In this document: positions 1 through 64,000 of the stretch, piece by piece | How the letters are laid out: the number at the start of each line of letters is the position of its first letter | Numbering within the stretch: position 1 is the stretch's first letter | Source of the DNA: a virus | Taxonomy: Duplodnaviria; Heunggongvirae; Uroviricota; Caudoviricetes | IMG/VR virus record: IMGVR_UViG_3300028833_000069 | Direction: 5' to 3' (one strand) | Length of the DNA stretch: 64,000 bases | Notes under the pieces: generated by a model | What the model saw: the letters and a program-made list of their open reading frames with translations, nothing else | Databases searched by the model: none | What the model was told of the DNA's origin: nothing | Translations under genes and position numbers: made by a program

Positions 1-353
1 TTAACACCAATTCTACCATTTATAGCAGCTAACAAAGTAGCATCATTGTATCTATGATGCATTTGCTCATTGATTTTATCTCTGTCATCTTGAGAAAGAT
101 ATTTACCATATTTCATGATAATCTCTCTCTTTGTCATCCATTTTCTAACAACATCTCTGTAACCATTTTTAATATACTTGCTCTTTGGATCTCTCTCAAT
201 AAATGTATTAAGAGGATCAGACACTTCAAGTCTAAAGCCATTACCAGATTTAGTCTTTACTACTTTATAATGTCCCTCACCACCAACAAGTAAATCAGTA
301 AGGAGTTCTGTTAATTGATTTTTTAAATCTATGTCTCTAGAATTGATAGCATA

Positions 354-845
354 CTAAACAATAGTTTGAGCTGCCATCTCATAATTAGATACATAATTTC
401 TATTTACAGAATCTTCAACATCCTTAAGTTCTTTATCAATAACTTCATCTTGTACAGGATCTTGAGGATCTTTACCCATTATTGTTCTGTAAATATGGTT
501 TTCAAGTTTAGAAATAGCAAGTTTATGGATTCTATTTTCTATTTCTAATTGCTTGTCTCTATAAATATTTGAAAGAGTTTTAGAATCTTTACAAGAAATT
601 TTAGGTTGAAGCTTCTGAGTAAGATACTCACCAACAATAGCATCAATGTGCTTTCTTGTTAATGGTACAAATTCTACAGAGGTTGGATTCTCAACTCCAT
701 AGCCTTTCTCATAAGCCTCATATTGTTTTTTGTCAAGAATTCCATGATAGTAATTATATGCTTTATAAAGAGACTTTCTCTCAATAACAAGTTCTGTAAT
801 TGCACTATCACACTCTTTCATTAAATACTTTTTATCTTTACTCAT
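354..845 (-). CDS. hypothetical late protein
   Basis: 163-aa ORF from the track. It terminates at TAG, so read-through may extend the C-terminus. Confidence 0.35.
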   Translation of the reverse strand: MSKDKKYLMKECDSAITELVIERKSLYKAYNYYHGILDKKQYEAYEKGYGVENPTSVEFVPLTRKHIDAIVGEYLTQKLQPKISCKDSKTLSNIYRDKQLEIENRIHKLAISKLENHIYRTIMGKDPQDPVQDEVIDKELKDVEDSVNRNYVSNYEMAAQTIV

Positions 846-1084
846 CTCTTATAAGTAATTTACAATTTTCTTGTTCATAAAAACCTCCCTGTGGATGTAA
901 CTTTACATTCCTACTAAAGATTTCATGTAACTTAGATTCTTTTAATTGTTCTGTTACAAATTTTAAAAACTCTTCATCAGTTTGGCACGAAATAACCCAA
1001 GCAAGTGGGTCATAAACCTAACTATGCAAATAAAACTTGCATGTATAAATATAGCCATCTCTTTCTGTGCCATCCTTTAAGACA

Positions 1085-3382
1085 TCAATCCTTTTTGGGA
1101 ACTTGCAACAGTAGAGCATTTCTACTAAACCACGAACCTGCTCTTCTAAACTGTTCATTTCTTTGTATAACTTGTTGTTTAGGAATTTTTCCAAAATGTT
1201 TATATCCATACTCATCAGTATACCAACCTATTTCTTCTTGTGAAGCTTGTGGAACAGATTGTTGTATAGTTTTACCTATCATATCCTCATTTGCAAGCAG
1301 ACACATACCTAAACCAGCTACCATATCAAATTTTCTCTTATTTGCATAAGAATATCTTAGTAACTCATTTAGTAATTCAGGAAATTCTATATACTCACAG
1401 TAGTCTGTAATATAATCATTTATGAGGTCTAACTGATGATTAATAATATCATCTGTAGCAGGAGTACCATACTGATTAGGATTTGCTTTTCTAATAGTTG
1501 GCATTGTTGCTCTAGGTCTTTTTAAAAGCAAATCTGCACATTTCTTTTCTTTAAAATATGTAACAAGACTTATTTTAGTTGCTTCTATTAACCCTTTACA
1601 GTTATACATTCTCATCAGCTTAATAGCATTGTCAAATGCAATTCTAATATCTTTTGGTCTTTCCTTGTAAATTGCTACAGGTTTTGGTGGGGTTATACCC
1701 ATCATTCTTTTAAAGATAATAATACAAAACTCTGAAACATCAGATTGTCCAGATGATGTAGATGTATCATTATCAATAGAGTCTATACCAGCAACATATA
1801 AATTAGAAGGAACTAAACCATTTGAATCTTTTACAGGAAGCTCTACTATTTTGATTTTACTTCTAGAATCATATTCAAACTCAGGAACAGAAAATCTATC
1901 AACCAAATGTGGATCATCCTTCATTGGTCTAAATCTTAAAGTAATTCCTTGAGGAGGTTCAAATAATTTATGAATTTCAATATTAGCTAACTATGTAGAA
2001 AGTCTTTCTTTATCAAATTTATTCTCACCTTCAAGAATAAGAGCTTCTTCAGGAGTAAAGCAGTACTCTGCTTTATACATCATTAAATCTTTAGGATCGT
2101 TAATAAGAAGAGCTCTTCTATCCATATAGTATTTTTTAGCTCTTTCTTCATCAACTACACCTCTGTTATCATAGCCTATTTCTCCTTTATCTTGCTCACC
2201 AAACCACATTGTATAAGCAGGTATAAAATATCCTGTATAGGCTACTTCTTGTGCTTCATTATATCTATTTTTATAAGGAAGAACTTTATATTTTACAGGA
2301 TTATAAAACATTCTGGTGAGGCCTTCCAAGTTAGGGCCAGAGTCACCACCAGTTCCCCAAGCATATCTGATACCAAATTTAATACCATTGATTTCAGTCA
2401 AAGCTTCTCCCTTAATCCATGAAGCAATAAGGTGTTTATTAGAACCTGCTTCTTCAAACAGAAGCTTATCAGTTCTATCACCTCTGACTTTATCTGGCAC
2501 ATCTGCTACTTTACCTTCAATTTCTGACATCCACCCAGATTCATTTCTTTCCTCATCTAAAACAGATGCTCTCTTGAAGTTAGCAGTATCAATCACCATT
2601 CTTTGGTGAGCAAACATTCCTTTTGTATGAGTATTAAGGAAGTTTAATTGTGTCCACATTTTATCTGTCAACTTGTCCACAAAGAAATCATTTGGGGCAG
2701 TTGCCATAACTCTAGTATTTTCAAAAGCTGTATATAAATTAACAGATATTGATGCAGAAATCTCACTAGCACCGACTCCTCTGCTCTTAAAAGCAACTAC
2801 ATCCTTTTTTAATTTAGCAGCTAATTCCATATAATGGAAATACTCATACTACTTTGCTATAAATGTTGGAAATGTTTCATTTCTACCAGTAGCAGCACCT
2901 TTAATACCAACAACACTTTTCATTCTGTAATAGTTTAACCAGAAGTAATTGTCACCAGTAATATGATACTTACCAACAGTCATTCCATTCATACATCTAT
3001 CAAGTTCTCTATAGCAAAGATCTGCAAACATTACAGTACCAGGTATAAGAGAAGTATATTCACCTGTCTCTTCATAAGTCCTAGCCATTTCTGTAAAGTC
3101 ATCAGGATTAAAATCTAATCCTTTATCTTTTGTAATAGGTCTGTAGCCAGTTAATTCATAAGATAATTCAGGATCAAAATATTCAATAGGATCTCCTATC
3201 TTTACATCCCATTCACTATCTTCTTCTTGCTTTTCTTCAAGAACAATCTATTCTTCTTTATCTTCTTGGGGGATGTCCATAATAAATGTTCTTTTCTTAG
3301 TCTTCTTAGCATCAAGAGCAGCCGCCTCTTTAGACAGCTGCTCCTTTAATGCTTCTCTTTCTTCTTTAGAAAGTTTAGCCAT
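1085..3382 (-). CDS. terL: terminase large subunit (one reading frame with three in-frame TAG codons)
   Basis: Track ORFs 2849..3088, 1991..2830 and 1085..1924 are in one frame, each separated only by TAG (at 3248-3250, 2849-2851, 1991-1993). Manual translation extends the frame to the ATG at 3380-3382. An ATPase-like KSRGVGAS / LLFEEAG motif and a nuclease-like VAGIDSIDNDTSTSSG Asp motif are present. The frame ends on TGA. Confidence 0.7.
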
Positions 3383-3969
3383 TATTTCTTATCAAAGAAT
3401 CCTGGAGTTCTACCCCCTCTTAATCCAGTAGATTCTGCTTGCTCTGTTTTAAACTTTTCTTCTGCTTCTCTTTTAGCATCAAATAACTTAGGTAACTTAA
3501 TATAATCATCCATAATATCTTTAGATGTTGTTAAAAACTTACCAGTTACTTCATCCCTTTCAGAAAGGTCTAAATTCCTATATCTAGCGGTTAGTTTATG
3601 AACAGCATCATTCATAGCAGCTAAAAGAGGACCAAATAAAGAAGAGCTATCCTGTAGTTGATTATACCTATCAAAAGCAGCTTTAAACACAGGATCTTGT
3701 AATTCCTCTTTAGTTATACCAGTAGAAGCTACTGCCATATCATGTCTTTCTTGAGGAGTACTTTTATTTCCTGGAGCTAACCAATCAACTGCAAGATATA
3801 TATAAGTTAATTCTCTATATGCTTTAAGTCTTTTTTTACCAGTAGGATCTTCTTTACACTTATTTCTATCTACATCCCATAAATCTTTGAACTCTTTTAC
3901 TAATAAGATTTCAGGTTCATTAAGAGTTAAGGCATTGGACTTATTATCATAAACAAAAAACTTAACCAT
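3382..3969 (-). CDS. hypothetical protein, possibly terminase small subunit by position
   Basis: 195-aa ORF immediately upstream of terL, with a TAATG stop/start overlap. There is no motif support. Confidence 0.3.
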   Translation of the reverse strand: MVKFFVYDNKSNALTLNEPEILLVKEFKDLWDVDRNKCKEDPTGKKRLKAYRELTYIYLAVDWLAPGNKSTPQERHDMAVASTGITKEELQDPVFKAAFDRYNQLQDSSSLFGPLLAAMNDAVHKLTARYRNLDLSERDEVTGKFLTTSKDIMDDYIKLPKLFDAKREAEEKFKTEQAESTGLRGGRTPGFFDKK

Positions 3970-3980
3970 AAAATATATAA

Positions 3981-4391
3981 TTAGTGTAACACTGGTAGAC
4001 CTGTACAGCTATCAACTTCTATTAGTCTACCTCCAACTTTCTTTAACATGCAAGGACATTTCTTTTTTGGTTTGCCTCCATGTAATAATTTTTTGTAGTA
4101 ATCAAGTTTCATACCACACTTTGCTTTTGCAACAGCTTGCTATACAAGCTATACTACTTGTGCAGTAATTGCTTTTGGATCTGCACCTTCTGCTGCTAAA
4201 TTTTGAATAGCCTTAGCAGCATCTTGTACACTACCTGCATTTTGAATAAAGGCTTGTGCAATCTCAGGAGCATCGTTTTCAGAAAGACCACCATCAATCA
4301 GAATCTTAACAATTCCTTGTGTGAGTTCTTCCTCAGAAGGAGCCTGAGTTGCACCGCCTTCTTTAAATTTTTGTCTATTAAAGTATTGCAT
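3981..4391 (-). CDS. hypothetical protein with 2 in-frame TAG
   Basis: Track ORF 4149..4391 continues in frame through TAG at 4149-4151 and 4140-4142 to a TAA near 3981. The C-terminus is Lys- and Cys-rich. Confidence 0.3.
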
Positions 4392-4402
4392 AATTATAAA
4401 AA

Positions 4403-4639
4403 TTAATCCTCTCTACCAGACTTAACCAAAACAAGGTCTTTTGTAGAAAATAGGTTTTCTTGGAATGTACCATCAGTGGTAAACCAGAAACAACCAATTC
4501 CTTTTAATGTAGATATTTGATTATCTTTTAATCTATAAAGATTTTTATCAATCTTAGACACAACCATTACTGGTTTGTTAGGTATATCTTGTCTTAAAGT
4601 AACAACATCACCTGGCACAAAATATATTTTTTCTTCCAT
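4403..4639 (-). CDS. hypothetical small protein
   Basis: 78-aa ORF tightly packed upstream of the chaperonin genes. Confidence 0.35.
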   Translation of the reverse strand: MEEKIYFVPGDVVTLRQDIPNKPVMVVSKIDKNLYRLKDNQISTLKGIGCFWFTTDGTFQENLFSTKDLVLVKSGRED

Positions 4640-4642
4640 AAT

Positions 4643-4978
4643 TTATACATTTGGATTGTTATCAACTAATAAGAGGTTTTGCTCTGCAACAACCATATAT
4701 CCTGATTCAAAGAATACTGGTCTTGCACCTCTTATATCAAATAAAACATTGTCACCTTTATGAACAACCTCACATTTATTACCAACTGCTATAACTTTAC
4801 CCCACTTAAATGGTTGCTCTTTATAATCTAATTGGCCACTGTCAGGATTTTCAAATTCACCACCTGTTATTTCAAACTCATCAGCAGCAGCTTTTTTCTC
4901 ATAAGGATTGAATTCATAAGGGTCTACTAACAAATTAGTAAACACTGGTATAAAATTGTCTGTCATATCATTAAGCAT
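4643..4978 (-). CDS. GroES-like co-chaperonin
   Basis: 111 aa. The segment GKVIAVGN..VHKGDNVLF..YMVVAEQNLL resembles the GroES mobile-loop and roof region. It is adjacent to the GroEL-like gene. Confidence 0.5.
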   Translation of the reverse strand: MLNDMTDNFIPVFTNLLVDPYEFNPYEKKAAADEFEITGGEFENPDSGQLDYKEQPFKWGKVIAVGNKCEVVHKGDNVLFDIRGARPVFFESGYMVVAEQNLLLVDNNPNV

Positions 4979-6431
4979 TTAAAATTAAACAAGAACATGT
5001 TAAAATAATAGAAGCTGTATTAACAGCATTCTCTAAAGAAGTTTTTACAACTTCATATGGGTCTATTACACCTTCTTCATATAAATCACCAACCCATTCT
5101 CTAGTTTTAAAATTATATCCTGACCAGTTCATTGAAGCTGGAAGTAATTTACATTCTCCCGCACCAAAACAGTTTCTATATAATATATAATAAGGAGTAG
5201 TAAGTACATCCTTTAAATATTTTAATTCAGTACTTAATGCAATAGATGCTCTAAACAAAGCAGAGCCACCACCTGGAAGTACACCACCTCTTAAAGCAGC
5301 TCTTGTAGCACCAACAGCATCTTCTACTCTGTCTAATCTTTCTTTAACTTCTATTTCAGAATATCCTCCAACATAAATAGTCGCAATACCTGCTGTAAAA
5401 TTAGCAAGTCTTTTTCTCTGAAATTCTAAATCAGCTTCTTCAAGATTTCCTTTTTCTAAAAGTCCTTGGATAGCATTTACTTTTTCAGTAATAGCTTCCT
5501 CATTACTTTTATATCCAACAAAAGTACAAGTATCAGCAGTAGCAATTACTTTATCACAATAAAGTGTTTCTCCAAGAATATCTTTAATATCAGAAAGCAG
5601 AATACTTCTCTGAATACCAAAGTTAGGTGCTACTACCATACAAGAATCTAATTTATGTAAGTTATTTAAAAGATTTATTTTTATCTCAGAGTCAAAATCA
5701 GGAGCAATTAGCAACAGAGCCTTTTTCTTTCTGAGAGCTTCATTAGCTACCTCAGCAACTTTAGTTATCTCACTAATCTTTACATCTGAGATGTATACCA
5801 TTACATTTTGAAGTACACATGTATTCTCAGCAGTATTTACAAATCTTGAATCAAAATAACCATTGTCAAATTGAAAGCCTTCTGAAAATTCAATACCATC
5901 TGAGTTTGTCTTAGATTTCTCAAATTTAACAATCCCATTCTTACCTACTTTCTTGAAAGCATCTGCTACAAGTGTACCAATTTTAATATCATTATTGGCT
6001 GAAAGAGTTGCTACCTTAACAAGGTCTTTTTCAGTAATATCTCTTTTATATTCTTTCAACCAATTAACCACTTTTTCACAATCTTCTTGTAAATCTCTTT
6101 GGATTTGAATAGGATTTTCCCTACTATCTGCAAGAAGCTTTACAATTTCCCTAGAAAGAATAGTAGCAGTAGTACTACCATCACCAACATCACTAGATGT
6201 TTTCCTAGAAATATCTCTCACTGCATCAATACCCATTTGTACATAAGGGTCTTCATGAGTTACATAAGTAGCTACTGTACTACCATCTTTAGTGACATGT
6301 AAATGTCTACCAAGTTTAATCATTACATTCCTACCACTTGGTCCATAAGTAGCAGCTACACAATCAGAAACAAGATTAACACCTTTAATCAAGTTCTTTT
6401 TACATTCATCATTAAATTGTACATGTTCCAT
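4971..6431 (-). CDS. GroEL-like chaperonin (Cpn60 family)
   Basis: 486 aa. GDGSTTATIL matches the GroEL GDGTTTATVL ATP-binding motif. TYGPSGRNVMI and LPGGG segments are also present. Confidence 0.75.
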   Translation of the reverse strand: MEHVQFNDECKKNLIKGVNLVSDCVAATYGPSGRNVMIKLGRHLHVTKDGSTVATYVTHEDPYVQMGIDAVRDISRKTSSDVGDGSTTATILSREIVKLLADSRENPIQIQRDLQEDCEKVVNWLKEYKRDITEKDLVKVATLSANNDIKIGTLVADAFKKVGKNGIVKFEKSKTNSDGIEFSEGFQFDNGYFDSRFVNTAENTCVLQNVMVYISDVKISEITKVAEVANEALRKKKALLLIAPDFDSEIKINLLNNLHKLDSCMVVAPNFGIQRSILLSDIKDILGETLYCDKVIATADTCTFVGYKSNEEAITEKVNAIQGLLEKGNLEEADLEFQRKRLANFTAGIATIYVGGYSEIEVKERLDRVEDAVGATRAALRGGVLPGGGSALFRASIALSTELKYLKDVLTTPYYILYRNCFGAGECKLLPASMNWSGYNFKTREWVGDLYEEGVIDPYEVVKTSLENAVNTASIILTCSCLILNA

Positions 6432-6448
6432 TATAAGAAAATTTTAAT

Positions 6449-6739
6449 TTACCATTTATTAAGTGGACATTTTTTAGAAGCAACTCTTAATGCAGCTTCA
6501 TGTGGGCATCCACAACCACTGATATATCCTGGATGATATTCTGTAGATAAATCTTTTGTTTCAGGATTATACCATTTGTTTCTATCACATTTGCCTCCAC
6601 CAATTGTATCTGTGTGTAAAGGACATTTTAAACAAATAGGAAGCCTTTTATTAACTAATTCTTGTTCTCTATTAAGAACTCTATTAGTCCATCCTTCTGC
6701 TATTTGTCCAACCTAATCTAAAGAATCTATACCAAACAT
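6449..6739 (-). CDS. Cys-rich small protein with in-frame TAG
   Basis: Manual translation gives MFGIDSLD[TAG]VGQIAEGW...CLKCPLH...CGCPHE...KCPLNKW. It is missed by the ORF track because TAG at 6713-6715 splits it. Confidence 0.35.
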
Positions 6740-6741
6740 TG

Positions 6742-7341
6742 TTATTTTATTTTACCACCTATACCGATTCCAGCATGAACACCTACTTGTGGGCCATGCC
6801 CAAATGTACCAGTATTAACATTACCTTGTACTCCATAACCAGCACTAAAACCAAGATACCACACTATGCCTACTTTTTTAGGTTCTTTATATATTGTTGT
6901 TATCTTATTATTATACTGATGATCAAGATATATGTTGTCAATACCTGCTGCATAACCATGATAATCAACTTTTATTGCAGTAGAAGTACTATCAGTCTTT
7001 ATAGTATCACTGTACTGATTATACTCAATTGGTAATTGTACATAAGTACCATCTTGAGGAGTACTTTGAGTATCATTATTTAAAAAATAAATAGAATCTA
7101 CTCTAACAAGTGTGTCTCTCTTATAAAGAGTTCTTGTTTTTTCAATAATTCTTTCTTTTGTGACTGTTACTGTATCATGCACAGGCACATACTTAACAAC
7201 TGTCTTTGGCTCTGAACCTTTACAGTTAAACATTAAACATATACACAAAAAAATGTTAAACAAAAAAGATATTATAAATCCTTTATGTTTATTTAGATAT
7301 TCTTTCATTCCCATATTTTTTCTTATATAAAGCATATCCAC
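6742..7341 (-). CDS. putative membrane/lipoprotein
   Basis: 199 aa. An N-terminal hydrophobic segment ends in NCKGS, and the C-terminus is Gly-rich. Confidence 0.4.
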   Translation of the reverse strand: MDMLYIRKNMGMKEYLNKHKGFIISFLFNIFLCICLMFNCKGSEPKTVVKYVPVHDTVTVTKERIIEKTRTLYKRDTLVRVDSIYFLNNDTQSTPQDGTYVQLPIEYNQYSDTIKTDSTSTAIKVDYHGYAAGIDNIYLDHQYNNKITTIYKEPKKVGIVWYLGFSAGYGVQGNVNTGTFGHGPQVGVHAGIGIGGKIK

Positions 7342-7651
7342 TTCCTAATAAGAACAAACAGAAAGGAGATCCAATCGGCATCAACTTTCTGTTATACTCT
7401 GCTAAAGCTGCACTAATAGCTGCTTGGAGAGCTTGTTCATTAGGATATGTGGATTGTATATTCAGTCCACCATTTCTTATAACATGAGTTTCTTTCTAAT
7501 CTATAAGAACTCCAATGCCAACCCAGTAAATAATAGTAAACTCTTTACCATCATTTGCAATTACTGTTATACTATTATAACCTGGAGATTTAAGTGGTGG
7601 TCTAACATTGTTTATATTATATTCAATTACTTCACTTTGTTTAAAACCCAT
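7289..7651 (-). CDS. hypothetical protein with in-frame TAG
   Basis: Manual translation gives MGFKQSEVIEYNINN...VLID[TAG]KETHVIRNGG.... TAG lies at 7496-7498. It overlaps the next gene by about 50 nt. Confidence 0.3.
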
Positions 7652-7822
7652 ATTCTACTAAATCTACTCATTACTAACAGGCTATATTAGTAAGAATATG
7701 GATAATAATAATGCTTTAAGTTTCATTGTCTAATTCTTCAGGATCTTTAACTCCTTTAAAGACAAGATTATATATCATCATAGATATACATATTTGTTTT
7801 ATAAACCATTTCCAAATTTTTT

Positions 7823-8641
7823 TCATAATTCAATTGGATTACATTTAGCTAACTCCATCTTCATTTTTAAATCATTTATATGAAATTTTATTAACTTATC
7901 AACAGTTGATTTTAAATATTCAACAGGATAAGTTGCTTTTGGTTTCATATTTCTAACATGCACTATCTCTAATTTATCTATTTCCAAAGTTGGGTCTAAA
8001 TTCTGTAAACACCAAGCATATATAGATAACTGTAATTGATAATGAATTCCATTTACATCAGGTAGAGTGTTGAGAGGATACCTCATGTTCTTTGTTTTCA
8101 TTCTACCTGTATCAAATCTACCTTTAAAAGATATTTTGTCAACATCTTTCCAATCAATTATGGAAATATGTTTACCTTGTTTAACAACCAAATCTGCCAC
8201 ACCTACTATTGTGTAGTCTCCTATATTTACTTCCATTTTAAATTCTGGAAATAATCCAGACTCTGTAGTTAGGAAGTTGTCTACTTGACAAACAGGAAGT
8301 TTTGCAATACCGAAAGTATTTTGTAGAATTGTAACATCTTTTTTAAACATTTGTTCAATAGCTTCGTGTGTAGCTATACCAGCTGCTTTAGCTTCTTCAT
8401 TAGTATCTTTCCATTCTTTATTTATCTTTTCTAAAGAATCTTCATAAGCTTCTTTACCAACTTCAGCTATATACATAGGCAATATTCTTTTACTCCTTAA
8501 AAGACCAGTCTTAATTGCTGCAAACCTTTCTGGTTCCATTAACTTTTCTAAAGTTTTATAAGCAGCCCAAAACTCACCATCAAAACAGTGATATTGCTGA
8601 AGTAATACAGTTGTTGCAATTCTATTTTCTTCCATTATCAT
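7823..8641 (-). CDS. PD-(D/E)xK-type nuclease (RecB/Cas4/YqaJ-like)
   Basis: 272 aa. GVADLVV...IIDWKD and QLQLSIYA (QxxxY) motifs are typical of RecB-family nucleases. Confidence 0.45.
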   Translation of the reverse strand: MIMEENRIATTVLLQQYHCFDGEFWAAYKTLEKLMEPERFAAIKTGLLRSKRILPMYIAEVGKEAYEDSLEKINKEWKDTNEEAKAAGIATHEAIEQMFKKDVTILQNTFGIAKLPVCQVDNFLTTESGLFPEFKMEVNIGDYTIVGVADLVVKQGKHISIIDWKDVDKISFKGRFDTGRMKTKNMRYPLNTLPDVNGIHYQLQLSIYAWCLQNLDPTLEIDKLEIVHVRNMKPKATYPVEYLKSTVDKLIKFHINDLKMKMELAKCNPIEL

Positions 8642-9240
8642 TTAACATTTGTAAAATCAAGCAAGGTAGAAATTTGTTGAGATTTTTTTGATAAGTCACC
8701 TGTAATAAACTCCTTAGTAACTTTATGTTCAGACATAAATCCTAAAATAATAAATCCTATTGGAGTGTGAACTCCCTGAAGAGGACATACCACAATAGAT
8801 TTAAAACCATCTTCAGTTAATTCTTTATACATTCCAGGAAACACAGATTTAAGTTCTTTAATATCATCATACCAGACAATACCTTCCTTGTCTATCCTAT
8901 TTATAAAATGAGGTATTGCTGAAAGTAACATGTTATTAAACTAACTTGTCAATTCATCAATACCAAGTTTATTCTACTGAATTGTTGGAGTCATGTGTAG
9001 GAATTGTAAACCTGTCAGATTAGCTCCACCATTGTGATATTCAAATACAATAGCTCTATCTGCATCAGTTCTGTCTACTAAGTCTTTCATGACTTCTTTA
9101 ACTAACAAGACTTTCTCTTTTCTTGCTTTTAATGATTTTGCATGTGTATCCTCACTAGCATACTTTTCATGCCTTTTTTCAAAGTAAGGTTTCCAACTTG
9201 TAATATAAGTTACAATAGCAAATGCTAAAAAGAATAGCAT
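8638..9240 (-). CDS. membrane-anchored hypothetical protein with 2 in-frame TAG
   Basis: Track ORFs 8974..9240 and 8638..8931 are in one frame and joined through TAG at 8974-8976 and 8941-8943. The N-terminus has a TM helix. The gene ends on TGA. Confidence 0.4.
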
Positions 9241-9312
9241 TACACCTAGAATACCCCACTAATTAAAAAAATCTAATACTGTTGTAAGATTCATCTTTGT
9301 TATTTTCTCTAG

Positions 9313-9384
9313 AGCACCCTCCCAGAATCGAACTGAGATCTTTGGGTTACAAAGCCAAGGTAATAACCATTATACTAAGAGTGC
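9313..9384 (-). tRNA. tRNA-Thr(UGU)
   Basis: Cloverleaf with acceptor GCACTCT/AGGGTGC, T-loop TTCGATT and anticodon loop TTTGTAA. The anticodon stem has one mismatch. Confidence 0.55.
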
Positions 9385-9393
9385 ATAAATGTG

Positions 9394-9465
9394 CTGGCAG
9401 TACTGGAATCGAACCAGTATTGAGTGGTTAACAGCCACCTGTAATAACCTTTATACTAACTACCA
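9394..9465 (-). tRNA. tRNA-Asn(GUU)
   Basis: Acceptor TGGTAGT/ACTGCCA, anticodon stem GGTGG/CCACT, loop CTGTTAA, T-arm ACTGG-TTCGATT-CCAGT. Confidence 0.65.
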
Positions 9466-9471
9466 ATAAAG

Positions 9472-9547
9472 TGGATCTAGAGGAGACTCGAACCCTCAAC
9501 CTGCTGGTTGCAAACCAGCTGCTCTAGCCAATTGGAGCTATAGACCC
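9472..9547 (-). tRNA. tRNA-Ala(UGC)
   Basis: Acceptor GGGTCTA/TAGATCC, D-arm GCTC..GAGC, anticodon stem GCTGG/CCAGC, loop TTTGCAA. Confidence 0.65.
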
Positions 9548-9552
9548 AAAAG

Positions 9553-9626
9553 TAGTCTGGCTTGGATTTGAACCAAGGACCTCCATCTTATCAGGATGAC
9601 AATCTAACCAACTGATATACCAGACT
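9553..9626 (-). tRNA. tRNA-Ile(GAU)
   Basis: Perfect acceptor AGTCTGG/CCAGACT, anticodon loop CTGATAA, T-arm CTTGG-TTCAAAT-CCAAG. Confidence 0.7.
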
Positions 9627-9631
9627 ATGTG

Positions 9632-9706
9632 CGGTGTGTAGGGGATTTGAACCCCTGACTTCCTGCGTGACAGGCAGGCACTCTAGACCAGCTGAGCTAA
9701 CACACC
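9632..9706 (-). tRNA. tRNA-Asp(GUC)
   Basis: Acceptor GGTGTGT/ACACACC, anticodon stem CCTGC/GCAGG, loop CTGTCAC, T-arm AGGGG-TTCAAAT-CCCCT. Confidence 0.7.
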
Positions 9707-9713
9707 ATATAAG

Positions 9714-9787
9714 ACACACTGATGAGATTTGAACTCATGAATAGCAGTTTTGCAGACTGCCCCCTTAGACCACTTGGGTACAGTGTG
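9714..9787 (-). tRNA. tRNA-Cys(GCA)
   Basis: Acceptor CACACTG/CAGTGTG, anticodon stem GCAGT/ACTGC, loop CTGCAAA, T-arm ATGAG-TTCAAAT-CTCAT. Confidence 0.65.
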
Positions 9788-9790
9788 ATG

Positions 9791-9873
9791 TGGGAGTTGA
9801 GTGAGTCGAACACCCAGAGGCTAAGCCAAATGATTTACAGTCATCCCTGCTACCACTTACAGAATAAACTCCC
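9791..9873 (-). tRNA. tRNA-Tyr(GUA), class II
   Basis: Acceptor GGGAGTT/AACTCCC, anticodon loop CTGTAAA, long variable arm TGGCTTAGCCTCT, T-loop TTCGACT. Confidence 0.65.
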
Positions 9874-9880
9874 TAAATTG

Positions 9881-9953
9881 TCTGGATAGGAAGATTTGAA
9901 CTCCCGACCCCTTGCTCCCAAAGCAAGTGTTCTACCTACTGAACTACATCCAG
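9881..9953 (-). tRNA. tRNA-Pro(UGG)
   Basis: Acceptor CTGGATG/TATCCAG, D-arm GTTC..GAAC, anticodon stem CTTGC/GCAAG, loop TTTGGGA. Confidence 0.65.
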
Positions 9954-9959
9954 ATTATG

Positions 9960-10033
9960 TGCAGTAAAAAAGACTCGAACTCTCCCTCCCAGAATGGAAA
10001 TCTGGTGTGCTGAACCACTGACACTACTACTGC
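9960..10033 (-). tRNA. tRNA-Gly(UCC)
   Basis: Acceptor GCAGTAG/TTACTGC, anticodon stem CCAGA/TCTGG, loop TTTCCAT, T-loop TTCGAGT. Confidence 0.6.
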
Positions 10034-10038
10034 ATAAG

Positions 10039-10112
10039 AGCAATATAAAGGATTTGAACCCTCACTTCCTGACTGGCAGTCAAGTGTGCTAACCATTAAA
10101 CACTAATATTGC
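10039..10112 (-). tRNA. tRNA-Gly(GCC)
   Basis: Acceptor GCAATAT/ATATTGC, anticodon loop CTGCCAG, T-arm GAGGG-TTCAAAT-CCTTT. Confidence 0.55.
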
Positions 10113-10117
10113 ATAAG

Positions 10118-10148
10118 TTGCGGGGGTGGGACTCGAACCCACAACCTT
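10118..10148 (-). pseudogene. orphan 3' half of an initiator-like tRNA (T-arm GTGGG-TTCGAGT-CCCAC plus acceptor 3' strand CCCCGCA-A)
   Basis: The 3' end resembles bacterial tRNA-fMet (..CCCCCGCAAC). No matching 5' acceptor strand (TGCGGGG) exists nearby. The upstream sequence is the HNH coding region. Confidence 0.4.
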
Positions 10149-10380
10149 AAATTTTAGATTCTTGAAAATGATGCCATTGATGACAATTAGGACAAAGTAA
10201 AATACATTTATTCATTTCAGCTTTAATTTTGTCAAAGCTTAAATTACCTACTTCAGAACCACTAAAATCAAAAGATTTAGTAGAAGGATCTATATGATGA
10301 AACTATAGTATTTCAGGATGTTCTTTCCATCCACAAATAGCACAACATTTATCTTCTTTATACTTACGAAGAAAATTCAT
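10147..10380 (-). CDS. HNH homing endonuclease (77 aa) with one in-frame TAG
   Basis: Manual translation gives MNFLRKYKEDKCCAICGWKEHPEIL[TAG]FHHIDPSTKSF...NLS...LLCPNCHQWHHF. This is the CxxC...HH...N...CxxCH...H His-Me finger. TAG lies at 10303-10305. The gene sits between two Met-type tRNA sequences. Confidence 0.6.
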
Positions 10381-10453
10381 TCTTTTTTCTCTTCTTTTTC
10401 TGAAGTATTCTGTTCTTTTTCTCTAGTCTTTATACATAATTATAATTTTTAAG

Positions 10454-10525
10454 TTGCGCACGCAGGACTCGAACCTGGTCTAATGCTTATGAGACATTTA
10501 AGCTACCATTTGCTCCACCAGCGCA
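10454..10525 (-). tRNA. tRNA-Met(CAU) (elongator or Ile2-type; acceptor has 5 bp plus 2 mismatches)
   Basis: Anticodon stem AATGT/GCATT, loop CTCATAA, T-loop TTCGAGT, D-arm GAGC..GCTT. Confidence 0.5.
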
Positions 10526-10729
10526 ATATTTAATCTAAAATTAAGCTACCATTGCTACACCCCACTGAAATTTTGTGCAAAGGTACAACAAAAAATAGGA
10601 ACAAAAAACCCAAAATGTTCTTTTATAAAATAAAGCTCTCATTTTAAAACAAGAGGCTTAAACTTGTTTTTAATTTATCTACCTTTTTTATAGGAAGTAT
10701 TTGTAGTATCTTTGTAGAAAATTTTAAAT

Positions 10730-11620
10730 ATGAATCAAAATATATCAGAATTAGTAAAAGACCTGAAAACTCTTCCATTATTTAAAACTGGTGGAGGTAT
10801 ACACATTAAACCAGAGAATAAAGGAAAATTTACAGAGACTATGAAAAGAACTGGCAAAACCGCTGAAGAACTTTCACATAGTAAGAATGAATTAACAAGA
10901 AAGAGAGCATAGTTTGCACTTAATGCAAGAAAATGGAAACACCAAGAGGGTGGCACTATTGGATTATTTCAAGGTAAAAACTATTATAAACACAGTGCAA
11001 CTCAAGATAATTCACCATTGTATGATCCATATAAATTTAAAAATCTTGTTTATTCACCAGAAGATGAGGATGAAAGAAGAGAAGAAGAAATAATAGAAAT
11101 TCCTGAAGAAGTCCCTGTTACTAACCCCACCCTTACCAAAAAGACTACAGCTCCTAGAAATACAACATATTATAGACCTGCTTATCAAGGTAAAGAACAA
11201 TGGGTAAAGGATTTATATCAAGCCTATATAAATGCAGGTGCTTCTGAGAGTTTAGCACACACTCTTATAGCTCAGGATGCTATTGAAACAGCCTGGGGCA
11301 AGAAGACAGTGGGTAATTACAATTATGGTAATATACATGCTGGTAGTTCATGGAGAGGTGCAGTTGTTAATGCAAATGATAGAGATGCCACTGGAAATCC
11401 TTATAGAACAGGATTTAGAAGTTATAATAATATGAATGAATATGTAGCAGATAAATTATCATTGCTTACAAGATTATATGGAATAACAAATACTGATACT
11501 CCAGCTGTTGTAAAAGCTAAATTAGAAGGAGCAAACAGAAATGGTTATAAATATGCTGAGGCTGGACAACCTAGTTTATTAGCAACAACTGCTTCTGTAG
11601 CAAGAATGTTTCAATCATAA
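10730..11620 (+). CDS. peptidoglycan glucosaminidase (FlgJ-like Glucosaminidase domain), one in-frame TAG
   Basis: Track ORFs 10730..10912 and 11018..11620 share a frame and are continuous through TAG at 10910-10912. The domain motif is AQDAIETAWGKKTVGNYNYGNI...GNPYRTGFRSYNNMNEYVADKLSLL. Confidence 0.6.
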
Positions 11621-11624
11621 AACA

Positions 11625-11660
11625 AGAAACCCCAATAGGAAATTCCTACTGGGGTTTTAT
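11625..11660. terminator. bidirectional hairpin terminator between convergent genes
   Basis: AACCCCAATAGGAA-ATTCCTACTGGGGTT stem followed by TTTTATTTTTAT. Confidence 0.5.
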
Positions 11661-11662
11661 TT

Positions 11663-12826
11663 TTATACAGTATAAGTCAAACTTATAATTTGATTATCTG
11701 CTGTTAGTACTCTAGTTTCAATTACTGGATTGAAATCTTTAAATGCATCAGAGTACATACTAGGTTTTATTGCAAAGTCTTTAACTTTAGTAACAACTTT
11801 AGTATTACTATAGTCTGCTTTGTATGGTTTGAAGATTGTGCTTACTGCTATAGGTTCTCCTCCTTTAAATATAACTTTTTCAGATTCAACTGAACATAAG
11901 TTAATACCTAAATAATTAGGAAAAGTATCAAGCTTTATTGGAAATTCTTGATCTACAGTATCTTCTCTTATTGGAAGCTCTATAATATTTAGTTCATCAC
12001 ATTCTTTACAAGGCTCTTCAACTTCTTTATTAAGTTCTTCCATGTCTTTTGCTGAAATTAAAGTATAACCTTCAAGTTCTTCTTTTGTATCACATAAAAA
12101 GTTGCCTTCAACTATTTCTTTACCGTCTGCCTTAAAAGAAGCTTCTACTTTTTTATCATTTGCCTTGAATTCAACATGCAATGTTCTTACAATAGGTTCA
12201 CCATTTTCTTTAACAACTACTACATCATCAAATGCAGCACTTGTAATAACACTTCTTTTTGGGAATATAAAGAAATCAATACCAAAGAAATCAAGTGCTT
12301 CTTGAGCTTCTTCAAATGTCATGTCGTGCTTAATTTCAATGCAATTTACATTCTTTTCCACAGGTTTTTCCATAGGTTTAAAATTAACTTCTACTTCAGA
12401 GGGACTCATATATCTATAAATACCATCAACATTTATAAGAACATCTTCTTCTTTTAAAATAGTGTCGTCTAATCTTGAAACAATACAGATTTCCTTACCT
12501 GGTACAATGTATATACCAAAATTACCTTCTTTTATAGGACCATTATGTATTTGATACTTAATTCTTACAGATCCTTCTAAATCAAATGGTACAACTTTAT
12601 TAAGATTATTAAGATATTTCTCTGCATCTTCTTTTGTATCAAAGAAATTCTTAATCACTACATAAGGACACCAATCTGGTATATATCCAAACATTTCTTC
12701 TTTTTCTAAATCTAAATGAAATGCAGCAGCTTCTTTCTTAGCTTGCTGTTCCTTTTGCTCTGCTTTCTCTTCAAGAGCTTTTACAAATTCGTCTAAAATT
12801 TTGTCAAATTCCATATTCATTAACAT
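11663..12826 (-). CDS. hypothetical late (probably structural) protein
   Basis: 387-aa acidic ORF. No recognisable motif. Confidence 0.45.
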   Translation of the reverse strand: MLMNMEFDKILDEFVKALEEKAEQKEQQAKKEAAAFHLDLEKEEMFGYIPDWCPYVVIKNFFDTKEDAEKYLNNLNKVVPFDLEGSVRIKYQIHNGPIKEGNFGIYIVPGKEICIVSRLDDTILKEEDVLINVDGIYRYMSPSEVEVNFKPMEKPVEKNVNCIEIKHDMTFEEAQEALDFFGIDFFIFPKRSVITSAAFDDVVVVKENGEPIVRTLHVEFKANDKKVEASFKADGKEIVEGNFLCDTKEELEGYTLISAKDMEELNKEVEEPCKECDELNIIELPIREDTVDQEFPIKLDTFPNYLGINLCSVESEKVIFKGGEPIAVSTIFKPYKADYSNTKVVTKVKDFAIKPSMYSDAFKDFNPVIETRVLTADNQIISLTYTV

Positions 12827-12844
12827 TTAATTGTTATCGAGTAA

Positions 12845-13240
12845 TTATACAGGAGTGTAATATTGATATTTCTTTGGCTGCAATGTCTGCCCAACAGCAT
12901 TGACTGCATTGTTACCGATTTGTGCAGTTGTCTAAAGAGCATTGGCTCCAATGTTTCCTGCTGTTTGCAAACCGTTCGTCGCAACAGAACCTGCTGCTTG
13001 CATTCCTGTATTGGCCAATTGTCCACCTGCTCTAATACCAGCATTAGCTACTTGTGCAGTTGTCTGAAGACCTGTACCTACTGCACTTGCACCTACATCC
13101 AAAGCTGTTCCTAAAATAGATCCAATAGCTTGTCCACCAACTTTAAGGCCTTGTTTAATGCCATTACCAATTTTCTGCATAAAGTCTATAAAACCACCTG
13201 CATCTAATTTTTTAGGCTAATAATACTTTAAATTACTCAT
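12845..13240 (-). CDS. Gly/Ala/Asn-rich small protein with 2 in-frame TAG
   Basis: Track ORF 12932..13180 extends through TAG at 12932-12934 to a TAA at 12845. A plausible start is MSNLKYY[TAG]PKKLD at 13238-13240. Confidence 0.3.
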
Positions 13241-13243
13241 ATC

Positions 13244-13801
13244 TTATAATGTGTTATCTTTAATTATATTTTTAATAAGTTTTACATGTAATTCAGCAAT
13301 TCTTTGTCTTCCCTTTTCTGACATTATAAATCTACAGTCTTTTTCTGTATCCATGAAAAAATTCTCAGTTAAAATTGCAGGACATTTTGTATATTTAACT
13401 ATTTGATAGTTAGCTTCTTTATGCCCTCTACATTTCCATTCTGGAAAATCTTTTTTAAACATATCTACCATTCTGTTAGCAATAATGTCAGATTTAGTTT
13501 TACCAGTAGAAGTAAAAACTTCCCAACCAGTACCACCACCTGCATTTGCATGTATAGATATAAGGAAGCAATTTTTTTCAGCATTTGCTCTCCTACATCT
13601 CATATTAAGAGATATATCTTTATCTTCTGGAACTAAAATAGTATATGGTATTTTTTCAATATCTAACATTTTAGCTATCCTTTTTACTATATCTCTGGTA
13701 AACTCCCATTCAAATAACTAGGAGCTGTCATTCCAAATAGGGCTTCTTTTACCAGGTGTTTCCTGGCCATGCCCATTATCAAGTAATACTTTGTTAATCA
13801 T
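13244..13801 (-). CDS. N-acetylmuramoyl-L-alanine amidase (Amidase_3), one in-frame TAG
   Basis: N-terminus MINKVLLDNGHGQETPGKRSPIWNDSS[TAG]LFEWEFTRDIV.... Downstream lie LISIHANAGGGTGWEVF and PAILTENFFMD. TAG is at 13718-13720. Confidence 0.65.
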
Positions 13802-13956
13802 GATTGTGATCAATAGTAGATAAATAATTTAAACTGTCTTCAAAATCTAAGAACCATTGTTCATTAGTAGCTTCATTCTTTTCAACAGCAATAATAAAAA
13901 CATCATTTAGTAAAAGAATAGCTTTAGATACTTTTTTCAATAACCATTTCCTCATT

Positions 13957-14259
13957 TTAATTCTCTTTTGGAATATATAATGTGCAAACACATTTATCAT
14001 GTAGCCTATATTGCTCACATGGGCAATGTTTGTCTCCATCATCTTCATGATGGCAAGGACACTCACCTTTACATCTGTTAATGCCTCTTATAATACCTTG
14101 CACAATTTTCTCATTTGGATTTAAGATAAAACCTTCTCTGCAATTTTTACTTACATAATCTAAATCAATAGAATGATCTTGCATATCCTTTTCTTTTTTC
14201 ATGTTCAGCACCTTTATTTGATCTTTCAAAAGTTTCCTCAAAAAGGGTAGTAATATCAT
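13957..14259 (-). CDS. Cys/His-rich small protein (possible Zn-binding)
   Basis: CKGECPCHHEDDGDKHCPCEQY cluster. It overlaps track ORF 13794..14066 in another frame. Confidence 0.3.
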   Translation of the reverse strand: MILLPFLRKLLKDQIKVLNMKKEKDMQDHSIDLDYVSKNCREGFILNPNEKIVQGIIRGINRCKGECPCHHEDDGDKHCPCEQYRLHDKCVCTLYIPKEN

Positions 14260-14866
14260 CTAAAGATAGTTCTGGATTATTCCAAGCTGTTTTGAAATCA
14301 GAAACTGGAAATAATCTACCTTCCCTCTCTCTGTCACCATACCTTTCATCGGTATATTTTAAAATCTTTTCATACTCTCTTTTAAGAGTAGGATTGTTAG
14401 GATATTTATCATACTCAGCTTTTGCTCTAGCAAGTATATCCTTTTGAGCATTATATCCATTCATATATATGTCATGGCCACTATTTATAACCCATAACAT
14501 ATAATCTATTTCTGGATATTTACCAGTTTTATTAGATTTAAGCCAGTTATTATAATGTCTAGCTCTATCACCTAACATCTGGAACAAACCTGTTGCTGTA
14601 GAATCTGGATTAGCAGCTTTAATGTTAAAACTTGACTCTTGCATTATATTGCCCATTAAAGCAGCAGCATTTCTTTTACTAACTCCTTTCTCAAGTAAGT
14701 AGTTCCACAAATCTGACATTAAATCATATTGGCTTGGTGTAAAATATTGCTCATTACCAATACCTTTTAAATATGATTCAATATCAGCTTTTGCTTTAAA
14801 TGGCCCAGATTCTTTTATAGTACCACCAGGTTGCAATTTCTTAATTGGTATATAAAATCTACTCAT
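14165..14866 (-). CDS. lysozyme-like peptidoglycan hydrolase domain protein
   Basis: The NAAALMGNIMQESSFNIKAANPDSTATGLFQM motif is typical of phage tail/lysozyme-like PG hydrolase families. Confidence 0.5.
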   Translation of the reverse strand: MSRFYIPIKKLQPGGTIKESGPFKAKADIESYLKGIGNEQYFTPSQYDLMSDLWNYLLEKGVSKRNAAALMGNIMQESSFNIKAANPDSTATGLFQMLGDRARHYNNWLKSNKTGKYPEIDYMLWVINSGHDIYMNGYNAQKDILARAKAEYDKYPNNPTLKREYEKILKYTDERYGDREREGRLFPVSDFKTAWNNPELSLDDITTLFEETFERSNKGAEHEKRKGYARSFY

Positions 14867-14882
14867 ATCTATTATAATTTAG

Positions 14883-14972
14883 TAGCCCCTGAGGGACTCG
14901 AACCCTCACAACCTCCAACAGAAGGATATAACAGTTTTAGAGACTGGTGTACTGCCATTATACTAAGGGGCA
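14883..14972 (-). tRNA. suppressor tRNA with anticodon CUA (reads UAG), class II with long variable arm
   Basis: Anticodon stem CAGT/ACTG with a 7-nt loop CTCTAAA (U33, CUA at 34-36, A37). The anticodon is complementary to plus 14938-14940 tag. D-arm GTAT-AATGGCA-GTAC. Variable arm of about 23 nt with a CCTTC/GGAGG stem. T-arm GAGGG-TTCGAGT-CCCTC. Acceptor GCCCCT/AGGGGC with a 1:72 mismatch. Confidence 0.6.
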
Positions 14973-14996
14973 AAACAAGCTCTTCATAGAAGAGCC

Positions 14997-15167
14997 TTAT
15001 TCACAAACTTTATCAGCAATTGCAGTACCAACTAAAGCACCAAAAGCTCCAGCCATTACTGTAAACAAACCAACATACCAAGTAATTGCAAAACCAATTA
15101 AAGACAATGCTACATATCCTGTTCCACCAATTACTTTTCTCCAATTCTTTTTAAACCATTCTTTCAT
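14997..15167 (-). CDS. small membrane protein (56 aa), holin/spanin candidate
   Basis: Manual translation MKEWFKKNWRKVIGGTGYVALSLIGFAITWYVGLFTVMAGAFGALVGTAIADKVCE. It lies next to the PG hydrolases. Confidence 0.3.
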   Translation of the reverse strand: MKEWFKKNWRKVIGGTGYVALSLIGFAITWYVGLFTVMAGAFGALVGTAIADKVCE

Positions 15168-15289
15168 ACTTTTCTTTCTTAATTTCTTCTAACATTAAAC
15201 CTACTTTAAGATAAGCTTCATCTCTTATAGGATCTATACCATATACTCTGTTATAACAATACATTATACAGCTATCTAAAAATTCTAAC

Positions 15290-15433
15290 TCACTCATTTT
15301 CAATTAATCCCAACCCACTCAATCCTATAAAGAACATAGTAGGAATCATTACTAAACAAACTACTGACATACCAGCAAATATTAAACCAGCATATAAGCA
15401 GTAGCCAAACATTTTAAAATACTTCTTAATCAT
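15290..15433 (-). CDS. small membrane protein (47 aa), holin candidate
   Basis: Manual translation MIKKYFKMFGYCLYAGLIFAGMSVVCLVMIPTMFFIGLSGLGLIENE. Confidence 0.25.
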   Translation of the reverse strand: MIKKYFKMFGYCLYAGLIFAGMSVVCLVMIPTMFFIGLSGLGLIENE

Positions 15434-15660
15434 TTTTTCTTACTTGCTACTTTTAAAATATAATCTATTACTTCAGCTGCATATATAAACTTAACTCTTA
15501 ATACAATATGAGTAAGAGAACTTACAATAATTGTACCATTAACATAGTTAAATATTACTTTAGGCCATCCTTTTTGAGAATATGCCTGACTGAACTCTTT
15601 ATCTTCTCTAACATACCCAAACATTATGAGTAATTCCTTAAGATTATTTACATCATTCAT
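15430..15660 (-). CDS. hypothetical protein
   Basis: 76-aa track ORF. Confidence 0.3.
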   Translation of the reverse strand: MNDVNNLKELLIMFGYVREDKEFSQAYSQKGWPKVIFNYVNGTIIVSSLTHIVLRVKFIYAAEVIDYILKVASKKK

Positions 15661-15740
15661 ATTACATTTTGTTTAATTTTACAGTGCAAAGGTACTACTT
15701 TTTTAAGCCTAAAAAAACCCAAACTGTTAAAAACAAATTT

Positions 15741-15775
15741 AGCTCCCTCATTGTGTAATGAGAGAGCTAAATTTT
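15741..15775. terminator. hairpin terminator
   Basis: TTAGCTCCCTCATT-GTGTA-ATGAGAGAGCTAA followed by ATTTTTT, just downstream of the gene ending at 15780. Confidence 0.5.
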
Positions 15776-15779
15776 TTGA

Positions 15780-16580
15780 TTAACTAAGTGTCCTGTTCTC
15801 CATTTCGTTTATATAGATAATACCATTTGTAGAATCATAATCAAATACATGCCACAATGGGAATTGCATATAATTAGCATCTGGAGTTGTTCCAGAAGCT
15901 TGTGTTGCTCTAGAAGAATCAATTTCAATTATAGGATTATTTAATAAACTTACAGTAACTTTAGCACCAGTATTGGATATTTGTACTCCAGCTGTTTTAG
16001 ATTGTGTGGAGTAATTAAATATATAAAACTTTAACTTGTAAGAATTATCCCAAGTTTTAATAGAGGTTGTTTCTATACCTCCAGGAAGCTCTTTATCCCT
16101 ACCACCAACTCCATCATCAATATCTAAACTAAGTACAGCATTACCAATTGTTTTATCAACTCCTACATCATTAAACATTACTCTACCTAATTGATTATCG
16201 TTAGAATCATAAACAAATGCCCAGCTGTCTAAGTCTTGAGTAGCACTAGATGCACCTATATTCCAAGTAAGTACTGATGATAAAATTCTATCTCTTTTGG
16301 TTAAAGGTATTTGCTATATATAACTAGTAGTTACAACATAATTTGTAACATCTTGATAAACATTAGTGTTATCTTTAAAAGTCAAAGTACTTCCAATCCA
16401 TTCTGAAGAGAGTTGTATATATTCAGAAGTGATATAGTCAACACCTTGAGTGTTATGAGTAATGAGTGTGCCATTATAATAAACATCAATCTTTGATGTA
16501 TCATATAAAGTTCCTAATTCAGATTGTAAGAAACATAATCTTACAGCTCTAGGATATAAGTATTTCTTAGATATTAACAT
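15780..16580 (-). CDS. hypothetical late protein with one in-frame TAG (possible fiber/receptor-binding type)
   Basis: Track ORFs 16314..16580 and 15780..16178 share a frame and are continuous through TAG at 16314-16316. The sequence is rich in Thr/Ser/Asn/Gly. Confidence 0.4.
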
Positions 16581-16837
16581 TATTGTAAGTATTTGTAGTT
16601 TATAAAGTCATCTAGCTAACTTTGAGTATAGTAATATTTTTCATCAAGTATGGCTTTAAGATTTTTAGTATTCCAAGATATACTTTTTTCTTTTACCCAA
16701 GGATAATTAACATTTATATATTTGTCAAGTGGTGTCCCTGAAGTATTACCCATAACAGGTTCTGTTACTTTTGCTTTAGGAGCATATAAACCTCTCTTAG
16801 GACCATCTTTTACAACTCTGTTGTCATGTCTAGCTTG

Positions 16838-17329
16838 CTACTCAACAATTGCTTTATAATTACTTTGTCTATTAGCTTGTTCTCTTATAGCAGCACTTTT
16901 AGCAGCAGCTTTTTCAGCATTTCTTCCCAGAAATCTGTTATAAGCAGCATCAACAAAAGCTTTAAAGTTTTCTGAAGTAAAAGGCACTTCTTTCCCATTT
17001 AAAGGAAGTTTAGCAGATAAATACTTTCCTCTTGGTTGTGGACCACCTAAAGTTAAAGCTTTACTTATAAAAGGTCTAGCTACACTAGAACCAGGCACAG
17101 CAACTGCTGTAACAGCTTCCATGCTGTGCGTATTAGGGTCTCCTGCAATATACCTACCAACAGTAGGCCAGCCTGTTAATTCAAGGAACTAATTTCCTCC
17201 ATATAAGAAATAATCTTTAGCATCTCTTAAATGGTCTTTAATCAACTCTACTCTCTAATTAAGAGGTAATGCTGGTAATGCAGAAGGAACTCCTCCTTGC
17301 TATAATTTATAAGGTTTATAATATGTCAT
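16838..17329 (-). CDS. hypothetical protein with three in-frame TAG
   Basis: MTYYKPYKL[TAG]QGGVPSALPALPLN[TAG]RVELIK...GGN[TAG]FLELTGW... continues into track ORF 16838..17122. Confidence 0.4.
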
Positions 17330-17652
17330 TATTTAAATAATTTAATTATTCTACTCCACAAAGAAGGCTTATCTTCAGCATTATGCCAAGCTTCTCTTGC
17401 TTGTCTTAACCACATTTCTTTAGAATCAGTATCTTCTACATAACCTCCCCATTCATATGGATCATACCTATATACTTTTGCTTCTGTTTTAGAACCTACT
17501 GCTGGCCAAGTTACTTTATGATCTGTACCATTCATACTCTTAGGAGTAATTAAAACTGTTGTGTCATTTGGTGTTGCAGATAATAATCTTATGTCTGCTT
17601 TAATGGTATCATTACCATTTTTAGTGTACCAAGTTTGTTTAGTTTTGCTCAT
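17329..17652 (-). CDS. hypothetical protein
   Basis: 107-aa track ORF. Confidence 0.4.
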   Translation of the reverse strand: MSKTKQTWYTKNGNDTIKADIRLLSATPNDTTVLITPKSMNGTDHKVTWPAVGSKTEAKVYRYDPYEWGGYVEDTDSKEMWLRQAREAWHNAEDKPSLWSRIIKLFK

Positions 17653-17977
17653 ATCTATACATTACTAATTTGTTATCTTCACTGTCAAACTCACCTTTGG
17701 TAAATCCAAGATTCTCATAATACTTTACTAACTTGGTTTTACTAGGATCTACTTTTAAATAAGGAACACATTCTTTGTATATATTACATCCTTCTTCTAT
17801 TAAAGCCTTTCCTAAACCCCTCCCCCTCATCTCTGGAAAAACCCAAAGGTCAGATAAACAAGCATATTCAGGGTCATCTGAAAACTTTGAAACTCTAATC
17901 ATACTTTTCATATCAGGAATAAATATATAAGTAGTAAGCATGTCTCCCCAATCTTGTGAATGCTTTATAAATTCCAT
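17639..17977 (-). CDS. GNAT family N-acetyltransferase
   Basis: LWVFPEMRGRGLGKALIEE matches the acetyl-CoA-binding motif A (R/Q-x-x-G-x-G/A). Confidence 0.55.
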   Translation of the reverse strand: MEFIKHSQDWGDMLTTYIFIPDMKSMIRVSKFSDDPEYACLSDLWVFPEMRGRGLGKALIEEGCNIYKECVPYLKVDPSKTKLVKYYENLGFTKGEFDSEDNKLVMYRYEQN

Positions 17978-18284
17978 ACAACAAAAAATTTTTGCAAAAT
18001 TACAACAAAAAGTATTAAATAAAAAGACAAAACTATAAAAAATAAAATAAACACTTCATTGGTAAATGAGACTACTAATTTCATTTTTAGTAAAAGAAGC
18101 ACAAGTAGTCCTTACACATGTGTGTGCACATGTATATATAATAAGGTGTAAGATTGTACAAGATTCAAAATTGTATATATAGGCTAGATGTACAAAGTGT
18201 ATGGTAATCGGCCCCCTCCCCTCAACGGAGGAAAACCCAAAACTGAATCCTCTTTTGATTTTACAAACCAAAACACAAACCATT

Positions 18285-18575
18285 ATGATACTCATTGGAC
18301 ATCACATTGGTCAGTGCATCATCTGCTCTGACAACAGCAACACTTACTTTGTTGCAAAACCAGGTCAACCTTTTGACCTTGCTGAACATCGTGCTTGCTT
18401 AGCACATGTGGCACAATTAGAAATTTTGGAAGGCAACTTCACTGCTTACAAGGCATTGAAGAAACTTCCACACATTGTTCATCTCCAGCAAGAGCAATAT
18501 GCTTTATTGGAGAGAGCAGCAGAGACTCACAACTCTGACATCTTTGGGGCTATGGCAGATATGCTTCTGCCTTAG
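18285..18575 (+). CDS. hypothetical protein in GC-rich island
   Basis: ATG at 18285. Local GC is about 45-47% versus about 33% in flanks, with GC3-rich codons. Confidence 0.35.
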   Translation: MILIGHHIGQCIICSDNSNTYFVAKPGQPFDLAEHRACLAHVAQLEILEGNFTAYKALKKLPHIVHLQQEQYALLERAAETHNSDIFGAMADMLLP

Positions 18576-18688
18576 TCTCTGAGCCTATGCTTCCTTGATT
18601 GGGGGCATAGGCACTTATTTATTTAGTTAACTGAACAGTGTCCGCATTGGGCTGTTCTAATTATTTACCTTTTAAACTAGTTTTTGAT

Positions 18689-19246
18689 ATGAAATTAGAT
18701 GAATTCAAAGCCAGTGAGAGCAAACTTGCTCAGTTAGGCTTTAAAGTTGACGACGGTTCCAAGAACCTGAACCAGGCATTTATGCCTCAGTCTTTTGCAG
18801 AGGGTGACATCATTGAGTCTCTTGATACTGCATTGGTTTCCAATGAGGTAGAGATTGCAGGTGAGAAGCGCACTGTAATTGGTGTAGCCTGCAAGATTAC
18901 CAACAAGGCAGGTGTCAGCAGAACTCAGGTTGTTGCATACAACACTCTGACAGGCTCTCTGATTATGGAGAAGAATGCTCTGACCACTGCTCCTCGCAAG
19001 CCTCGCTTTGCTGCACTGTTTGGTGCTCAATTTGAGGAGGTAAGGAATGAGAAGGGTGAACTGTTGGGCCGTGCATTCCCATTCCCCTTCAAGGTCAAGA
19101 TTGATCAGGAGGTTGATGCATTCAACACTGTCTTCCAGGATGGCAGCACAATCTTTGAGGATGAGAATGGTGCAAAGCACTATCGCACCACAGAGGAGCC
19201 TGCTAAGAAAGGCATTTCTACAGGTGCTAATCTGATTCGTCGCTAA
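18689..19246 (+). CDS. hypothetical protein in GC-rich island
   Basis: 185 aa from MKLDEFKASESKL. Codon usage is atypical for this genome. Hairpin terminators follow at 18590-18620 and 19250-19300. Confidence 0.4.
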   Translation: MKLDEFKASESKLAQLGFKVDDGSKNLNQAFMPQSFAEGDIIESLDTALVSNEVEIAGEKRTVIGVACKITNKAGVSRTQVVAYNTLTGSLIMEKNALTTAPRKPRFAALFGAQFEEVRNEKGELLGRAFPFPFKVKIDQEVDAFNTVFQDGSTIFEDENGAKHYRTTEEPAKKGISTGANLIRR

Positions 19247-20039
19247 TGAGGCAGACCAGGACTGTAAAGGCATACCACCATAGTGGCTGTGCCTTTACTC
19301 TCCTTCCTCAACTTCCTTTTGGTGTAAAATCAAGTATTATTCCAATTCTTGGACAGACATCTGAGATATTGGGAGTACAGCCATACATAATCCCAACCTT
19401 ATTAGACAACAGGTATTACTACTTGTTGATAAGAGATAACATTGTTAAGCAGGCAATGCTTTGCACTGAAGAAGAGGAAGGGGGGATTATAGGGGGGAAA
19501 GTATAACAGGAAAGGGATTAAATATAAATATATTATAATACTCTTTCTTTGTTAGATAGAGGTGTGGAGGAAGATTTATTTCTTTCTCAGGGCACTTTCT
19601 GGTTTAATCTGAGCAGTTAACCAGACCTGTTAACAAGTACTGTTAAACAGGCTATAAATAAGCTTTAAAGGTATTCTGAGAAACTACTTGAAATGTACAC
19701 TGTTAGTGATGAACTAATAAGGAGATGTAATGGCAGAATACTAGCCTAGGAGTCATTGGTTTGGCTACTAGGTACAATTAGGTTAAGTGATGTGATTGTT
19801 CATGGCGCGGTTTATTAGGAGTGTACTGCTTGTGAAAGTAGTACCTCCACCTTCTTTTTGGGTTACAGACATTGGTAATGGATTGAGCTAGTTGGCACTT
19901 CATTTTAAGATTTTGATGCTCATTTGATAATGAGACTTCTAAATTAGTTTTTAATAATCTGGCTTTTTTAGAGGTATAAAAAGTATTAATTTTGCAGTGT
20001 TTTAGGTACAAATATATACATTAACAGGCTGACATAAAA

Positions 20040-20108
20040 GTGAAATAGCATTTTTTATACCTATTTTGTCATTTTCAGGCAAGTGAAATGTCATTTTTTA
20101 TACCTATA
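20040..20108. repeat. two 25-bp direct repeats GTGAAAT(A/G)(G/T)CATTTTTTATACCTAT
   Basis: Copies at 20040-20064 and 20084-20108. A TTCTATACT tandem and the palindrome GCAGGATTTCATCCTGC (20138-20154) follow. The repeats lie upstream of the first plus-strand gene. Confidence 0.5.
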
Positions 20109-20243
20109 AATTCTATACTAATTCTATACTCAATGCAGCAGGATTTCATCCTGCCTCTAACTAATTAATTATCAATGAGTTATAACCAAAATCAATTTGT
20201 AGTAGTTCAGCATGATATTTAGCTGACTCCAGAACAGCTTTTA

Positions 20244-20909
20244 GTGTATGTTATTATTAAGAAAGGAATGGATGGTGCAAGTCACATTTCTTATGTTAAT
20301 ATAGGTACAATAATGGCAGTTTCAAACCTTAATAAGTCTACAATTCTTAAATATCTTGAAGTTATTGAAGAAAAAGGATATTTTAAGATTGTAAAATGTG
20401 GTGCTAATTTGCACTATAACTCTTATGTCTTTCCACAAGAACATAGAGATGAGAAATTTGAAAGATTTGCTTTTGAGATGATTGAGAGACCAGACTTAAC
20501 TCCAACAGAAAAAGCATATCTAATAGCTTTACAAAAGCATTTGTTCATAGATTTTGAATCTGGAGTAGGTAGAGTATCATACTCAGATTTGGAATTATGC
20601 CAAAAAATACAAGGTAGTAGAAAAAAACTTATGGAAGTTATGAAATCTCTAAAAGAAAAAGGTATTATTGATCAAGAAACAGAAATCTTTAAAAGAGATA
20701 AAGAAACTGGACTTAGAGTAAGACAAAGAGATTTTATACTTAATAACTATAATACTGCTGCTATAAAAAGAATTGAAAAGAAACTTGATGAGAAAGTAGA
20801 TAGAAAAGAAGTAGAAGATATAGTAAATAAAGCTGTATCTAAAGCTATTAGAAAACTTCTGTTGTCTAGTGCTGATATTCAGGATATTATTGCTGATGGT
20901 GAAGCTTGA
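20244..20909 (+). CDS. putative DNA-binding (HTH/winged-helix-like) regulator or replication-initiator-like protein
   Basis: 221 aa, basic, first gene of the plus-strand module downstream of the direct repeats. The assignment is weak. Confidence 0.3.
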   Translation: MYVIIKKGMDGASHISYVNIGTIMAVSNLNKSTILKYLEVIEEKGYFKIVKCGANLHYNSYVFPQEHRDEKFERFAFEMIERPDLTPTEKAYLIALQKHLFIDFESGVGRVSYSDLELCQKIQGSRKKLMEVMKSLKEKGIIDQETEIFKRDKETGLRVRQRDFILNNYNTAAIKRIEKKLDEKVDRKEVEDIVNKAVSKAIRKLLLSSADIQDIIADGEA

Positions 20910-21203
20910 CTTTACTTAAAGTTGTATGTGTGGTAAAGTGTGTAACTATCTGATTACTAATGTTTTACACCTTTAATCTTCACTTATTTTCAACACTTGG
21001 GTGAGGTCGGCGCGGGGCTTTTCTAATTCAGAAAAATTCCTTTATTTCAGATTTAGGAGAGTTTTGGGTGGGTTTAGACAATTTCTAAGTTTTTGAAATT
21101 TTCAAATCATCTTCTTTTTTCCTCTTTACATCCAATTTCTCCTTTTTTCTTATTTTGAAATTTTCAAACTCAGATTTAAAGCTCTGAGTGATACAAAATA
21201 TAT

Positions 21204-21596
21204 ATGGCAATTGTTGCAAAAGTCCTTCTGACCATTAACTTGGAGGGAGGCCTCACTGGAGCAGTGAGCAATGCTGGTTCTAAGAAAGAGAAGCAGAGAA
21301 TGAAGAAAAGTACTTTCTGGAATGGGAAAGGACCTTTACCAAAAGGTTATTACCACTCTCAGGAGAAGTACAATGAGAGACCTCAGACAGACTGTATTCA
21401 GAAATTGAGTATCAGTGAGGACAACTACCGTGCTTATGTTGCACCTATTCCAAAAGAGAAAGGTGAGACAAAGCAGGAAGCAGCCAAGAGAGTTTGGTGG
21501 AACAAGTTAGAGCCCAAACAGAGGCTTGAGTTTCATCTTGGAGAGATTTGTCAGTCTCTTGGTGGTAAGAGTTATACTTATGAAGTGATTGACTGA
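21204..21596 (+). CDS. hypothetical protein
   Basis: Track ORF. Confidence 0.4.
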   Translation: MAIVAKVLLTINLEGGLTGAVSNAGSKKEKQRMKKSTFWNGKGPLPKGYYHSQEKYNERPQTDCIQKLSISEDNYRAYVAPIPKEKGETKQEAAKRVWWNKLEPKQRLEFHLGEICQSLGGKSYTYEVID

Positions 21597-21820
21597 TGAA
21601 ATCTGGTGAAACACTGCTTTGTAGACATGGCAGTATAAACCAGGTTATTCCCTTGCCTAAAAATCCTGTTGGGTATATGTCTACTATGCCTAAAGGTACA
21701 GTAATGGAGCATTGTACTCCTACTGGTAAGCAAGGAAGGAAAGCATTTCATAAGACTTACTGGACATCTAATGGAGATGGTACAGTAAGGATTGATAGGG
21801 AATATTCTAATTGTAAGTAG
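21596..21820 (+). CDS. hypothetical protein
   Basis: Track ORF, ATGA overlap with the upstream gene. Confidence 0.35.
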   Translation: MKSGETLLCRHGSINQVIPLPKNPVGYMSTMPKGTVMEHCTPTGKQGRKAFHKTYWTSNGDGTVRIDREYSNCK

Positions 21821-21822
21821 TT

Positions 21823-22068
21823 ATGTGTATCTTCCTGTTATCTATAGCTTTTATGCTTTTAGTTCTCTTAGTAACTATCCTATGGAGTACCATGTACAAC
21901 TGTTCATTTTCTTTGTTTAAAAGAAAATTTCAATTCAGATTGGTTGGTACTCAAGTTTTTATGCATGGAAATGCTAAGAGCTTATGGATTAGTTTTTGGG
22001 GTTTGTTAGCAATTATTCTTGCTCTTTTAACAACCAGTGTACTTGGTACTATGTACCTTGTACTTTAA
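21823..22068 (+). CDS. small membrane protein
   Basis: Two hydrophobic helices. Confidence 0.35.
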   Translation: MCIFLLSIAFMLLVLLVTILWSTMYNCSFSLFKRKFQFRLVGTQVFMHGNAKSLWISFWGLLAIILALLTTSVLGTMYLVL

Positions 22069-22135
22069 TCTAGGGATGCATCTATTGGTTTAGGTGCATC
22101 TCACACACTTCTTTTGAATTGTAGCCATTTTTAGT

Positions 22136-23059
22136 GTGCCTTGTCTGCTTGTGATAAGTGGACAAGGTTTTTTATTGACAATTATTATTTCTAGAAATAT
22201 GAGACAACAATTTTTTGGTACAACTGGTTTGACCAGTACTTCTGCTAACCATATTGCAAATATGGCAAAGGAGTTTATCCAGTCTCAGGAAATGTATCTT
22301 AACAACTTGTGTTTAGTTAATGAGACTACACAAGCTGGTGGTAATTCCTATCAGACTGGTATTGCTACTCCTAAAGAGCAGTTTAACAATGTAAACACTA
22401 TCTTGCAAAAGGTATCATTAACAACTCAACTTATCTCTTGGTTGAGAGAAGCTCTTAAGGAGAAATCTAATGCTCAACTTTGTATCATGACCTTTGATGA
22501 GTGGTGTGACAAACAAGGTATTGAGTTAAAGTCACCTAACAAGGAGTCTTATCTTACCAGGGAAGCAGTTATTGAGAGTTGGGATGTTAACAAATTTAAT
22601 TCTTATCTACAAGCACAGACATTTGCATCTGTTTTTGGTAAGTTTGTACATATTGATGGTACTTTCAATCATGCAAGAAAAGAACTTACTAATGTGTTTA
22701 CCAAGCCTGTATCTGTTGAGGATTCTGGTATGGACATTACTGTAAGGACAAAACAAGCAGCATATACTCTTGAAGAAGTAGATGCTAAGTTCTTTGAGTT
22801 GCAGAACTTGCAGAGAGAGTATCAAGCTAAGTTCAACAAGTATGAGCATGAAATTACCACAGCACTTGAAGAAAACAAGGCAGCTGTAGATACTGCTTAT
22901 GCAGGTGCTTATGCATCTTATAGAAAGGCATATGATGCAGCTTATGCTCAGTATAATGTTTGGAAAAATCAAGAGGTTAGTAATCTTGCTAATCTTAAGA
23001 TAGTTATTCCAGAGGCTCTTGTAAGTATTTACAATGAGATTTCTGGTCTTGGTAAGTAA
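22136..23059 (+). CDS. hypothetical protein
   Basis: 307 aa. The true start is probably the internal MRQQFF. Confidence 0.4.
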   Translation: MPCLLVISGQGFLLTIIISRNMRQQFFGTTGLTSTSANHIANMAKEFIQSQEMYLNNLCLVNETTQAGGNSYQTGIATPKEQFNNVNTILQKVSLTTQLISWLREALKEKSNAQLCIMTFDEWCDKQGIELKSPNKESYLTREAVIESWDVNKFNSYLQAQTFASVFGKFVHIDGTFNHARKELTNVFTKPVSVEDSGMDITVRTKQAAYTLEEVDAKFFELQNLQREYQAKFNKYEHEITTALEENKAAVDTAYAGAYASYRKAYDAAYAQYNVWKNQEVSNLANLKIVIPEALVSIYNEISGLGK

Positions 23060-23692
23060 CAGCCTAGATTGCTAGGGGAATTACTGTATATGTAAGGGAG
23101 TAAGTATTATTTACTAATTACTGCAAGTAATATTAAACAATAGTTTAGTTAACTATAGCCTGATGTTGTTCCCCAACTGGTACGGGCTAGTACAAGAGAT
23201 TTAGGGTTTTCCTAAATTTTTTACAAAGAGGTATCAAGTGATGTTTTTTGTTTTTGCTTTTGTAGATACCTCTTGTTCTTAATCTTGTTTTTGCTATTGT
23301 TTCTTTTTATACTGAAACCTTATGTAGCCACCCCAAGGAGAAGTAGTTGGTTCTGCTTCTCCTTTCTATGAAATTACAATATAACATTCTTTTTACACTT
23401 AAAGATGGTACTACAAGAAAAGTTTCAACTTGTGTAGAAATGAGTTCTCATGTAGTTCCTTTAAAAACAGTTTGTGATTTTGAAGCTATACCTATACAAG
23501 ATATAGTAAATATCACAACAGAAACAAAGTTAGATATTATAAATTGTTAAACATTATGAAATACAAAAAACATCTTAAAAACCTTGCTGATCGGCAAGCA
23601 TTTTATGCAAATCACTCCAACAGTGCTATGAATGCAGGAGTAGCTAAAAAAGGTCATCAATTTACCAAACCTGGTAGTAACAAGAGCTGATT

Positions 23693-24187
23693 ATGAAAAG
23701 GTATCTTGTTCTATTTCTATGGTTTGCTTGTTTTCTTACTGGTATTTTAGGTTTTGTTTATAAACCTTTTACTGCTGGTAAAATTGTAACACCTGTAACT
23801 CAAAAAGTAGATGGTTATTACACTACTTTTGAATTTGATTATAAGTGTTATAATTGTGGTGGTATTCATCATTATAGTGAAAGGTTCCATAAATATGAAC
23901 TTAATGACAAAGTACCTAGCAAATTCAAAGAAAACAAGTATTATGGACAAACTATTTGGTCTTCACTTTTATTTGTAACTCTTATTGTTTCTGGTTTTAT
24001 TCTTTTTCCAATGACAATTTGTTCTTCTAAATGTTTTGATGAGGAATATGAAGAAGGAGCAACTGTGGAGTTAATGAATGAATACTATAAATGTAGGAGT
24101 GATTGTGAAATCAGACATGTTTGTAAACTTGCTAATGCAAAAAGTAATAAACTTAATAAATTTCTAGGAAATGAAACATTTTCTTAA
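23693..24187 (+). CDS. Cys-rich membrane protein
   Basis: N-terminal TM, CYNCGGIHHY motif, second TM. Confidence 0.4.
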   Translation: MKRYLVLFLWFACFLTGILGFVYKPFTAGKIVTPVTQKVDGYYTTFEFDYKCYNCGGIHHYSERFHKYELNDKVPSKFKENKYYGQTIWSSLLFVTLIVSGFILFPMTICSSKCFDEEYEEGATVELMNEYYKCRSDCEIRHVCKLANAKSNKLNKFLGNETFS

Positions 24188-24698
24188 CATAATTTTGATT
24201 GTTGCAAGTTTTGTATGTGCTGTTGTATTTATTGCTTCTGATCCTATTTGTGTAGGTGACGTTATTGGTATTCCTAAGGTAGAACATGATGTTACTTACA
24301 TGGGATATAGTGGTAAATATACAACACTTACATACACTTACAAAAACAAAGAAGGAATTGTTTTTAATAAATGTGAGAGATTTATTGATGAGGAAGCTTT
24401 TGAAAGTTCAATTCATGCCCAAAGAATTTTATCACAAGGAAAAGTATATGGAGAAACTTGGTATAGTGTTCTTGCTAAAGTAATTATTTGTGTTATTTGG
24501 ATAGCTTGGGTAATTATAACAATTTGTACTTGGTCTTGTTATGGAGAAGATTTTAAATATAATGATCCTCCAGATAAGTATAATTGTTTTAAATATTGTG
24601 CTGTTCATAACATATGTCTTTTACTGAACAATGGCAATTATCCACAAACAAGTGAATTCTTTGGTTATGAGAAAGTTTCAGATACTATACAAAGCTGA
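24171..24698 (+). CDS. membrane protein
   Basis: Two TM segments. Confidence 0.4.
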   Translation: MKHFLNIILIVASFVCAVVFIASDPICVGDVIGIPKVEHDVTYMGYSGKYTTLTYTYKNKEGIVFNKCERFIDEEAFESSIHAQRILSQGKVYGETWYSVLAKVIICVIWIAWVIITICTWSCYGEDFKYNDPPDKYNCFKYCAVHNICLLLNNGNYPQTSEFFGYEKVSDTIQS

Positions 24699-24821
24699 TA
24701 ATGATAGACTTAAAACAGATGTTGTAATCCTTAAAGAAGGTGAGAAAGCCAATAAGGAAACATTTGATAAACATTTAGGTCTGTTATATGGTTATACTCT
24801 CTGCTGGTCCCAAATTGAGTA

Positions 24822-26027
24822 AGGTTATGTGATTTCCTTAATCACTTCAAAGCTCAGTTTGGCAGTAGGGGTATAAAGAGGTGACACAAAGCCAATTCCT
24901 CTTACAGTTGGGAGCTCTAAGAACTCCACAAAGTGCAGTTTCGAGCGGAGTGCACATAAACAGGTGAATCTCTATTCCTGTTATCCAGTCTTATTTTTAC
25001 TGGCCTAGGTGGATTGGACTCCCACCTAGGTTTCAATGTAATGTGAATTGCAATAAACATTACAGGAGAGGTTGCAAACTCTCATTGGTATGTAGTATAA
25101 GGGAGTACTCTGCTGGGCCACTTTATTAGGTGACTCGGCGGGAGCATAGGTTAGAACCCTATCATACTAACAATTAACAAATCCTGGTATGTCCCAGGTT
25201 ACATAGAGATGTTTACTAGTCAAACAAGGAATGAGCAATGCATGGCTATCCTTGTTATGAGGATGTTGGACTGGTAAAGCATTTCAACCTTACTATGTAT
25301 TAGTAACTAGGAGAGAATATTTGTAAGGGTTATTCTTGAAAACTGTTTGGGAACTGAAATTAGACAAGAGAGTCATACCAAACAAGAAAGTGAGTTTTAC
25401 TGCTTTTCTAGAGGGCAAGTTTAGATCTTTCTACTTTTTATTATATAATAGGTTGTCATGTGCAAGGTTACTTCAATAAATTAGCTCAGCGATAGAGCAA
25501 AAGTTTTTGGGTACTTTTGGTTGGGGGTTTGAATCCCTCATTTATTAAAATTAACCCTTGTACTCTTACTCCTATTATTTGGTTATGCTCCCTTGATTGG
25601 GAGTGTAACCTCTTTGTTCCACAAACAAGGAAGTGTAATAAGGCTATACCTACTTTCAAGACATATAGCTGCTTGTCACAGAGGGTGTGTGGAACTTTAC
25701 AATGAAACCGAGGAAGTGCTCTATTTAGCCTCTAGAGCCGAGGGTTGGGAAGGTCTGGGGATACTTGCTAAAAAGGTATGCTCCTTAAATTTGTAGGTTT
25801 CAGTAAAAACTCAGGACTTAATGGCAATTAACAGTCCTAAATTGTGTGGAATTGAATGCAAAGGACACACATCTATGCAGTTTGAGAGTATCTGCATTAT
25901 TACAGTTGAAAGACAACAACTATAAAAATCTATAAGGATATTGCAGAGTGACTACTAGATTAGTCAAGACTGTTATGAAGGCCAAGGTGGTGAAAATCCT
26001 CAATAATAGAGTCTTATATCCTTATTT
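24822..26027. ncRNA. candidate large structured noncoding RNA region (GC-richer, hairpin-dense, no credible ORF)
   Basis: About 1.2 kb with only two overlapping 60-aa track ORFs. It contains strong hairpins (CCTAGGTGG-ATTGGACTC-CCACCTAGG; GAGAG-GTTGCAAA-CTCTC) and an embedded degenerate tRNA-like sequence at 25474-25553. It abuts tRNA-Met. Confidence 0.3.
25451..25474 (+). repeat. conserved box GGTTGTCA-N8-GTTACTTC (copy 1), followed by a degenerate tRNA-like sequence
   Basis: GGTTGTCATGTGCAAGGTTACTTC, then AATAAAT-TA-GCTC-AGCGATA-GAGC...GGGGG-TTTGAAT-CCCTC-ATTTATT. No valid anticodon arm. Confidence 0.5.
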
Positions 26028-26103
26028 TCTCCATTAGCTCAGTTGGTCTAGTAGCAATACACTCATAATGTAGAGGTCCCTGGTTCAAGTCCAGGATGGA
26101 GAA
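26028..26103 (+). tRNA. tRNA-Met(CAU)
   Basis: Acceptor TCTCCAT/ATGGAGA, anticodon loop CTCATAA, T-arm CCTGG-TTCAAGT-CCAGG. Confidence 0.6.
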
Positions 26104-26182
26104 CTATCAACATAACAGAAACAAAGCTGAGATACTAATAGGGAAAAGTGATAAGGCTAACAGAAACATTGTTGATTTTACA

Positions 26183-26278
26183 GTGGCAGAGTGGAACGCA
26201 TAAGCTTGACTAAACCTCAAGCAAAAACCATCAGAGGCTCATAACCTCTGGATAGCAGGTTGGACTCCTGTTGCCGCA
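26183..26278 (+). ncRNA. tRNA-like element with CAU anticodon loop and a hairpin insertion replacing the D-arm
   Basis: Acceptor GTGGCAG/TTGCCGC pairs. Anticodon arm AGAGG-CTCATAA-CCTCT. T-arm CAGG-TTGGACT-CCTG. About 43 nt including the hairpin GCTTGA-CTAAACC-TCAAGC lie between acceptor and anticodon stem. Confidence 0.35.
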
Positions 26279-26311
26279 ACTAAAAACAAAACTAAAAATC
26301 TTAAACAACTT

Positions 26312-26569
26312 ATGAAAAAGAAGTATGATTTACATCAGCAATTCTTTGTAGTATTTGCTATAAATGAAAGGTCTGAAACATTTGAAACCTTTAAACTTGG
26401 AACTATTCAGAATCAAACATTAGGTTTGCATGATACAATTGAAAGTGCACCAAATAATGAACTTTCTGATGGAGAAGTAGCTCAAGCATTATCATCTTCA
26501 CTTGAAAGATGCTTTGGAGATAACTATCGGTATAAACTAATTTCATTGGTTAACTGGTATGCAATATAA
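26312..26569 (+). CDS. hypothetical protein
   Basis: Track ORF. Confidence 0.4.
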   Translation: MKKKYDLHQQFFVVFAINERSETFETFKLGTIQNQTLGLHDTIESAPNNELSDGEVAQALSSSLERCFGDNYRYKLISLVNWYAI

Positions 26570-26586
26570 TTTAAAATTGAACAATC

Positions 26587-27399
26587 ATGGAAATTAATGA
26601 ACAACTTTTGGAGGATATTCTTTCTGGTAAATTGAAAGGTACATTTGTACTTAAAAATGGGTTTAAGGTTAGTAGTGATAGACTTTGCAAAAAAGAAAAG
26701 GATGTCGCTTATAAGTACTGGTTAAAAGGATTTTCTCCTTTATATGCAATAGATGGTACTCCTAACTCTATATTTGCTAGAAATTATGCTATTGTAGATT
26801 TTATACCTAAATATCATACAATAGATTTTGAGATGCTAGAATATTGCAGAAAAGATTTTGAATTTATGCAAACATTATCAAAAGCAATAAATAATATGAA
26901 TACACTTGAAATTGAGATCCCTGAAGGGAAAGAAGTGGACTGGGACGAGTCAAAGAAACAGAATAGAATTATTCTGAAAGATAAGCAATTGACTTACAAA
27001 GATATTTGTAAAAAGTTATTTGGGAACAAAGAATTTTTCTTTACAAATAATACTGGAGTAATTGAAAGTAGTTCTCCTGTTCATAATGAATATTTAGTTA
27101 ATGCAATAAATAATTCAACTTCCTATCACCAACTTGAGTGTATTCTTGCAAAGAATATGCTTGCTAATGTTGCAAAGTATTTGAATGGTGAGTGGAAACC
27201 ATCATATACTAGTGAAGGTCATTATGATGCATGGGTTTTATTTATAACTCCTAATAAGGATTATATTGGATATGTGAAAATAGGCAATTGTGGATTCAAT
27301 AGTAATGTTTTGTTCAAGTCCAAAGAAATTGCATGGCAAGCAGTAGAAATCCTTGGAAAAGAAACTATTAAACTTGCATTAGAGCCATTAGGAATATGA
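26587..27399 (+). CDS. hypothetical protein (paralog of 27561..28094)
   Basis: Shared segment EIPEGKEVDWDESKKQNRIILKDK versus TIPENHEIDWQESAKQEKIVFKKKD. Confidence 0.45.
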   Translation: MEINEQLLEDILSGKLKGTFVLKNGFKVSSDRLCKKEKDVAYKYWLKGFSPLYAIDGTPNSIFARNYAIVDFIPKYHTIDFEMLEYCRKDFEFMQTLSKAINNMNTLEIEIPEGKEVDWDESKKQNRIILKDKQLTYKDICKKLFGNKEFFFTNNTGVIESSSPVHNEYLVNAINNSTSYHQLECILAKNMLANVAKYLNGEWKPSYTSEGHYDAWVLFITPNKDYIGYVKIGNCGFNSNVLFKSKEIAWQAVEILGKETIKLALEPLGI

Positions 27400-27560
27400 T
27401 TGATCCAGTACTTATATATTTTATACTTGGTATAGTTTTCTTTGCTGCTTATTTAACAGTTAGTAGTAATCCAGAGTCTGTATTTTTATTTGTACTTTCT
27501 GTACTATTCTTTATAGTTGGTCTTTTAAAATTTAGTAAATATTAAATTCTATGATATATT

Positions 27561-28094
27561 ATGGAAGTAGAAGAACTAAAAATAACAATTCCTGAAAATC
27601 ATGAAATTGATTGGCAAGAAAGTGCTAAACAAGAGAAAATAGTGTTTAAGAAAAAGGATACTAAACCAAGAAGTTGGGAGGAGTATTGTGCAAATCACAG
27701 AGGTGATTATTATTTCATAACTACTGACAGTCAAGTAATAGGACTAGGATTTATTCCAGCAGTAAAAAATCCATTAGATGTTAATCTAGGTAAAAACACT
27801 CTTCCAACCAAAGAACTTGCAGAAGCATTCCTTACTATGATGCAGTTAATGTCTTTGAGACAAGACTGGATTCATAAATGGTCAATAGATAATGGAATGA
27901 CTGTTGATTGGAAACCTGATTGGAAAGACCATAAGCAATTAAAAGCAAACATTATTTATAATGGTACAGGCTTTGATGTTATATATTTTATGGACTTAAA
28001 ATCTAGGCCATTATCTTTTCCAACAAAAGAAGTAGCTGTAGATTTCATGAATACATTTGAAGACCTGTTAGAAATTGCAAAACCACTTTTATGA
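27561..28094 (+). CDS. hypothetical protein (paralog of 26587..27399)
   Basis: See the paralog entry. Confidence 0.45.
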   Translation: MEVEELKITIPENHEIDWQESAKQEKIVFKKKDTKPRSWEEYCANHRGDYYFITTDSQVIGLGFIPAVKNPLDVNLGKNTLPTKELAEAFLTMMQLMSLRQDWIHKWSIDNGMTVDWKPDWKDHKQLKANIIYNGTGFDVIYFMDLKSRPLSFPTKEVAVDFMNTFEDLLEIAKPLL

Positions 28095-28287
28095 GTCTGA
28101 TGGATGATTATGAATTCTCTATTATGCATCGAGAAGATGATGATAAATGGAGAGATATGGCAGAAGAATCTTGTATAAAACACTTTCAAGAATGAGAACA
28201 ATAATTGGAATAATTGCTGTAATTGTGCTTACAATTGGCATAATTGTTAATTTGTGTTGGGAACCAAATAATAATAAAAAATAAATT

Positions 28288-28860
28288 ATGAAAAAGATCT
28301 TTTATCTTCTTGTTGCACTCTTTTGTGTAACACTTTCTTATGCAGCTCCTGCTAGTAAAGCAAAAGAAGTTGCAGAAGCTACAAGTACTGTAGCAAATGC
28401 TGTTAGTACTGTACATGATGATGTAACTGGTACTGTTAGTACTGTTTACAATGATGCTAAAGCTTTAGGTACTACTCTCTATGCAGATGGTAAAGAAGCT
28501 CTTACTGAACTTTATCCTGAAGTGAAAGCAGCAGTTATTGAGATTGCGAAGGGTATTGGTGTAGCAGCAGAACACCTCTATGTAGTACTTGTGAAGAAGT
28601 ATGTTGTAGAAGGTGTAGTACAGTTGATACCATTTCTAGTAGGTATATTCTTGATCATTATTGGCTGGATTAAATTGGAAAAGTATGTGAAAGCCAATAC
28701 AAAAATGATGTGGCCTATTTTGTATCCTATTTGTATTGTTGTTGCAGGTATCATTGCAGTATGTAATGTTGATTACAACACAATGTTTATGGGATTGATC
28801 AATCCTGAATATGGTGCTGTTAATTACATTCTGGAGTATGCCAAGGAAATGATAAAATGA
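28288..28860 (+). CDS. secreted/membrane protein
   Basis: Signal peptide MKKIFYLLVALFCVTLSYA plus two C-terminal TM helices. Confidence 0.45.
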   Translation: MKKIFYLLVALFCVTLSYAAPASKAKEVAEATSTVANAVSTVHDDVTGTVSTVYNDAKALGTTLYADGKEALTELYPEVKAAVIEIAKGIGVAAEHLYVVLVKKYVVEGVVQLIPFLVGIFLIIIGWIKLEKYVKANTKMMWPILYPICIVVAGIIAVCNVDYNTMFMGLINPEYGAVNYILEYAKEMIK

Positions 28861-29321
28861 AAAAGGCTATTCCTTTTATAGTTGTAGTATTTCTGCTTAT
28901 TGTCAATATAGTCTTGTGTTTTCCTAAATATCATTACTTTAAACAAGGTGATATTGTAAAAAATACAGTTCATAGTAAGTGCATGTCTACTCAAGGGTAT
29001 AATGCATATTCCTTTAAATATATTGACAGTAAGGGAAATACTAAAACTGTTGAAGCAGAATTTCCTCGTAAAGATAGATTTAATACAGTACAATTTAAAA
29101 AAGGTTACTACTATAAAACCAATGCTTGGTTTACTACATTACAAGTGTTACTATGGATTGTTTTTATAATATCTTTTATTGCACTAATCTGTGATACAAA
29201 CTGTTATATAAACAAGATTGAACATGGATATAGTAGATGTGTAGAACCTGGAAAACATAGTTGTATGTTTTGTGTTGATAATCCTTTATATGAGGATAAA
29301 CCTTGTTCCTTCTGGGGATAA
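28857..29321 (+). CDS. Cys-rich membrane protein
   Basis: N- and C-terminal TM helices with C-x-C and CxxC clusters. Confidence 0.4.
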   Translation: MKKAIPFIVVVFLLIVNIVLCFPKYHYFKQGDIVKNTVHSKCMSTQGYNAYSFKYIDSKGNTKTVEAEFPRKDRFNTVQFKKGYYYKTNAWFTTLQVLLWIVFIISFIALICDTNCYINKIEHGYSRCVEPGKHSCMFCVDNPLYEDKPCSFWG

Positions 29322-29326
29322 GGTAT

Positions 29327-29398
29327 GGCCCATTCTTCTAACGGTTAGGAAGACAGGTTTTCATCCTGGTAATAGGAGTTCGACTCTCCTATGGGCTT
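29327..29398 (+). tRNA. tRNA-Glu(UUC)
   Basis: Acceptor GGCCCAT/ATGGGCT, anticodon stem CAGG/CCTG, loop TTTTCAT, T-arm AGGAG-TTCGACT-CTCCT. Confidence 0.6.
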
Positions 29399-29439
29399 CA
29401 TTTAAATAACTGAAGTTAAATATTAAAAATTGTCTTATT

Positions 29440-29602
29440 ATGAATTTTACAACTTATGACATTAAGGTTGAAAACCGTCGTGGTAGAAGAGCTGGGTTGA
29501 ACATGCCCAGACTGTTTAACTGTAGAAAAATGACTAAAGCTAGGATAGCTAATGGTCATTATGGTTATCTCTGTCATACTGGAGGTATACAACCTAATTA
29601 AA
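29440..29602 (+). CDS. small basic protein (54 aa)
   Basis: MNFTTYDIKVENRRGRRAGLNMPRLF.... Below the track size cutoff. Confidence 0.25.
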
Positions 29603-38243: not shown

Positions 38244-38578
38244 AATTCATAGTATCATTACAGAGCGTTGGAGATGTTATCACTAACAGTTCTTCTGAAG
38301 TATTTGTTATTGCAGGAGATGCTCATGATAAGAAACAAATAATCAATGTTTGTAAATCTTTTATTGAGCAGGAAGGTAGTTCTGGAATTGGTGGTGAATG
38401 TACAGTTAAACTTTTAGAAAGAAAAGAACTTCTTGCACATCCATACAGACATGGAATTACTGTTGAGAAATATAAAGGTTTACCTGGTCCATTTATAGTT
38501 ATAGATATTGATTGGAACAGAGAAATGTCTATAGAATGGATAAAAGGTCACTTTGATATAATTGAAACAATAGTATGA
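38230..38578 (+). CDS. paralog family member 2 (LQSVGDVITNSSSEVFVI)
   Basis: Track ORF 38189..38578. The likely start is MKFIVSLQ at 38230. Confidence 0.5.
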
Positions 38579-39009
38579 AATCTCTATTTATTATTCCTAT
38601 ACAAAGTGTATCTGATATAATAACAAACAGCTCTTCTGAAATGTTTGTTGCTATTGCACCAAAAGATAGTAATTATAGTGTTTTTATCATTGAAAAAATT
38701 CTTGAAGATATTCATAAAGAAGATCGAAAGAAGGTTGAAGATTATTACAAGTCCTGTAATAATTGGCAACAGACATTAGATTACATGGATACTACTAGAC
38801 TTGATTCTGGAAGTGGAGATGGTGGGGAATGTGACATTGAGGTACTCACATGGAAAGAAATTTCTCATTATATTAGAAAATGTAATAGGTCTAAATATGA
38901 TAAAAAGAATGGAGTTTATCTTAAAATTGAAATAGATCATAATAGAAAAAGGTCTATTGATTGGATAAGAAATAACTTAGATGTTGTTTATTTTGAAGAT
39001 CATTCATAA
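38575..39009 (+). CDS. paralog family member 3 (IQSVSDIITNSSSEMFVA)
   Basis: The C-terminus shares NR..SI.WI with member 2. Confidence 0.5.
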   Translation: MKSLFIIPIQSVSDIITNSSSEMFVAIAPKDSNYSVFIIEKILEDIHKEDRKKVEDYYKSCNNWQQTLDYMDTTRLDSGSGDGGECDIEVLTWKEISHYIRKCNRSKYDKKNGVYLKIEIDHNRKRSIDWIRNNLDVVYFEDHS

Positions 39010-39893
39010 TGAAAGACTTTACTCATTTTGGTGTTAAGCAAAGGAAATTTCCAGAATATAACTATAATGCTATATGGACTAATTTGAAAACAATAAGGTT
39101 AGGTAACGGCTATGCAAAAGAGCTACCACCTAATTGTGCAGAATTCTATGATGTTTCATTAGGTACTAAGTGTAATCTGGAATGTCCTTTCTGTTATACT
39201 AACGCTCTACATACTGGGGAGTTCTATAAAGATGTTTGTGAAAAAGCTAAAAGATTTTTTGGAATGATGTCTAACAATCAAAAGCCATTTCAAATAGCTA
39301 TTGGTAGTCAGGGAGAACCTACTATTCATCCAGAATTTATTGCTTTTTTACAGACTATTTATGAACTTAGGATTGTGCCTAACTATACTACTAATGGTAT
39401 TACTTTAGCTTCTGGTAATAAAGAGTTATTAGATGCTACAGAGAAGTACTGTGGTGGTGTAGCAGTATCTGCAAATACTTGGAATCCTACTATTAACAAT
39501 ATTTGGAAACAGGCAGTGGAAAACTTGATGAAGATTGATATAAATATCAATTTACATTATGTTATTTCAGACAAAGAATCTGTTGATAGGTTTATTAGGG
39601 AGGTATATCCATATGCAGATAATATTTTGTACTTTGTATTACTTCCCTTGATGAATTCAGGAAGAAGTACAAGTAAATACACAGAGGATGCTTTTGAGTA
39701 TCTTCTTTCAAAAGATTTAGATTGGTCTAAAATTGCTTTTGGTGCTCATTTCTATGACTTACTTAAAAAGCAAGATAAACTTAAATGCTGGTTATACCCA
39801 CCTGAAAGTTTGTCAAAAAATCTAATTCTTGGTGATAAAATAACAATAACAAAGAGTTCTTTTCATAAAGAACCTATTTGGCAAGAAGAATGA
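39009..39893 (+). CDS. radical SAM protein
   Basis: CNLECPFC (C-x3-C-x2-C) cluster near the N-terminus. 294 aa. Confidence 0.55.
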   Translation: MKDFTHFGVKQRKFPEYNYNAIWTNLKTIRLGNGYAKELPPNCAEFYDVSLGTKCNLECPFCYTNALHTGEFYKDVCEKAKRFFGMMSNNQKPFQIAIGSQGEPTIHPEFIAFLQTIYELRIVPNYTTNGITLASGNKELLDATEKYCGGVAVSANTWNPTINNIWKQAVENLMKIDININLHYVISDKESVDRFIREVYPYADNILYFVLLPLMNSGRSTSKYTEDAFEYLLSKDLDWSKIAFGAHFYDLLKKQDKLKCWLYPPESLSKNLILGDKITITKSSFHKEPIWQEE

Positions 39894-40717
39894 AATATAA
39901 TTTTAAAGCAAAAGAAACTACTGAAGGTATTATTGCATTCATAAAAGCATGGTTTGATCAAAATGGACCAGGATGTAATGCAGTAGTTGGTATTTCTGGA
40001 GGTAAAGATTCTACTATTGTAGCAAAACTTTGTGTTGAAGCTCTTGGTAGTGACAGAGTTATAGGAGTAATGCTTCCTAATAATCATCAACATGATTTAG
40101 ATGTTGCTAAAGAAGTATGTCAGTATTTAGGTATTAAAAGCCATTTAATTGACATTGCAAGCACTTTTGAAGATGTTAGATGTAGTATTGAGGATGAGAC
40201 TAAAAAGTCACTCTCAGAACAAGCTCTGACTAATCTTGCACCTAGAATCAGAATGACTTATCTTAGAGCATATGCACAGTGTTTTAATGGTAGACTGATC
40301 AACACTTCTAATCTTAGTGAAGATTGGGTTGGTTATGCAACTGTTGATGGTGACAGTGCAGGAGATATGTCTCCATTGTGTTTACTTACTGTACAAGAGG
40401 TAAAAGCAATTGGACATTATCTTGGTATACCTGATAAGTTTGTAGAGAAAGTTCCTGAAGATGGTCTTGTTGGTAAATCTGATGAAGACAATCTTGGTGT
40501 AACTTATGCTGCAATAGATAAGTGGATTAGAGAAGGTATTTGTGATGAAAAAGATCTTCAAGTAATTAACAAGAAATTCCAAGCAAATAAATTCAAGATT
40601 GTAAAGATGGCAGGTATGCCATGTTTCTGGCCTGAATATGATATGCTTTTTGAAGGAACTCCTGATAAGGAATTTGTTTCAAAACTTGGAATGGCACAAG
40701 ATCCTAGATTACAATGA
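39878..40717 (+). CDS. nadE: NH3-dependent NAD+ synthetase
   Basis: PP-loop VVGISGGKDSTIVAKL, then TRMTYLRAYA...GTSN-like and GDMSPLCLLTVQEV segments as in NadE. Confidence 0.7.
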   Translation: MARRMKYNFKAKETTEGIIAFIKAWFDQNGPGCNAVVGISGGKDSTIVAKLCVEALGSDRVIGVMLPNNHQHDLDVAKEVCQYLGIKSHLIDIASTFEDVRCSIEDETKKSLSEQALTNLAPRIRMTYLRAYAQCFNGRLINTSNLSEDWVGYATVDGDSAGDMSPLCLLTVQEVKAIGHYLGIPDKFVEKVPEDGLVGKSDEDNLGVTYAAIDKWIREGICDEKDLQVINKKFQANKFKIVKMAGMPCFWPEYDMLFEGTPDKEFVSKLGMAQDPRLQ

Positions 40718-41259
40718 AAAAAGTTCTTATTATAATTGATTGCCAAAATGACTTCTGTAAAGAAGGTGGTGCTCTTGCAAATAAAGAATGTATTGGAGCA
40801 GTAGATAATCTTTGTAAAGATTTTAACAAAATCTGGGAAAAAGATATGACTGTTCTTGTTACAAGAGATACTCATCAAAGGAAATCTTATTTTGGAACTG
40901 TTGAAGGTAAACATTTACCAATTCTTCATTGTGTTCAAGATAGTGCAGGTTGGTGTTTAAGAGATGATCTTGCTGCTAAGCTTGATACACTTGGAGTTAA
41001 TTACACATATATTGACAAACCTACATTTGGATTTGATAGTTGGAAAGGTATTATTGGTGTTGTACCTTTTGACGGAATGGAAATTCATATTGTTGGAGTT
41101 TGTACTGATATTTGTGTAGTAACAAATGCTTTACTTTTGAAGACAGCATATCCTAGTGCAGAAGTATATGTACATACAGATTATACTGCTGGTACATCTA
41201 TTGAAGCACATACAGCTGCTATTAAGACAATGAAAAGTTGTCACATTAACTGTATATGA
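40714..41259 (+). CDS. pncA: nicotinamidase (isochorismatase family)
   Basis: LIIIDCQNDFC...GG, TRDTH and the catalytic Cys segment VGVCTDICV align with PncA. Confidence 0.65.
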   Translation: MKKVLIIIDCQNDFCKEGGALANKECIGAVDNLCKDFNKIWEKDMTVLVTRDTHQRKSYFGTVEGKHLPILHCVQDSAGWCLRDDLAAKLDTLGVNYTYIDKPTFGFDSWKGIIGVVPFDGMEIHIVGVCTDICVVTNALLLKTAYPSAEVYVHTDYTAGTSIEAHTAAIKTMKSCHINCI

Positions 41260-41450
41260 GTGATAAAGTAAATAATGGTTGCACAGTGAGCTTAACACCA
41301 TTTATGCTAATTTTCATTCTATTCTTTATAGCTAAATGCTTTAAGTTAATAGAATGGAGTTGGTGGTGGGTGTTTAGCCCATTGTGGATACCTACACTTA
41401 TTCTTCTTGTAATATTTATAGTTTACATACTATTAAAATGCTTTCTGTAA
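41256..41450 (+). CDS. small membrane protein
   Basis: 64-aa hydrophobic ORF. Confidence 0.3.
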   Translation: MSDKVNNGCTVSLTPFMLIFILFFIAKCFKLIEWSWWWVFSPLWIPTLILLVIFIVYILLKCFL

Positions 41451-42271
41451 ATAACATACCTGTAAAGGTTGAGCATTTCCAAGATAATACACAAAAAATT
41501 AACTTACCTGAATTTGAAAGTAATGTTTTCAATATTAAATGGAAATATTCAAATGATGAAGAGTTAGTTACACTTGTATATATTTGTGGTTATCTTAGAG
41601 ATAATTATCAAGATTGTACAATAACCTTGGAAATGTTATATGTTCCTAATGCCAGAATGGATAGAGTAGAAGAAAGAGGTGATGTATTTACCTTAAAGTA
41701 TTTCTGCAATATTATTAACAGTTTACAATTTGAAAGTGTAACAGTATTTGATACTCATTCAAAAGTAACTGATGCTCTGGTAGATAGGATGAACAAAATA
41801 TCTACTGAAGAACTATTACAAAAAGTACTTGACATTATACATGTTGGCTATTTTGATAATAAGTTTAAAAGTATGACTATAGTATTCCCTGATAGAGGTG
41901 CTTATGATAGATACAGTACTCTTGAAATTCTTAAACCTTTTAGAAAGATTATAGGAAATAAGTCAAGAGACTGGAAAACAGGCACTTTGCAAGATCAGGA
42001 GTTATATGGAGTAGATAATTTAGAAACAGGAGTTCCTGTACTAATTATTGATGACATATTATCTTCTGGTGGAACTGTTTGTAAAACAATTGCAAATATT
42101 AGGGAAGTTGTTAACTGCCCAATTTATGTATATGTTTCTCACTGTGAAAATAAGCTTATAGAAAATGATACAGAAAATTGGGAATACATACAGAAAAATG
42201 TAAATAAGTTATACACAACTAATGGGATTTACTCATGTGATTGTGAAAAAATTCAAAAAATTGTATGGTAA
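41438..42271 (+). CDS. PRPP-synthetase-like phosphoribosyltransferase (divergent Prs; alternatively an ADP-ribose pyrophosphokinase-like enzyme)
   Basis: YVPNARMDRVEERGD (compare Prs PYFGYARQDR), FDTHS (compare DLHA) and the PRPP-binding loop VLIIDDILSSGGT. The track ORF begins at 41384. Confidence 0.55.
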   Translation: MLSVNNIPVKVEHFQDNTQKINLPEFESNVFNIKWKYSNDEELVTLVYICGYLRDNYQDCTITLEMLYVPNARMDRVEERGDVFTLKYFCNIINSLQFESVTVFDTHSKVTDALVDRMNKISTEELLQKVLDIIHVGYFDNKFKSMTIVFPDRGAYDRYSTLEILKPFRKIIGNKSRDWKTGTLQDQELYGVDNLETGVPVLIIDDILSSGGTVCKTIANIREVVNCPIYVYVSHCENKLIENDTENWEYIQKNVNKLYTTNGIYSCDCEKIQKIVW

Positions 42272-43446
42272 ATGTAAATACTGCAAGTATGTTGGATAAT
42301 GATCTCTATAAGTTTAGCATGAGCTATGCTTATATGAAATTATTTCCAGAAGCAGAAGGTACATTTGAATTCTGTGATAGAAATAAAACAGTTTATACAA
42401 GTGAGTTTGTTCAAGCTCTTTCCTCAGAGCTGCATAAACTTGCTGAAAGAATGTTACTGTCAACAGAAAGAAGTTGGTGTGTTAAACACATACAGTATAT
42501 TCCTGAGTGGTATTGGGAATGGTTAGAATCTTTCTATTTCAATCCTAATCTTATTAAGGTCTCTCTTACTAAGGAAGGAATGTTGAATATAGCAGTAACT
42601 GATAAACTGTATAAGGTAACTTTGTATGAAGTACCAATTCTATACACAGTAGCAGAACTCTGCTATAAATTTTCTGGTACAGAATTGTCTCATGAGCAAT
42701 TCAAAGAGATAATTAGTAAGACAGAGAGTAAATGTAAGATTGCTGATGAAGCAGAAATGTTTTTCTCTGAATTTGGTACTAGAAGAAGATTCAGTTATGA
42801 AGTACAAGACATTGTAATTAAAACTTGTAAGAGTTGTTCTCACTGTGTTGGTACTTCTAATGTACATTTTGCAATGAAATATGACATGAAGCCTATTGGT
42901 ACTGTTGCACATGAGTGGGTTATGTTCCACGGTGCAATGTATGGCTACAATGAGGCTAATTACATGGCATATAAGAATTGGGTAAAGGTTTATGATGGTA
43001 ATCTTGGTATTGCCTTAACTGATACCTATACCTCTGATGTCTTTTTCAAGAATTTTTCTTTACAACATGCAAAATTGTTTGATGGTATAAGACAAGATTC
43101 TGGTGATGAAAAAGAATTTGTAGAGAAAGCTTTAGTAAAGTATAACGAGTTGGGAATCAATCCACTTACTAAAACTATTGTTTTCTCAAATGCTCTTGAT
43201 TTCCCAAAAGCTGCAACTATAGCAGAATACTGTAAAGGAAAGATAAAAGCTTCCTTTGGTATTGGTACAAATCTGACTAATGATATTGATGGTATAAAAC
43301 CACAAAATATTGTTATGAAACTTATGCAATGCAGAATGAACAACAAACAAAGTTGGATGCATTGTGTAAAAATTTCAGATGATAAAGGTAAGGTAATGGG
43401 AAATCCTGATGAAATTAAAACTGCCTTTTACAAATTAGGTCTATGA
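42265..43446 (+). CDS. pncB: nicotinate phosphoribosyltransferase
   Basis: Collinear with E. coli PncB: LDNDLYKFSM, FGTRRRFSYEVQD, VGTSN, GTVAHEW, LGIALTD, RQDSGDE, VFSNALD, SFGIGT, KPQNIVMKL. Confidence 0.75.
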   Translation: MVNVNTASMLDNDLYKFSMSYAYMKLFPEAEGTFEFCDRNKTVYTSEFVQALSSELHKLAERMLLSTERSWCVKHIQYIPEWYWEWLESFYFNPNLIKVSLTKEGMLNIAVTDKLYKVTLYEVPILYTVAELCYKFSGTELSHEQFKEIISKTESKCKIADEAEMFFSEFGTRRRFSYEVQDIVIKTCKSCSHCVGTSNVHFAMKYDMKPIGTVAHEWVMFHGAMYGYNEANYMAYKNWVKVYDGNLGIALTDTYTSDVFFKNFSLQHAKLFDGIRQDSGDEKEFVEKALVKYNELGINPLTKTIVFSNALDFPKAATIAEYCKGKIKASFGIGTNLTNDIDGIKPQNIVMKLMQCRMNNKQSWMHCVKISDDKGKVMGNPDEIKTAFYKLGL

Positions 43447-43928
43447 AAAATTTTCCAGTAGATTATGAAGGAAAAACCTACTGGATTAGTAGGTCTGTAG
43501 CTGTTGCAGGTTTCATCTTTAGAAAAGATAATAATGGTAATTTACTAGTACTTGCTAACAAAAGAGGACCAGGTTGTCCTGATAATGTTGGCAAGTGGGT
43601 ATGCCCATGTGGTTATCTTGACTATGGAGAAACCCTCAAGCAAGCTATTGTAAGAGAAATCCATGAAGAAACAGGAGTAACTATCCCAATAAGTATATTG
43701 AGACTGGTTAGAATTGATGATGTACCAGAAGGTAGACAAAATGTAACAATTGAGTTTATTGCTGATGCAGGTGTCTTAACTCCTGAATGTGTTGCTTTAT
43801 CTAAAGAATTCTGTGAAAAGGATGAAGTAGATGAAGTTATGTGGATGCCAGTAGCTAACATAGATGAGTATGAATGGGCATTTAATCATGATAAACTTAT
43901 TAAAGATTTTCAATGTTACCTAAAGTAG
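43443..43928 (+). CDS. Nudix hydrolase
   Basis: Nudix box GYLDYGETLKQAIVREIHEETGV. The gene ends on TAG at 43926-43928. Confidence 0.65.
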   Translation: MKNFPVDYEGKTYWISRSVAVAGFIFRKDNNGNLLVLANKRGPGCPDNVGKWVCPCGYLDYGETLKQAIVREIHEETGVTIPISILRLVRIDDVPEGRQNVTIEFIADAGVLTPECVALSKEFCEKDEVDEVMWMPVANIDEYEWAFNHDKLIKDFQCYLK

Positions 43929-44503
43929 CTCACCTATTTTTAACAGCAAAATGTTCAAATAATTGTCCAAAATGCTGTAACAACAATTACACTGTAGATG
44001 AGATTCCTTTCTTAACAGAAGAGGAATTCTCTACAGTGGAAACTGTTTGTTTAACAGGAGGAGAACCATTCCTTCTTGACAACCTAGAAGAAATAGTAAA
44101 TGTTATAAGACCACATGTCAGAAACATTTATGTATACACTTCAGGTACTGAATTATTATCTTATCTAGGAAAGCATGAGCTTCCCTTCATAAACGGCATT
44201 TCCTTTAGTCCTAAGAGCAGAAAAGATTGGGATAGTATAACTACACTAACCAAAAATATTATGCTCTTAAAAAGGATTTCTGAAAAGGATAATAGATTGT
44301 ATATATTCTTAAAACAAGAAGATAGAGCAAACTATACATTGGATCGTTTTGGTCCAAGACTAAGAACAATTGAGTATTTAGCAGATGCACTGAATGCTAA
44401 AATGTATTTTAGGACTTGGCTAGATGAGATAACTTCTCCTGATGGAGAAATCTTTAGAAGAATTAACTTAGAAGACATGAAGAAATGGAAAAAGAAAGAA
44501 TAG
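43913..44503 (+). CDS. small radical SAM protein (activase/QueE-like size)
   Basis: CSNNCPKC cluster and LTGGEPFL. 196 aa. Confidence 0.5.
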   Translation: MLPKVAHLFLTAKCSNNCPKCCNNNYTVDEIPFLTEEEFSTVETVCLTGGEPFLLDNLEEIVNVIRPHVRNIYVYTSGTELLSYLGKHELPFINGISFSPKSRKDWDSITTLTKNIMLLKRISEKDNRLYIFLKQEDRANYTLDRFGPRLRTIEYLADALNAKMYFRTWLDEITSPDGEIFRRINLEDMKKWKKKE

Positions 44504-45108
44504 CAATTTTTGGAGGTTCTTTTAATCCAATTCATAAGGGACATCTTGACATAATTAGCGCTCTTACTAATAGGATGTGCTTTATGGGTTCTTATTATTC
44601 AGAAGTTTGGGTAAGTGTTACACCACAAAACCCATTAAAACCTGAATCAGGTAATTTCTGGGATAGATTTAAGATGGTAAAAGATGCTCTAAATGATAGA
44701 TTCACTGGAAATGCTACATTTAAATATGTTGTTCCTACTTTTATCCAAGGTTGTACAAATCTAATCTTTATGTCTAATACTCTTAGAACTTTGAAAGAAG
44801 TTTATCCAGAGTATGAGTTTGAGCTTGTAATAGGAGCTGATTGTTTAGAGAGTTTTAATAAATGGCATGATTACCAGTATATTATTGATAATTTTGATAT
44901 TGTTATTATTGATCGAGAAGGTTATGTAACAGAAGTACCTAGTTATTTTAATAAAAGTAGAGTAACTCATTTAAAACTTAATAATACAATTAGTTCCACA
45001 CAAGTAAGAAATCTTATTAAAGAGAATAATCCTGAATGGGAAAAATTAGTTGTATCTTCAACAGTAAAAACAATTAAAGATAAAAAGCTATATGAATATA
45101 GTAAATAA
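44485..45108 (+). CDS. nadD: nicotinate-nucleotide adenylyltransferase
   Basis: IAIFGGSFNPIHKGHL is the (H/T)xGH nucleotidyltransferase motif at a NadD-like position. 207 aa. Confidence 0.65.
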   Translation: MEKERIAIFGGSFNPIHKGHLDIISALTNRMCFMGSYYSEVWVSVTPQNPLKPESGNFWDRFKMVKDALNDRFTGNATFKYVVPTFIQGCTNLIFMSNTLRTLKEVYPEYEFELVIGADCLESFNKWHDYQYIIDNFDIVIIDREGYVTEVPSYFNKSRVTHLKLNNTISSTQVRNLIKENNPEWEKLVVSSTVKTIKDKKLYEYSK

Positions 45109-45589
45109 AACAGGTAATTTATTAGATGCTACTACAGACATTATTATGCATCAAGTCAATGATGCAGGTGTAATGGGAAGTGGTGTTGCAGCAGCAATTG
45201 CTCATAAGTGGCCTTATGTGCAACAACAATACACAGTTGCTCAACAGCAAGGGCATCTTAAATTAGGAGAAATCATTATGTCTTGCACAAGTGAGTTTCC
45301 TGATAGTAAATGTCACCCATTAGTAGCTAATTTATGTGCTCAAGATTTGTATCAGAGAGAACACTCTTTCTTGAGTACAGGTATTCCTACAAGCTATGAT
45401 GCTTTGTGGATGTGTCTAACTAAACTTGCAAGATATTGTAAAGAGAATGGTTTTAGTACTATTGCTATGCCATATCTTATGAGTTCTTGTAGAGGTGGTG
45501 CTAATTGGAATGTAGTAATTACTATGGTTCAAGAAGCTTTTTATGATTTAGAAGGTACAATCGAGGTTTGGCAGTTGCCAGCCCACTAA
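45092..45589 (+). CDS. macro domain (ADP-ribose binding/processing) protein
   Basis: GNLLDATTDIIMHQVNDAGVMGSGVAAAI matches the macro-domain signature. Confidence 0.6.
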   Translation: MNIVNKTGNLLDATTDIIMHQVNDAGVMGSGVAAAIAHKWPYVQQQYTVAQQQGHLKLGEIIMSCTSEFPDSKCHPLVANLCAQDLYQREHSFLSTGIPTSYDALWMCLTKLARYCKENGFSTIAMPYLMSSCRGGANWNVVITMVQEAFYDLEGTIEVWQLPAH

Positions 45590-45867
45590 ACATATATTTT
45601 ATGATAACCATCAAAGTTGTATTTGTTCAGCAACCTTTATCTGAACAGGAAGCCTCGCGGTTAAGAAACTATACTTTTGCAGTTGAAACTGTTGCTGGAA
45701 TGGAACTACATGTGGGTGATTGTCTACAAACAGAAAGATATAGTTCCCTTCTACAAGTTCGAGAAGTAATAAATGAGCAGTATGAGTACTATAGTCCTGT
45801 TACAGGTGAATTGAGCAGAGAAGCTAGACCTGGTTACTTGCAGCTCAAACTGCTAAAAGTACATTGA
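45568..45867 (+). CDS. hypothetical protein
   Basis: Track ORF with slightly GC-richer codons. Confidence 0.35.
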   Translation: MAVASPLNIYFMITIKVVFVQQPLSEQEASRLRNYTFAVETVAGMELHVGDCLQTERYSSLLQVREVINEQYEYYSPVTGELSREARPGYLQLKLLKVH

Positions 45868-46421
45868 CATGTTGAAAAAAGAAGACATGCATTGTTATGC
45901 ATGTTGACATTGTTAACAGGTTCATAGCCTTTCCTTATGGAAACAAGCAAATATGAACCAGCCCTAGAGGTTGCACCTTGTTACAAGGTAAAGAAATAAT
46001 TGTAACTACTGCATCTCCTAGCAGGAAAACATAATTTACATTTTTTGGTTCCTTTATATAAGTTATTCATCTTTCTCAATCATGAAAGGTAGCTCTTATG
46101 TAAATACCCAGGAGTCCTGGTAGAGTTTAAAAGAACAAGTAGCCTTGTAGTTCCTACCAAATGAAACAAATCCATAGTCCCAATAGTACCTAATTTATTA
46201 GCGGGGTAAGCAAATAATGTATGACTATGAGAATATAAGGTAACTCATTACTGGCAATAATGAAGTTTGTTTAATGAAAGCTAAATTGTTATAAGTGTAT
46301 CTCCAGATTTATTAAAAAGTAAAGGCTGTGTTGATGTTCGGGAAGAGAACTACAGTACAGGGATATGCTACTAGAAGTGCAGTTATGCTTCTGCTTAACT
46401 TCTAGAATAACAATTTTATGG
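45868..46421. ncRNA. ORF-free hairpin-rich region upstream of tRNA-Trp (candidate structured RNA)
   Basis: About 550 nt with no track ORF. Palindrome CATGCATTGTTATGCATG and several 6-9 bp hairpins. Confidence 0.2.
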
Positions 46422-46494
46422 GTAGGTGTAACTCAATTGGTAGAGTGCTGGTCTCCAAAACCAGATGTTGTGGGTTCGATTCCTGCCACCTATG
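46422..46494 (+). tRNA. tRNA-Trp(CCA)
   Basis: Acceptor GTAGGTG/CACCTAT, D-arm ACTC-AATTGGTA-GAGT, anticodon stem CTGGT/ACCAG, loop CTCCAAA, T-loop TTCGATT. Confidence 0.65.
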
Positions 46495-46515
46495 CTAATA
46501 TAAAACAATAAAAAC

Positions 46516-46929
46516 ATGTGTGTAGTAGATGAAAAGAAATTTAGAATCAGTTTAAAAAGAATTCCTATTTATAAAGTTGTTTTAGATGCAGGAGATGCAT
46601 ATAAATCACCATTTCATGGGCAATGCTTTAAAAAGGAATTTCCAATTACTCAACATCCTCAACAAGAAGGTGAACCTAAATACTATCCTGGATATGGATT
46701 TGAGTTTGGTAAAGGATTTGTATTTGCAACTTGTTCTCTTGGAGCTGCTTTTGAAGTTGTGCATCATCTTCATGTTTCATCTGAATATTCTAGAGAAAAG
46801 TTTAGTTGTGTAATACTAGAAGGATATATTCCAGCATTTACAAGATATGCTATAAGTACTTCTAGGCATAATATGTTTATTTGTGCAAGAAAAATTGTTT
46901 TAACTAAAGCTATAACTTATAATTTATGA
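46516..46929 (+). CDS. hypothetical protein
   Basis: Track ORF. Confidence 0.4.
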   Translation: MCVVDEKKFRISLKRIPIYKVVLDAGDAYKSPFHGQCFKKEFPITQHPQQEGEPKYYPGYGFEFGKGFVFATCSLGAAFEVVHHLHVSSEYSREKFSCVILEGYIPAFTRYAISTSRHNMFICARKIVLTKAITYNL

Positions 46930-47255
46930 ATATCTATTGGTTGAAAAAGCTTCGTGGAGAAGCTAATAGAAAAATTCAAGCCTGTTTTGATAATGGCTAT
47001 ATTAAGATAATCAAGAAACTTGATAATGATAAACATGAGGATCTCACTTGTTCAGATGGTTATTATAGAAATCCAACATATATGTGGAATGGAGGTTATT
47101 CATATAGTAGGGTTCAAATAAAACCAGATGATATTGACTCTGTTAAAGATTATTTGATGATTGGAAGAAGACTGTATATATTAGATAGACTTAGGTATCT
47201 TAAAAACACTAGGAAAAATCAATATATACAAGAAACTCTTAATAAGTTAAATTAA
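46926..47255 (+). CDS. hypothetical protein
   Basis: Track ORF. Confidence 0.4.
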   Translation: MNIYWLKKLRGEANRKIQACFDNGYIKIIKKLDNDKHEDLTCSDGYYRNPTYMWNGGYSYSRVQIKPDDIDSVKDYLMIGRRLYILDRLRYLKNTRKNQYIQETLNKLN

Positions 47256-47263
47256 AAAATGAT

Positions 47264-47334
47264 TGTCCTTTAGTATAATGGTATTACACCTGATTTTGGT
47301 TCAGAGAATAGGGGTTCGATTCCTCTAAGGACAA
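47264..47334 (+). tRNA. tRNA-Gln(UUG)
   Basis: Perfect acceptor TGTCCTT/AAGGACA, D-arm GTAT-AATGGTA-TTAC, anticodon loop TTTTGGT, T-arm AGGGG-TTCGATT-CCTCT. Confidence 0.55.
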
Positions 47335-47349
47335 CTAAAATGTTTACAT

Positions 47350-47718
47350 ATGGGAAGCTTTATGGATAAACTTAAAAAGTTAAGGAGTGAAATAAGAGAG
47401 ATTAACAAAGAAAGATTTAAAGATATTTCTATTGAAAATCCTAAACTGTTACACATACTTGCTAACGATGGAAATTATACAGGTCTTGTTAACTCTGTAA
47501 AAATAGAAGAATTTACCACTACTTTTTGTTTTCAATTTTGTGTATACAGACATTATTCTGTAGATGATGAAAAATTTAAAAGTTGTGGATTAAAAAGTGT
47601 TTCTGTATCAGTAGATACTGAAAATTTGGATTTAAAAGTACATGATATTGATATAGTATCATATACTGGAGCTATTATGGAAATGTGTAAAGATAAAGGA
47701 GCATATTATGATGACTAA
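47350..47718 (+). CDS. hypothetical protein
   Basis: Track ORF. Confidence 0.4.
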   Translation: MGSFMDKLKKLRSEIREINKERFKDISIENPKLLHILANDGNYTGLVNSVKIEEFTTTFCFQFCVYRHYSVDDEKFKSCGLKSVSVSVDTENLDLKVHDIDIVSYTGAIMEMCKDKGAYYDD

Positions 47719-48145
47719 CAATTCTGAAAAACTTGAAAAACTTCTTAAAAAGAAAGAAGAAACTGAAAGGTTATTAGGTGAGATAAAAACAGAAATAGCA
47801 ACTACTGAGAGTAAAATTAGTGGTGAGAAATTTCTAAATCAATATATTGTTGTAAATGAACCTCATGAGACTTGTATAGGGTTTGTTAAAAGAGTTTCTA
47901 GAGAACCTACAGGTATACATGAATTCTTTTGTACACCTGTCTTAACTCATACACATCCTCTCATAGGTAGACAATCATTTAGCATTAGAACAGAGGGCTT
48001 GATAATAATTTCAGCACTTACTGTTAAAAATGAGTTGAAGATTATCAATAGAGATCAGTTTGACCAAGAAGTTGATCGTTTTATGTCTAACATGTCTGAT
48101 TGTGTAAATAATCAAATGATGGAAAATGGCAACAGTAATAACTAA
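47708..48145 (+). CDS. hypothetical protein
   Basis: Track ORF. Confidence 0.4.
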   Translation: MMTNNSEKLEKLLKKKEETERLLGEIKTEIATTESKISGEKFLNQYIVVNEPHETCIGFVKRVSREPTGIHEFFCTPVLTHTHPLIGRQSFSIRTEGLIIISALTVKNELKIINRDQFDQEVDRFMSNMSDCVNNQMMENGNSNN

Positions 48146-48311
48146 GAATGATTATATAACTCTCAAAGGTTTTCATTGTGATAAAGGAAAACATAGATTT
48201 AGAGAAAATCCTTTTGGTATTACATGGTGTGTAATTTGTGGACAATTATCTGTCAATAATCATGGTTTAGTTCCTTTGTTACAAGAAGAAGATAAACTTA
48301 TCATAAGGTAA
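48126..48311 (+). CDS. small Cys-containing protein
   Basis: CDKGKH...CVICGQ pattern. Confidence 0.3.
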   Translation: MATVITKNDYITLKGFHCDKGKHRFRENPFGITWCVICGQLSVNNHGLVPLLQEEDKLIIR

Positions 48312-48314
48312 TTT

Positions 48315-48593
48315 ATGAGATCTGAAATGAAAAAATGTAGCATTATGTATAATGCAAAAATGGAATTTTATCAACTTAGAATTCCAAGGCTAAATTCTGA
48401 AGGTGCTCTTTATTTATATACTATATCATTAGGATTTAAAAATCATGAAGAAGCAGAATTAGCTGCTACAATTTTACTTAATGCTGATGATAAATATTTT
48501 GAATTTATTCAAGATATTGAAAATTTATTACAAAAAGTTCTTCCAGTGGTGGAAATACTTATTGGATGTGATGGAAATTGGAATAAATTATGA
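48315..48593 (+). CDS. hypothetical protein
   Basis: Track ORF. Confidence 0.35.
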   Translation: MRSEMKKCSIMYNAKMEFYQLRIPRLNSEGALYLYTISLGFKNHEEAELAATILLNADDKYFEFIQDIENLLQKVLPVVEILIGCDGNWNKL

Positions 48594-48652
48594 TATGTGC
48601 TCAATGTAAATTCTATAATCTCACAGAATAAACCTGATATTTCAGGTGGTTA

Positions 48653-48728
48653 GACATCTTAGCTCAGTTGGTATTAGAGCACCTCACCTTTAATGAGGGG
48701 GTCCTGGGTTCAAATCCCAGAGGTGTCA
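48653..48728 (+). tRNA. tRNA-Lys(UUU) with unusual C at position 33
   Basis: Acceptor GACATCT/AGGTGTC, D-arm GCTC-AGTTGGTATTA-GAGC, perfect anticodon stem CCTCA/TGAGG, loop CCTTTAA, T-arm CTGGG-TTCAAAT-CCCAG. Confidence 0.55.
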
Positions 48729-48745
48729 CTAAAAATAAATATAAA

Positions 48746-48916
48746 ATGAGTAGTGTTGATGTGATTACAGAAGTAGTAATGTATATTATTAACAATTTAA
48801 GTATTAAATTAGAACAAACAGGTAGAAATAGTATAACTGCTAAACTTTTATTAAAAGATAAAGTAATAAGTGAAGATACTGTTAATTATGAACCTAGACA
48901 AACTTTATTTTGTTAG
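48746..48916 (+). CDS. hypothetical small protein
   Basis: Track ORF 48668..48916 overlaps tRNA-Lys. The likely start is MSSVDV at 48746. Confidence 0.3.
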   Translation: MSSVDVITEVVMYIINNLSIKLEQTGRNSITAKLLLKDKVISEDTVNYEPRQTLFC

Positions 48917-49155
48917 TTATGCATGAAGAATTAAAAACAAATAGAAATACCTATAATTCTTTGAGAGAAGAATTTGGAATTTTAGCATCTATTGGTGGTA
49001 TGGTTGATTGTATACAAAAGGTTATACAGACATATCCTCATCTTCAAAATGAACCACTAGACAAAGTTCTTGAGTATTTAGAGATGAGAGCAGTAGATTT
49101 TGATAGCAAAATAATGCAAAAGTATTTAATATTTAACAAAGATGAAATGTTATGA
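48910..49155 (+). CDS. hypothetical protein
   Basis: Track ORF. Confidence 0.35.
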   Translation: MLVMHEELKTNRNTYNSLREEFGILASIGGMVDCIQKVIQTYPHLQNEPLDKVLEYLEMRAVDFDSKIMQKYLIFNKDEML

Positions 49156-49272
49156 TATACTCTGCAATTGAATCAGTTAAAAAATTAGGTTGCAATTACT
49201 TATTTCTTGATAAGAATACAATTTCACAAGATATAATTGATGATTTAAAATCTAAAGGTTATACTGTTATAA

Positions 49273-49689
49273 TTGGTCAAGGAGAAGTTGCAAGAATTAA
49301 AATATCTTGGTAATATGAATGAAATTAAAACTAAGTTAGAAAGTATAGTATCTTATTTGAATAGTCATTTCAATCAAGATTCAGATGAGTATAGTATATG
49401 TCAAGGGCCAAAACCTCAAGTAATAAAATATGATGAACATACTGCTATCTCATTGTGGGCATGTGGTGCAATTGTTTGTATTGGTTCATTATTATATTTT
49501 ATTGGTGAAGATGATGGAAACTGGTTCATCAGAGAAGAGGGCAGAGATTATGCTTTTCAAGGCTGTTTTAGTATTGGATGGGCAGATAGTTTTGTAAATG
49601 CTATGACAGCATTAAAGAAGTATACTGAAGAAAACGGTACTCCAATTTATTATTTTGGTACTGACATTCTTTGTCATTATAAACTGTAA
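49273..49689 (+). CDS. hypothetical protein
   Basis: Track ORF. Confidence 0.4.
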   Translation: MVKEKLQELKYLGNMNEIKTKLESIVSYLNSHFNQDSDEYSICQGPKPQVIKYDEHTAISLWACGAIVCIGSLLYFIGEDDGNWFIREEGRDYAFQGCFSIGWADSFVNAMTALKKYTEENGTPIYYFGTDILCHYKL

Positions 49690-49692
49690 GTT

Positions 49693-50028
49693 ATGACTGA
49701 TATATTTGGAAATAAATTAGAAGTTGGAGATTTTGTTGTACATTTAAGAGATAGTGACACTAGATTATATAGAATAGTTGCTTTTATGCCAACAAATTCT
49801 AACACTGATAAAGTTTTACTTAGTAGTCATTATTTGAGTAGTGTTAGTAATACTCAAGAATATTATGATATATCAAAAGCTTTATATGAAATAAAAGGTA
49901 TTAAATATGGAAATGTTTATCATGCATGTAATCTTGTTAAAACATTTAAACCAAGTTGGTATCCACTTCCAATAAGTGACAAAGATTTCAATTATGTTAA
50001 TGATATAAAACAAAGATATGGCTTATGA
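49693..50028 (+). CDS. hypothetical protein
   Basis: Track ORF. Confidence 0.4.
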   Translation: MTDIFGNKLEVGDFVVHLRDSDTRLYRIVAFMPTNSNTDKVLLSSHYLSSVSNTQEYYDISKALYEIKGIKYGNVYHACNLVKTFKPSWYPLPISDKDFNYVNDIKQRYGL

Positions 50029-50354
50029 ATGGATGTGTTTTCAGAAATAGTAATGGATCTTTATATTTTACTGAATATGGAAATCATGCTACTAAGAATC
50101 TAGAAAAAGGTAAATGGATTATGGGAAAAGGTGCTCATGCCTTATCTATAAATCCAGGTACATTTCCAGAAGTAAAGTGGGAGGATGATAAGCCTACTCC
50201 TGTTGATATGTCTATTGCTAAACAAAAGATAGATAAACAAACTATAGAAAATATTATAGAATTGTTTATTTCCTGGAATGGTGAAAGTGAACCTATTGAT
50301 ACAGCAAATCTTAAATATGCTGTTGACTATGTTGAAGAATGTCTAAACTCTTAA
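50025..50354 (+). CDS. hypothetical protein
   Basis: Track ORF. Confidence 0.4.
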   Translation: MNGCVFRNSNGSLYFTEYGNHATKNLEKGKWIMGKGAHALSINPGTFPEVKWEDDKPTPVDMSIAKQKIDKQTIENIIELFISWNGESEPIDTANLKYAVDYVEECLNS

Positions 50355-50357
50355 TCT

Positions 50358-50735
50358 ATGATAACAGAATTACATGATGTACATGTTTCAAGAGAACTTG
50401 CTATTTTATTGAAAAAGGCTGGCTTTAATTGGGCATGTAGAGGATTTTTTGATGATACTGGATTTCATGATGGTAGTGTAGAATGTACTAATTATAATTC
50501 AGATACATGCAAATATCTTAAAGCTCCAACACTTGAAGTAGCACAGAAATGGTTAAGGGAAACACAAAAATATCAAGTAGCAGTTCTTCCAGATGGGCTT
50601 AAAGGTTATACTTTTTTATGTTTTCTTTATAATGAATCTATAACACAACCATTTAAACATTATTCTACATATGAGGAAGCATTGGAAGCTGGTATTAAGA
50701 AAGTGCTTGAACTAATTTTAATGGAAGGAGAATAA
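50358..50735 (+). CDS. hypothetical protein
   Basis: Track ORF. Confidence 0.4.
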   Translation: MITELHDVHVSRELAILLKKAGFNWACRGFFDDTGFHDGSVECTNYNSDTCKYLKAPTLEVAQKWLRETQKYQVAVLPDGLKGYTFLCFLYNESITQPFKHYSTYEEALEAGIKKVLELILMEGE

Positions 50736-50737
50736 TT

Positions 50738-50974
50738 ATGTCAGAATTAGGATTAGATATGCTTGATGGTTGTCTAAAAGTATTTACATGGATGACTGGA
50801 ATTTGCATAGTTATCATGATATTAGGATTAAGCATTTGGGAATTAGAAGTGCCTAAAGACCATTGTATCAAGTGTGGTAGAGTTATCTGCAATGAAAACT
50901 ATTGCCCTGATTGTGGTACACCAACAGATAGTGTTGATACATATAACTATTGGAATAACCCAAATAGAAAATAG
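50738..50974 (+). CDS. small membrane protein with CxxC...CxxC zinc ribbon
   Basis: CIKCGRVICNENYCPDCG. Confidence 0.35.
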   Translation: MSELGLDMLDGCLKVFTWMTGICIVIMILGLSIWELEVPKDHCIKCGRVICNENYCPDCGTPTDSVDTYNYWNNPNRK

Positions 50975-50998
50975 TTCTAAGGAAAGGAAATTAAGAAT

Positions 50999-51268
50999 AT
51001 GGAAGGTTTTAAAATGACAGGTAATTTTTATGATGATGTAAAAATTGTAGGTGAAGCTGTTGCACAACTACATAGTATGCTTGATTTCCTTGAAAAAGAG
51101 TGCATTGAGAAAGATAAGGGAAAAACTGCTACTGAGATATTCATCTATGTAAATAACATGAAAAATGAGGCTAGCAGAATGGTAGAACAAAGTAAACAGT
51201 TGATGCGTGCTTCAGACATTGAGCAGTATGGACCACTGAGTAAATATGTTAGACCATATCTTGCATAA
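50999..51268 (+). CDS. hypothetical protein
   Basis: Track ORF. Confidence 0.35.
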   Translation: MEGFKMTGNFYDDVKIVGEAVAQLHSMLDFLEKECIEKDKGKTATEIFIYVNNMKNEASRMVEQSKQLMRASDIEQYGPLSKYVRPYLA

Positions 51269-51452
51269 AGTGTAAATATAATAAAATTAGAATGCTTGAA
51301 TTACTTAAACTCAAAGAAAAATGCAAAAATGATTTAGCTACATTTGTAGAAGTTGCTTTTGGTATAAAACTTTCTGATACAGAAAAACAAAAAATAAGAG
51401 AATATCAAAAACATCCAAAAGAAATAACTATTATAAAAAGAAGGTAAGAATT

Positions 51453-51899
51453 ATGGATATTGGAAGTAGAAATGGCTATCCTAGTGCAGCATTATCAAAT
51501 TTTGCACCACATCCATTTATGATAGATGGAGTTGGATGTAATTCAATGGAAGGGTTTTTGCAGTCACTGAAGTTTGAGTCAATTGACATGCAAAAATATG
51601 TATGTACTTTAGTTGGTAAAGCTGCCAAATTTAAAGGAAAAGATAAGAAGTGGTGGAAAACTCAAACATTATATTGGTTAGGACAACCTATTGCTCGTCA
51701 GTCTGATGAATATCAAAAATTATTAGATAGAGCATATAATGCATTAAATGAGAATCCAGGATTTAGAAAAGCATTAGAAGCAACAAAGGGATGTACATTG
51801 ACACATTCTATTGGAAAGACTGACAAAACAAAAACAATATTAACTCAATCAGAGTTTTGCTCAAGATTAACAAAACTTAGAGATATTGGAAAATTGTAA
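51453..51899 (+). CDS. NADAR (YbiA/DUF1768) domain protein
   Basis: LSNFAPHPFMIDGVGCNSMEGFLQSLKF...WW...YWLGQPIARQ fits the NADAR signature (SNF..pF..dG..y.S.E..fQ..KF). Confidence 0.6.
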   Translation: MDIGSRNGYPSAALSNFAPHPFMIDGVGCNSMEGFLQSLKFESIDMQKYVCTLVGKAAKFKGKDKKWWKTQTLYWLGQPIARQSDEYQKLLDRAYNALNENPGFRKALEATKGCTLTHSIGKTDKTKTILTQSEFCSRLTKLRDIGKL

Positions 51900-52128
51900 T
51901 GGTATGGAAGAGAAAATTACAGGTTGGATAGCAAGGGATGAGAATACAAGTTTATATTTATTCCTAGAAAAGCCTAAAAAATATAAAACTTATAAATGTT
52001 GGGACTGTGAAAATGAAGTAGGTCTTAGTAGTAATAATAAGGAACTTAATAAAAACTTGTTTCCACAAGTCAAATGGGAAGATGAAGAACCAACTAAAGT
52101 AGAATTGACAATTAAAATCAAAGAATAA
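51886..52128 (+). CDS. hypothetical protein
   Basis: Track ORF. Confidence 0.35.
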   Translation: MENCNGMEEKITGWIARDENTSLYLFLEKPKKYKTYKCWDCENEVGLSSNNKELNKNLFPQVKWEDEEPTKVELTIKIKE

Positions 52129-52721
52129 TGATGTTTGAATTTCCTTGGTTTAGCAAAAGTTTTGGTCCAAGAGATACTGAAATTTTTGAAATTGATGTAC
52201 GAAAAACTTATGCAAGTACACCTGATAAAACAACAAATGTGATAGAAATTGTTTTAGTACCAACATTAAGCATTTCAAAAGTCAATAATTTTAATTATAC
52301 AATTACCTTTACATTCTTGTGCTGGTCTTTTTCATTTACTTATTGGAAGATTAAATGGATGAAGAGTTAACAATTAAAATTTGTGAGTAGTTATGATTGC
52401 TTTATTTAGGACTCCAAAACAAGCTGAAATAGATAAATGCATTGAGATTTATCACAAATACTCATCAAAAGAAATTACACTTGAAATGTTAAAAGAATGC
52501 AGAAATGAAACAGCACTTGGCTTGATTGATTGTAAAAAGATTATCCAAAAATATATTGATGAAACATATTTATAAATGCTTTAATTATTATGGAAGAGAA
52601 AATTAAAAAATATGAAATTTGGAAAAACAATTTTTTAAATAATCTTATTAAGTTTAATAATGAAATGCTTATAAATGCGCGTAATCAATTAAGAAACAAA
52701 AAAATTTAAAGATGAGTAGAT

Positions 52722-53066
52722 ATGTTTGACAGTACAAATGTAAATGTTTCTTATTGCAATAGATATTCACAAGTAGTAAATATCTTACCTGCATGTATTG
52801 GTACCTTGCAAAAAAGTTCACCATTAAGTAAAATCATTAAGTGTAACATTGATTCTGAGTTTGCAATAAAGGCATTTGACAAATTTGATCCACATATAGT
52901 GAGAACTGTCACAAAATCATATAAGTATACTTCTGGTTGTTATGAAGAAACAGAAAAAATACCTATTGTAGTGCTTCAAGTAATGGTATTTGGAAATAAT
53001 GAGTGCTTAATTGAATTTATTACAAAAGAAGAACTTAATAATCAAAGTTGTGAACAACATGAATAA
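52722..53066 (+). CDS. hypothetical protein
   Basis: Track ORF. Confidence 0.35.
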   Translation: MFDSTNVNVSYCNRYSQVVNILPACIGTLQKSSPLSKIIKCNIDSEFAIKAFDKFDPHIVRTVTKSYKYTSGCYEETEKIPIVVLQVMVFGNNECLIEFITKEELNNQSCEQHE

Positions 53067-53360
53067 AGCTTACATTGTAATTGAATACCCAGATAAATAT
53101 ACCAAAGAAGAAGTATTGAAATCAGTTATTCAAGAACTTGATACTAAATCACTAGCTGCTATTGGTATTAAAGTTTATCCAGTAGAAAACAATTAAGATT
53201 CATTGGTAATATGGCAGATTGGCGTGATAAAAATATTCCAGAAAAATGTAGGGATTGTGAGTACTGTGAAAAATATACAGATTTATATACTCCTTACTAT
53301 ATGAGTTACTGGCAATATTCATGTAAAAGAAATAAAATTTGCTGCAAATAAGTTAGTAAA

Positions 53361-53771
53361 ATGAAAAGTGAACAATATAATAGTCATGTCCGAGATTTAT
53401 TGTATGCCTTAATTACTTCTGCATGTTCAAATTGGAGAAATTCTAAGTATCTTCATGTTATGTATCATGGTAAAAAAGGAGTTCAACAATATGATAACAT
53501 TATTCAAAAAGTTAAAGATATTGAACACAGAGGTGTTGATAATCTAAAAGAAGATGAACTTTATTTTTTACTTTCAAACTTGAATGGTGGTGTTCATTAT
53601 CATGGACAATATATAAACAGACACCTTTTTGCAGAAAGATTATATTTTAAGTTACAGAAAGTAAGGTCAGGAGTTTTTAACAAAAATCCTTTAATACATA
53701 GATTAACAAATCTTAAATGGCTTTGGTTATATGTAGGAGGAATAAAGGATTTAAATACTTGTAAAGATTAG
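53361..53771 (+). CDS. hypothetical protein
   Basis: Track ORF. Confidence 0.4.
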   Translation: MKSEQYNSHVRDLLYALITSACSNWRNSKYLHVMYHGKKGVQQYDNIIQKVKDIEHRGVDNLKEDELYFLLSNLNGGVHYHGQYINRHLFAERLYFKLQKVRSGVFNKNPLIHRLTNLKWLWLYVGGIKDLNTCKD

Positions 53772-53772
53772 T

Positions 53773-54237
53773 ATGATACCAAAATTGATTTTTGATAAAG
53801 AGAAAAACAGAAAAGGATATAGAGGTACAGATGAAGAATTTGAAAAATTCTGTAAGTTATTTGATACTTTTTCTGAATTTTCTTTTGATGCGCATCATGA
53901 CAATATAAATTGCTTATTAAGTTGTTTTGATGGTTATGAAGATTGGCATCAACCTCATATTGTTGATTATGGATATGCATTAACACCTGAGGCTGTTGAG
54001 AAGTATATTCTTGCTAATTATGGGGATAATAATCCAAATAAGTACTTTATAGAAGTTGGATTGATGTCTTTTGATTATGAGAAACCTTGGAAACAAGGTA
54101 CTTATATAGATAAAGATGGTAATGATACTCAGGAAGACTACTATGATGTAGAAGGCATTGAAGAAGAAATGAAGCATCCTTACATAGATAATCGCTTTAT
54201 TACATTTAATGTGCATGATTTAACAAACAAAAGGTAA
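53773..54237 (+). CDS. hypothetical acidic protein
   Basis: Track ORF. Confidence 0.4.
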   Translation: MIPKLIFDKEKNRKGYRGTDEEFEKFCKLFDTFSEFSFDAHHDNINCLLSCFDGYEDWHQPHIVDYGYALTPEAVEKYILANYGDNNPNKYFIEVGLMSFDYEKPWKQGTYIDKDGNDTQEDYYDVEGIEEEMKHPYIDNRFITFNVHDLTNKR

Positions 54238-54712
54238 TTATGACTAAGAAAGAATTTATATTAGCCATAAATGAACAATATGGTACTACTGGATTTAGTA
54301 GCATAATCTGGCATCCTGAATGTAAAAAATGGAGAGCTATGAAAGTTATAGGTGGTAATAAGGTTTGTATGTGGCTTACAACATCATATAAACATAAAAT
54401 ACAGAAGGAAAATGGTTTATGTGGATAATTGATTTTTTTAAAAAGTTATTCAAGAAAGATTCTCTTCGGGATAAATGTATAGCAGCATATGGTGAGGAGT
54501 TTGGCAAGCTATATGATTCATTAAATTCAGGTGTACCAATTGGAGGTTTTGCACAAACAGCTATTGTTCTAGATATGATAGAAGCTGTTAAAAAAGGAAG
54601 ACCTTATGTTCCTCAAAAACCTAAAATTGAAGTTACAGGTATTTATATTCCTGGTAAAGGTACTTATGAAAAGGATAAGAATGGTAACATGGTATTAGTA
54701 AAATAAAGTAAT

Positions 54713-55162
54713 ATGCCAATACAAGAACATGTTAGATTATGTATTTTAAACTATCCTAGTATATTTCGTAATGCACTAGATGTTTATGACCATTTATTCT
54801 ATACTATTGGTAATGGTTATGAATGGAAAAATGGTGAATTAGTACATATTGGAGGAAATACTTTTGAAGCTCATACTATTGCAGAAGCAATTGCTAATGA
54901 GGTTGATAAAAATATAAAGTTTGCAAGAAGAGAAAAAGATTTTCTTAATGGTGTCTATCAATTTTCAGTAGATTATATGTGTGAAAATATACATACAATT
55001 ATGGAAGTAGATAAAAGAGTTAATGATTTTTCTCCATCTGCTGATTTTAGTTTTTATCCTATTAGTCAATATTCAAAATGCTTAAATATACCAAAGGATA
55101 TTAAACCTGATTGGTTAGAAGCAATTAAAAAACTTAATGAAATAAAAGAAAAGTTATGTTAG
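54713..55162 (+). CDS. hypothetical protein
   Basis: Track ORF. Confidence 0.4.
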   Translation: MPIQEHVRLCILNYPSIFRNALDVYDHLFYTIGNGYEWKNGELVHIGGNTFEAHTIAEAIANEVDKNIKFARREKDFLNGVYQFSVDYMCENIHTIMEVDKRVNDFSPSADFSFYPISQYSKCLNIPKDIKPDWLEAIKKLNEIKEKLC

Positions 55163-55350
55163 GTATTTATTTAACTGGATTTATTGTAACATTACTGATA
55201 ATGTTTGCAGTAATGTTGGAAGCACATCAAGATATTACTCTGTCAGGTGTATTTTGGAGTATTGTCTTTGCAATTTTCTGGGTATTTACTGTTCCTGGAA
55301 TGTTTATATTCAATTTAATTGATTATATAAAGTATAAAAGAGGGTACTGA
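55156..55350 (+). CDS. small membrane protein
   Basis: Two TM helices. Confidence 0.35.
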   Translation: MLGIYLTGFIVTLLIMFAVMLEAHQDITLSGVFWSIVFAIFWVFTVPGMFIFNLIDYIKYKRGY

Positions 55351-55363
55351 TAAGGTACCTTAT

Positions 55364-55449
55364 GCAGGAGTGTCGTAAGTGGTAGCCGAGACAGACTTAA
55401 AATCTGTTGTCCAGTGATGGATGTGTGGGTTCAAGTCCCATCTCCTGTA
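55364..55449 (+). tRNA. tRNA-Leu(UAA), class II
   Basis: Acceptor GCAGGAG/CTCCTGT, anticodon stem ACAGA/TCTGT, loop CTTAAAA, long variable arm TGTCCAGTGATGGATGT, T-arm GTGGG-TTCAAGT-CCCAT. Confidence 0.6.
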
Positions 55450-55452
55450 CTA

Positions 55453-55871
55453 TGTTACTATCATTAGATCAATATAATAAAAGAGAGCACTTTTTCAAAG
55501 AGAAATATAAAGAATACATGGAAAAACTTATTGTAATAAATAAATCAGAAAATAGTAGCAATAAAGAAGAATGTAGGACTAAAAGAAAAGCTCTTAAAGA
55601 AGAATATGCTCAATATAACAGATATGATTCTAATGTTTTTACAGAATTAAATGGAGGTTATATAATAACTCATCCAAATAGTAAAAATGCAGAACATCTG
55701 TTAAAAGTGTTAAATGAGAATAAAGGCAAACAATTTGTAGTAAATGATCAACCATGTATACTAAATACAATATTAGTAAGTCTTGATGATTATTACTATA
55801 AGTTTATAAAAAACAATGGTGGTTGGCCTGTACTCATAAGTTGTTGTGTCCCATTACAAAAATTTCAATAA
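55453..55871 (+). CDS. hypothetical protein
   Basis: Track ORF 55407..55871 overlaps tRNA-Leu. The likely start is MLLSLDQY at 55453. Confidence 0.4.
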
Positions 55872-56066
55872 ATGGAAGATTTGATTATTTTCTTATCAGG
55901 TATTGTTGGTACCTTTATGGGTATAATTATATTTTTAAAGTATGGAGTTAAAGATACTATTTCTGACAATTTACTTCCAATACTTTTTATATCACTTGGT
56001 TGGCCTGTAATGTTACCTATGTGTTTTGTTATATTTTTAGTAGTTTTTATAAAAGACTCATTATGA
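55872..56066 (+). CDS. small membrane protein
   Basis: Two TM helices. Confidence 0.35.
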   Translation: MEDLIIFLSGIVGTFMGIIIFLKYGVKDTISDNLLPILFISLGWPVMLPMCFVIFLVVFIKDSL

Positions 56067-56668
56067 AATATATATTTGGTATTGATATAGATGAAGTACT
56101 GCGAGGTACATTATCTAAAATGGTAGAAGTGTATAATAGAGAATTCAAAGATAATAAGACAATGGAGGATGTTCATAGTTTTGTAGTTGAAGAAAGTTTT
56201 CCTAGAATTACTCAAGAAACAGGTATTAAAGCTGGGGATTGGTTCTTTCAATTACATAGCAAAGAAATCTTTGAAGATTCTGAAATGTTATCTGGTGCTT
56301 TAGAAGCAATTGAAATTCTCAAAAAGTTTGGTGAGATAATAATTGTATCTTATCAAAAAACACTTCTTAATAAGAAACAAGCTATAGATTGGCTTGACAA
56401 GCATGGTATTACTTATGATGGTTTGTGTTTTCTTAAAAACAAGTCTATTGTACATGTAGATTATTTTATTGATGACAATGATTGGAATTTTAAGAAAAGT
56501 ACTGCTAGAATAGGTATTCTTATAAAGGCTCCTTATAATAAAGAGGTTAATGTAGAGGAGTTAAAACAGCAATCTTATTGTGATGATATTCAAAGATTTG
56601 ACTCATTACATGATTTTGCTAAGTATTTTGAACATTGTCATGCATGTGAACTCTATGATTGTAGATAA
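56066..56668 (+). CDS. 5'(3')-deoxyribonucleotidase-like HAD-family phosphatase
   Basis: MKYIFGIDIDEVL (DxDx[TV] HAD motif I at the N-terminus) as in NT5C-type nucleotidases. The track ORF starts at 56000. Confidence 0.5.
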   Translation, partial: KYIFGIDIDEVLRGTLSKMVEVYNREFKDNKTMEDVHSFVVEESFPRITQETGIKAGDWFFQLHSKEIFEDSEMLSGALEAIEILKKFGEIIIVSYQKTLLNKKQAIDWLDKHGITYDGLCFLKNKSIVHVDYFIDDNDWNFKKSTARIGILIKAPYNKEVNVEELKQQSYCDDIQRFDSLHDFAKYFEHCHACELYDCR

Positions 56669-57269
56669 TTTTGATAAAATAGAACCTCTGCTCTATTTTG
56701 AACGTGATGGTAGAACAATCATTTTAGTTTGGGTTGTAAGTAGACATAAAGATGGTAACACTACTGTTAAAGGTAGTAACAGAGTTAGAACCATTAAATC
56801 TTATCATTTTCAATCTAAGGAGCATTTCCTAGAAAAGAAAGATGAGATTAAAACATTATGTGATACATTTAATTGTAGAGCATATATATGTCTTAATACA
56901 AAACCATTGCTTAAAACATTGTTTAAACTACAAGAGATCATTCAAGACAATATACAGGGTTTAATGTCTTCTAAGCAAATAATATCTTTAAGAGGTACTA
57001 TTGATTCTGCTATCATGAAATCAGAAGGTATTAAGGGACATAAATTCTGGTTAATTGATGTTGATACTAAAGATGAAGGTGTGCTTAATAAAGTATTACA
57101 GGAAATAAATTCTGCTCAAAGTGGTTTTGAAAATCCTGTTGAAGCTGTTATTGATACAGTTAGTGGCAGGCATGTAATTACAAGACCTTTTGACAGAAGA
57201 GTTCTTACTTCATCTGATGTTGTTAGTTTACAGACTCAATGTCTTGCTTTATTATATTGTAATGTATGA
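56580..57269 (+). CDS. hypothetical protein
   Basis: 229-aa track ORF overlapping the previous gene end. Confidence 0.35.
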   Translation: MMIFKDLTHYMILLSILNIVMHVNSMIVDNFDKIEPLLYFERDGRTIILVWVVSRHKDGNTTVKGSNRVRTIKSYHFQSKEHFLEKKDEIKTLCDTFNCRAYICLNTKPLLKTLFKLQEIIQDNIQGLMSSKQIISLRGTIDSAIMKSEGIKGHKFWLIDVDTKDEGVLNKVLQEINSAQSGFENPVEAVIDTVSGRHVITRPFDRRVLTSSDVVSLQTQCLALLYCNV

Positions 57270-57514
57270 CAAAGGCAGAAATTTGTTATTGGATTAGTAA
57301 AGGATGGTTTGTTGGCAAGGTTGTTATACAAAAAGAACATAAAGATAAATATCCTAAAGTATTACATCATAGCTGCTTTCTTAAAGTAAAGAAAAATTTA
57401 CTGTATGGTATCTATAATCCACAATTTACTCTGACTGATTTAAATACTGGCAGGAAAAAACCTAGAAAGTTTGACTTTATTGTTCTATGTGAACATGTTC
57501 AAAAAATTGAGTAA
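57266..57514 (+). CDS. hypothetical protein
   Basis: Track ORF. Confidence 0.35.
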   Translation: MTKAEICYWISKGWFVGKVVIQKEHKDKYPKVLHHSCFLKVKKNLLYGIYNPQFTLTDLNTGRKKPRKFDFIVLCEHVQKIE

Positions 57515-57777
57515 TGGCAAGTTATAATGGTCATGAATTGTTTGTTGAAAAATCATCTAGAGATGGTAGACTATTTACTCCAAAAGAACAAGAAAGTGAT
57601 ATACCTTTCATAGAAGGATCTGATTGTGTAGATACAACTGAAGAAGAAATTAAAGCAGGTGTTGAATACTATAAAAAATATGGGCATTGCAAAATTCACA
57701 TGTTCTATGATGAACAATGTTGGTGTTATTATAGAAGAAAATGTGGAATTTGTGGTGCTGAAATAGGATTGATATGA
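57514..57777 (+). CDS. hypothetical Cys-containing protein
   Basis: Track ORF with CWCYYRRKCGICGAEIG. Confidence 0.35.
   Translation: MASYNGHELFVEKSSRDGRLFTPKEQESDIPFIEGSDCVDTTEEEIKAGVEYYKKYGHCKIHMFYDEQCWCYYRRKCGICGAEIGLI

Positions 57778-64000: not shown

What the first reader, a model, noticed from the sequence alone, without database searches (positions are those of the whole stretch)
1085..17329. Amber (TAG) codons are read through in late genes: terminase and at least 14 other genes carry 1-3 in-frame TAGs
TerL is split by the ORF track into three pieces. These pieces lie in one frame, separated only by single TAG codons. No other stop intervenes for about 2.3 kb, and both ATPase and nuclease motifs are retained. 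The same pattern holds for the amidase (catalytic N-terminus upstream of a TAG), the glucosaminidase, the HNH endonuclease and 11 further ORFs, including two extended by read-through of their terminal TAG. All of these genes finish on TGA or TAA. A tRNA-Trp(CCA) is present, so UGA is not reassigned. This is the pattern reported for code-15-like late-gene recoding in some gut phages. It means the ORF track under-calls this region.
Basis: seen in the sequence. Interest (0 to 1): 0.8.

Follow-up and report, generated by a model that had tools for sequence, protein, structure and literature searches.

The report
Amber codon read as glutamine
This is part of a 168-kb crAss-like gut or rumen phage that reads the stop codon TAG as glutamine in its packaging and lysis genes, using its own suppressor tRNA; the trick is real here but already described for this phage group.

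Summary

- **Extent.** In window 1-18,300, 12 genes carry 27 in-frame TAG codons and all end on TAA or TGA. They include portal, TerL, an Amidase_3 endolysin, a glucosaminidase and an HNH endonuclease.
- **Not chance.** Family models match in one stretch across the TAGs. No TGA, and only one TAA (between adjacent in-frame genes), shows coding signal on both sides. Coding density rises from 73% to 88%.
- **TAG means glutamine.**
  - TerL codon 178 is Q in 110 of 110 homologs.
  - The amidase TAG is Q in 117 of 119 homologs.
  - At 16 of 19 informative sites, related genomes carry CAA or CAG.
- **Standard-code block.** In the opposite-strand block (18.6-64 kb), TAG is still a stop. Seven of 85 ORFs end on it and none reads through.

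This matches the code-15 late-gene recoding published for Zeta-group crAss-like phages, so it is a new member of a known kind.

Two details are worth a note:
- The suppressor tRNA has an added long variable arm.
- A second, ochre-type tRNA(UUA) is present, although TAA remains the main terminator.

The parts
1..845 (-). Portal gene, 5' part. The gene runs off the left edge of the window. In-frame TAG at 354-356.
   Evidence: PHROG 6547 (portal) matches aa 23-260, across the TAG at codon 164. The TAG aligns with CAG in relatives L001 and L002. Another assembly of the same genome calls a 731-aa portal with 1 TAG.
1085..3382 (-). Terminase large subunit, 765 codons. TAG at 3248-3250, 2849-2851 and 1991-1993. 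Ends on TGA.
   Evidence: Codon 178 is Q in 110 of 110 homologs. Codon 464 is Q in 78 and R in 32. Codon 45 is variable. Relatives carry CAG, CAA and CAA at the three sites.
3981..4391 (-). 136-aa hypothetical protein. TAG at 4149-4151 and 4140-4142.
   Evidence: Both TAGs align with CAG in L001. Both flanks show coding signal.
6449..6739 (-). 96-aa Cys-rich hypothetical protein. TAG at 6713-6715 (codon 9).
   Evidence: No ATG, GTG or TTG start lies downstream of the TAG that would give an ORF of 40 aa or more. The TAG and the protein upstream of it are conserved in L001 and L015. A code-15-aware caller calls the same 96-aa gene.
7289..7726 (-). 145-aa protein that looks as if it has a signal peptide. 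Up to 5 TAGs, with first base at 7684, 7666, 7660, 7657 and 7498.
   Evidence: The orthologs in L001 and L015 carry E, Q, Q, K and Y at these sites. TAG 7498 has coding signal on both flanks. The start is uncertain: another caller starts the gene after the TAG cluster, giving 120 aa and 1 TAG.
8638..9294 (-). 218-aa membrane protein (phrog_30125). TAG with first base at 9261, 8976 and 8943.
   Evidence: The PHROG stretch covers aa 20-126 and spans two TAGs. Sites 8976 and 8943 are CAG in L001 and L015, and 9261 is a conserved TAG.
10147..10437 (-). HNH endonuclease inside the tRNA array. TAG with first base at 10425 and 10305.
   Evidence: PHROG 2255 and PF01844 span the TAG at 10305. The gene is absent from relative L001.
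10730..11620 (+). Glucosaminidase-domain protein of 296 aa, on the opposite strand. TAG at 10910-10912.
   Evidence: PF01832 matches at 26.5 bits, below the 30.2-bit cut-off. tblastn to L001 runs across the TAG with identical flanks and Q at the site. The site is CAA or CAG in four relatives.
12845..13240 (-). 131-aa Gly/Ala-rich protein next to the amidase. TAG with first base at 13219 and 12934.
   Evidence: Both TAGs are CAA in L001, L006, L014 and L015.
13244..13801 (-). N-acetylmuramoyl-L-alanine amidase (endolysin). TAG at 13718-13720.
   Evidence: PF01520 covers model positions 1-173 of 174, across the TAG. The site is Q in 117 of 119 homologs, including cellular Bacteroidia enzymes.
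14882..14972 (-). Amber suppressor tRNA, anticodon CUA, 91 nt. It has an extra variable arm of about 20 nt and a U1.U72 mismatch. It sits directly upstream of the lysozyme and amidase cassette.
   Evidence: ARAGORN finds it. Rfam tRNA scores 52 bits with a 20-nt insertion. An 88-nt allele sits at the same position in L006, L014 and L015. That allele differs by four compensatory double changes in the D and anticodon stems.
15780..16580 (-). 266-aa hypothetical protein. TAG at 16314-16316.
   Evidence: Both flanks show coding signal. The L014 ortholog is 83% identical and keeps the TAG.
16580..17329 (-). 249-aa hypothetical protein. 5 TAGs, with first base at 17302, 17257, 17191, 16840 and 16618.
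   Evidence: The L014 ortholog is 90% identical over the full length. Sites 16840 and 16618 are CAA there, and the other three TAGs are conserved. TAG 16840 has coding signal on both flanks.
18638..64000 (+). Standard-code block encoding RtcB, NAD-salvage enzymes and many small ORFs. TAG is a terminator here.
   Evidence: Of 85 ORFs that pass the coding filter, 49 end on TAA, 29 on TGA and 7 on TAG. Each TAG end is followed by the next gene. No TAG has coding signal on both sides.
48653..48729 (+). Second suppressor-type tRNA, anticodon UUA (ochre type). Its role is unknown. By wobble it could also read UAG.
   Evidence: ARAGORN finds it. Rfam tRNA scores 64.4 bits. It is present in independent assemblies L020 and L021.

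Best explanation
The window comes from a circular crAss-like phage of about 168.5 kb that fits the published Zeta-group description. The phage uses two codes.

**The two blocks**
- The + strand block (18.6-64 kb) uses the standard code, and TAG terminates there.
- The block at 1-18.3 kb continues leftwards into the structural genes. It holds packaging, lysis and other genes, and there TAG is a minor glutamine codon: 27 TAG against 24 CAG and 123 CAA.

**Proposed mechanism**
1. The phage tRNA(CUA), encoded just upstream of the lysozyme and amidase genes, is made during infection.
2. It is charged with glutamine, most likely by the host GlnRS.
3. It then out-competes release factor 1 at UAG.
4. 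Until it has accumulated, portal, TerL, the two cell-wall hydrolases and the other recoded genes give only truncated products.
5. Recoding therefore acts as a translational gate on packaging and lysis.

**Shown versus inferred**
- Shown here: the in-frame TAGs, their equivalence to Gln, the suppressor tRNA with its conservation, and the split of the window into two coding regimes.
- Inferred: which enzyme charges the tRNA, when it is expressed, and the regulatory purpose.
For: **TAGs are in frame**
- Family models span them: TerL, portal, amidase, HNH and phrog_30125.
- The coding-signal test gives 11 TAG, 1 TAA and 0 TGA in this block, against 0 TAG in the other block.
- Coding density rises from 72.6% to 88.0%.
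- An independent caller on an identical contig reports the same full-length genes.

**TAG is Gln**
- TerL codon 178 is Q in 110/110 homologs, and codon 464 is Q in 78 and R in 32.
- The amidase site is Q in 117/119 homologs.
- Of 19 sites where a relative has a sense codon, 16 are CAA or CAG. The rest are E, K and Y.
- Conversely, the relatives' own TAGs align with window CAA, CAG, or Q-like residues (E, K, R, D).

**The decoder**
- tRNA(CUA) scores 52 bits against the Rfam tRNA model.
- It sits at the same place in three related contigs.
- Compensatory changes keep pairs 10-25, 11-24, 28-42 and 29-41.
- It has U1 with a weak 1:72 pair, like the phage's own tRNA-Gln(UUG) and like tRNA(CUA) genes of other large phages.

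**TAG is still a stop elsewhere**
- Seven + block ORFs end on TAG.

**Precedent**
- PMC7886860, bioRxiv 10.1101/2021.08.26.457843 and PMC9523058. The last gives proteomic proof of TAG to Gln in crAss-like phages.
Against: - There is no protein-level or expression data for this phage.
- The suppressor has a long variable arm, which normal tRNA-Gln lacks, so charging with Gln is not assured by its sequence.
- With the variable arm removed, it is no closer overall to the phage tRNA-Gln than to its tRNA-Arg.
- Half of the genes in the recoded block have no TAG, including the GroEL-like gene, the PD-(D/E)XK nuclease, the lysozyme and the GNAT. The gate therefore covers only some late genes.
- The suppressor lies inside the recoded block and on its strand, so 'early tRNA, late genes' is not evident from the layout.
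- No release factor or GlnRS was seen in the window. About 105 kb of the genome was not examined.
Confidence: 0.9

Rival explanations
1. TAG is read through but as another amino acid, such as Tyr, Leu, Ser or Lys. The suppressor's long variable arm would make it a type II tRNA, or the tRNA(UUA) would be the real decoder.
For: - The tRNA(CUA) has a variable arm of about 20 nt and A73, as in bacterial tRNA-Leu and tRNA-Tyr.
- A tRNA(UUA) with a tRNA-Lys-like shape is present.
- A few TAGs align with Y, K or E in relatives.
Against: - Invariant or near-invariant Gln aligns with the TAG in TerL (110/110) and the amidase (117/119).
- 16 of 19 informative sites are CAA or CAG in relatives. None is a Leu or Ser codon in a confirmed gene.
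- The D arm is type I, with a 4-bp stem and a 7-nt loop, not type II.
Confidence: 0.04
2. TAG is sense across the whole genome, or in the host as well, rather than in one block. The apparent TAG stops in the + block would simply be read through.
For: Reading through the seven + block TAG ends would add only 1-17 codons, which might be tolerated.
Against: - No + block TAG lies inside a gene.
- Every TAG-ended ORF there is followed at once by the next gene's start, or overlaps it.
- The published hosts of such phages use the standard code (bioRxiv 10.1101/2021.08.26.457843).
Confidence: 0.05
3. The TAGs are damage: a decaying phage, pseudogenes, or assembly or sequencing errors.
For: None beyond the presence of stop codons in essential genes.
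Against: - Only TAG occurs in frame, never TGA. The single TAA with coding signal on both sides separates two adjacent in-frame genes.
- There are no frameshifts.
- The same sequence appears in independent assemblies.
- TAG positions are partly conserved and partly exchanged with CAA or CAG among relatives with 71-87% nucleotide identity.
- A matching suppressor tRNA is maintained by compensatory changes.
Confidence: 0.01

Closest known systems
Code-15 (TAG to Gln) recoding of late genes in crAss-like phages, especially the Zeta group (Yutin et al. 2021, PMC7886860; Borges et al., bioRxiv 10.1101/2021.08.26.457843; Peters et al. 2022, PMC9523058)
   Same: - TerL is crAss-like.
- The genome is 168.5 kb, within the Zeta range of 145-192 kb.
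- TAG sits in TerL, portal and lysis genes.
- The rest of the genome uses the standard code.
- A phage tRNA(CUA) is present.
- Group I introns are present.
- The genome is low in G+C and prefers TAA as terminator.
   Different: - Nothing differs in principle.
- The suppressor tRNA carries an extra variable arm.
- A tRNA(UUA) is also encoded.
- Placement among named Zeta genomes was not tested.
Lak megaphages and other TAG-recoded gut phages (Garnet, Amethyst, Topaz, phAss-1; PMC10607447)
   Same: - TAG is read as Gln with phage suppressor tRNAs.
- tRNA(CUA) genes from contigs of 373-436 kb share U1, the anticodon loop and the T arm with this one.
   Different: - These are unrelated phage lineages.
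- Their tRNA(CUA) genes have normal short variable loops.
- Lak phages also recode replication genes and may encode RF2. No release factor was found in this window.
E. coli supE, the amber suppressor tRNA-Gln(CUA) (own knowledge)
   Same: - The CUA anticodon inserts Gln at UAG in competition with RF1.
- The tRNA has U1 and a weak first pair.
   Different: - supE is a chromosomal point mutant that gives partial suppression.
- Here the tRNA is a dedicated phage gene serving dozens of sense TAGs.
- This tRNA has a long variable arm and A73.
Code-4 (TGA to Trp) phages with a 'code change module' next to the lysis cassette (Jade and Agate; Borges et al.)
   Same: The suppressor tRNA lies directly upstream of recoded lysis genes.
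   Different: - A different codon and amino acid are involved.
- No aminoacyl-tRNA synthetase or release factor lies beside the tRNA here.

Membership tests
Code-15 stop-codon recoding in phages | Conserved genes are interrupted only by TAG and are otherwise open and in frame. | tested here: met
   There are 27 TAG and no TGA inside the 12 genes. The only TAA with coding signal on both sides lies between adjacent genes.
Code-15 stop-codon recoding in phages | TAG positions align with glutamine in homologs. | tested here: met
   TerL codon 178 is Q in 110/110. The amidase site is Q in 117/119. 16 of 19 sites are CAA or CAG in relatives.
Code-15 stop-codon recoding in phages | The phage encodes a tRNA with anticodon CUA. 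| tested here: met
   It lies at 14882-14972(-) and is conserved in L006, L014 and L015.
Code-15 stop-codon recoding in phages | Recoding is confined to the structural and lysis block, and TAG is a stop elsewhere. | tested here: met
   The + block has 7 ORFs ending on TAG and no internal TAG. Only this 64-kb window was examined.
Code-15 stop-codon recoding in phages | Peptides show Gln at TAG. | not testable with these tools
   This needs proteomics, as in PMC9523058.
Crassvirales, Zeta group (Yutin 2021) | TerL is related to crAss-like TerL. | tested here: met
   PHROG 6681 matches at E = 3e-70. tblastn hits to crAss-like phages are 26-30% identical over about 80% of the protein.
Crassvirales, Zeta group (Yutin 2021) | Genome of 145-192 kb. 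| tested here: met
   Identical contigs are 168,492 and 168,493 bp.
Crassvirales, Zeta group (Yutin 2021) | Placement within the Zeta clade in a TerL tree that includes named members. | not tested
   No named Zeta genome was retrieved. The best GenBank relatives are unannotated 'Bacteriophage sp.' records.
Crassvirales, Zeta group (Yutin 2021) | Many self-splicing introns or inteins. | tested here: inconclusive
   There is one group I intron in the window and one in a relative's TerL. Several TerL homologs carry intein domains. Density across the whole genome is not known.
Pyrrolysine decoding (ARAGORN labels the tRNA 'Pyl') | tRNA-Pyl architecture: a 3-nt variable loop, a very short D loop, and no G18G19 or T-psi-C motifs (own knowledge). 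| tested here: not met
   The tRNA has a variable arm of about 20 nt, a 7-nt D loop with GG, and a TTCGAGT T loop. The aligned residue is Gln, not Lys or Pyl.
Bacterial type II tRNA (Leu, Ser, Tyr) | A long variable arm together with a 3-bp D stem and an enlarged D loop, and insertion of Leu, Ser or Tyr. | tested here: not met
   The long arm is present, but the D stem has 4 bp and the D loop 7 nt. TAG sites do not align with L or S, and only once with Y.
tRNA-Gln-type amber suppressor (supE-like) | U1 with a weak 1:72 pair, U35, a short variable loop, and charging by GlnRS. | tested here: inconclusive
   U1.U72 or U1.G72 and U35 are present. The 5' 27 nt match the phage tRNA-Gln(UUG) at 23 positions. 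The short variable loop is not met. Charging cannot be tested here.

The most novel reading that the evidence does not exclude
The suppressor may be a structurally new kind of tRNA. It has a Gln-inserting type I body that has gained a stable extra variable arm of about 20 nt and a mismatched 1:72 pair. It is kept in at least two alleles by compensatory changes.

The extra arm could serve one of several purposes:
- It could set when or by what the tRNA is charged.
- It could shield the tRNA from host or rival-phage tRNA nucleases. The phage also encodes an RtcB ligase.
- It could tune competition with RF1.

Together with the co-encoded tRNA(UUA), this would mean a more elaborate code-switching apparatus than the single plain suppressor usually assumed.
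Probability: 0.2. Interest if true: 0.55.

Novelty: new member of a known kind. Interest (0 to 1): 0.25.

Why it matters
**Annotation**
- Standard-code gene calling breaks TerL, portal, both cell-wall hydrolases and eight other genes into fragments.
- It leaves about 15% of the block wrongly non-coding.
- The genome should be annotated with TAG as Gln in this block only.

**Biology**
- The window is a clean further example of a phage that runs two genetic codes in one genome, with its suppressor tRNA placed next to the lysis genes.
- The mechanism is already published and has been confirmed by proteomics in related phages.
- The only fresh material is the unusual architecture of the suppressor tRNA and the unexplained ochre-type tRNA.

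Tried and rejected
**Read-through of other stops**
- TGA read-through: no TGA has coding signal on both sides in this block, and treating TGA as sense does not raise ORF coverage.
- TAA read-through via tRNA(UUA): the few in-frame TAA junctions are adjacent genes with an ATG just after the stop.
- Distances to the next in-frame stop show no clear back-up signal. The excess of TGA after TAA looks like a by-product of TAATGA start/stop overlaps.

**Rejected readings**
- Pyrrolysine: the 'tRNA-Pyl' label rests on the anticodon alone.
- Doubtful TAG genes:
  - 838-1215 overlaps the TerL 3' end and shows off-frame-like substitutions.
  - TAG 7347 lies upstream of the start chosen by another caller.
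  - TAG 14262 is TTG in relatives and sits just before an ATG.

**Searches that found nothing**
- Pattern scans for the long-arm tRNA(CUA) found only this lineage. The other hits were unrelated or had short variable loops.
- A pattern scan for tRNA(UUA) found nothing.
- The search for related loci with two window proteins found no relatives.
- tblastn of the 249-aa and 266-aa proteins against GenBank phages found nothing. These two were later validated through contig L014.
- Searches of solved structures with TerL and with a TerL profile found nothing. Calling the invariant Q178 the ATPase adenine-binding glutamine therefore remains an inference from its position 21 residues before the K-x-R-x-x-G-x-S motif.
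- A release-factor GGQ scan of the + strand found nothing.
- No intron-containing tRNA was found near the group I intron.

Full report
**What the window is.** The window is AT-rich, about 32% G+C. GC skew splits it into a minus-strand block (1 to about 18,300) and a plus-strand block (about 18,600-64,000). It carries 24 tRNA genes.

The first 11,698 bases are the exact reverse complement of the start of JGI contig Ga0310694_10000054, which is 168,492 bp. An ENA assembly of 168,493 bp and several Logan contigs carry the same sequence. The window is therefore a piece of a circular phage genome of about 168.5 kb that has been recovered repeatedly.

TerL matches the crAss-type terminase family PHROG 6681 at E = 3e-70. 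It also hits crAss-like phages at 26-30% identity. The size, the deep TerL branch, the introns and the coding behaviour fit the 'Zeta' group of crAss-like phages in PMC7886860. I did not build a tree with named members.

**The observation.** TerL is a single frame, 1085-3382(-), of 765 codons. It has TAG at codons 45, 178 and 464, no TAA or TGA, and a TGA terminator. TAA plus TGA occupy 1048 of 18,300 codon positions on this strand, so an open run of that length has a chance of about 1e-20.

Family models cross the TAGs in one stretch in five genes:
- TerL, aa 97-707
- portal, aa 23-260
- Amidase_3, model positions 1-173 of 174
- HNH
- phrog_30125

Its TAG is at 10910. tblastn to a relative runs straight through it, with identical flanks.

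I trained a codon model on long uninterrupted ORFs and asked which stop codons have strong in-frame coding signal for 50 codons on both sides. The minus block gave 11 TAG, 1 TAA and 0 TGA. The single TAA lies between two adjacent in-frame genes. The plus block gave 0 TAG.

My curated list has 12 genes with 27 in-frame TAGs, and all end on TAA or TGA. Three further candidates are doubtful.

Protein-coding density in the block rises from 72.6% to 88.0% when TAG is read as sense, and to 93% with the tRNAs included. Median gene length rises from 100 to 145 aa. A code-aware gene caller used for an identical Logan contig reports the same full-length genes.

**Which amino acid.** Three independent lines point to glutamine.

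1. I aligned TerL with 110 full-length homologs from metagenomes. Codon 178 is Q in all 110, against a background Q frequency of 3.7%. Codon 464 is Q in 78 and R in 32. Codon 45 lies in a variable N-terminal region.
2. The amidase TAG is Q in 117 of 119 homologs, including enzymes from cellular Bacteroidia.
3. Four related phage contigs (L001/L006, L014, L015, L003) are collinear with the window at 71-87% nucleotide identity.
   - At 19 window TAG sites, at least one relative has a sense codon. It is CAA or CAG at 16 of them. The exceptions (E, K, Y) all lie in one fast-evolving small protein.
   - Conversely, the relatives' own in-frame TAGs align with window CAA or CAG. In the more distant L003 TerL they align with Q, E, K, R and D.

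In the recoded genes TAG is about as common as CAG: 27 TAG, 24 CAG and 123 CAA.

Q178 is invariant and sits 21 residues before the invariant K199-x-R201-x-x-G204-x-S206 motif. I take this to be the adenine-binding glutamine ahead of the Walker A loop of terminase ATPases. This is an inference, because no solved structure could be aligned by sequence.

**The decoder.** It scores 52 bits against the Rfam tRNA model. It lies directly upstream of the lysozyme (14165-14866), a small Cys-rich ORF, the amidase and a Gly/Ala-rich protein.

The same gene, as an 88-nt allele, occupies the same position in three related contigs. The two alleles differ in three ways:
- Double compensatory changes at pairs 10-25, 11-24, 28-42 and 29-41.
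- The first pair is U1.U72 in one and U1.G72 in the other.
- The register of the extra stem is different.

This is strong evidence for a functional tRNA.

Its architecture is unusual:
- The body is type I, with a 4-bp D stem, a 7-nt D loop containing GG, and a normal T arm.
- A variable arm of about 20 nt forms a 5-bp hairpin.
- The 5' 27 nt match the phage's own tRNA-Gln(UUG) at 23 positions.
- U1 with a weak first pair is shared with tRNA(CUA) genes from other very large phage contigs, which have ordinary short variable loops.

Pattern scans of the viral and metagenome collections found the long-arm form only in this lineage. ARAGORN's 'tRNA-Pyl' label rests on the anticodon alone, and the structure is not that of tRNA-Pyl.

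**The other block.** In the plus block, 85 ORFs pass the coding filter. Of these, 49 end on TAA, 29 on TGA and 7 on TAG. Each TAG end is followed immediately, or overlapped, by the next gene's start. No long ORF there has an internal TAG.

This block encodes RtcB, nicotinamide phosphoribosyltransferase, PRPP synthetase, NAD synthetase, a radical-SAM protein and many small ORFs. No ORF with a release-factor GGQ motif was found. TGA is a stop throughout. The valid evidence is the absence of a tRNA(UCA), the many TGA terminators and the lack of any in-frame TGA.

**Mechanism.**
- Shown: two coding regimes in one genome, TAG equivalent to Gln in one of them, and a conserved phage amber suppressor beside the lysis genes.
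- Inferred from published work on related phages (bioRxiv 10.1101/2021.08.26.457843; PMC7886860):
  - A host synthetase, probably GlnRS, charges the tRNA.
  - The tRNA competes with RF1.
  - Full-length portal, terminase and cell-wall hydrolases appear only once the tRNA has accumulated, which guards against premature packaging or lysis.
- Caveats:
  - Half the genes in the block have no TAG. These include the GroEL-like gene, the nuclease, the lysozyme, the GNAT and a 387-aa protein.
  - The tRNA is co-oriented with the recoded genes.
  - Nothing here measures timing.

**Rivals.**
- Another amino acid at TAG is contradicted by the invariant-Gln alignments.
- Pseudogenisation or sequencing error is contradicted by four things:
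  - In-frame TGA is absent, and the only TAA with coding signal on both sides separates adjacent genes.
  - There are no frameshifts.
  - The sequence has been recovered in independent assemblies.
  - TAG exchanges with CAA and CAG among relatives.
- Genome-wide TAG sense cannot be fully excluded, because read-through of the seven plus-block TAG ends would add only 1-17 codons. No plus-block gene needs it.

**Comparison and novelty.** This is the phenomenon described for crAss-like phages by Yutin et al. (PMC7886860). Borges et al. generalised it (bioRxiv 10.1101/2021.08.26.457843), and Peters et al. verified it by metaproteomics (PMC9523058). The same checks have been used elsewhere, for example for phAss-1, where TAG sits at conserved TerL Gln positions (PMC10607447).

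All the defining features I could test are met. The window is a new member of a known kind, and interest is low to moderate.

The least ordinary elements are the long-arm suppressor tRNA and the co-encoded tRNA(UUA) at 48653-48729. That tRNA scores 64 bits and appears in independent assemblies. TAA nevertheless remains the main terminator, with no sign of TAA read-through in the window.

Noticed in passing
window 14882-14972 (-); L006 3045-3132; L014 8829-8916; L015 265-352: The amber suppressor tRNA(CUA) has a type I body plus an extra variable-arm hairpin of about 20 nt and a U1.U72 (or U1.G72) first pair. Two alleles differ by four compensatory double changes. Pattern scans found this long-arm form only in this lineage.
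   Followed up: partly
window 48653-48729 (+): A well-formed tRNA with anticodon UUA (ochre suppressor type, Rfam 64 bits) sits in the standard-code block and is present in independent assemblies. TAA is the main terminator (49 of 85 + block ORFs), and no TAA read-through was detected. Its amino-acid identity and role are unknown.
   Followed up: partly
window 34686-34926 (+): A group I intron (RF00028, 87.7 bits) has no recognisable interrupted gene around it. A Cys-rich ORF lies next to it on the opposite strand at 35066-35497. No intron-containing tRNA was found there.
   Followed up: partly
L001 10606-10834: In the 169-kb relative, TerL is split inside its Walker A motif (KSRGV|GAS) by an insertion of about 255 nt that matches the group I intron model (35 bits, E = 2e-7). 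The window's TerL has no intron.
   Followed up: partly
window 9312-10525 (-): An array of 11 tRNA genes lies in the recoded block. An HNH endonuclease gene (10147-10437) sits between tRNA-Gly and tRNA-Met. The HNH gene carries two TAGs and is absent from relative L001, so it looks like a mobile insertion that uses the late code.
   Followed up: partly
window 35936-43446 (+): The standard-code block encodes an RtcB-type RNA ligase together with NAD-salvage enzymes (NAMPT, PRPP synthetase, NAD synthetase) and a radical-SAM protein. With 24 tRNAs in the window, this hints at tRNA repair and defence countermeasures.
   Followed up: no
window 4971-6431 (-): A GroEL-like chaperonin of 486 aa (Cpn60_TCP1, PHROG 5725) lies in the recoded block but has no TAG.
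   Followed up: no
L005 6401-6494: An unrelated 58-kb viral contig carries a 94-nt tRNA(CUA) with a true type II body (Ser/Leu/Tyr-like D arm and long variable arm) among 12 tRNAs. It is a possible case of TAG read as something other than Gln.
   Followed up: no

What the first reader, a model, noticed from the sequence alone, without database searches (positions are those of the whole stretch)
10118..10525. HNH endonuclease inserted in the tRNA array, flanked by an orphan initiator-like tRNA 3' half that repeats the 3' end of the neighbouring tRNA-Met
The 77-aa HNH gene lies between tRNA-Met (10454-10525) and a 31-nt fragment (10118-10148). The fragment is a perfect tRNA T-arm plus a CCCCGCA-A acceptor 3' strand resembling bacterial tRNA-fMet, but no 5' half exists. 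On the plus strand both sequences begin with the same AAGTTGCG octamer. This looks like the footprint of a homing endonuclease insertion that destroyed or duplicated part of a second Met/fMet tRNA gene. The HNH gene itself carries a recoded TAG.
Basis: seen in the sequence. Interest (0 to 1): 0.55.

Follow-up and report, generated by a model that had tools for sequence, protein, structure and literature searches.

The report
HNH–tRNA cassette nested in tRNA-Met gene
A small mobile element, made of a homing-endonuclease gene and its own spare methionine tRNA, has replaced the anticodon arm of a gut phage's methionine tRNA gene, leaving both ends of the old gene as flanking stubs; this is an unusual form of a known kind of selfish DNA.

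Summary
The 31-nt fragment is real, but it is not an orphan. It is the 3' stub (10146-10118) of the first tRNA gene of the minus-strand array. The closest relative without the HNH gene (L169) has an intact 72-nt initiator-like tRNA-Met(CAU) at this position. Its first 25 and last 29 nt are identical to the two stubs. Homology to the window breaks exactly at 10146|10147 and 10541|10542.

The 395 nt in between replace the 18-nt anticodon arm. They form one compact cassette: a 16-nt leader, a divergent tRNA-Met(CAU), a 16-nt spacer, and an HNH ORF. The ORF is 96 aa, not 77, and has two in-frame TAGs. An 11-bp terminal inverted repeat bounds the cassette.

The same cassette (93-94% identical) sits at the same position in a different tRNA-Met gene of another phage (L173). 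HNH homologues of 63-69% identity also lie in or beside tRNA-Met genes.

Best reading: a free-standing homing-endonuclease cassette that targets tRNA-Met genes and carries a substitute tRNA-Met. It is not a spliced intron. This is a new variant of a known kind. The inverted repeat is unexplained.

The parts
10578..10585 (-). Bacteroidetes-type -7 promoter motif TAccTTTG, 12 nt upstream of the first tRNA position. The split gene is therefore the first element of the array transcript.
   Evidence: Read from the sequence. TTGTTGTA..TTTGCA is conserved in all relatives in alignment A2. That it is a promoter is inferred from the known Bacteroidetes consensus TAnnTTTG (own knowledge).
10542..10566 (-). 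5' stub of the resident tRNA-Met gene: acceptor 5' strand AGTGGGG, TG, D-arm TAGC-AATGGTA-GCTT, and N26 A.
   Evidence: 25/25 identical to the start of the intact tRNA-Met of L169. The BLAST breakpoint falls at 10541|10542.
10147..10541 (-). The 395-nt inserted cassette. It replaces the 18-nt anticodon arm CAAGGCTCATAACCTTGT of the resident gene.
   Evidence: Absent from L169 and six other relatives. Present in L159. Present at 93-94% identity inside a different tRNA gene in L173, where the flanking stubs are only 62-69% identical.
10532..10542 (-). Left arm of the terminal inverted repeat, AATTTTAGATT. Its first base (10542) is shared with the stub.
   Evidence: The repeat is 13 bp in L159 and 12 bp in L173.
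10526..10541 (-). 16-nt leader ATTTTAGATTAAATAT in front of the cargo tRNA.
   Evidence: 15/16 identical in L173.
10454..10525 (-). Cargo tRNA-Met(CAU). It has an unusual 8-bp acceptor stem with two mismatches and a 4-bp T stem. Its anticodon loop CTCATAA matches the resident gene, but all five stem pairs differ (AATGT/GCATT against CAAGG/CCTTG).
   Evidence: ARAGORN. Rfam tRNA 44.9 bits. Compensatory T-stem change CAGG/CCTG to CACG/CGTG in L173.
10147..10437 (-). HNH endonuclease ORF of 96 aa, with in-frame TAG codons at 10425-10423 and 10305-10303. The stop codon TAA is at 10149-10147, directly abutting the 3' stub.
   Evidence: Pfam PF01844 at 23.4 bits against a cut-off of 21.4. PHROG 2255 HNH endonuclease at 1.5e-26. 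Aligned with homologues; translated.
10150..10160 (-). Right arm of the terminal inverted repeat, AATCTAAAATT. It lies inside the last codons of the HNH ORF (E-S-K-I-stop).
   Evidence: A repeat of at least 11 bp within the terminal 30 nt arose in 6 of 20,000 shuffles.
10118..10146 (-).
   Evidence: 29/29 identical to the end of the intact tRNA-Met of L169. The BLAST breakpoint falls at 10146|10147.
10038..10112 (-). tRNA-Gly(GCC), the next gene of the array, 5 nt after the stub. The spacing is the same as after the intact tRNA-Met in relatives.

Best explanation
The window is from a large crAss-like (Crassvirales) phage that reads TAG as a sense codon. Its minus-strand tRNA array originally began with an initiator-like tRNA-Met(CAU) gene.

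A 395-nt mobile cassette has replaced that gene's 18-nt anticodon arm. The cassette consists of a leader, its own tRNA-Met(CAU), and a 96-aa HNH homing endonuclease. The acceptor/D-arm part (10566-10542) and the variable-loop/T-arm/acceptor part (10146-10118) remain as flanking stubs. This part is shown.

The likely mechanism is inferred by analogy with free-standing homing endonucleases:
1. The endonuclease is made from the array transcript. The two TAG codons tie its translation to the phage's suppressor tRNA.
2. In a mixed infection it cuts the intact tRNA-Met gene of a cassette-free relative in or near the anticodon-arm DNA. That stretch is absent from the cassette-bearing allele, and it differs at all five stem pairs in the cargo tRNA.
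3. Repair of the break from the cassette-bearing genome copies the cassette into the cut gene.
4. The resident tRNA-Met is destroyed, and the cargo tRNA-Met is presumed to supply a CAU decoder in its place.

The stubs are remnants, and they serve as homology arms. They are not exons that get spliced.
For: 1. Empty site. L169 has an intact tRNA-Met(CAT) (Rfam 54.1 bits). Its first 25 and last 29 nt equal the two stubs. Homology to the window breaks at 10146|10147 and 10541|10542. Six more relatives also have an intact tRNA-Met directly followed by tRNA-Gly(GCC).

2. Filled site in independent assemblies: the window and L159.

3. Mobility.
- In L173 the same cassette is 93-94% identical across leader, tRNA, spacer and ORF.
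- It lies at the same position (after N26, before the variable loop) in a different tRNA-Met-like gene.
- The stubs there are only 62-69% identical to the window's, and the neighbouring sequences are unrelated.

4. Haplotype pattern.
- Window and L159 differ at only four sites between 9938 and 10827 (10134, 10146, 10231 and the 3-nt indel at the left junction), with none from 10542 to 10827.
- From 10828 onward they differ by about 5.8%.
- L169 is only 90% identical to the window over 10542-10721, upstream of the insertion. This fits the flank having been copied along with the cassette.

5. The HNH clade is tied to tRNA-Met genes.
- L174-L179 and L182 (67-68% identity) have tRNA-Met, HNH, then a tRNA 3' remnant. 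L174-L176 also have an outer 5' stub, which is absent in L182.
- In L018 and L180 (63-64% identity) the ORF sits in the anticodon loop of a tRNA-Met. The intact form of that gene is in cr114_1.
- In the cultured Bacteroides phages DAC15/DAC17 (69% identity) the ORF lies directly upstream of a tRNA-Met-like gene.

6. Older stubs decay. The T-arm is degenerate in L174, the 5' stub is absent in L182, and the 5' anticodon-stem strand is lost in L180.

7. Cargo tRNAs keep their helices through compensatory changes: 12 of 21 pairs show double changes across five sequences.

8. No ribozyme. No group I or other intron family was found in 9000-11000 at E<=10, in L018, or in L173/L174/L180/L182.

9. Other endonuclease ORFs have replaced tRNA-Tyr and tRNA-Asp in the same array of close relatives.
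Against: - No cleavage activity or target site has been shown. The homing steps are analogy.
- The cargo tRNA-Met is odd, with an 8/4 acceptor/T-stem arrangement, T.T and G.G mismatches, and 44.9 bits. Whether it is charged and used is unknown. The type-B cargo tRNAs of L174/L182 do not reach Rfam's gathering score.
- The perfect 11-13-bp terminal inverted repeat sits exactly where the anticodon stem was. Simple homing does not predict it, and it remains unexplained.
- In L159 the stubs plus the repeat give a canonical tRNA geometry, with a would-be loop TT-CTA-AA. This could hint at function. However, the geometry shifts by 1-4 nt in the window and L173.
- Only one relative (L159) is close enough to test for co-conversion, so the haplotype evidence is thin.
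Confidence: 0.78

Rival explanations
1. Functional interrupted tRNA. The two stubs are exons, and the 395-nt insert is an intron removed at the RNA level, either by self-splicing or by protein enzymes such as RNase P/Z cuts around the inner tRNA followed by an RNA ligase. This would yield a working tRNA, possibly with anticodon CUA taken from the repeat (TT-CTA-AA in L159).
For: - The MFE fold of the whole region pairs the two acceptor strands and forms the long helix.
- Joining the halves gives sequences that ARAGORN accepts as tRNAs, and L159 gives a canonical 73-nt tRNA(CUA).
- The phage reads TAG as sense.
- Lak megaphages were reported to have tRNA 'introns', one of which holds a tRNA (10.1101/356790).
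Against: - The resident anticodon arm, including CAT, is deleted, so a tRNA-Met cannot be restored.
- No intron ribozyme family is detected. Only 32 nt of the insert is neither tRNA nor ORF.
- The helix joins the tRNA body at positions that differ by 1-4 nt in the window, L159 and L173. In the window the geometry is not canonical.
- Stubs decay in older insertions.
- A separate, conserved tRNA(CUA) already exists at 14882-14972.
Confidence: 0.06
2. The cassette is a discrete element whose terminal inverted repeat is functional. One possibility is that the repeats are transposon-like ends recognised at the DNA level. Another is that they form an RNA helix standing in for the anticodon stem. In that case the primary transcript would fold into a tRNA-shaped scaffold, so that RNase P and 3' processing define or stabilise the tRNA-Met/HNH transcript.
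For: - The repeat is improbable by chance (6 of 20,000 shuffles).
- It lies exactly at the two ends of the segment conserved between the window and L173.
- It is present in all three type-A copies.
- It occupies precisely the place of the anticodon stem.
- The MFE fold forms it.
Against: - It is absent from the related type-B cassettes and from L018/L180, so the family does not require it.
- There is no sequence variation in the repeat to test covariation.
- No transposase is present.
- The inner tRNA would probably be cut out co-transcriptionally, before the distal arm is made (inference).
- The right arm looks like a remodelled ORF end: ESKI* against QETA... in homologues. That fits a repair scar.
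Confidence: 0.12
3. The fragment is an attachment-site-type duplicate of the 3' end of the adjacent tRNA-Met, left by an integrating element. A variant of this reading is that it is an orphan piece of a second tRNA whose 5' half has been lost.
For: The two 3' ends share CGCAACTT and the T-loop GGTTCGAGTCC.
Against: - Outside those generic motifs the two 3' ends differ.
- The fragment is 29/29 identical to the intact L169 gene, not to the adjacent tRNA.
- The 5' half is present at 10566-10542.
- The insert holds no integrase.
Confidence: 0.02

Closest known systems
Phage T4 SegB, a free-standing GIY-YIG homing endonuclease in the tRNA gene cluster (PMC2330249)
   Same: It is an endonuclease gene sitting among phage tRNA genes. 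It recognises a tRNA-gene motif. In mixed infection it drives inheritance of itself and the surrounding tRNA genes into relatives that lack it.
   Different: SegB belongs to a different nuclease family (GIY-YIG, not HNH). It lies between intact tRNA genes and recognises the T-arm motif. Here the cassette sits inside a tRNA gene, has deleted its anticodon arm, and carries a second tRNA of the same anticodon. Cleavage has not been shown here.
HNH endonuclease gp116 of Bacteroides crAss-like phages DAC15/DAC17 (NC_055832.1)
   Same: It is the closest homologue in cultured phages, at 68.8% identity over 77 aa. It has the same N-terminal extension. It lies next to a tRNA-Met(CAT)-like sequence.
   Different: In DAC15 the gene lies between tRNA-Leu and an apparently whole, unannotated tRNA-Met-like gene. 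There are no flanking stubs and no inverted repeat.
'Enigmatic' tRNA introns of Lak megaphages, including a tRNA-Thr intron predicted to encode a tRNA (Devoto et al., bioRxiv 10.1101/356790)
   Same: A phage of a Bacteroidetes host with TAG recoding. A tRNA gene is interrupted by an insert that itself contains a tRNA. The insert is present or absent among close relatives.
   Different: Those inserts were described as introns with no mechanism given, and no endonuclease gene is mentioned. Here an HNH gene is part of the insert and the anticodon arm is deleted, so this is replacement rather than splicing. Whether the Lak cases are the same thing was not tested.
Group I introns in bacterial tRNA anticodon loops, for example the cyanobacterial tRNA-fMet intron that encodes the PD-(D/E)XK endonuclease I-Ssp6803I (own knowledge; Pfam PF11645 family)
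   Same: An endonuclease ORF is inserted in the anticodon region of an initiator-type tRNA gene and is mobile by homing.
   Different: There is no ribozyme here. The anticodon arm is deleted rather than interrupted. Function is presumably rescued by a cargo tRNA instead of by splicing.

Membership tests
HNH endonuclease (Pfam PF01844) | Profile match above the curated cut-off, with the Cys pairs and the HH...N...H motif. | tested here: met
   24.4 and 23.4 bits against a cut-off of 21.4. PHROG 2255 at 1.5e-26. CxxC, FHH, N and CPNCH columns are invariant across 10 homologues.
Free-standing homing endonuclease gene | Presence/absence polymorphism at one and the same site among close relatives. 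| tested here: met
   Filled in the window and L159. Empty in L169 and six others, with exact breakpoints.
Free-standing homing endonuclease gene | The same element is found in diverged host genes, with identity dropping sharply at its ends. | tested here: met
   Window against L173: cassette 93-94% identical, stubs 62-69%, and beyond them not alignable.
Free-standing homing endonuclease gene | Flanking markers are co-converted along with the element. | tested here: inconclusive
   The two cassette-bearing genomes are near-identical over 9938-10827 and about 5.8% different beyond that. The empty allele is 90% identical upstream. Only two filled genomes are available.
Free-standing homing endonuclease gene | The protein cuts the cassette-free allele site-specifically, and the cassette-bearing allele is resistant. 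| not testable with these tools
   The only support is inference. The presumed target (the anticodon arm) is deleted in the filled allele, and all five stem pairs differ in the cargo tRNA.
Group I (or other self-splicing) intron | A conserved ribozyme core detectable by a covariance model. | tested here: not met
   No intron family at E<=10 in 9000-11000, and none in L018, L173, L174, L180 or L182. Non-coding, non-tRNA sequence in the insert totals 32 nt.
Protein-spliced tRNA intron (bulge-helix-bulge type) | The intron lies in the anticodon loop with the anticodon kept in an exon, and the splice sites lie in two 3-nt bulges around a 4-bp helix. | tested here: not met
   The resident anticodon arm is absent from both stubs. 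The helix is continuous (L159) or has a single 1-nt bulge (window).
tRNA (the cargo gene 10525-10454) | Cloverleaf match above Rfam's gathering score, with helices kept by compensatory change. | tested here: met
   44.9 bits against 29. The T-stem changes from CAGG/CCTG to CACG/CGTG in L173. Caveat: the acceptor stem is 8 bp with two mismatches.
Bacterial initiator tRNA (the resident, now split gene) | A mismatched or weak 1:72 pair. | tested here: met
   A1xA72 in the window stubs and in intact L169. U1-A72 in L161-type alleles.
Bacterial initiator tRNA (the resident, now split gene) | An A11:U24 pair in the D stem. | tested here: met
   TAGC...GCTT in the stub and in L169. That this criterion defines initiators is from own knowledge of E. 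coli tRNA-fMet.
Bacterial initiator tRNA (the resident, now split gene) | Three consecutive G:C pairs at the bottom of the anticodon stem. | tested here: not met
   The intact L169 stem CAAGG/CCTTG has two (G30:C40 and G31:C39). The cargo tRNA stem AATGT/GCATT has one. The gene is therefore 'initiator-like' only.
Integrative element with tRNA att duplication | A direct repeat of the tRNA 3' end at both ends of an element that encodes an integrase. | tested here: not met
   There is no integrase. The fragment matches the split gene, not the adjacent tRNA.

The most novel reading that the evidence does not exclude
The cassette may be more than a selfish insertion that happens to carry a spare tRNA.
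- Its 11-13-bp terminal inverted repeat may be selected to stand in for the deleted anticodon stem.
- The array transcript would then fold into a tRNA-shaped scaffold (outer acceptor, D and T arms) carrying a nested tRNA and an mRNA.
- The host's tRNA-processing enzymes would cut this scaffold out, defining or stabilising the endonuclease message. In the L159-type geometry, re-ligation could even give a chimeric tRNA(CUA).

More broadly, the 'enigmatic tRNA introns' of Lak and other gut phages may be cassettes of this kind.
Probability: 0.1. Interest if true: 0.7.

Novelty: new variant of a known kind. Interest (0 to 1): 0.45.

Why it matters
Homing endonuclease genes usually avoid killing the gene they invade. 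They do so either by hiding in a self-splicing intron or intein, or by sitting beside the gene. This case shows a third arrangement: the element deletes the functional centre of a tRNA gene and brings a divergent, presumably cut-resistant copy of the same tRNA with it.

It also gives a concrete, testable explanation for interrupted tRNA genes with nested tRNAs in recoded gut phages. Such genes have been reported as unexplained 'introns'.

Finally, it shows that tRNA arrays of large crAss-like phages are hot spots of endonuclease traffic. This matters for annotating their tRNA sets and for understanding how the arrays are reshuffled.

Tried and rejected
- Group I or other ribozyme intron. Rfam scans at E<=10 found nothing in the window, in L018 or in four other loci.
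- ARAGORN with intron search up to 600 nt and a relaxed threshold. It does not call the split gene.
- 'The start of the insert is designed to pair with the anticodon.' I considered this for L018/L180 (TTATGC/GCATAA). I rejected it once the alignment showed that the HNH ORF starts there. ATG is simply the reverse complement of the CAT anticodon.
- 'The stubs are decaying in the window.' Three of the five differences between the window and L159 fall in the stubs or at the junctions. I rejected decay because the window's stubs are 100% identical to the intact L169 gene, and the T-loop G/A difference is also polymorphic among intact alleles.
- The repeat as a copy of the anticodon arm of the phage's own tRNA(CUA). 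The sequences are unrelated.
- Searches for the cassette elsewhere in IMG/VR found nothing: the 5' stub 23-mer and the cargo tRNA 26-mer. The 19-mer GGGTGTAGCARTGGTAGCT was too unspecific.
- INPHARED blastn of the region gave only generic tRNA hits and hits to the neighbouring gene.
- A search for RNA ligase or repair genes in the window was not attempted, because too few family searches remained.

Full report
**Setting**

The window comes from a large crAss-like phage.
- The gene next to the finding matches crAss-like phages such as IAS virus and cr60_1.
- Its protein is identical to one on a 168-kb JGI contig.
- Several genes carry in-frame TAG codons.
- ARAGORN finds 24 tRNAs, including a CUA and a UUA suppressor type.
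- A minus-strand array runs from about 10566 down to 9312. It follows a conserved TAccTTTG motif (10585-10578), which fits the Bacteroidetes -7 promoter consensus (own knowledge; conservation).

**Checking the observation**

- The fragment is as described. On the minus strand, 10146-10118 reads GGTT GTGGG TTCGAGT CCCAC CCCCGCA A.
- Its 25-mer occurs in 17 IMG/VR contigs. In 15 of them it is the 3' end of a called tRNA-Met(CAT), and some of those are clear initiators. 'Initiator-like' is therefore justified.
- The neighbouring tRNA-Met (10525-10454) is real.
- The ORF between them is an HNH endonuclease, with a TAG at 10305-10303.

Three details needed correction.
- Homologues show that the ORF starts 19 codons earlier. 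It is 96 aa (10437-10147) and has a second TAG at 10425-10423.
- The shared octamer lies at 10115-10122 and 10451-10458. It consists of four acceptor bases, the discriminator and a CTT trailer.
- A tRNA 5' half does exist: AGTGGGG TG TAGC AATGGTA GCTT A at 10566-10542, just upstream of the tRNA-Met. In the MFE fold of 10580-10105 its acceptor strand pairs with CCCCGCA of the fragment. In the same fold, a second long helix forms between 10542-10532 and 10160-10150.

**The empty site**

I searched for homologues of the neighbouring glucosaminidase-like gene and fetched their contigs.

The closest cassette-free relative is L169 (neighbour protein 94% identical). After the same promoter region it has an intact tRNA-Met(CAT):

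AGTGGGGTGTAGCAATGGTAGCTTA | CAAGGCTCATAACCTTGT | GGTTGTGGGTTCGAGTCCCACCCCCGCAA

This is followed by CTTATG and tRNA-Gly(GCC). It scores 54.1 bits with the Rfam tRNA model.
- Its first 25 and last 29 nt are identical to the two stubs in the window.
- BLAST homology between the window and L169 breaks exactly at 10146|10147 and 10541|10542.
- L161, L162, L163, L167, L168, L170 and the more distant L036 also have an intact tRNA-Met at this position and no HNH gene.

So the 395 nt from 10541 to 10147 are an insertion that replaced the 18-nt anticodon arm of the resident gene.

**The cassette**

It is compact:
- a 16-nt leader;
- a 72-nt tRNA-Met(CAU);
- a 16-nt spacer;
- a 291-nt HNH ORF whose stop codon abuts the 3' stub.

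A second assembly, L159, has the same arrangement. Across the array the window and L159 are near-identical. The differences in or beside the split gene are:
- a 3-nt indel at the left junction;
- a G/A difference at the right junction;
- a T-loop G/A difference that is also polymorphic among intact alleles;
- one synonymous change in the ORF.

From 10828 onward the two genomes differ by about 5.8%. L169 is only 90% identical to the window in the 180 nt upstream of the insertion. This pattern fits a cassette that spread recently together with some flanking sequence. With two filled genomes, though, the evidence is thin.

**Mobility and family behaviour**

I searched with the HNH protein, reading TAG as Q, and looked up the contigs.

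- L173 (HNH 92% identical) carries the same cassette. Identity is 93-94% across leader, tRNA, spacer and ORF. It sits at the same position, after N26 and before the variable loop, in a different tRNA-Met-like gene: AGCGGAG TG TAGC AGAGGTA GCTA C ... AAGTC GGTGG TTCAAAT CTACT CTCCGCA A. The stubs there are only 62-69% identical to the window's, and the neighbourhood is unrelated. Identity drops exactly at the cassette ends.
- A second cassette type (HNH 67-68% identical; L174-L179, L182) has a different tRNA-Met followed by the HNH gene and a tRNA 3' remnant. In L174 an initiator-type 5' stub (CGCGGAG...) is also present.
- In L018 and L180 (63-64% identical) the ORF alone sits in the anticodon loop of a tRNA-Met. 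The intact form of that gene is annotated in cr114_1.
- In the cultured Bacteroides phages DAC15/DAC17 (69% identical) the gene lies directly upstream of an unannotated tRNA-Met-like sequence.

Every homologue of at least 63% identity whose context I examined is therefore tied to a tRNA-Met gene. More distant homologues (51% or less) lie in varied places, some next to other tRNAs.

**Are the stubs exons?**

The evidence is against it.
- The resident anticodon arm, including CAT, is gone, so no tRNA-Met can be rebuilt.
- No intron ribozyme is detectable, and only 32 nt of the insert is neither tRNA nor ORF.
- The long helix joins the tRNA body at positions that differ by 1-4 nt among the window, L159 and L173. 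L159 happens to give a canonical geometry with a would-be TT-CTA-AA loop, but the window does not.
- Stubs decay in the older, more diverged insertions. The T-arm is degenerate in L174, there is no 5' stub in L182, and the 5' anticodon-stem strand is lost in L180.
- The cargo tRNAs, by contrast, keep their helices through compensatory changes. CAGG/CCTG becomes CACG/CGTG between the window and L173, and GTGTG/CACAC becomes GTGCG/CGCAC between L174 and L182. In all, 12 of 21 pairs show double changes.

**Mechanism**

Shown: an HNH-plus-tRNA-Met cassette has replaced the anticodon arm of the resident tRNA-Met gene, and the cassette has moved between diverged tRNA-Met genes.

Inferred, by analogy with free-standing homing endonucleases such as T4 SegB (which recognises a tRNA T-arm motif and drives inheritance of the T4 tRNA region; PMC2330249):
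- the HNH enzyme cuts intact tRNA-Met genes in or near the anticodon arm;
- the break is repaired from the cassette-bearing genome;
- the cargo tRNA, which differs from the target at all five anticodon-stem pairs, both escapes cutting and replaces the lost function.

**What remains unexplained**

The cassette ends in a perfect inverted repeat: 11 bp in the window, 13 bp in L159 and 12 bp in L173. Only 6 of 20,000 shuffles reach 11 bp. The repeat occupies exactly the place of the anticodon stem. Its right arm encodes the last residues of the ORF (ESKI*, where homologues have QETA...).

The repeat is absent from the type-B cassettes and from L018/L180, so the family does not need it. It may be a repair scar, an RNA helix that closes off the insert, or something else. 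No variation was available to test covariation.

**Comparison with known systems and novelty**

Endonuclease genes in phage tRNA clusters are known (T4 SegB). Endonuclease-bearing group I introns in tRNA-fMet genes are also known (own knowledge). What differs here is the nested arrangement:
- the target gene's functional centre is deleted;
- its ends are kept as stubs;
- a divergent copy of the same tRNA rides in the cassette.

The nearest published observation is the 'enigmatic' tRNA introns of Lak megaphages, one of which is predicted to encode a tRNA (10.1101/356790). Literature searches found no description of the present arrangement. I rate it a new variant of a known kind, of moderate interest.

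Noticed in passing
window 29700-29836 (+): A 136-nt tRNA-like element. Acceptor strands TGGGGGAA/TTCCCCCA enclose a perfect T-arm, CCTGG TTCGAGT CCAGG, and about 90 nt of other structure. ARAGORN does not call it at default settings; relaxed settings call it 'tRNA-Gln with a 48-nt intron'. There is no Rfam match. It may be another interrupted or non-canonical tRNA.
   Followed up: partly
window 14882-14972 (-) and 48653-48729 (+): Two suppressor-type tRNAs occur in one phage. One has anticodon CUA, is 91 nt long with a long variable region, and is conserved in relatives L161, L163-L165 and L036. The other has anticodon UUA. Only TAG recoding was evident in the genes I looked at.
   Followed up: partly
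L159 1379-1774 (-), the position of tRNA-Tyr (window 9790-9873): In the close relative L159 a 131-aa PD-(D/E)XK endonuclease ORF (Pfam PDDEXK_5, 1.8e-15; one in-frame TAG) has replaced tRNA-Tyr from the D-loop onward. Only the first 23 nt of the tRNA remain. No substitute tRNA-Tyr was seen on the contig.
   Followed up: partly
L159 371-1258 (-) and L169 1-392 (-), the position of tRNA-Asp (window 9631-9706): A 295-aa zinc-finger ORF with several in-frame TAGs occupies the place of tRNA-Asp in L159 and L169. It has only weak Pfam matches and may be another endonuclease-type insertion.
   Followed up: partly
L171 1736-1804 (NC_055832.1, about 6384-6452): In cultured Bacteroides phage DAC15 a tRNA-Met(CAT)-like sequence with a short D-arm follows the HNH gene gp116 by one base. 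It is not annotated in RefSeq. The cargo tRNAs of L174 and L182 are of the same type and fall below Rfam's gathering score.
   Followed up: partly
window 10730-11620 (+): The neighbouring glucosaminidase-like gene (Pfam PF01832 in homologues) has an in-frame TAG at 10913-10915. Standard ORF lists therefore split it into pieces.
   Followed up: yes
L164-L166 (relatives with 80% identical neighbour protein): These relatives lack most of the array. Only Thr, Asn and Ala remain in L164. This is further evidence that the array is highly variable between close relatives.
   Followed up: no
L006 1-125 and L015 779-860: In two unrelated IMG/VR contigs the initiator-type 3' 25-mer occurs without a called tRNA-Met. 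L006 has a long insert between a GCGGGG start and the T-arm. L015 has a truncated anticodon-arm-like piece next to a tRNA-Trp. These may be further interrupted initiator tRNA genes.
   Followed up: no

What the first reader, a model, noticed from the sequence alone, without database searches (positions are those of the whole stretch)
14883..14972. Cognate suppressor tRNA(CUA) in the late region, with a class-II (long variable arm) architecture
A 90-nt tRNA has a 7-nt anticodon loop CUCUAAA (U33, CUA, A37), a canonical T-arm and D-arm, and a variable arm of about 23 nt with a 5-bp stem. That architecture belongs to Leu/Ser/Tyr-type tRNAs rather than Gln-type. A long-arm suppressor would suggest TAG is decoded as Ser, Leu or Tyr (a supF-like GUA to CUA route is possible) rather than Gln. 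Alternatively a Gln-charged tRNA may have acquired an arm. The 1:72 acceptor pair is mismatched. The gene sits immediately upstream of the PG-hydrolase genes, inside the recoded module.
Basis: partly seen in the sequence, partly recalled or inferred. Interest (0 to 1): 0.8.

Follow-up and report, generated by a model that had tools for sequence, protein, structure and literature searches.

The report
Suppressor tRNA with spare glutamine anticodon
A phage transfer RNA that reads the stop codon TAG as glutamine carries an extra hairpin copying the anticodon loop of an ordinary glutamine tRNA; over a hundred phage suppressor tRNAs share this design, which probably keeps the host's charging enzyme recognising them.

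Summary
A 90-nt tRNA(CUA) lies at 14883..14972 on the minus strand, 16 nt upstream of the lysis genes. It has a U1•U72 mismatch, A73 and a 23-nt extra region.

The leading interpretation, a class-II Ser/Leu/Tyr-type suppressor, is not supported. In a 71-87% identical relative, TAG faces CAA or CAG at 14 of 20 informative sites. TerL alignments also give Q. The tRNA body is class I.

The arm is not a generic variable arm. It is a second anticodon-arm-like hairpin whose 7-nt loop carries a glutamine anticodon (UUCUGUU here).

Sixty distinct phage CUA tRNAs carry N-U-[C/U]-U-G-A-N on covarying stems. Long opal (UCA) suppressors instead carry C-U-C-C-A-A-A, the Trp anticodon loop. Motif counts are 52/71 against 0/70, and 1/71 against 51/70. 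Ser/Leu-type and other non-Trp-type (tRNA-Sec-like) long suppressors lack any mimic.

Deleting the CUA arm in silico leaves a canonical tRNA-Gln(CUG).

Best reading, inferred and untested: the spare arm presents the cognate anticodon to GlnRS, while the ribosome reads CUA. I found no description of this in the searchable literature.

The parts
14883..14972 (-). Amber suppressor tRNA(CUA), 90 nt, no encoded CCA. It has a U1•U72 mismatch, G2:C71, C3:G70, G10 and A73.
   Evidence: ARAGORN. Rfam tRNA at 52.1 bits. A syntenic orthologue with compensatory stem changes in L014. Coordinates.
14931..14947 (-). Decoding anticodon arm: CCAGU-CUCUAAA-ACUGU, with anticodon CUA at 14938..14940. The top pair C27•U43 is a mismatch.
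   Evidence: The loop CUCUAAA is shared by all phage CUA tRNAs retrieved, although it was part of the search pattern.
14908..14930 (-). Extra region of 23 nt: UAUA-UCC-[UUCUGUU]-GGA-GGUUGU. This is the auxiliary hairpin plus its linkers.
   Evidence: The core UCC[UUCUGUU]GGA is identical in the relative L014, while both flanks differ.
14914..14926 (-). Core of the auxiliary hairpin: a 3-bp stem UCC/GGA closing the 7-nt loop UUCUGUU. The glutamine anticodon CUG lies at 14919..14921, preceded by U ('U33').
   Evidence: The family loop profile is N-U-[C/U]-U-G-A-N in 60 distinct tRNAs with covarying stems. In-silico removal of the CUA arm gives a 72-nt cloverleaf that ARAGORN calls tRNA-Gln(ctg).
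14975..14998 (-). GC-rich hairpin (AAGGCUCUUC-UAUG-GAAGAGCUU) followed by GUUU, directly abutting the tRNA's 5' end. It is a likely terminator or processing hairpin of the upstream 56-aa ORF (14997..15167).
   Evidence: Sequence. A comparable hairpin precedes the orthologous tRNA in L014. The simple terminator scan did not call it.
14165..14866 (-). Phage_lysozyme2/SLT-like peptidoglycan hydrolase gene with no in-frame TAG. Its start codon lies 16 nt downstream of the tRNA.
   Evidence: Pfam PF18013, E = 1.4e-19. PHROGs tail/lysis hits. Coordinates.
13244..13801 (-). N-acetylmuramoyl-L-alanine amidase gene, a client of the suppressor. It has an in-frame TAG at 13718..13720, after the conserved N-terminal motif.
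   Evidence: Pfam Amidase_3, E = 1.1e-28, covering residues 5-177 across the TAG. The TAG is conserved as TAG in the relative.
1085..3382 (-). Crassvirales-type large terminase gene with three in-frame TAG codons, a client of the suppressor.
   Evidence: tblastn gives 31-33% identity to annotated crAss-like TerL proteins and 49% to MT835470. The TAG columns align with Q.

Best explanation
The gene encodes a functional amber suppressor tRNA of a large crAss-like phage of Bacteroidota. It inserts glutamine at the TAG codons in the phage's late genes (TerL, amidase and other structural or lysis genes).

It is not a Leu/Ser/Tyr-type class-II tRNA. It has a class-I, Gln/Trp-like body with two hairpins in tandem between the D arm and the T arm. 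The first is the decoding anticodon arm (CUA). The second is an auxiliary hairpin that copies the anticodon loop of tRNA-Gln (U-CUG). Either hairpin alone would complete a canonical cloverleaf.

Proposed mechanism: glutaminyl-tRNA synthetase depends heavily on anticodon bases, above all U35 and G36, and the CUA anticodon has lost G36. The auxiliary arm supplies a cognate anticodon loop in cis. The host GlnRS then binds and charges the tRNA efficiently, while the ribosome uses the CUA arm to read UAG.

Shown here:
- It is a tRNA under selection.
- TAG corresponds to Gln.
- The arm is a conserved Gln-anticodon-loop mimic on covarying stems.
- The same architecture with a Trp anticodon (CCA) occurs in opal suppressors.

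Inferred only: the synthetase reads the auxiliary loop, and how it does so sterically.

My sub-confidences are: functional amber suppressor 0.97; inserts Gln 0.9; arm is a selected Gln anticodon-arm mimic 0.9; arm acts as a synthetase recognition handle about 0.55.
For: tRNA reality
- Searches identify the tRNA.
- A syntenic orthologue with four compensatory stem changes and an identical arm core is in L014.

TAG = Gln
- The comparison covers 4587 aligned codons in conserved context against contig IMGVR_UViG_3300028591_000093.
- TAG faces a sense codon at 20 sites. It faces CAA 8 times and CAG 6 times; S, E, K, V, Y and T occur once each. This matches the profile of the CAA and CAG codons themselves.
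- In out-of-frame alignments TAG faces TTG or TGG instead.
- In TerL, window TAG #3 aligns with Q in four homologues, TAG in cr125_1 and R in Fpv3. At TAG #2 the closest homologue has Q.
- Published work agrees: TAG is Gln in phAss-1 (PMC10607447). 28 of 29 phage CUA tRNAs insert Gln, and a Prevotella GlnRS charges phage CUA tRNAs (PMC12636597).

Mimic
- 60 distinct CUA tRNAs carry a hairpin with the loop N-U(58/60)-C/U-U-G-A(56/60)-N.
- The stems covary: pair 2 is CG 30, GC 21, UA 5, AU 3. The covariation score is 0.595, against 0.20 ± 0.03 in shuffles (0/500) and 0.11-0.20 for slid registers.
- The loops match genuine phage tRNA-Gln loops, CUUUGAC and CUCUGAC.
- An unbiased motif count gives U-Y-U-G in 52 of 71 long amber tRNAs. 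UYUGA occurs in 47, against 2.7 expected from shuffles.

Specificity to the amino acid
- Long opal tRNAs carry UCCA in 51 of 70 and UYUG in 0 of 70. Amber tRNAs carry UCCA in 1 of 71.
- Long suppressors of a different, tRNA-Sec-like body type, of Ser/Leu class-II type, and ochre Leu/Ser-type have no mimic.

Two-in-one architecture
- Deleting the CUA arm gives tRNA-Gln in 34 of 34 constructs, including the window's.
- Deleting the auxiliary arm gives a CUA tRNA in 60 of 60.
- For opal tRNAs, deleting the UCA arm gives tRNA-Trp in 31 of 37.

Acceptor and core identity across the family
- 1:72 is weak or mismatched in 55/60, G2:C71 in 54/60, G73 in 49/60 and G10 in 53/60.
- These match the bacterial Gln and Trp identity sets in PMC9976931. 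That review also reports up to 10^5-fold losses when GlnRS determinants are mutated.
Against: - No experiment links the arm to charging.
- Short CUA suppressors without any arm exist in Lak, crAss-like and phAss-like phages. phAss-like phages carry a short and a long one side by side. The arm is therefore not essential for TAG-to-Gln.
- Sterically, GlnRS (class I) is textbook-described as approaching from the side opposite the variable region. An arm swap or a side-by-side arrangement must be postulated.
- In the window lineage the loop is UUCUGUU, with U37 instead of the A37 seen in 56 of 60 members. The helix has only 3 uninterrupted pairs. About 11 members have only 2.
- The window tRNA has A73 and C3:G70 rather than G73 and G3:C70.
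- Its T arm resembles the window's tRNA-Arg(UCU) more than its tRNA-Gln.
- Family definition used my own anchoring (YUG plus at least 2 closing pairs), and the collection scans required GTCT[CTA/TCA]AAAC...GGTTCGA. The census is therefore biased and incomplete.
- The phage genome is larger than the window, so another CUA tRNA elsewhere cannot be excluded.
Confidence: 0.6

Rival explanations
1. Passive relic. The arm is the leftover of a tandem duplication of an anticodon arm, the route by which the suppressor arose, or a neutral or stabilising insertion. GlnRS charges the tRNA through C34, U35 and the acceptor end alone, as for supE or su+7-type suppressors.
For: Armless CUA suppressors are common and sufficient. 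The insertion size of 17-22 nt equals one anticodon arm with or without a linker. Class I synthetases tolerate variable-region insertions facing solvent (established knowledge). E. coli GlnRS charges many phage CUA tRNAs.
Against: The loop positions 33-37 stay nearly invariant: entropy is 0.21, 0.52 and 0.42 bit at positions 33, 34 and 37. Positions 35 and 36 were fixed by my anchoring. Meanwhile the stems, linkers and acceptor stems have diverged at up to 1.5-1.9 bits, with full covariation. The amber-Gln and opal-Trp correspondence is maintained across more than 100 distinct sequences. Neutral relics would decay.
Confidence: 0.15
2. Two-state or processed tRNA. Either hairpin can serve as the anticodon arm, so the molecule reads both CAG and UAG. 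Alternatively it is converted between a sense tRNA-Gln and a suppressor by excision of one hairpin and religation, for example by the RtcB ligase encoded in the window. That would give a timing switch for the code change.
For: Deleting either hairpin in silico leaves a canonical cloverleaf. RtcB is encoded at 35906..37204. Recoding is proposed to time late gene expression (Borges preprint).
Against: No endonuclease, bulge-helix-bulge motif or other splice signal was identified. The auxiliary helix is often only 2-3 bp, which is poor for ribosomal decoding. Position 38 differs systematically from genuine tRNA-Gln: A in the mimic, C in genuine loops. RtcB is common in large phages as a repair enzyme (established knowledge). 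Reading CAG adds nothing in a host with its own tRNA-Gln.
Confidence: 0.12
3. Handle for another factor. The mimic is bound by something else that recognises tRNA-Gln or tRNA-Trp anticodon loops: an anticodon-loop modification enzyme, a non-discriminating GluRS/GatCAB pathway in Bacillota hosts, a phage protein, or a host anticodon nuclease for which it acts as a decoy.
For: Many family members come from gut Bacillota contigs, where Gln-tRNA may be made indirectly (established knowledge). The window encodes a tRNA repair ligase, which suggests tRNA-targeted conflict. The mimic prefers C34 (53/60), whereas genuine phage tRNA-Gln is mostly U34.
Against: The only property shared by Gln and Trp, and absent from Ser and Leu, is that their synthetases read the anticodon (identity table in PMC9976931). 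No candidate factor was found next to the tRNA.
Confidence: 0.12
4. This is a genuine class-II (Ser/Leu/Tyr-type, for example supF-like) suppressor, so TAG is read as Ser, Leu or Tyr.
For: The variable region is formally long, and A73 is shared with Leu and Tyr identity. One TAG-TCG and one TAG-TAT correspondence were seen. True class-II CUA tRNAs do exist in other phage contigs.
Against: Gln appears at 14 of 20 sites, against Ser 1, Tyr 1 and Leu 0. TerL columns give Q. The D arm is class I and the Ser determinants are absent. The arm has long unpaired flanks and the Gln-loop motif, which true class-II members lack.
Confidence: 0.03

Closest known systems
Gln-inserting amber suppressors: E. 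coli supE tRNA-Gln(CUA) and the short phage suppressors of code-15 phages (crAss-like, Lak, phAss-1)
   Same: They share the CUA anticodon in a CUCUAAA-type loop, a class-I body, a weak 1:72 pair, G2:C71 and G10. TAG is read as Gln using the host GlnRS. The phage genes sit in or near late/lysis modules.
   Different: Those tRNAs are 72-75 nt with a 4-nt variable loop. This one carries a 19-nt insertion forming a second hairpin with a Gln anticodon loop.
su+7: E. coli tRNA-Trp with a CUA anticodon, charged mainly with Gln (classical genetics, recalled from memory; alluded to in PMC9976931)
   Same: It shows that Trp-like and Gln-like bodies with U35 are GlnRS substrates. Many family members have A1 and a Trp-like D arm and anticodon stem.
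   Different: su+7 has no extra arm and has dual Trp/Gln identity. Here the arm carries a Gln anticodon, not a Trp one, which would bias identity toward Gln.
Bacterial class-II tRNAs (Leu, Ser, Tyr) and nematode nev-tRNAs (PMC3333845)
   Same: All have five helices with a stem-loop between the anticodon arm and the T arm. nev-tRNAs show that a V-arm can override anticodon-based identity.
   Different: Here the D arm is class I and the arm has 4-6 unpaired nucleotides on each side. Its loop is an anticodon-loop copy. The amino acid is set by an anticodon-reading synthetase, not by SerRS or LeuRS.
Anticodon-arm mimics in mRNAs bound by synthetases: the E. coli thrS operator and yeast aaRS mRNAs (PMC9976931)
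   Same: A hairpin with an anticodon-like loop outside the normal tRNA position is recognised through tRNA identity rules.
   Different: Those mimics sit in mRNAs and regulate translation. Here the mimic is in cis within a tRNA and would promote aminoacylation. That role is inferred.
allo-tRNAs with 8/4 or 9/3 acceptor/T architecture and a long variable arm, some with CUA (PMC5389517)
   Same: They are non-canonical long-arm tRNAs with suppressor anticodons, found in metagenomes and phages.
   Different: This tRNA has the canonical 7/5 acceptor/T configuration and no Ser identity. Acidobacterial long CUA tRNAs recovered in the genome scan lack the mimic.
The 88-nt 'tRNA-Sup-CTA' annotated in phage phAss-1 (OQ749652.1, 62445..62532)
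   Same: It is a member of the same family: 79.7% identical over 74 nt, with the arm AUUCC[CUCUGAA]GGGGU.
   Different: It has a different acceptor stem (A1:U72, G73, encoded CCA) and a Bacillota-type host. The paper treats it simply as a Gln suppressor and does not mention the arm.

Membership tests
Canonical tRNA (Rfam RF00005) | Cloverleaf with a 7-bp acceptor stem, a D loop with GG, a 7-nt anticodon loop with U33, and a T loop UUCGA/G | tested here: met
   52.1 bits against a gathering score of 29, model positions 1-71. ARAGORN cloverleaf.
Bacterial class-II tRNA (Leu/Ser/Tyr) | Variable region longer than 10 nt that forms a stem-loop | tested here: met
   The region is 23 nt and a hairpin is predicted.
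Bacterial class-II tRNA (Leu/Ser/Tyr) | Class-II body, meaning an enlarged D arm as in the window's own tRNA-Tyr and tRNA-Leu, with the arm attached by very short linkers | tested here: not met
   The D arm is 15 nt (4-bp stem, 7-nt loop), and all segment lengths equal those of the window's tRNA-Gln. The arm is flanked by 4 and 6 unpaired nt. True class-II CUA tRNAs in the survey have 27-28 nt before the anticodon stem, against 24-26 in most mimic-bearing members, and lack the motif.
Bacterial class-II tRNA (Leu/Ser/Tyr) | Identity sets from PMC9976931. Ser: G73, C72, G2-C71, C11-G24. Leu: A73 plus tertiary elements. Tyr: A73, G34, U35. | tested here: not met
   For Ser, the tRNA has A73, U72 and U11:A24, so the set is not met. 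For Leu, A73 is met and the tertiary elements are not testable. For Tyr, A73 and U35 are met and position 34 is C.
Bacterial class-II tRNA (Leu/Ser/Tyr) | TAG positions correspond to Ser, Leu or Tyr in homologues | tested here: not met
   Of 20 sites, Ser 1, Tyr 1 and Leu 0, against Gln 14. TerL columns give Q.
Gln-type amber suppressor (supE-like; phage genetic code 15) | CUA anticodon retaining C34 and U35; TAG positions correspond to Gln | tested here: met
.
Gln-type amber suppressor (supE-like; phage genetic code 15) | Acceptor and core Gln determinants: weak U1-A72, G2-C71, G3-C70, G73, G10 (PMC9976931) | tested here: inconclusive
   In the window, U1•U72 (weak, met), G2:C71 (met) and G10 (met). 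C3:G70 and A73 are not met, but the window's own tRNA-Gln(UUG) also has A73. Across the family, G73 occurs in 49/60 and G3:C70 in 14/60.
Gln-type amber suppressor (supE-like; phage genetic code 15) | Aminoacylation with glutamine by GlnRS | not testable with these tools
   Only indirect evidence exists. A Prevotella GlnRS and E. coli GlnRS charge phage CUA tRNAs (PMC12636597). It is unknown whether arm-bearing ones were among them.
Suppressor tRNAs with an auxiliary cognate-anticodon arm (family defined here) | The suppressor anticodon arm lies next to the D arm. A second hairpin follows with a 7-nt loop N-U-[cognate anticodon]-A-N, then 3-6 nt before the T stem. Deleting the first arm leaves a cloverleaf of the cognate isotype. 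| tested here: met
   The window has UCC[UUCUGUU]GGA followed by GGUUGU. The deletion construct is called tRNA-Gln(ctg), 72 nt. One deviation: U37 instead of A37, shared with L014.
tRNA-Pyl (ARAGORN's label) | 3-nt variable loop, 6-bp anticodon stem, small D loop without GG | tested here: not met
   The label follows from the CUA anticodon alone. The structure has GG in the D loop, a UUCGA T loop and a 23-nt variable region. The window was not searched for Pyl synthesis genes.
allo-tRNA (8/4 or 9/3) | 12-bp acceptor branch split 8/4 or 9/3 | tested here: not met
   7-bp acceptor stem and 5-bp T stem.

The most novel reading that the evidence does not exclude
Phages have a general, previously undescribed solution to the identity problem of suppressor tRNAs. 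The anticodon must change to read a stop codon, but GlnRS and TrpRS need the cognate anticodon. So the tRNA carries two anticodon arms. The ribosome reads one (CUA or UCA), and the synthetase reads the other (CUG/UUG or CCA).

If so, the auxiliary loop also predicts the amino acid assigned to a recoded stop codon directly from the tRNA sequence. One example is L111, a CUA tRNA with a Trp-type arm, which would imply TAG read as Trp.
Probability: 0.5. Interest if true: 0.9.

Novelty: new variant of a known kind. Interest (0 to 1): 0.8.

Why it matters
Stop-codon recoding in gut phages is known, and so is the use of Gln (TAG) and Trp (TGA). An open question, stated explicitly in the recoding literature, is how host synthetases that read the anticodon come to charge suppressor tRNAs efficiently enough to switch the code.

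A cis-acting copy of the cognate anticodon loop would be a new kind of tRNA identity element. It would also be a direct, testable answer.

Practical consequences:
- It would give a sequence-only rule for predicting which amino acid a recoded stop specifies.
- It explains why such tRNAs are mislabelled (Pyl or SeC by ARAGORN; 'class II' to the eye).
- It offers a design principle for synthetic biology: decouple decoding from charging by adding a spare anticodon arm.

Even if the mechanism proves different, the conserved architecture is a robust and apparently unreported feature of phage tRNAs. In this survey it occurs in more than 100 distinct sequences, on contigs from a few kb to over 400 kb.

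Tried and rejected
- Ser/Leu/Tyr decoding is rejected by the codon-substitution tally and the TerL alignment.
- tRNA-Pyl, tRNA-Sec and allo-tRNA are rejected on structure.
- TGA recoding of the window: allowing TGA as sense lengthens real genes by only a few codons and mainly creates spurious ORFs. I saw no evidence for it.
- In-window similarity as proof of Gln origin is only half supported. The 5' half matches tRNA-Gln (21/25). The T arm is closer to tRNA-Arg(UCU).
- A UGAA tetraloop or a Shine-Dalgarno-like GGAGG as the conserved element is rejected. The base after UGA varies (A, G, C or U) and GGAGG is absent in many members. U33, Y34, U35, G36 and A37 are what is conserved.
- The alternative stem registers (5-nt loop, 3-nt loop, shifts of ±1 or ±2) pair worse. 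The exception is the U33:A37 'pair', present in 54 of 60.
- The lysozyme protein gave no related loci in viral contigs. I reached the relative's tRNA region by walking from a neighbouring gene.
- Lak megaphages match only about 200 nt at 71% identity, and their CUA tRNAs are short. The window's phage is crAss-like by TerL.
They gave no description of an anticodon-like extra arm in suppressor tRNAs.
- The supplement of PMC12636597, which should list 213 phage suppressor sequences with activity data, is not held.
- Long ochre (UUA) tRNAs are only Leu/Ser-type with no mimic.
- Promoter and terminator scans near the tRNA were at chance level.
Full report
**1. The observation**

The window is AT-rich (31.9% G+C) and carries 24 tRNA genes. 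ARAGORN reports one of them on the minus strand at 14882..14972 with anticodon CTA. Rfam's tRNA model matches 14883..14972 (-) over its whole length at 52.1 bits, E = 2.7e-8.

The sequence is 5'-UGCCCCU UA GUAUAAUGGCAGUAC A CCAGU CUCUAAA ACUGU UAUAUCCUUCUGUUGGAGGUUGU GAGGG UUCGAGU CCCUC AGGGGCU A.

- a 7-nt anticodon loop, CUCUAAA;
- canonical D and T arms;
- a 23-nt extra region;
- a U1•U72 mismatch.

ARAGORN's label 'tRNA-Pyl' follows from the anticodon alone.

**2. The tRNA is under selection**

A related phage contig, IMGVR_UViG_3300028591_000093 (169 kb; loci L011 and L014), is collinear with window 1..21870 at 71-87% nucleotide identity. It has an 88-nt CUA tRNA at the same place.

Against the window's tRNA it shows compensatory changes in the D stem (G10:C25 to A:U, U11:A24 to C:G) and in the anticodon stem (C28:G42 to U:A, A29:U41 to G:C). 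Its 1:72 pair is a weak U:G. The core of its extra arm, UCC-UUCUGUU-GGA, is identical, while both flanks of the arm differ.

**3. Context**

Reading TAG as sense merges ORFs in the first ~19 kb, mostly on the minus strand. The affected genes include:
- a Crassvirales-type large terminase (1085..3382; 31-33% identical to annotated crAss-like TerL) with three TAGs;
- an Amidase_3 endolysin (13244..13801) with a TAG after its conserved N-terminal motif;
- several unassigned proteins.

The start codon of a Phage_lysozyme2 gene lies 16 nt after the tRNA. A GC-rich hairpin abuts the tRNA's 5' end. By TerL the phage is a large crAss-like phage. Its only nucleotide match in GenBank phages is a 200-nt stretch at 71% identity in Lak megaphages.

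Outside the recoded module, TAG is rare as a stop (4 of 56 ORF ends). It is usually backed up by TAA or TGA within a few codons.

**4. Which amino acid**

I aligned the window's genes codon by codon with the relative: 4587 codon pairs in conserved context. TAG in one phage faces a sense codon in the other at 20 sites.

| Facing codon or residue | Sites |
|---|---|
| CAA (Gln) | 8 |
| CAG (Gln) | 6 |
| Ser, Glu, Lys, Val, Tyr, Thr | 1 each |

A further 4 sites are TAG in both phages. The eight TAG-CAA exchanges need two nucleotide changes, which marks them as synonymous. The partner profile of TAG equals that of CAA and CAG themselves. In non-coding frames TAG faces TTG or TGG, the neutral one-step pattern.

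One example: window ...ELTRKRA-TAG-FALNARKW against relative ...ELTRKRA-Q-FALNARKW.

Across families, TerL TAG #3 aligns with Q in four homologues, with TAG in cr125_1 and with R in Fpv3. At TAG #2 the closest homologue has Q.

Published work agrees. TAG is Gln in phAss-1 (PMC10607447) and in recoded gut phages generally. In a cell-free screen 28 of 29 phage CUA tRNAs inserted Gln, and a Prevotella GlnRS charged phage CUA tRNAs (PMC12636597).

The Ser/Leu/Tyr reading is therefore not supported.

**5. What the arm is**

A BLAST of the tRNA found an annotated 88-nt 'tRNA-Sup-CTA' in phage phAss-1. It has the same arm and sits next to a normal 72-nt CUA tRNA.

A strict pattern scan found six phAss-like copies and one (L007) with the classical tRNA-Gln acceptor end: U1:A72, G2:C71, G3:C70, G73. 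A loose scan asked only for the suppressor anticodon loop, a long gap and the T loop. It found 104 stretches in viral contigs and 96 in bacterial or archaeal genomes.

Among 71 distinct long CUA tRNAs from viral contigs, plus 7 more from gut Bacillota MAG contigs, 60 distinct sequences share one architecture:
- a class-I body;
- the CUA arm next to the D arm;
- a 1-6 nt linker;
- a hairpin with a 7-nt loop;
- 3-7 nt before the T stem.

The hairpin loop reads as follows. Positions 35 and 36 were my anchor.

| Loop position | Base counts (of 60) |
|---|---|
| 32 | C or U, 59 |
| 33 | U, 58 |
| 34 | C 53, U 7 |
| 35 | U, 60 |
| 36 | G, 60 |
| 37 | A, 56 |
| 38 | variable |

CUG and UUG are the two glutamine anticodons. 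The loops are the same as those of the ordinary tRNA-Gln genes in these phage loci (CUUUGAC, CUCUGAC), apart from position 38.

The closing stems differ freely: UCC/GGA, GC/GC, UAUC/GAUG, CACGG/CCGUG, UACGG/CCGUA, CGCAC/GUGUG, CUCGU/GCGAG and others. The covariation score is 0.595, against 0.20 ± 0.03 in 500 shuffles (none reach it) and 0.11-0.20 for slid registers. The two innermost pairs were part of my selection. The third was not, and it is paired in 74-75% of sequences with all four Watson-Crick types. The outer two pairs are weak.

Without any anchoring, U-Y-U-G occurs in the arm of 52 of 71 long amber tRNAs. UYUGA occurs in 47, against 2.7 expected from shuffles. The 17 long CUA tRNAs without the motif have class-II type bodies, with longer D arms like Ser, Leu or Tyr tRNAs.

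**6. The generalisation that gives the arm its meaning**

The same loose scan for opal suppressors (UCA) gave 70 distinct long tRNAs. UCCA occurs in the arm of 51 of them, and UCCAA in 48 against 1.3 expected. None has UYUG. Conversely, only 1 of the 71 amber tRNAs has UCCA.

In 37 of them the motif sits in a 7-nt loop, [C/G/U]-U-C-C-A-A-A. Thirty-one of those have 5 or more uninterrupted closing pairs, and there are 33 different stems. CUCCAAA is exactly the anticodon loop of the ordinary tRNA-Trp genes in these loci (26 of 28).

The 19 opal tRNAs without the motif have a different body type resembling tRNA-Sec. I did not test this further.

Long ochre (UUA) tRNAs are few (8). All are Leu/Ser-type, with ordinary arms.

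So the auxiliary loop carries the anticodon of the amino acid known to be assigned to that stop codon: amber to Gln, opal to Trp. It appears only for amino acids whose synthetases read the anticodon (identity table in PMC9976931).

**7. Two tRNAs in one**

Removing the suppressor arm and linker in silico leaves a cloverleaf that ARAGORN calls tRNA-Gln(CUG/UUG). This held in 34 of 34 testable amber members, including the window's (72 nt). For opal members the result is tRNA-Trp(CCA) in 31 of 37. Removing the auxiliary arm leaves a standard CUA tRNA in 60 of 60.

The size of the insertion (17-22 nt) is that of one anticodon arm with or without a linker. This suggests origin by tandem duplication of the anticodon arm. 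That is inference.

**8. Other identity positions**

Across the 60 amber members:
- 1:72 is weak or mismatched in 55 (U:A 20, U•U 13, A•C 11, A:U 7, U:G 2, U•C 1, G:U 1);
- G2:C71 in 54;
- G73 in 49;
- G10 in 53;
- the D arm is 14-17 nt (15-16 in 55 of 60).

This matches the bacterial Gln set (G73, U1-A72, G2-C71, G3-C70, G10, U34/U35/G36/A37/U38) and overlaps the Trp set.

The window tRNA has U1•U72, G2:C71 and G10, but C3:G70 and A73. Its own tRNA-Gln(UUG) also has A73.

Within the window, the 5' half of the suppressor is 21/25 identical to tRNA-Gln with identical segment lengths. Its T arm is closer to tRNA-Arg(UCU). In-window similarity alone is therefore not decisive.

**9. Mechanism**

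Shown:
- This is an amber suppressor for Gln.
- Its extra arm is a selected copy of a Gln anticodon loop.
- A parallel Trp version exists in opal suppressors.

Inferred: the arm serves aminoacylation. GlnRS determinants include U35 and G36, and mutating determinants costs up to 10^5-fold in activity (PMC9976931). CUA lacks G36, and UCA lacks C34 for TrpRS. A cognate loop in cis could restore binding or catalysis while the ribosome uses the suppressor arm.

From memory of the GlnRS-tRNA-Gln crystal structures, bound tRNA-Gln extends its anticodon stem by 32•38 and U33•A37 pairs and splays out bases 34-36. The mimic's conserved U33 and A37 (a potential U:A pair in 54 of 60) fit that picture.

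The mimic's preference for C34, where genuine phage tRNA-Gln is mostly U34, would suit a loop that needs recognition but not wobble decoding or modification.

The weak point is geometry. Class I GlnRS is described as approaching from the side opposite the variable region. Either the two hairpins lie side by side, or the auxiliary arm takes the place of the decoding arm on the enzyme. The long linkers and the frequently weak 27:43 pair at the top of the decoding arm would allow flexibility. None of this can be tested here.

**10. Rivals**

- *Passive relic of a duplication.* Argued against by loop conservation amid stem, linker and acceptor divergence, and by the amber/opal correspondence.
- *Bifunctional or processed tRNA*, possibly involving the RtcB ligase encoded at 35906..37204. 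No cleavage signal was found, and the auxiliary helices are often short.
- *Handle for another factor* that recognises these anticodon loops. No candidate was found.
- *Class-II Ser/Leu/Tyr suppressor.* Contradicted by the alignments.

**11. Novelty**

TAG-to-Gln recoding and phage Gln suppressors are known. One family member is even annotated in GenBank (phAss-1).

None mentions a second, anticodon-like arm in suppressor tRNAs.

The library covers open-access papers and bioRxiv only, so prior description elsewhere cannot be excluded.

I rate this a new variant of a known kind, with a mechanistic hypothesis that would be new for tRNA identity.

**12. Limits**

- The census depended on exact patterns (GTCT-CTA/TCA/TTA-AAAC ... 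GGTTCGA) and on my own anchoring of the loop.
- Contigs are metagenomic.
- The window is part of a larger genome, so other suppressors may exist outside it.
- No experiment was possible.

Noticed in passing
window 48653..48729 (+): ARAGORN calls this a 'tRNA-Stop' with anticodon UUA, but only by drawing a 6-bp anticodon stem with an A•A mismatch. Rfam's model (64.4 bits) aligns a perfect 5-bp stem CCUCA/UGAGG with the loop CCUUUAA. That gives anticodon UUU on a Lys-like body, with C33 instead of U33. It is either an ochre suppressor or an odd tRNA-Lys.
   Followed up: partly
window 34686..34926 (+): Group I intron: Rfam RF00028 at 87.7 bits, E = 4.9e-21. No obvious interrupted ORF or tRNA surrounds it. 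A 143-aa Cys-rich ORF lies on the opposite strand at 35066..35497.
   Followed up: no
window 35906..37204 (+) and 38997..43446 (+): An RtcB tRNA ligase (Pfam E = 6e-64) is followed by a radical SAM protein, an NAD synthase and a nicotinate phosphoribosyltransferase. Together these are a tRNA-repair gene and an NAD-salvage block in a phage.
   Followed up: no
window 9312..10525 (-): A tight array of 11 tRNA genes (Thr, Asn, Ala, Ile, Asp, Cys, Tyr, Pro, Gly, Gly, Met) sits inside the recoded module. The relative's array differs: it has a Glu tRNA that the window's array lacks, and it lacks the window's Tyr tRNA and second Gly tRNA.
   Followed up: no
window 4971..6443 (-) and 31068..32936 (+): A phage-encoded Cpn60/GroEL-like chaperonin (Pfam E = 7.7e-40) and a 622-aa SPFH/Band 7 protein.
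   Followed up: no
window 19500..64000, + strand ORFs: ORFs of at least 110 aa end in TAA 30 times, TGA 22 times and TAG only 4 times. Three of the four TAG ends are followed by TAA or TGA within 4-8 codons. This looks like tandem backup stops for when suppression is on.
   Followed up: partly
L111 (IMG/VR locus), CUA tRNA GGGAGCUUGG...: This is the only cross-case among 71 long amber tRNAs. It has a CUA anticodon, but its auxiliary hairpin is GAGGU[GUCCAAA]GCCUC, which carries the Trp anticodon. It may mark a phage that reads TAG as Trp.
   Followed up: no
L019, L030, L058, L074, L097, L098 (contigs of 130-415 kb): Genuine class-II type (Ser/Leu/Tyr-like) CUA tRNAs with ordinary variable arms occur on very large phage contigs. 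TAG may be read as something other than Gln there.
   Followed up: no
L001 2917..3085 and L004-L006, L008-L010: phAss-like phages carry an arm-less and an arm-bearing CUA suppressor in tandem, 3 nt apart and next to tRNA-Leu(UAA). The short one has a U1•C72 mismatch. Why both are kept is unexplained.
   Followed up: partly
L039 7718..7813 and L068 2437..2528: tRNA-Ile(UAU) genes of 96 and 92 nt have unexpected extra arms. The L039 arm loop contains C-GAU-AAA, a possible Ile (GAU) anticodon mimic. Other odd long phage tRNAs (Lys, Asn, Met, Cys, His) show no such motif.
   Followed up: no
L011 10074..10329, at window junction 2773/2775: The relative's TerL gene region has about 255 extra nucleotides relative to the window, in the N-terminal part of the gene. 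It could be an insertion, an intron or a divergent segment.
   Followed up: no
window 841..1278 (-), codon 97: One conserved-context site has window TCG (Ser) against TAG in the relative. It is the only Ser correspondence among the 20 sites and is a single-nucleotide change.
   Followed up: partly

What the first reader, a model, noticed from the sequence alone, without database searches (positions are those of the whole stretch)
24822..26027. 1.2-kb GC-richer, ORF-free, hairpin-dense block next to tRNA-Met: candidate large structured ncRNA
In a roughly one-third GC genome this region is visibly GC-richer. It has no credible ORF on either strand and contains multiple perfect 5-9 bp hairpins and a degenerate tRNA-like module. 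It abuts tRNA genes. Large ornate RNAs such as GOLLD and ROOL are characteristically phage-encoded and tRNA-adjacent. A group I or II intron remnant is another possibility.
Basis: partly seen in the sequence, partly recalled or inferred. Interest (0 to 1): 0.7.

Follow-up and report, generated by a model that had tools for sequence, protein, structure and literature searches.

The report
Mosaic phage small-RNA and tRNA island
The 1.2-kb gene-free block is not one large RNA but a patchwork of separate small structured RNAs, tRNA look-alikes and real tRNA genes in a large uncultured phage, most matching no catalogued RNA family.

Summary
Window 24822-26027 is GC-richer (0.383 vs 0.319), has no credible ORF under any tested code, and has more perfect hairpins than its shuffles. 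The block contains structured RNA on the + strand, but it is not one GOLLD/ROOL-like RNA and not an intron remnant. Rfam 15 finds only tRNAs. Relatives show discrete cassettes that come and go independently:
- A (24823-25036)
- B (25037-25173), a tRNA-like cloverleaf behind two UUGCAA-loop hairpins
- C (25174-25419)
- a canonical tRNA-Pro unit (25420-25621)
- D (25622-25898)
- a 28-nt unit-heading motif (25901-25929) followed by a ~100-nt Y-shaped RNA (25929-26028) abutting tRNA-Met

In one relative the flanking genes are 74-76% identical while A is 96.7% and C 90%. B is exactly absent there. Two other relatives carry a 110-aa ORF between B and C. B has 10 compensatory pairs against a distant copy. 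A embeds a divergent member of a three-stem sRNA family, which I call class X: 21 clear copies in relatives, 97% paired, 8 covarying pairs. Function is unknown. My best guess is independently expressed or processed small RNAs, some of them tRNA mimics. These are new RNA families of a known general kind. Interest is moderate.

The parts
24823..25036 (+). Cassette A: a structured RNA of about 190 nt. It comprises a 6-bp hairpin (24829-24845), a 56-nt core (24848-24903), a class-X-like three-stem unit, and a terminal 9-bp hairpin.
   Evidence: A is 96.7-98.1% identical in L059, L060 and L061, while flanking CDS in L061 are 74-76%. The 56-nt core is identical between the window and L007, whose 270-aa flank protein is 80% identical. 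All substitutions that fall in predicted stems keep pairing (G-U or compensatory), and 100% of cells are paired against 39-51% when slid. The close relatives alone give little covariation power: one double change, and 114/500 shuffles do as well.
24905..24988 (+). Divergent class X sRNA unit inside A. Layout: UUG-[stem a]-CAA, AG, stem b (GUGCA/UGCAC), stem c (ACAGG/CCUGU).
   Evidence: It is the best hit of the class X covariance model R3 in the window (20.7 bits, E 0.1). Homologous copies in L023 and L007 score 26.2 and 23.6 bits. RNAfold gives it the same three-hairpin architecture as family members. L059 carries a compensatory G-C to A-U change in stem a.
25004..25030 (+). Perfect 9-bp GC-rich hairpin CCUAGGUGG-AUUGGACUC-CCACCUAGG followed by UUUC. 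It probably marks the end of cassette A. Its loop resembles the T-loop (UUGGACU) of the odd tRNA(CAU) at 26182-26279.
   Evidence: The stem is conserved in L059, L060 and L061; L061 has one change in the loop. Cassette B is inserted or deleted immediately after it.
25037..25173 (+). Cassette B (M3). It has hairpin 1 (25037-25064, loop GAAUUGCAAUAA), hairpin 2 (25066-25083, loop GUUGCAAA), and a tRNA-like cloverleaf (25086-25169). The cloverleaf has a 7-bp acceptor stem, a D-arm, a T-arm AUAGG-UUAGAAC-CCUAU, and a long closed rod in place of an anticodon arm.
   Evidence: B is exactly absent in L061, 98.5-100% identical in L059 and L060, and present in the distant L020 at 5548-5718. 38/38 pairs are kept in both copies, 10 with changes on both sides and 0-1 in slid controls. 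G-U pairs fix the strand as +. Its covariance model R2 picks up genuine tRNAs at low score. ARAGORN and the Rfam tRNA model do not call it.
25174..25419 (+). Cassette C: a conserved ORF-free segment with predicted stems and one hypervariable hairpin tip (about 25258-25282).
   Evidence: C is 89-91% identical in L059, L060 and L061 against 74-76% for CDS in L061. Its indels of 1, 3 and 4 nt are not compatible with coding. Most substitutions keep the predicted pairs, but there is only one double change and several pairs break. Its status as a discrete RNA is the least certain.
25420..25621 (+). tRNA-Pro unit: a sigma-70-like promoter match (25420-25449), tRNA-Pro(UGG) at 25475-25547, and a 12-bp terminator-like hairpin (25581-25610).
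   Evidence: ARAGORN and Rfam call the tRNA at 56.1 bits. The unit is 96-99.5% identical in L060 and L061.
25622..25898 (+). Cassette D: a 277-nt ORF-free optional segment lying between the tRNA-Pro terminator hairpin and the 28-nt motif.
   Evidence: D is present in L060 (97.5% identical, with a 1-nt indel) and absent in L061. No distant homologue was found. Its folding z-score is -0.87. Its nature is unresolved.
25901..25929 (+). The window's single copy of a 28-nt unit-heading motif (consensus TATAGTTGAAGGAAAACAACTTTAAAAACC, hairpin GUUG/CAAC). It is promoter-like, or a 5' hairpin or processing signal.
   Evidence: There are 38 distinct copies in relatives, and in every locus they lie on one strand, the strand of that locus's tRNA genes. 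Each heads an ORF-free unit of about 100-170 nt or, occasionally, a protein gene. The position-weight-matrix score here is 29 bits; shuffles reach at most 17.5. In three copies G11 to A occurs together with C20 to U, which keeps the hairpin pair.
25929..26028 (+). Cassette M5: a Y-shaped RNA of about 100 nt closed by a 10-bp stem (25932-25941 with 26016-25025 read as 26016-26025). It directly abuts the 5' end of tRNA-Met.
   Evidence: M5 is conserved in L006, L009, L016, L023 and L061. 98.6% of cells are paired against 34-50% when slid, and three helices each carry a compensatory pair. In L023 it lies about 570 nt from tRNA-Met, and in L009 it sits between other units, so it is an independent cassette. 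Model R1 finds only these copies.
26028..26104 (+). tRNA-Met(CAU). It lies outside the finding and bounds it.
   Evidence: 53.8 bits.
26182..26279 (+). Unusual tRNA(CAU) with a 20-nt hairpin inserted in the D-loop. It belongs to the same island.
   Evidence: Rfam tRNA scores it 24.3 bits, below the threshold of 29. The cloverleaf has 8 covarying pairs across the window, L007, L023, L015 and L016. The insertion is absent in L016.

Best explanation
The block is a mosaic island of small RNA genes in a large, uncultured, tRNA-rich phage. It consists of several short, separately evolving cassettes on the + strand: structured sRNAs, a tRNA-like cloverleaf, and canonical tRNAs. It is not one large RNA.

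Shown:
- the cassette boundaries
- presence and absence of cassettes in relatives
- sequence conservation well above that of the neighbouring genes
- compensatory pairing for cassette B, cassette M5 and the class X family

Inferred:
- Cassettes are expressed from their own starts (the 28-nt motif, or a sigma-70-like promoter) and stop at hairpins.
- Where a tRNA or tRNA-like cloverleaf is present, host RNase P and RNase Z cut the transcript. That would release the flanking hairpins and M5 as discrete stable small RNAs.

Speculative, about 0.3: the products act in trans during infection as protein-binding or decoy RNAs aimed at tRNA-directed host factors. This fits a phage that also carries 24 tRNA genes and an RtcB RNA ligase.
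For: 1. Only tRNAs match Rfam in this block. A canonical tRNA-Pro with promoter-like and terminator-like sites splits it.
2. The structure is a mosaic. L061 lacks B and D. L059 and L060 carry a 332-nt insertion with a 110-aa ORF between B and C. L060 and L006 have a different unit after the motif. L007 and L023 keep only the 5' part of A and the tRNA-Met end, with an 88-aa ORF and unrelated ORF-free sequence in between.
3. Conservation is high. Against L061, CDS are 74-76% identical, A is 96.7%, C is 90% and the tRNA-Pro unit is 96%.
4. Covariation is present. B has 10 double changes and 100% pairing. M5 has 3 covarying helices. Class X, with 12 seed sequences, is 97.1% paired against 33-50% when slid, has 8 covarying pairs, and 0/500 shuffles reach the observed pairing, double-change-cell and covariation scores (2/500 for the count of covarying pairs). 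Model R3 gives 21 hits below E 1e-3, all on the + strand.
5. G-U pairs and the one-strand orientation of the motif copies, matching the tRNA genes, place everything on the + strand.
6. Relatives carry even longer ORF-free stretches packed with the same kinds of unit: L020 5103-6499 and 6885-8638, L011 1-1200, L023 3902-5470.
Against: - There are no expression data, so RNA ends and stability are inferred.
- B rests on two divergent sequences and M5 on five.
- The class X hit in the window is marginal (20.7 bits, E 0.1).
- Cassettes C and D have no distant homologues and almost no covariation.
- Folding z-scores are weak (-0.9 to -2.0).
- High identity of A and C could partly reflect recent recombination rather than selection.
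- The window has only one copy of the 28-nt motif, so how A, B, C and D are transcribed is open.
- A trans-acting or decoy role is conjecture.
Confidence: 0.68

Rival explanations
1. The cassettes are cis-acting leader, spacer and trailer elements of tRNA operons. In this reading they set transcription start, termination and processing of tRNA-Pro, tRNA-Met and tRNA(CAU), and have no trans function.
For: M5 abuts tRNA-Met. Promoter-like and terminator-like sites flank tRNA-Pro. The units cluster with tRNA genes in all relatives.
Against: In L023 and L009, M5 is detached from any tRNA. Class X units form tandem arrays, each with its own motif and terminator-like stem, without tRNAs between them. 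B is optional, yet its structure is conserved at long evolutionary distance.
Confidence: 0.15
2. The block is decaying tRNA genes and recombination debris, an intergenic graveyard of a tRNA island with no function.
For: Several pieces look tRNA-derived. The 5' core of A resembles the D-arm region of tRNA-Met, the 25004-25030 hairpin has a T-loop-like loop, and B is a cloverleaf without an anticodon loop. Content also varies widely between relatives.
Against: The pieces are much more conserved than adjacent coding sequence. They also keep pairing through compensatory and G-U changes.
Confidence: 0.08
3. The block is a single large ornate structured RNA (GOLLD/ROOL-like) with optional domains.
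For: It is GC-richer, ORF-free, phage-borne and adjacent to tRNAs.
Against: No Rfam hit at E up to 10. A complete tRNA gene with a terminator-like hairpin lies inside it. Protein genes are inserted between the parts in L059, L060, L007 and L023. No sub-block combination is conserved as a whole.
Confidence: 0.04
4. The block is a group I or group II intron remnant, or protein-coding under a recoded stop codon.
For: The window holds a real group I intron at 34686-34926 and suppressor tRNAs with anticodons CUA and UUA.
Against: No intron model matches at E up to 10, although the positive control scores 87.7 bits. No split host gene flanks the block. Recoded frames reach at most 130 codons, overlap tRNA-Pro, and are broken by 1-nt indels in relatives.
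Confidence: 0.02
5. The block is a DNA-level element, such as a replication origin or packaging site.
For: It is ORF-free and rich in hairpins.
Against: Cumulative GC skew rises without a turn across 20-31 kb. There are no iterons or tandem repeats. The pairing is strand-specific, with G-U pairs. Content varies between near-identical phages.
Confidence: 0.03

Closest known systems
Small stable RNAs of the phage T4 tRNA gene cluster (species 1 and 2, also called RNA C and D). This comparison rests on my own knowledge and was not checked in a paper here.
   Same: Non-tRNA structured small RNAs encoded among phage tRNA genes on the same strand, presumably matured by the tRNA-processing enzymes.
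   Different: There is no sequence or Rfam relationship. Here there are many more unit types, a dedicated 28-nt heading motif, multi-copy families, and cassette-like gain and loss.
tRNA-like plus hairpin chimeras such as the gammaherpesvirus MHV68 TMERs and MALAT1/mascRNA (own knowledge).
   Same: Cassette B joins a non-decoding tRNA-like cloverleaf to stem-loops. The cloverleaf could serve as an RNase P/Z handle that releases them.
   Different: The hairpins lie 5' of the cloverleaf, not 3'. The setting is bacterial and phage. No processing was shown.
Bacterial Y-RNA-like YrlA, a tRNA mimic often encoded near rtcB (own knowledge).
   Same: It is a tRNA-like module with D-arm and T-arm but no decoding function, and the same genome carries an RtcB ligase gene.
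   Different: In YrlA the RNA ends lie at the anticodon-equivalent stem and the acceptor end is closed. Cassette B has the opposite topology. There was no Rfam match, and no Ro60/TROVE gene was seen among the proteins scanned.
GOLLD and ROOL large RNAs
   Same: Phage association and proximity to tRNA genes.
   Different: There is no model match, no single conserved large unit, and the block is interrupted by a tRNA gene and, in relatives, by protein genes.
tRNA arrays of huge or jumbo phages.
   Same: The window has 24 tRNA genes, including suppressors, dispersed and clustered.
   Different: The finding concerns the non-tRNA structured cassettes between them, which ARAGORN and Rfam do not annotate here.

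Membership tests
GOLLD / ROOL / HEARO large RNAs (Rfam models) | A significant covariance-model match to the family. | tested here: not met
   Rfam 15 was scanned at gathering threshold over the whole window and at E up to 10 over 24600-26400. No such family was listed.
GOLLD / ROOL large RNAs | One contiguous conserved RNA of several hundred nucleotides, kept as a unit in relatives. | tested here: not met
   Sub-blocks are present, absent or replaced independently, and a tRNA gene and protein ORFs interrupt the block.
Group I intron (RF00028) | A covariance-model match to the catalytic core, and a split host gene. | tested here: not met
   No hit in the block at E up to 10. The same search finds a true intron at 34686-34926 with 87.7 bits. 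No interrupted gene flanks the block.
tRNA (RF00005), for cassette B 25086-25169 | A cloverleaf with a 7-bp acceptor stem, a D-arm and a T-arm. | tested here: met
   The RNAalifold consensus has covarying acceptor and T stems. Model R2 cross-hits genuine tRNAs.
tRNA (RF00005), for cassette B 25086-25169 | A 5-bp anticodon stem with a 7-nt loop, and a score above the family threshold. | tested here: not met
   The arm is an 8-bp stem extended to a closed rod, with a different length in L020. ARAGORN does not call it and the Rfam tRNA model lists no hit at E up to 10.
tRNA (RF00005), for 25475-25547 | A score above threshold, and an anticodon. | tested here: met
   56.1 bits against a threshold of 29; anticodon UGG, proline.
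Class X phage sRNA (family defined here, model R3) | Three stems in the order UUG-[a]-CAA, AG, [b], [c], followed by a U-rich tail. | tested here: met
   Window 24905-24988 folds on its own into the same three-hairpin layout. Stem a shows a compensatory change in L059.
Class X phage sRNA (model R3) | A significant covariance-model score, and the conserved stem-c sequence CCAAGAGAG...CUCUCAA. | tested here: inconclusive
   20.7 bits, E 0.1, the best hit in the window. Stem c is replaced by ACAGG...CCUGU. Homologous units in L023 and L007 score 26.2 and 23.6 bits.
YrlA / Y RNA | An Rfam match, an Ro60-binding helix formed by the RNA ends, and a partner Ro60 gene. | tested here: not met
   No Rfam hit. 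The topology is opposite. No TROVE domain was found among the 10 large proteins scanned. Not all window proteins were scanned.

The most novel reading that the evidence does not exclude
Large uncultured phages of this lineage carry shuffling islands of RNA-gene cassettes. The islands hold several undescribed families of structured small RNAs: class X, the M5 Y-shaped RNA, and a tRNA-like cloverleaf fused to two hairpins with self-complementary UUGCAA loops that could kiss. Each is driven or marked by a dedicated 28-nt motif. In this reading they act as tRNA mimics or decoys in the conflict with host tRNA-targeting or RNA-targeting defences, possibly together with the conserved neighbouring 270-aa protein, whose N-terminus shows only a weak small-beta-barrel (Sm-like) resemblance.
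Probability: 0.2. Interest if true: 0.8.

Novelty: new variant of a known kind. Interest (0 to 1): 0.52.

Why it matters
Phage tRNA clusters are usually annotated as tRNAs plus intergenic spacers. Here the spacers are under stronger constraint than the neighbouring proteins and are built from several covarying RNA folds that match no Rfam family. That points to a reservoir of phage small RNAs, including non-decoding tRNA mimics, exchanged as cassettes among related large phages.

It gives concrete, testable candidates for RNA-based host takeover or counter-defence:
- three covariance models
- exact cassette boundaries
- a 28-nt heading motif

It also warns that GC-rich ORF-free blocks next to tRNAs are not necessarily large ornate RNAs.

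Tried and rejected
- Rfam at gathering and permissive thresholds on the window and on the relative L023 gave only tRNAs, the distant group I intron and noise.
- BLAST of the block and of a class X unit against 50,697 deposited phage genomes gave only tRNA-Met matches or nothing. A third query, from a different phage that carries the 28-nt hairpin (L019), also found nothing.
- An IMG/VR scan for the 56-nt core of A gave 0 hits. The core of B hit only L020.
- The GTDB genome scan for the class X stem-c pattern gave one chance match in a Sulfurospirillum MAG, which model R3 did not confirm. My gap minimum of 5 also missed the short-loop members.
- Alternative genetic codes produced no credible ORF.
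- Tandem or direct repeats within the block were only short chance-level matches.
- Thermodynamic stability of whole segments was not distinctive.
- Pfam, PHROGs and PADLOC gave nothing for the flanking proteins or the inserted ORFs, apart from a sub-threshold Phage_CI_C hit for the 110-aa ORF and a sub-threshold DUF5398 hit for the 63-aa ORF.
- Literature searches for the motif sequences and for phage tRNA-island small RNAs found nothing pertinent.

Full report
**Setting**

The window is 31.9% GC and phage-like. It carries 24 tRNA genes, including two suppressor-type tRNAs, and a group I intron at 34686-34926. It also encodes a GroEL-like protein, NAD-salvage enzymes, a radical-SAM protein and an RtcB ligase. 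Identical copies of the region occur on a 168-kb ENA contig, a JGI contig and two Logan contigs. No deposited phage genome resembles the block apart from the tRNA-Met gene.

**Observation check**

- GC content. The block 24822-26027 is 38.3% GC. Only 34 of 628 same-length windows are as GC-rich.
- ORFs. It is the largest ORF-poor stretch in the window. With TAG, TGA or TAA read as sense, no credible frame appears. Close relatives differ by indels of 1, 3 and 4 nt, which argues against coding.
- Hairpins. There are 13 perfect hairpins with stems of at least 6 bp, against 4.7 +/- 2.3 in dinucleotide shuffles. The rest of the window has a median of 8 per equal length, so the excess over the genome is modest. 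Global folding z-scores are weak.
- tRNAs. It has a sigma-70-like promoter match upstream and a 12-bp terminator-like hairpin downstream.

**Known families**

Rfam 15 finds nothing but tRNAs in the block. This holds at gathering thresholds and at E up to 10 with permissive filters. The same library detects the window's true group I intron at 87.7 bits. GOLLD, ROOL, HEARO and intron readings therefore fail the one membership test available here.

**Relatives and the mosaic**

I used the downstream 270-aa protein and the upstream 175-aa protein as anchors and fetched contigs from related phages.

| Relative | What it keeps or changes |
|---|---|
| L007, L023 (270-aa flank protein 80% identical) | Keep only 24837-24968 and the tRNA-Met end. 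Between them lie an 88-aa ORF and more than 1.5 kb of unrelated ORF-free, hairpin-rich sequence. |
| L006 (flank protein 93% identical) | Diverges upstream of about 25860-25900. |
| L059, L060, L061 (closest relatives) | Define exact cassette boundaries. |

The cassette boundaries and their variation are as follows.

| Cassette | Coordinates | Variation in relatives |
|---|---|---|
| A | 24823-25036 | Present in L059, L060 and L061 |
| B | 25037-25173 | Exactly absent in L061 |
| (insertion) | at 25173/25174 | 332 nt with a 110-aa ORF in L059 and L060 |
| C | 25174-25419 | Present in L059, L060 and L061 |
| tRNA-Pro unit | 25420-25621 | Present in L060 and L061 (the L059 contig ends before it) |
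| D | 25622-25898 | Absent in L061 |
| 28-nt motif | 25901-25929 | Kept in L060 and L061 |
| M5 | 25929-26028 | Replaced by another unit in L060 and L006 |

Against L061, the adjacent coding sequences are 74-76% identical. Cassette A is 96.7%, C is 90% and the tRNA-Pro unit is 96%.

**Structure evidence, by cassette**

- Cassette B. Its only distant copy is L020 5548-5718. The two share two hairpins followed by a cloverleaf with a 7-bp acceptor stem, a D-arm and a T-arm. An 8-bp stem extended to a closed rod replaces the anticodon arm.
  - All 38 pairs hold in both sequences. Ten have changes on both sides, against 0-1 in slid controls.
  - Hairpin 1 changes 7 of its 8 pairs while keeping its loop GAAUUGCAAUAA. 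Hairpin 2 has the loop GUUGCAAA.
  - Both loops hold the self-complementary UUGCAA, so a loop-loop contact is possible. This is inference.
  - A covariance model of B cross-hits genuine tRNAs.
- Cassette M5. It is a three-way junction closed by a 10-bp stem, with one compensatory pair in each of three helices across five phages. In L023 and L009 it is not next to tRNA-Met.
- Cassette A. Every substitution that falls in a predicted stem keeps pairing, through G-U or compensatory change. The close relatives alone give little statistical power.
- Class X. Cassette A embeds a divergent member of a family I call class X. Its layout is UUG-[stem a]-CAA, AG, [stem b], CCAAGAGAG-loop-CUCUCAA, then a U-rich tail.
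  - Twelve seed sequences are 97.1% paired against 33-50% when slid. Eight pairs covary, and 0/500 shuffles reach the observed pairing, double-change-cell and covariation scores; 2/500 reach the count of covarying pairs.
  - Model R3 finds 21 copies below E 1e-3, all on the + strand. It scores the L023 and L007 homologues of A at 26.2 and 23.6 bits.
  - Window 24905-24988 scores 20.7 bits (E 0.1), the best hit in the window. It folds into the same three hairpins.
- Cassettes C and D. Their evidence is weak, limited to conservation and indel pattern.

**The 28-nt motif**

The consensus is TATAGTTGAAGGAAAACAACTTTAAAAACC.

- I found 38 distinct copies in relatives. In each locus they all lie on one strand, which is the strand of that locus's tRNA genes.
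- Each copy heads an ORF-free unit of about 100-170 nt or, occasionally, a protein gene.
- The window has one copy, scoring 29 bits; shuffles reach at most 17.5.
- Three copies change G11 and C20 together, which keeps the GUUG/CAAC pair.
- Class X units end in a hairpin plus U-run directly before the next motif. The motif therefore most likely restarts transcription, although an RNA-level 5' hairpin or processing role is not excluded.

**Interpretation**

The evidence fits an island of small RNA genes that are gained, lost and exchanged as cassettes. It does not fit a single large RNA. The mechanism of biogenesis is inferred: own starts and stops, plus RNase P/Z cleavage at tRNA and tRNA-like elements. 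A trans-acting role as tRNA mimic or decoy is speculation, prompted by the tRNA-like folds and by the phage's heavy investment in tRNAs and an RtcB ligase.

The main rivals are cis-acting tRNA-operon spacers, tRNA debris, one large RNA, an intron or recoded ORF, and a DNA-level element. They are weighed in their own section.

**Novelty**

The kind of thing is known: non-tRNA small RNAs in phage tRNA clusters, and viral tRNA mimics. These families, the cassette behaviour and the heading motif match nothing in Rfam, in deposited phage genomes or in the literature I could search.

Noticed in passing
window 26182-26279: A tRNA(CAU) scoring below the Rfam tRNA threshold (24.3 bits). It has a cloverleaf with 8 covarying pairs and a 20-nt hairpin inserted in the D-loop. 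The insertion itself covaries (GCUUGA/UCAAGC against GCUUAA/UUAGGC) and is absent from the L016 orthologue.
   Followed up: partly
window 14882-14972 (-), 48653-48729 (+), 1085-2830 (-): Two suppressor-type tRNAs, with anticodons CUA and UUA. Reading TAG as sense fuses the two adjacent 279-aa ORFs at 1085-1924 and 1991-2830 into a stop-free frame of 767 codons (1088-3388). This suggests TAG readthrough or recoding in at least one gene.
   Followed up: partly
window 34686-34926 (+): A full-length group I intron match (87.7 bits) with no evident + strand host ORF or tRNA around it.
   Followed up: partly
[not shown]
   Followed up: partly
L010 3785-3809 (-), L019 2422-2446 and 2908-2932 (+): The same GUUG-AAGGAAAA-CAAC hairpin occurs in other viral contigs between a TTGACA/TATAAT promoter and the start codon, that is, in a 5' UTR. 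One copy has a compensatory GGUG/CACC stem. The hairpin may therefore act at the RNA level.
   Followed up: no
L059 2698-3030, L060 5167-5499: A 110-aa ORF is inserted exactly between cassettes B and C in two close relatives. Its only match is a sub-threshold one to the Phage_CI_C domain (E 0.0026).
   Followed up: partly
L020 5103-6499 and 6885-8638; L011 1-1200: Relatives carry ORF-free stretches of 1.2-1.75 kb packed with motif-headed units, class X copies and uncalled tRNA-like sequences, for example L011 about 228-296.
   Followed up: partly
window about 18100-19500: This is the GC-richest stretch of the window (0.42-0.44), richer than the finding. It contains ORFs at 18201-18575 and 18638-19246, with a long antisense ORF overlapping the second.
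   Followed up: no
window 25221, 25379, 25622, 25706: A short box, CAAACAAGGAA(GUG), recurs four times in cassettes C and D. At least three copies lie at or just before a predicted stem, which recalls the ACAAAG box of class X.
   Followed up: no
window 39878-43446: A cluster of NAD-salvage genes: NAD synthase, a phosphoribosyltransferase-like protein and NAPRTase. A radical-SAM protein lies upstream (39009-39893). A GroEL-like gene lies at 4971-6431 and RtcB at 35936-37204.
   Followed up: no

What the first reader, a model, noticed from the sequence alone, without database searches (positions are those of the whole stretch)
39878..45589. Contiguous phage-encoded NAD+ cluster: complete deamidated (Preiss-Handler) salvage route plus ADP-ribose-processing enzymes
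Seven adjacent genes encode NadE, PncA, a Prs-like PRPP-type enzyme, PncB, a Nudix hydrolase, NadD and a macro domain. Together these can convert nicotinamide to NAD+ (Nam to Na to NaMN to NaAD to NAD+). The ribose-phosphate donor can come from ADP-ribose via Nudix and Prs. NADase-type anti-phage effectors (Thoeris, SIR2, DSR families) produce ADP-ribose plus nicotinamide. The cluster can therefore rebuild NAD+ from exactly those products. Published phage NAD-reconstitution pathways are two-enzyme shortcuts. A full five-step deamidated route in one phage block would be a distinct, more elaborate counter-defence or metabolic takeover module. PncC (61948-62439) and NADAR (51453-51899) extend the theme.
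Basis: partly seen in the sequence, partly recalled or inferred. Interest (0 to 1): 0.85.

Follow-up and report, generated by a model that had tools for sequence, protein, structure and literature searches.

The report
Phage NAD+ rebuilding cluster, deamidated route
A gut (Bacteroidales-type) phage carries one tight gene block that looks able to rebuild NAD+ from the debris left by bacterial NAD-destroying defences, through nicotinic-acid intermediates; this combination of parts was not described in the papers I could search.

Summary
Window 39890-45589 (+) encodes NadE, a nicotinamidase (PncA), a PRPS-like enzyme, a genuine nicotinate phosphoribosyltransferase (PncB), a Nudix hydrolase, NadD and a macro domain. 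PncC and a gp30.3/NADAR gene lie downstream, as stated.

The interpretation needs three corrections.
- The "Prs-like" gene fails every curated Prs threshold. It nests inside the phage Adps family (ADP-ribose pyrophosphokinase of NARP1), but three conserved ATP-donor residues are changed towards Prs-like ones.
- The Nudix is closest to ADP-ribose-specific Nudix domains. The macro belongs to the family embedded in NARP1-AP operons (ADPR-1''-phosphate phosphatase), not to DarG.
- Phage pncB-nadD-nadE clusters were already reported in 2024.

What seems new is the hybrid: ADPR-handling enzymes feeding a Preiss-Handler back end. Gene order is identical in every relative found (81% and 86% lineages).

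The nearest Adps homologues sit in a widespread module, PncA-Adps-Namat-like-(macro)-NadE. Its Namat-like enzyme has lost the nicotinamide-binding Asp in 59 of 59 cases, against Asp in 28 of 28 canonical Namats. That points to an undescribed nicotinate-based branch of NAD+ reconstitution. The window cluster is a rare derivative of it.

Nothing is biochemically proven.

The parts
39009..39893 (+). Radical SAM protein (294 aa) whose stop overlaps the NadE start. Whether it belongs to the module is uncertain.
   Evidence: PF04055 8.1e-10, CxxxCxxC motif. Conserved at 81% identity and in the same position in L003/L004. A 28%-identical homologue follows NadE in L042/L044.
39890..40717 (+). NadE, an NH3-dependent NAD+ synthetase (275 aa, no glutaminase domain): NaAD -> NAD+.
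   Evidence: PF02540 8.6e-48; TIGR00552 151.8 bits, above its 63.65 cutoff; QueC only 29 bits. It is 53% identical to the NadE of the PncA-Adps-Namat*-NadE modules.
40714..41259 (+). PncA nicotinamidase: nicotinamide -> nicotinate.
   Evidence: PF00857 6.5e-16. The best PDB hits are nicotinamidases: 1ilw at 2e-9 and 3pl1. Catalytic D9/K102/C134 and metal ligands D52/H54/H72 are invariant in 60 distinct phage homologues.
41256..41450 (+). 64-aa predicted membrane protein of unknown role.
   Evidence: phrog_1374 2.3e-13. Conserved in the same position in L003/L099/L100.
41438..42271 (+). Adps-derived PRPS-like pyrophosphokinase (277 aa). Its proposed role is ADPR -> ADPR-PP, or R5P -> PRPP if it has drifted back towards Prs activity.
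   Evidence: TIGR01251 score is 69.5 bits against a cutoff of 113. Validated ICP1 Adps scores 98 and E. coli Prs scores 423 on the same model. Pairwise bit scores: 132-182 to module-I Adps, 127 to the Bacillus phage NARP1 Adps, 78 to ICP1 Adps, 38 to E. coli Prs. A neighbour-joining tree nests it inside the Adps clade. It lacks the Prs C-terminal helices. Donor-site residues I194/C215/F221 are L/L/V here.
42265..43446 (+). PncB, a nicotinate phosphoribosyltransferase: Na + PRPP -> NaMN.
   Evidence: TIGR01514 410.9 bits, above its 269.55 cutoff. PDB 2im5 (P. gingivalis NaPRT) 8e-116. It is 53% identical to Bacteroides pyogenes PncB. There is no lineage-specific indel relative to the PncBs of Adps-less phages.
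43443..43928 (+). Nudix hydrolase of the ADP-ribose type. Its proposed role is ADPR-PP -> PRPP + AMP, or ADPR -> R5P + AMP.
   Evidence: PF00293 4.8e-16. A family profile hits the Francisella NadM Nudix (ADPRase) domain 2qjt best (5e-10), followed by the ADPR-binding NrtR structures 3gz8/3gz5. NudC converts ADPR-PP to PRPP in vitro (bioRxiv 10.1101/2024.02.11.579819).
43913..44503 (+). Small radical-SAM-like protein (196 aa, CX3CX2C at residues 14-21). Its role is unknown.
   Evidence: PF04055 0.0026 (below threshold); phrog_31524 7e-11. Conserved at 68% identity in the same slot in relatives.
44485..45108 (+). NadD, a nicotinate-mononucleotide adenylyltransferase: NaMN -> NaAD.
   Evidence: PF01467 6.6e-16; TIGR00482 105.3 bits, just under its 112.45 cutoff. 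HxGH and ISSTxxR motifs are visible in the translation. The slot is kept in L003, but the protein there is only 35% identical.
45092..45589 (+). Macro domain, probably an ADPR-1''-phosphate phosphatase (Adpp-like).
   Evidence: PF01661 8.4e-07; phrog_335 'phosphatase' 3.2e-26. It is homologous to the macro embedded in the Adps-macro-Namat operon of Vibrio phage 1.063.O, and to the macros of the PncA-Adps-Namat*-NadE modules. Gln aligns where DarG has its Lys-containing PTKKHW stretch.
45568..45867 (+). 99-aa ORF of unknown function that closes the block.
   Evidence: No Pfam hit. It is 78% identical in L003/L004 in the same position.
61948..62439 (+). PncC/CinA-type NMN deamidase (NMN -> NaMN). 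It would feed NMN into the same deamidated route.
   Evidence: PF02464 1.6e-47.
51453..51899 (+). gp30.3/AdfN-type NADAR domain. It is a DNA ADP-ribosyl glycohydrolase in T4, so it belongs to the ADP-ribose theme rather than to NAD+ synthesis.
   Evidence: PF08010 3.5e-57. The gp30.3 = AdfN NADAR function comes from bioRxiv 10.1101/2024.07.11.602962.

Best explanation
The block is an early-expressed phage module that rebuilds NAD+ from what NAD-cleaving defence enzymes leave behind, using nicotinic-acid (deamidated) intermediates.

Proposed flow:
1. PncA turns nicotinamide into nicotinate.
2. The macro domain removes the 1''-phosphate from ADPR-1''-P (the product of RES-type NAD+ phosphorolysis) to give ADPR.
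3. The Adps-derived kinase and the ADP-ribose-type Nudix together convert ADPR plus ATP into PRPP plus 2 AMP. I favour Adps first (ADPR -> ADPR-PP) and Nudix second (ADPR-PP -> PRPP + AMP). The reverse order (ADPR -> R5P, then R5P -> PRPP) is not excluded.
4. PncB joins nicotinate to PRPP, giving NaMN.
5. NadD adenylates NaMN, giving NaAD.
6. NadE amidates NaAD, giving NAD+.
7. The distal PncC can feed NMN into the same stream.

Shown here: the family identity of each enzyme, the conservation of catalytic residues in PncA, conserved gene order in relatives, and descent of the kinase from the Adps family. Inferred: every substrate assignment, the order of the Adps and Nudix steps, the counter-defence role, and early expression.
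For: - Family assignments are given.
- Almost all neighbouring genes overlap start to stop.
- Gene order is identical in all relatives found: the 81% lineage (L003/L004/L098-L100) and the 86% lineage (L101).
- The kinase and PncB are among the best-conserved genes of the block, at 81% identity. NadE is 64%, PncA 56% and NadD 35% identical. This argues that the kinase is under selection even though no Namat is present anywhere in the window.
- The kinase groups with Adps and not with Prs.
- Among its 80 nearest IMG/VR homologues, 78 are not window-type, and all but a few of those sit in PncA-Adps-Namat-like-(macro)-NadE modules.
- In these modules the Namat-like protein has Ala or Ser in 59 of 59 distinct sequences at the nicotinamide-binding Asp. 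That Asp is present in 28 of 28 canonical Namats. It defines nicotinamide specificity in NAMPT and Namat (PMC7096376, PMC4919578, PMC12774641).
- So the lineage the window cluster derives from already appears committed to nicotinate -> NaAD -> NadE. Here PncB + Nudix + NadD occupy the Namat slot and can supply the same product, NaAD.
- The Nudix profile is closest to ADPR-specific Nudix domains. A Nudix enzyme (NudC) has been shown to cut ADPR-PP to PRPP.
- The macro is homologous to macros embedded in NARP1-AP-style operons and lacks the DarG lysine. Such macros are ADPR-1''-P phosphatases that rescue NARP1 from aRES defence (bioRxiv 10.64898/2026.01.28.702374).
- Retention of NadD, and even its replacement by a different NadD in L003, argues that NaMN is a real intermediate.
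Against: - There is no biochemical or expression data for any of these proteins.
- Three donor-site residues are near-invariant in 82 Adps sequences (I194, C215, F221 in ICP1 numbering). They are L, L and V/I in this lineage, and the PP loop reads like a Prs loop. The enzyme may no longer be an Adps.
- phrog_619 does not separate Adps from Prs: E. coli Prs scores the same 193 bits as the window protein.
- The neighbour-joining tree has no support values and has long branches.
- Nudix specificity cannot be read from sequence.
- An ADPRase acting directly on ADPR would compete with an Adps for the same substrate.
- NadD is just below its equivalog cutoff.
- Two conserved ORFs inside the block (the 64-aa membrane protein and the small radical SAM) have no place in the scheme.
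- The route costs far more ATP than NARP1, and I can give no demonstrated reason for preferring it.
- Adps-less phage clusters (Nudix-PncA-PncB-NadE, L005-L013) show that the Preiss-Handler part can stand alone as plain NAD+ supply.
Confidence: 0.58

Rival explanations
1. The block is plain auxiliary metabolism. It is a host-derived Preiss-Handler salvage set (plus a PRPP-supply enzyme) that raises NAD+ for phage NAD-dependent enzymes and replication in general. It has no specific tie to defence NADases. The macro and Nudix genes are unrelated neighbours.
For: - PncB is an ordinary NaPRT, 53% identical to Bacteroides PncB.
- pncB-nadD-nadE clusters in gut jumbo phages have been interpreted this way (PMC11662467).
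- Adps-less phage clusters carrying PncA-PncB-NadE exist (L005-L013).
Against: - The kinase descends from Adps, whose only known substrate is the NADase product ADPR.
- The macro belongs to the family that dephosphorylates the RES product ADPR-1''-P.
- The Nudix is of the ADPR type.
- All three are kept in fixed order with the salvage genes in every relative.
Confidence: 0.2
2. The ADP-ribose enzymes (macro, Nudix, NADAR) do not serve salvage. They serve to destroy ADPR-derived immune signals or to reverse ADP-ribosylation of phage DNA or proteins (anti-Thoeris or anti-DarT type). The NAD+ genes merely sit next to them in an anti-defence island.
For: - The macro's NCBIfam hit is the DarG antitoxin macro domain, at 64.6 bits.
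- gp30.3/NADAR is a proven anti-DarTG1 factor.
- Viral macro, NADAR and Nudix domains have been proposed to target soluble ADPR-derived signals (PMC9503650).
Against: - The DarG score is far below its cutoff of 250, and an invariant Gln aligns where DarG has its Lys-containing PTKKHW stretch.
- Homologous macros are embedded between Adps and Namat, or between Namat-like and NadE, in dozens of loci.
- The Nudix co-occurs with PncB in several independent phage lineages.
- The two roles are not mutually exclusive.
Confidence: 0.12
3. This is a direct deamido-NARP1. PncB itself accepts ADPR-PP and joins it to nicotinate, giving NaAD in one step. NadE then amidates NaAD. On this reading the Nudix and NadD are accessory.
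For: - The PRTase gene sits directly after, and overlaps, the Adps-like gene, exactly as Namat does in NARP1.
- The related modules appear to make NaAD directly.
Against: - PncB shows no insertion, deletion or clamp-like element. Only 11 lineage-specific substitutions separate it from the PncBs of Adps-less phages.
- It belongs to a different branch of the family from Namat (phrog_448 only 8e-15).
- NadD is retained in every relative, and was even replaced by another NadD. That makes little sense if NaMN is never formed.
Confidence: 0.06

Closest known systems
NARP1 / NARP1-AP (Adps + Namat, with the macro phosphatase Adpp); Osterman et al. 2024 and 2026
   Same: - It has a PRPS-like enzyme of the Adps lineage, immediately followed by a phosphoribosyltransferase gene.
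- It has a macro domain of the family found inside Adps-macro-Namat operons.
- It has the same presumed inputs: ADPR, ADPR-1''-P and nicotinamide.
   Different: - No Namat is present in the block or anywhere in the window.
- The transferase is a true NaPRT (PncB).
- Four further enzymes (PncA, Nudix, NadD, NadE) are needed.
- The intermediates are deamidated (Na, NaMN, NaAD).
- The Adps-like enzyme has altered donor-site residues.
Preiss-Handler clusters of gut 'NAD-jumbo phages' (pncB-nadD-nadE, Kuafu clade; Li et al. 2024, PMC11662467)
   Same: - Phage-encoded pncB, nadD and nadE are clustered together.
- The setting is a gut phage associated with Bacteroidota.
- The assignment rests on bioinformatics only.
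   Different: - That report does not mention an Adps/PRPS-like gene, a Nudix, a macro or any link to NADase products.
- The nearest relative contig here is 169 kb, so jumbo status is not established.
PncA-Adps-Namat-like-(macro)-NadE modules found here in IMG/VR (L002, L019-L096). I found no description of them in the literature.
   Same: - The PncA, Adps, macro and NadE are orthologous, at 35-53% identity.
- PncA-Adps adjacency is kept.
- The presumed end steps are the same (NaAD -> NAD+).
   Different: - Those modules use a single Namat-like enzyme with Ala or Ser at the nicotinamide-binding Asp.
- They lack PncB, Nudix and NadD.
- In the window lineage those three genes occupy the Namat-like slot.
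NARP2 (NadV + NMN adenylyltransferase, phage KVP40) and NARP3 (PnuC + NadR)
   Same: They are phage-encoded and rebuild NAD+ with canonical salvage enzymes and PRPP or nicotinamide riboside.
   Different: - Those routes are amidated, through NMN.
- No NadV, NadM, NadR or PnuC was found in the window.

Membership tests
NARP1 | A PRPS-like enzyme of the Adps family (pyrophosphorylates ADPR, not R5P). | tested here: inconclusive
   By similarity, tree and context it lies in the Adps clade, and it is below Prs cutoffs just as validated Adps is. However, donor-site residues I194/C215/F221 are changed. Activity cannot be tested here.
NARP1 | An adjacent Namat: NAMPT fold, nicotinamide-binding Asp, GSxΦxΦxΦTRD adenine clamp. 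| tested here: not met
   The adjacent transferase is PncB (TIGR01514 410.9 bits). tblastn with three Namat or Namat-like queries finds nothing in the window.
NARP1-AP | An operon-associated macro domain of the Poa1p-like ADPR-1''-P phosphatase type. | tested here: met
   It falls in the same PHROG (phrog_335) as the macro inside the Adps-macro-Namat operon of Vibrio phage 1.063.O, and aligns with it. A profile also reaches Poa1p structures at 3e-13, though BT1257 and DarG score higher. Phosphatase activity itself is not testable here.
Ribose-phosphate diphosphokinase (Prs) | A score above the curated family cutoffs, plus the C-terminal regulatory helices. | tested here: not met
   TIGR01251 scores 69.5 bits against a cutoff of 113, and all NCBIfam Prs equivalogs are far below cutoff. 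E. coli Prs scores 423 bits as a control. The C-terminal roughly 35 residues of E. coli Prs are absent.
Preiss-Handler pathway | PncB (NaPRT). | tested here: met
   TIGR01514 410.9 bits, above its 269.55 cutoff; NF003704 413 bits, above its 379 cutoff. PDB NaPRT 2im5 8e-116.
Preiss-Handler pathway | NadD (NaMN adenylyltransferase). | tested here: inconclusive
   PF01467 passes. TIGR00482 scores 105.3 bits against a cutoff of 112.45. Nucleotidyltransferase motifs are present. Preference for NaMN over NMN is not testable here.
Preiss-Handler pathway | NadE (NAD+ synthetase). | tested here: met
   PF02540 8.6e-48; TIGR00552 151.8 bits, above its 63.65 cutoff; QueC scores much lower.
Nicotinamidase (PncA) | Isochorismatase fold with the Asp-Lys-Cys triad and Asp/His/His metal site. 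| tested here: met
   PF00857 passes. Alignment to P. horikoshii nicotinamidase 1ilw places D9, D52, H54, H72, K102 and C134. All six are invariant in 60 phage homologues. The NF008623 equivalog is below cutoff.
DarG-type antitoxin macro domain | A score above the family cutoff, plus the catalytic lysine stretch (PTKKHW). | tested here: not met
   NF048014 scores 64.6 bits against a cutoff of 250. An invariant Gln aligns in the Lys-containing PTKKHW stretch of DarG. Which of those lysines is catalytic rests on my memory.
NARP2 | NadV-type nicotinamide PRTase plus an NMN adenylyltransferase (NadM/NatV). | tested here: not met
   No NAMPT-like sequence is present in the window. The adenylyltransferase scores as NadD, while NadM/archaeal NMNAT models score 25-30 bits.
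NARP3 | PnuC transporter plus NadR. | tested here: not met
   No such Pfam families were found among the roughly 99 window ORFs scanned.
NAD-jumbo phage (Li et al. 2024) | A phage genome above 200 kb encoding a complete NAD+ pathway. | not testable with these tools
   The pathway is complete, but only 64 kb is available. The closest relative contig is 169 kb.

The most novel reading that the evidence does not exclude
The window cluster and the much commoner PncA-Adps-Namat-like(Asp->Ala/Ser)-macro-NadE modules together define an undescribed, nicotinate-based branch of phage NAD+ reconstitution. In the common form, a re-specified Namat would ligate nicotinate to ADPR-PP, giving NaAD, and NadE would finish the job. 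In the window lineage that single enzyme has been displaced by PncB + Nudix + NadD. An Adps-derived kinase with a remodelled donor pocket and an ADPR-type Nudix would then turn ADP-ribose into PRPP. That route from ADPR to PRPP has not been described in vivo.
Probability: 0.45. Interest if true: 0.8.

Novelty: new variant of a known kind. Interest (0 to 1): 0.68.

Why it matters
NAD+ depletion is one of the commonest bacterial anti-phage strategies. The known phage answers (NARP1, NARP1-AP, NARP2, NARP3) all run through amidated intermediates.

A deamidated answer would matter for three reasons:
- It would show that phages of gut Bacteroidales, whose hosts salvage through nicotinate, tailor the counter-measure to host metabolism.
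- It would reveal a way to recycle ADP-ribose into PRPP.
- It would give a simple sequence rule for predicting nicotinate- versus nicotinamide-using Namat enzymes: the Asp-to-Ala/Ser switch together with PncA/NadE linkage.

It also supplies testable enzymes for NAD-precursor biocatalysis. If instead the block is ordinary salvage borrowed from the host, it merely adds one more example to the 2024 'NAD-jumbo phage' catalogue.

Tried and rejected
- **DNA similarity to known phages.** Megablast of the block against 50,697 phage records found nothing, so no annotated close relative exists.
- **phrog_619 as an Adps marker.** Rejected, because E. coli Prs scores the same 193 bits.
- **PP-loop sequence as an Adps/Prs discriminator.** Rejected. 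Canonical NARP1 Adps proteins carry both GGT- and AAS-type loops.
- **PDB search for an Adps structure to compare with.** The ICP1 Adps entries are not in the PDB copy, and only Prs chains were hit.
- **Promoter and terminator scan.** It found 60 promoter-like sites against 60.9 expected and no convincing + strand terminator. It is uninformative, and the sigma-70 consensus is probably wrong for this host.
- **SPbetaL8 as a source of the founding Adps.** The region around its macro gene holds no NARP1 genes.
- **phAPEC8-type phages.** Their macro is not adjacent to NAD genes, so a macro alone does not prove linkage.
- **The metagenome scan.** It added only the source contig and a relative already known.
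- **The idea that PncB is a disguised Namat or NadV.** Rejected.
- **The idea that NadE is QueC.** Rejected.
- **Structure prediction.** Not used, because no available library would separate Adps from Prs or give Nudix substrate specificity.

Full report
**1. What is there**

On the + strand, a run of tightly packed, mostly overlapping ORFs extends from RtcB (35936) to 45867.
- NadE (39890-40717): PF02540 8.6e-48; TIGR00552 151.8 bits against a cutoff of 63.65.
- An isochorismatase-fold protein (40714-41259).
- A PRPS-like protein (41438-42271).
- PncB (42265-43446): TIGR01514 410.9 bits against a cutoff of 269.55.
- A Nudix hydrolase (43443-43928).
- NadD (44485-45108): TIGR00482 105.3 bits against a cutoff of 112.45.
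- A macro domain (45092-45589).

A 64-aa membrane ORF (41256-41450) and a 196-aa radical-SAM-like ORF (43913-44503) lie inside the block. A 294-aa radical SAM gene (39009-39893) overlaps the NadE start.

PncC (61948-62439) is a CinA domain, PF02464 1.6e-47. The ORF at 51453-51899 is T4 gp30.3 (PF08010 3.5e-57), which has been shown experimentally to be the NADAR enzyme AdfN.

No other NAD-related Pfam family was found among 69 further ORFs. No second copy of any cluster gene and no NAMPT/Namat-like sequence occurs in the window.

**2. It is a phage, probably of Bacteroidales**

- The window holds a large terminase, tail-like proteins, an exonuclease and 24 tRNA genes.
- IMG/VR holds relatives on contigs of 89 and 169 kb.
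- PncB's best solved homologue is the Porphyromonas gingivalis enzyme (8e-116).
- Its nearest cellular relatives found by the genome scan are Bacteroides pyogenes (53%) and a Bacteroidales MAG.

**3. PncA is a nicotinamidase**

Its best solved homologues are nicotinamidases: 1ilw at 2e-9 and M. tuberculosis PncA 3pl1. The catalytic Asp-Lys-Cys triad (D9, K102, C134) and the Asp/His/His metal site (D52, H54, H72) are invariant across 60 distinct phage homologues.

**4. PncB is ordinary**

Compared with the PncBs of seven phage contigs that lack any Adps-like gene, the window lineage shows 137 fully invariant columns. It has only 11 lineage-specific substitutions and no distinguishing insertion or deletion. 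This disfavours the idea that PncB has been converted to use ADPR-PP directly.

**5. The 'Prs-like' gene is an Adps descendant**

*Scores against curated models.*
- It misses every curated Prs threshold. TIGR01251 gives 69.5 bits against a cutoff of 113.
- The biochemically validated Adps of Vibrio phage ICP1 behaves the same way (98 bits), as does the Adps of a Bacillus phage NARP1 operon (98.5 bits). E. coli Prs scores 423 bits (the ICP1 enzyme is described in PMC13586617).

*Pairwise similarity and tree.*
- Pairwise bit scores are 132-182 to the Adps of related gut-phage modules, 127 to the Bacillus phage Adps, 78 to ICP1 Adps and 38 to E. coli Prs.
- In a neighbour-joining tree rooted on E. 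coli Prs, two archaeal Prs fragments branch outside. All 85 phage sequences form one clade, and the window lineage is nested within the gut-phage subclade. The tree has no support values.
- The protein lacks the C-terminal helices of bacterial Prs.

*Cautions.*
- phrog_619 does not discriminate, because E. coli Prs also scores 193 bits.
- Three ATP-donor contact residues of Adps are near-invariant in 82 Adps sequences: Ile194, Cys215 and the lid residue Phe221 in ICP1 numbering. In the three window-type proteins they are Leu, Leu and Val/Ile.
- The PP loop, DDILSSGGTVCK, reads much like E. coli Prs, DDMIDTGGTLCK.
- The enzyme may therefore have kept, altered or partly reverted its specificity.

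**6. The Nudix and the macro point to ADP-ribose chemistry**

*Nudix.* A profile built from the NAD-cluster-associated phage Nudix proteins hits the ADP-ribose pyrophosphatase domain of Francisella NadM best (2qjt, 5e-10). The ADPR-binding NrtR structures come next.

*Macro.*
- It shares phrog_335 and aligns along its full length with the macro that lies between Adps and Namat in Vibrio phage 1.063.O. That is the layout of NARP1-AP.
- In NARP1-AP the macro (Adpp) was shown to dephosphorylate ADPR-1''-phosphate, so that NARP1 can overcome the RES-domain defence aRES.
- A profile of these phage macros reaches Poa1p at 3e-13.
- The same profile aligns an invariant Gln within the Lys-containing PTKKHW stretch of DarG. 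The DarG family score is far below its cutoff, 64.6 against 250.

**7. Relatives**

*Close relatives.* The 5.8-billion-protein search found only two close clusters, at 86% and 81% identity. Everything else is at or below 42%.

Every close relative keeps the same order: (rSAM)-NadE-PncA-(TM)-Adps-like-PncB-Nudix-rSAM-NadD-macro-orf99.

Conservation across the block is uneven:
- rSAM1, the kinase and PncB are 81% identical.
- The Nudix is 71% and the macro 70% identical.
- NadE is 64% and PncA 56% identical.
- NadD is only 35% identical, so that cassette was exchanged while its slot was kept.

*Distant relatives of the kinase.* These are the most informative.
- Of its 80 nearest IMG/VR loci, 78 are not window-type. 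All but a few of those carry PncA-Adps-(RtcB)-NAMPT-like-(macro)-NadE, with no PncB, NadD or Nudix within 8 kb.
- The NAMPT-like protein starts the Namat adenine-clamp motif (GSFSMQ...), then carries an insertion before [FY]TRD.
- At the position of the nicotinamide-binding Asp it has Ala (55) or Ser (4) in all 59 distinct sequences. This Asp is Asp215 of SPbetaL1 Namat and Asp219 of human NAMPT.
- All 28 canonical Namats have Asp there. These are ICP1, the Bacillus phage and 25 IMG/VR loci. The 25 IMG/VR loci, which I scanned, have no PncA or NadE within 6 kb.

*Why that Asp matters.* It is reported to define NAMPT substrate specificity, and D219S switches substrate affinity (PMC7096376, PMC4919578). 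D215A cuts Namat activity eight-fold (PMC12774641).

The simplest reading is that these modules ligate nicotinate to ADPR-PP, giving NaAD, which NadE amidates. I found no paper that combines Adps or Namat with nicotinamidase or NAD synthetase.

*Adps-less clusters.* A separate set of phage contigs carries Nudix-PncA-PncB-NadE(-NadD) without Adps (L005-L013).

*Origin of the window block.* Its NadE, PncA, kinase and macro are closest to the first module type. Its PncB and Nudix are closest to the second. The block therefore looks like a hybrid in which PncB + Nudix + NadD replaced the single Namat-like enzyme.

**8. Mechanism**

The replaced enzyme's presumed inputs are nicotinate and ADPR-PP, and its presumed output is NaAD. 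The three replacing enzymes can deliver exactly this:
- The Nudix cuts ADPR-PP to PRPP + AMP. NudC has been shown to carry out this reaction in vitro.
- PncB makes NaMN.
- NadD makes NaAD.

The alternative order gives the same net reaction. In it, the Nudix first makes R5P and the kinase then acts as a Prs. The donor-site substitutions make that order plausible.

Retention of NadD argues against direct use of ADPR-PP by PncB.

The macro would admit ADPR-1''-P, and the distal PncC would admit NMN. All known NAD+ cleavage products would thus converge on one deamidated trunk. None of this has been tested biochemically.

**9. Novelty**

Phage Preiss-Handler clusters (pncB-nadD-nadE) were reported in gut jumbo phages of Bacteroidota in 2024. 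That report gave no link to ADPR-handling enzymes. NARP1-AP has three genes, and NARP3 uses PnuC + NadR.

The specific architecture, and the nicotinate-based family behind it, appear to be undescribed. I rate this a new variant of a known kind.

**10. Expression timing (inference)**

The terminase gene contains three in-frame TAG codons, and a suppressor tRNA with anticodon CUA is encoded at 14882-14972. The NAD block has no in-frame TAG, and two of its genes use TAG as their stop codon. This fits expression before any TAG recoding sets in, and so fits an early, counter-defence role.

Noticed in passing
window 1085-3382 (-), 14882-14972 (-), 48653-48729 (+): The large terminase gene reads as one 765-codon frame only if three in-frame TAG codons (at 3250, 2851 and 1993) are translated. 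The window encodes a suppressor tRNA with anticodon CUA, and another with anticodon UUA. This suggests TAG stop-codon recoding in late genes.
   Followed up: partly
window 9312-10525 (-) and scattered on the + strand: There are 24 tRNA genes in 64 kb, including a tight array of 11 on the - strand.
   Followed up: no
L002 and L019-L096 (IMG/VR; for example L002:7917-13167): A widespread module, PncA-Adps-Namat-like-(macro)-NadE, occurs in these loci. The Namat-like enzyme has Ala or Ser in 59 of 59 distinct sequences at the nicotinamide-binding Asp, against Asp in 28 of 28 canonical Namats. Its adenine-clamp motif carries an insertion of roughly 9-30 aa. It is probably a nicotinate-using NARP1 variant, which I did not find described.
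   Followed up: partly
L005-L013 (IMG/VR): Other phage contigs carry Nudix-PncA-PncB-NadE(-NadD) clusters without any Adps-like gene. Their PncB is 55-62% identical to the window's.
   Followed up: partly
window 41438-42271; ICP1 Adps positions 194, 215, 221: Donor-site residues Ile, Cys and Phe are near-invariant in 82 Adps sequences. They are Leu, Leu and Val/Ile in the three window-type proteins, and the PP loop resembles that of E. coli Prs.
   Followed up: partly
window 44485-45108 vs L003:10221-10853: NadD is only 35% identical between the window and its 81%-identity relative, although the flanking genes are 68-81% identical. This indicates a cassette exchange with the slot preserved. 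In the 86% lineage (L101) the Nudix is 98% identical to the window's, while the kinase is 86% identical. That points to a recombination mosaic.
   Followed up: no
window 37647-38243, 38189-38578, 38575-39009 (+): Three consecutive paralogous ORFs share an N-terminal motif, ..QSV(S/G)D(I/V)ITNSSSE(L/V/M)FV.., and lie directly upstream of the radical SAM gene at 39009-39893. They have no family hit and their function is unknown.
   Followed up: no
window 35936-37650 (+); L037, L041, L045 and others: RtcB RNA ligase (PF01139 5.4e-64) and a YqeY-like protein (PF09424 3.5e-32) lie upstream in the same gene run. In many related loci, RtcB is inserted between Adps and the Namat-like gene.
   Followed up: no
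window 43913-44503 and 41256-41450 (+): A small radical-SAM-like protein and a 64-aa membrane protein are conserved inside the NAD block in all close relatives, but have no role in any NAD pathway I can propose.
   Followed up: partly
L079 and L025 (IMG/VR): L079 shows PncA-Adps-NadE with no room for a Namat-like gene between them. L025 shows an Adps-like gene with none of the partner genes within 8 kb.
   Followed up: no
window 4971-6431 (-), 31074-32936 (+), and unmapped ORFs: The window also encodes a Cpn60-type chaperonin, a 620-aa SPFH/Band 7 protein, an NT5C-type 5'-nucleotidase, an Amidase_3 (probable endolysin) and a GNAT acetyltransferase. The last three were detected in a pooled scan and were not mapped to coordinates.
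   Followed up: no
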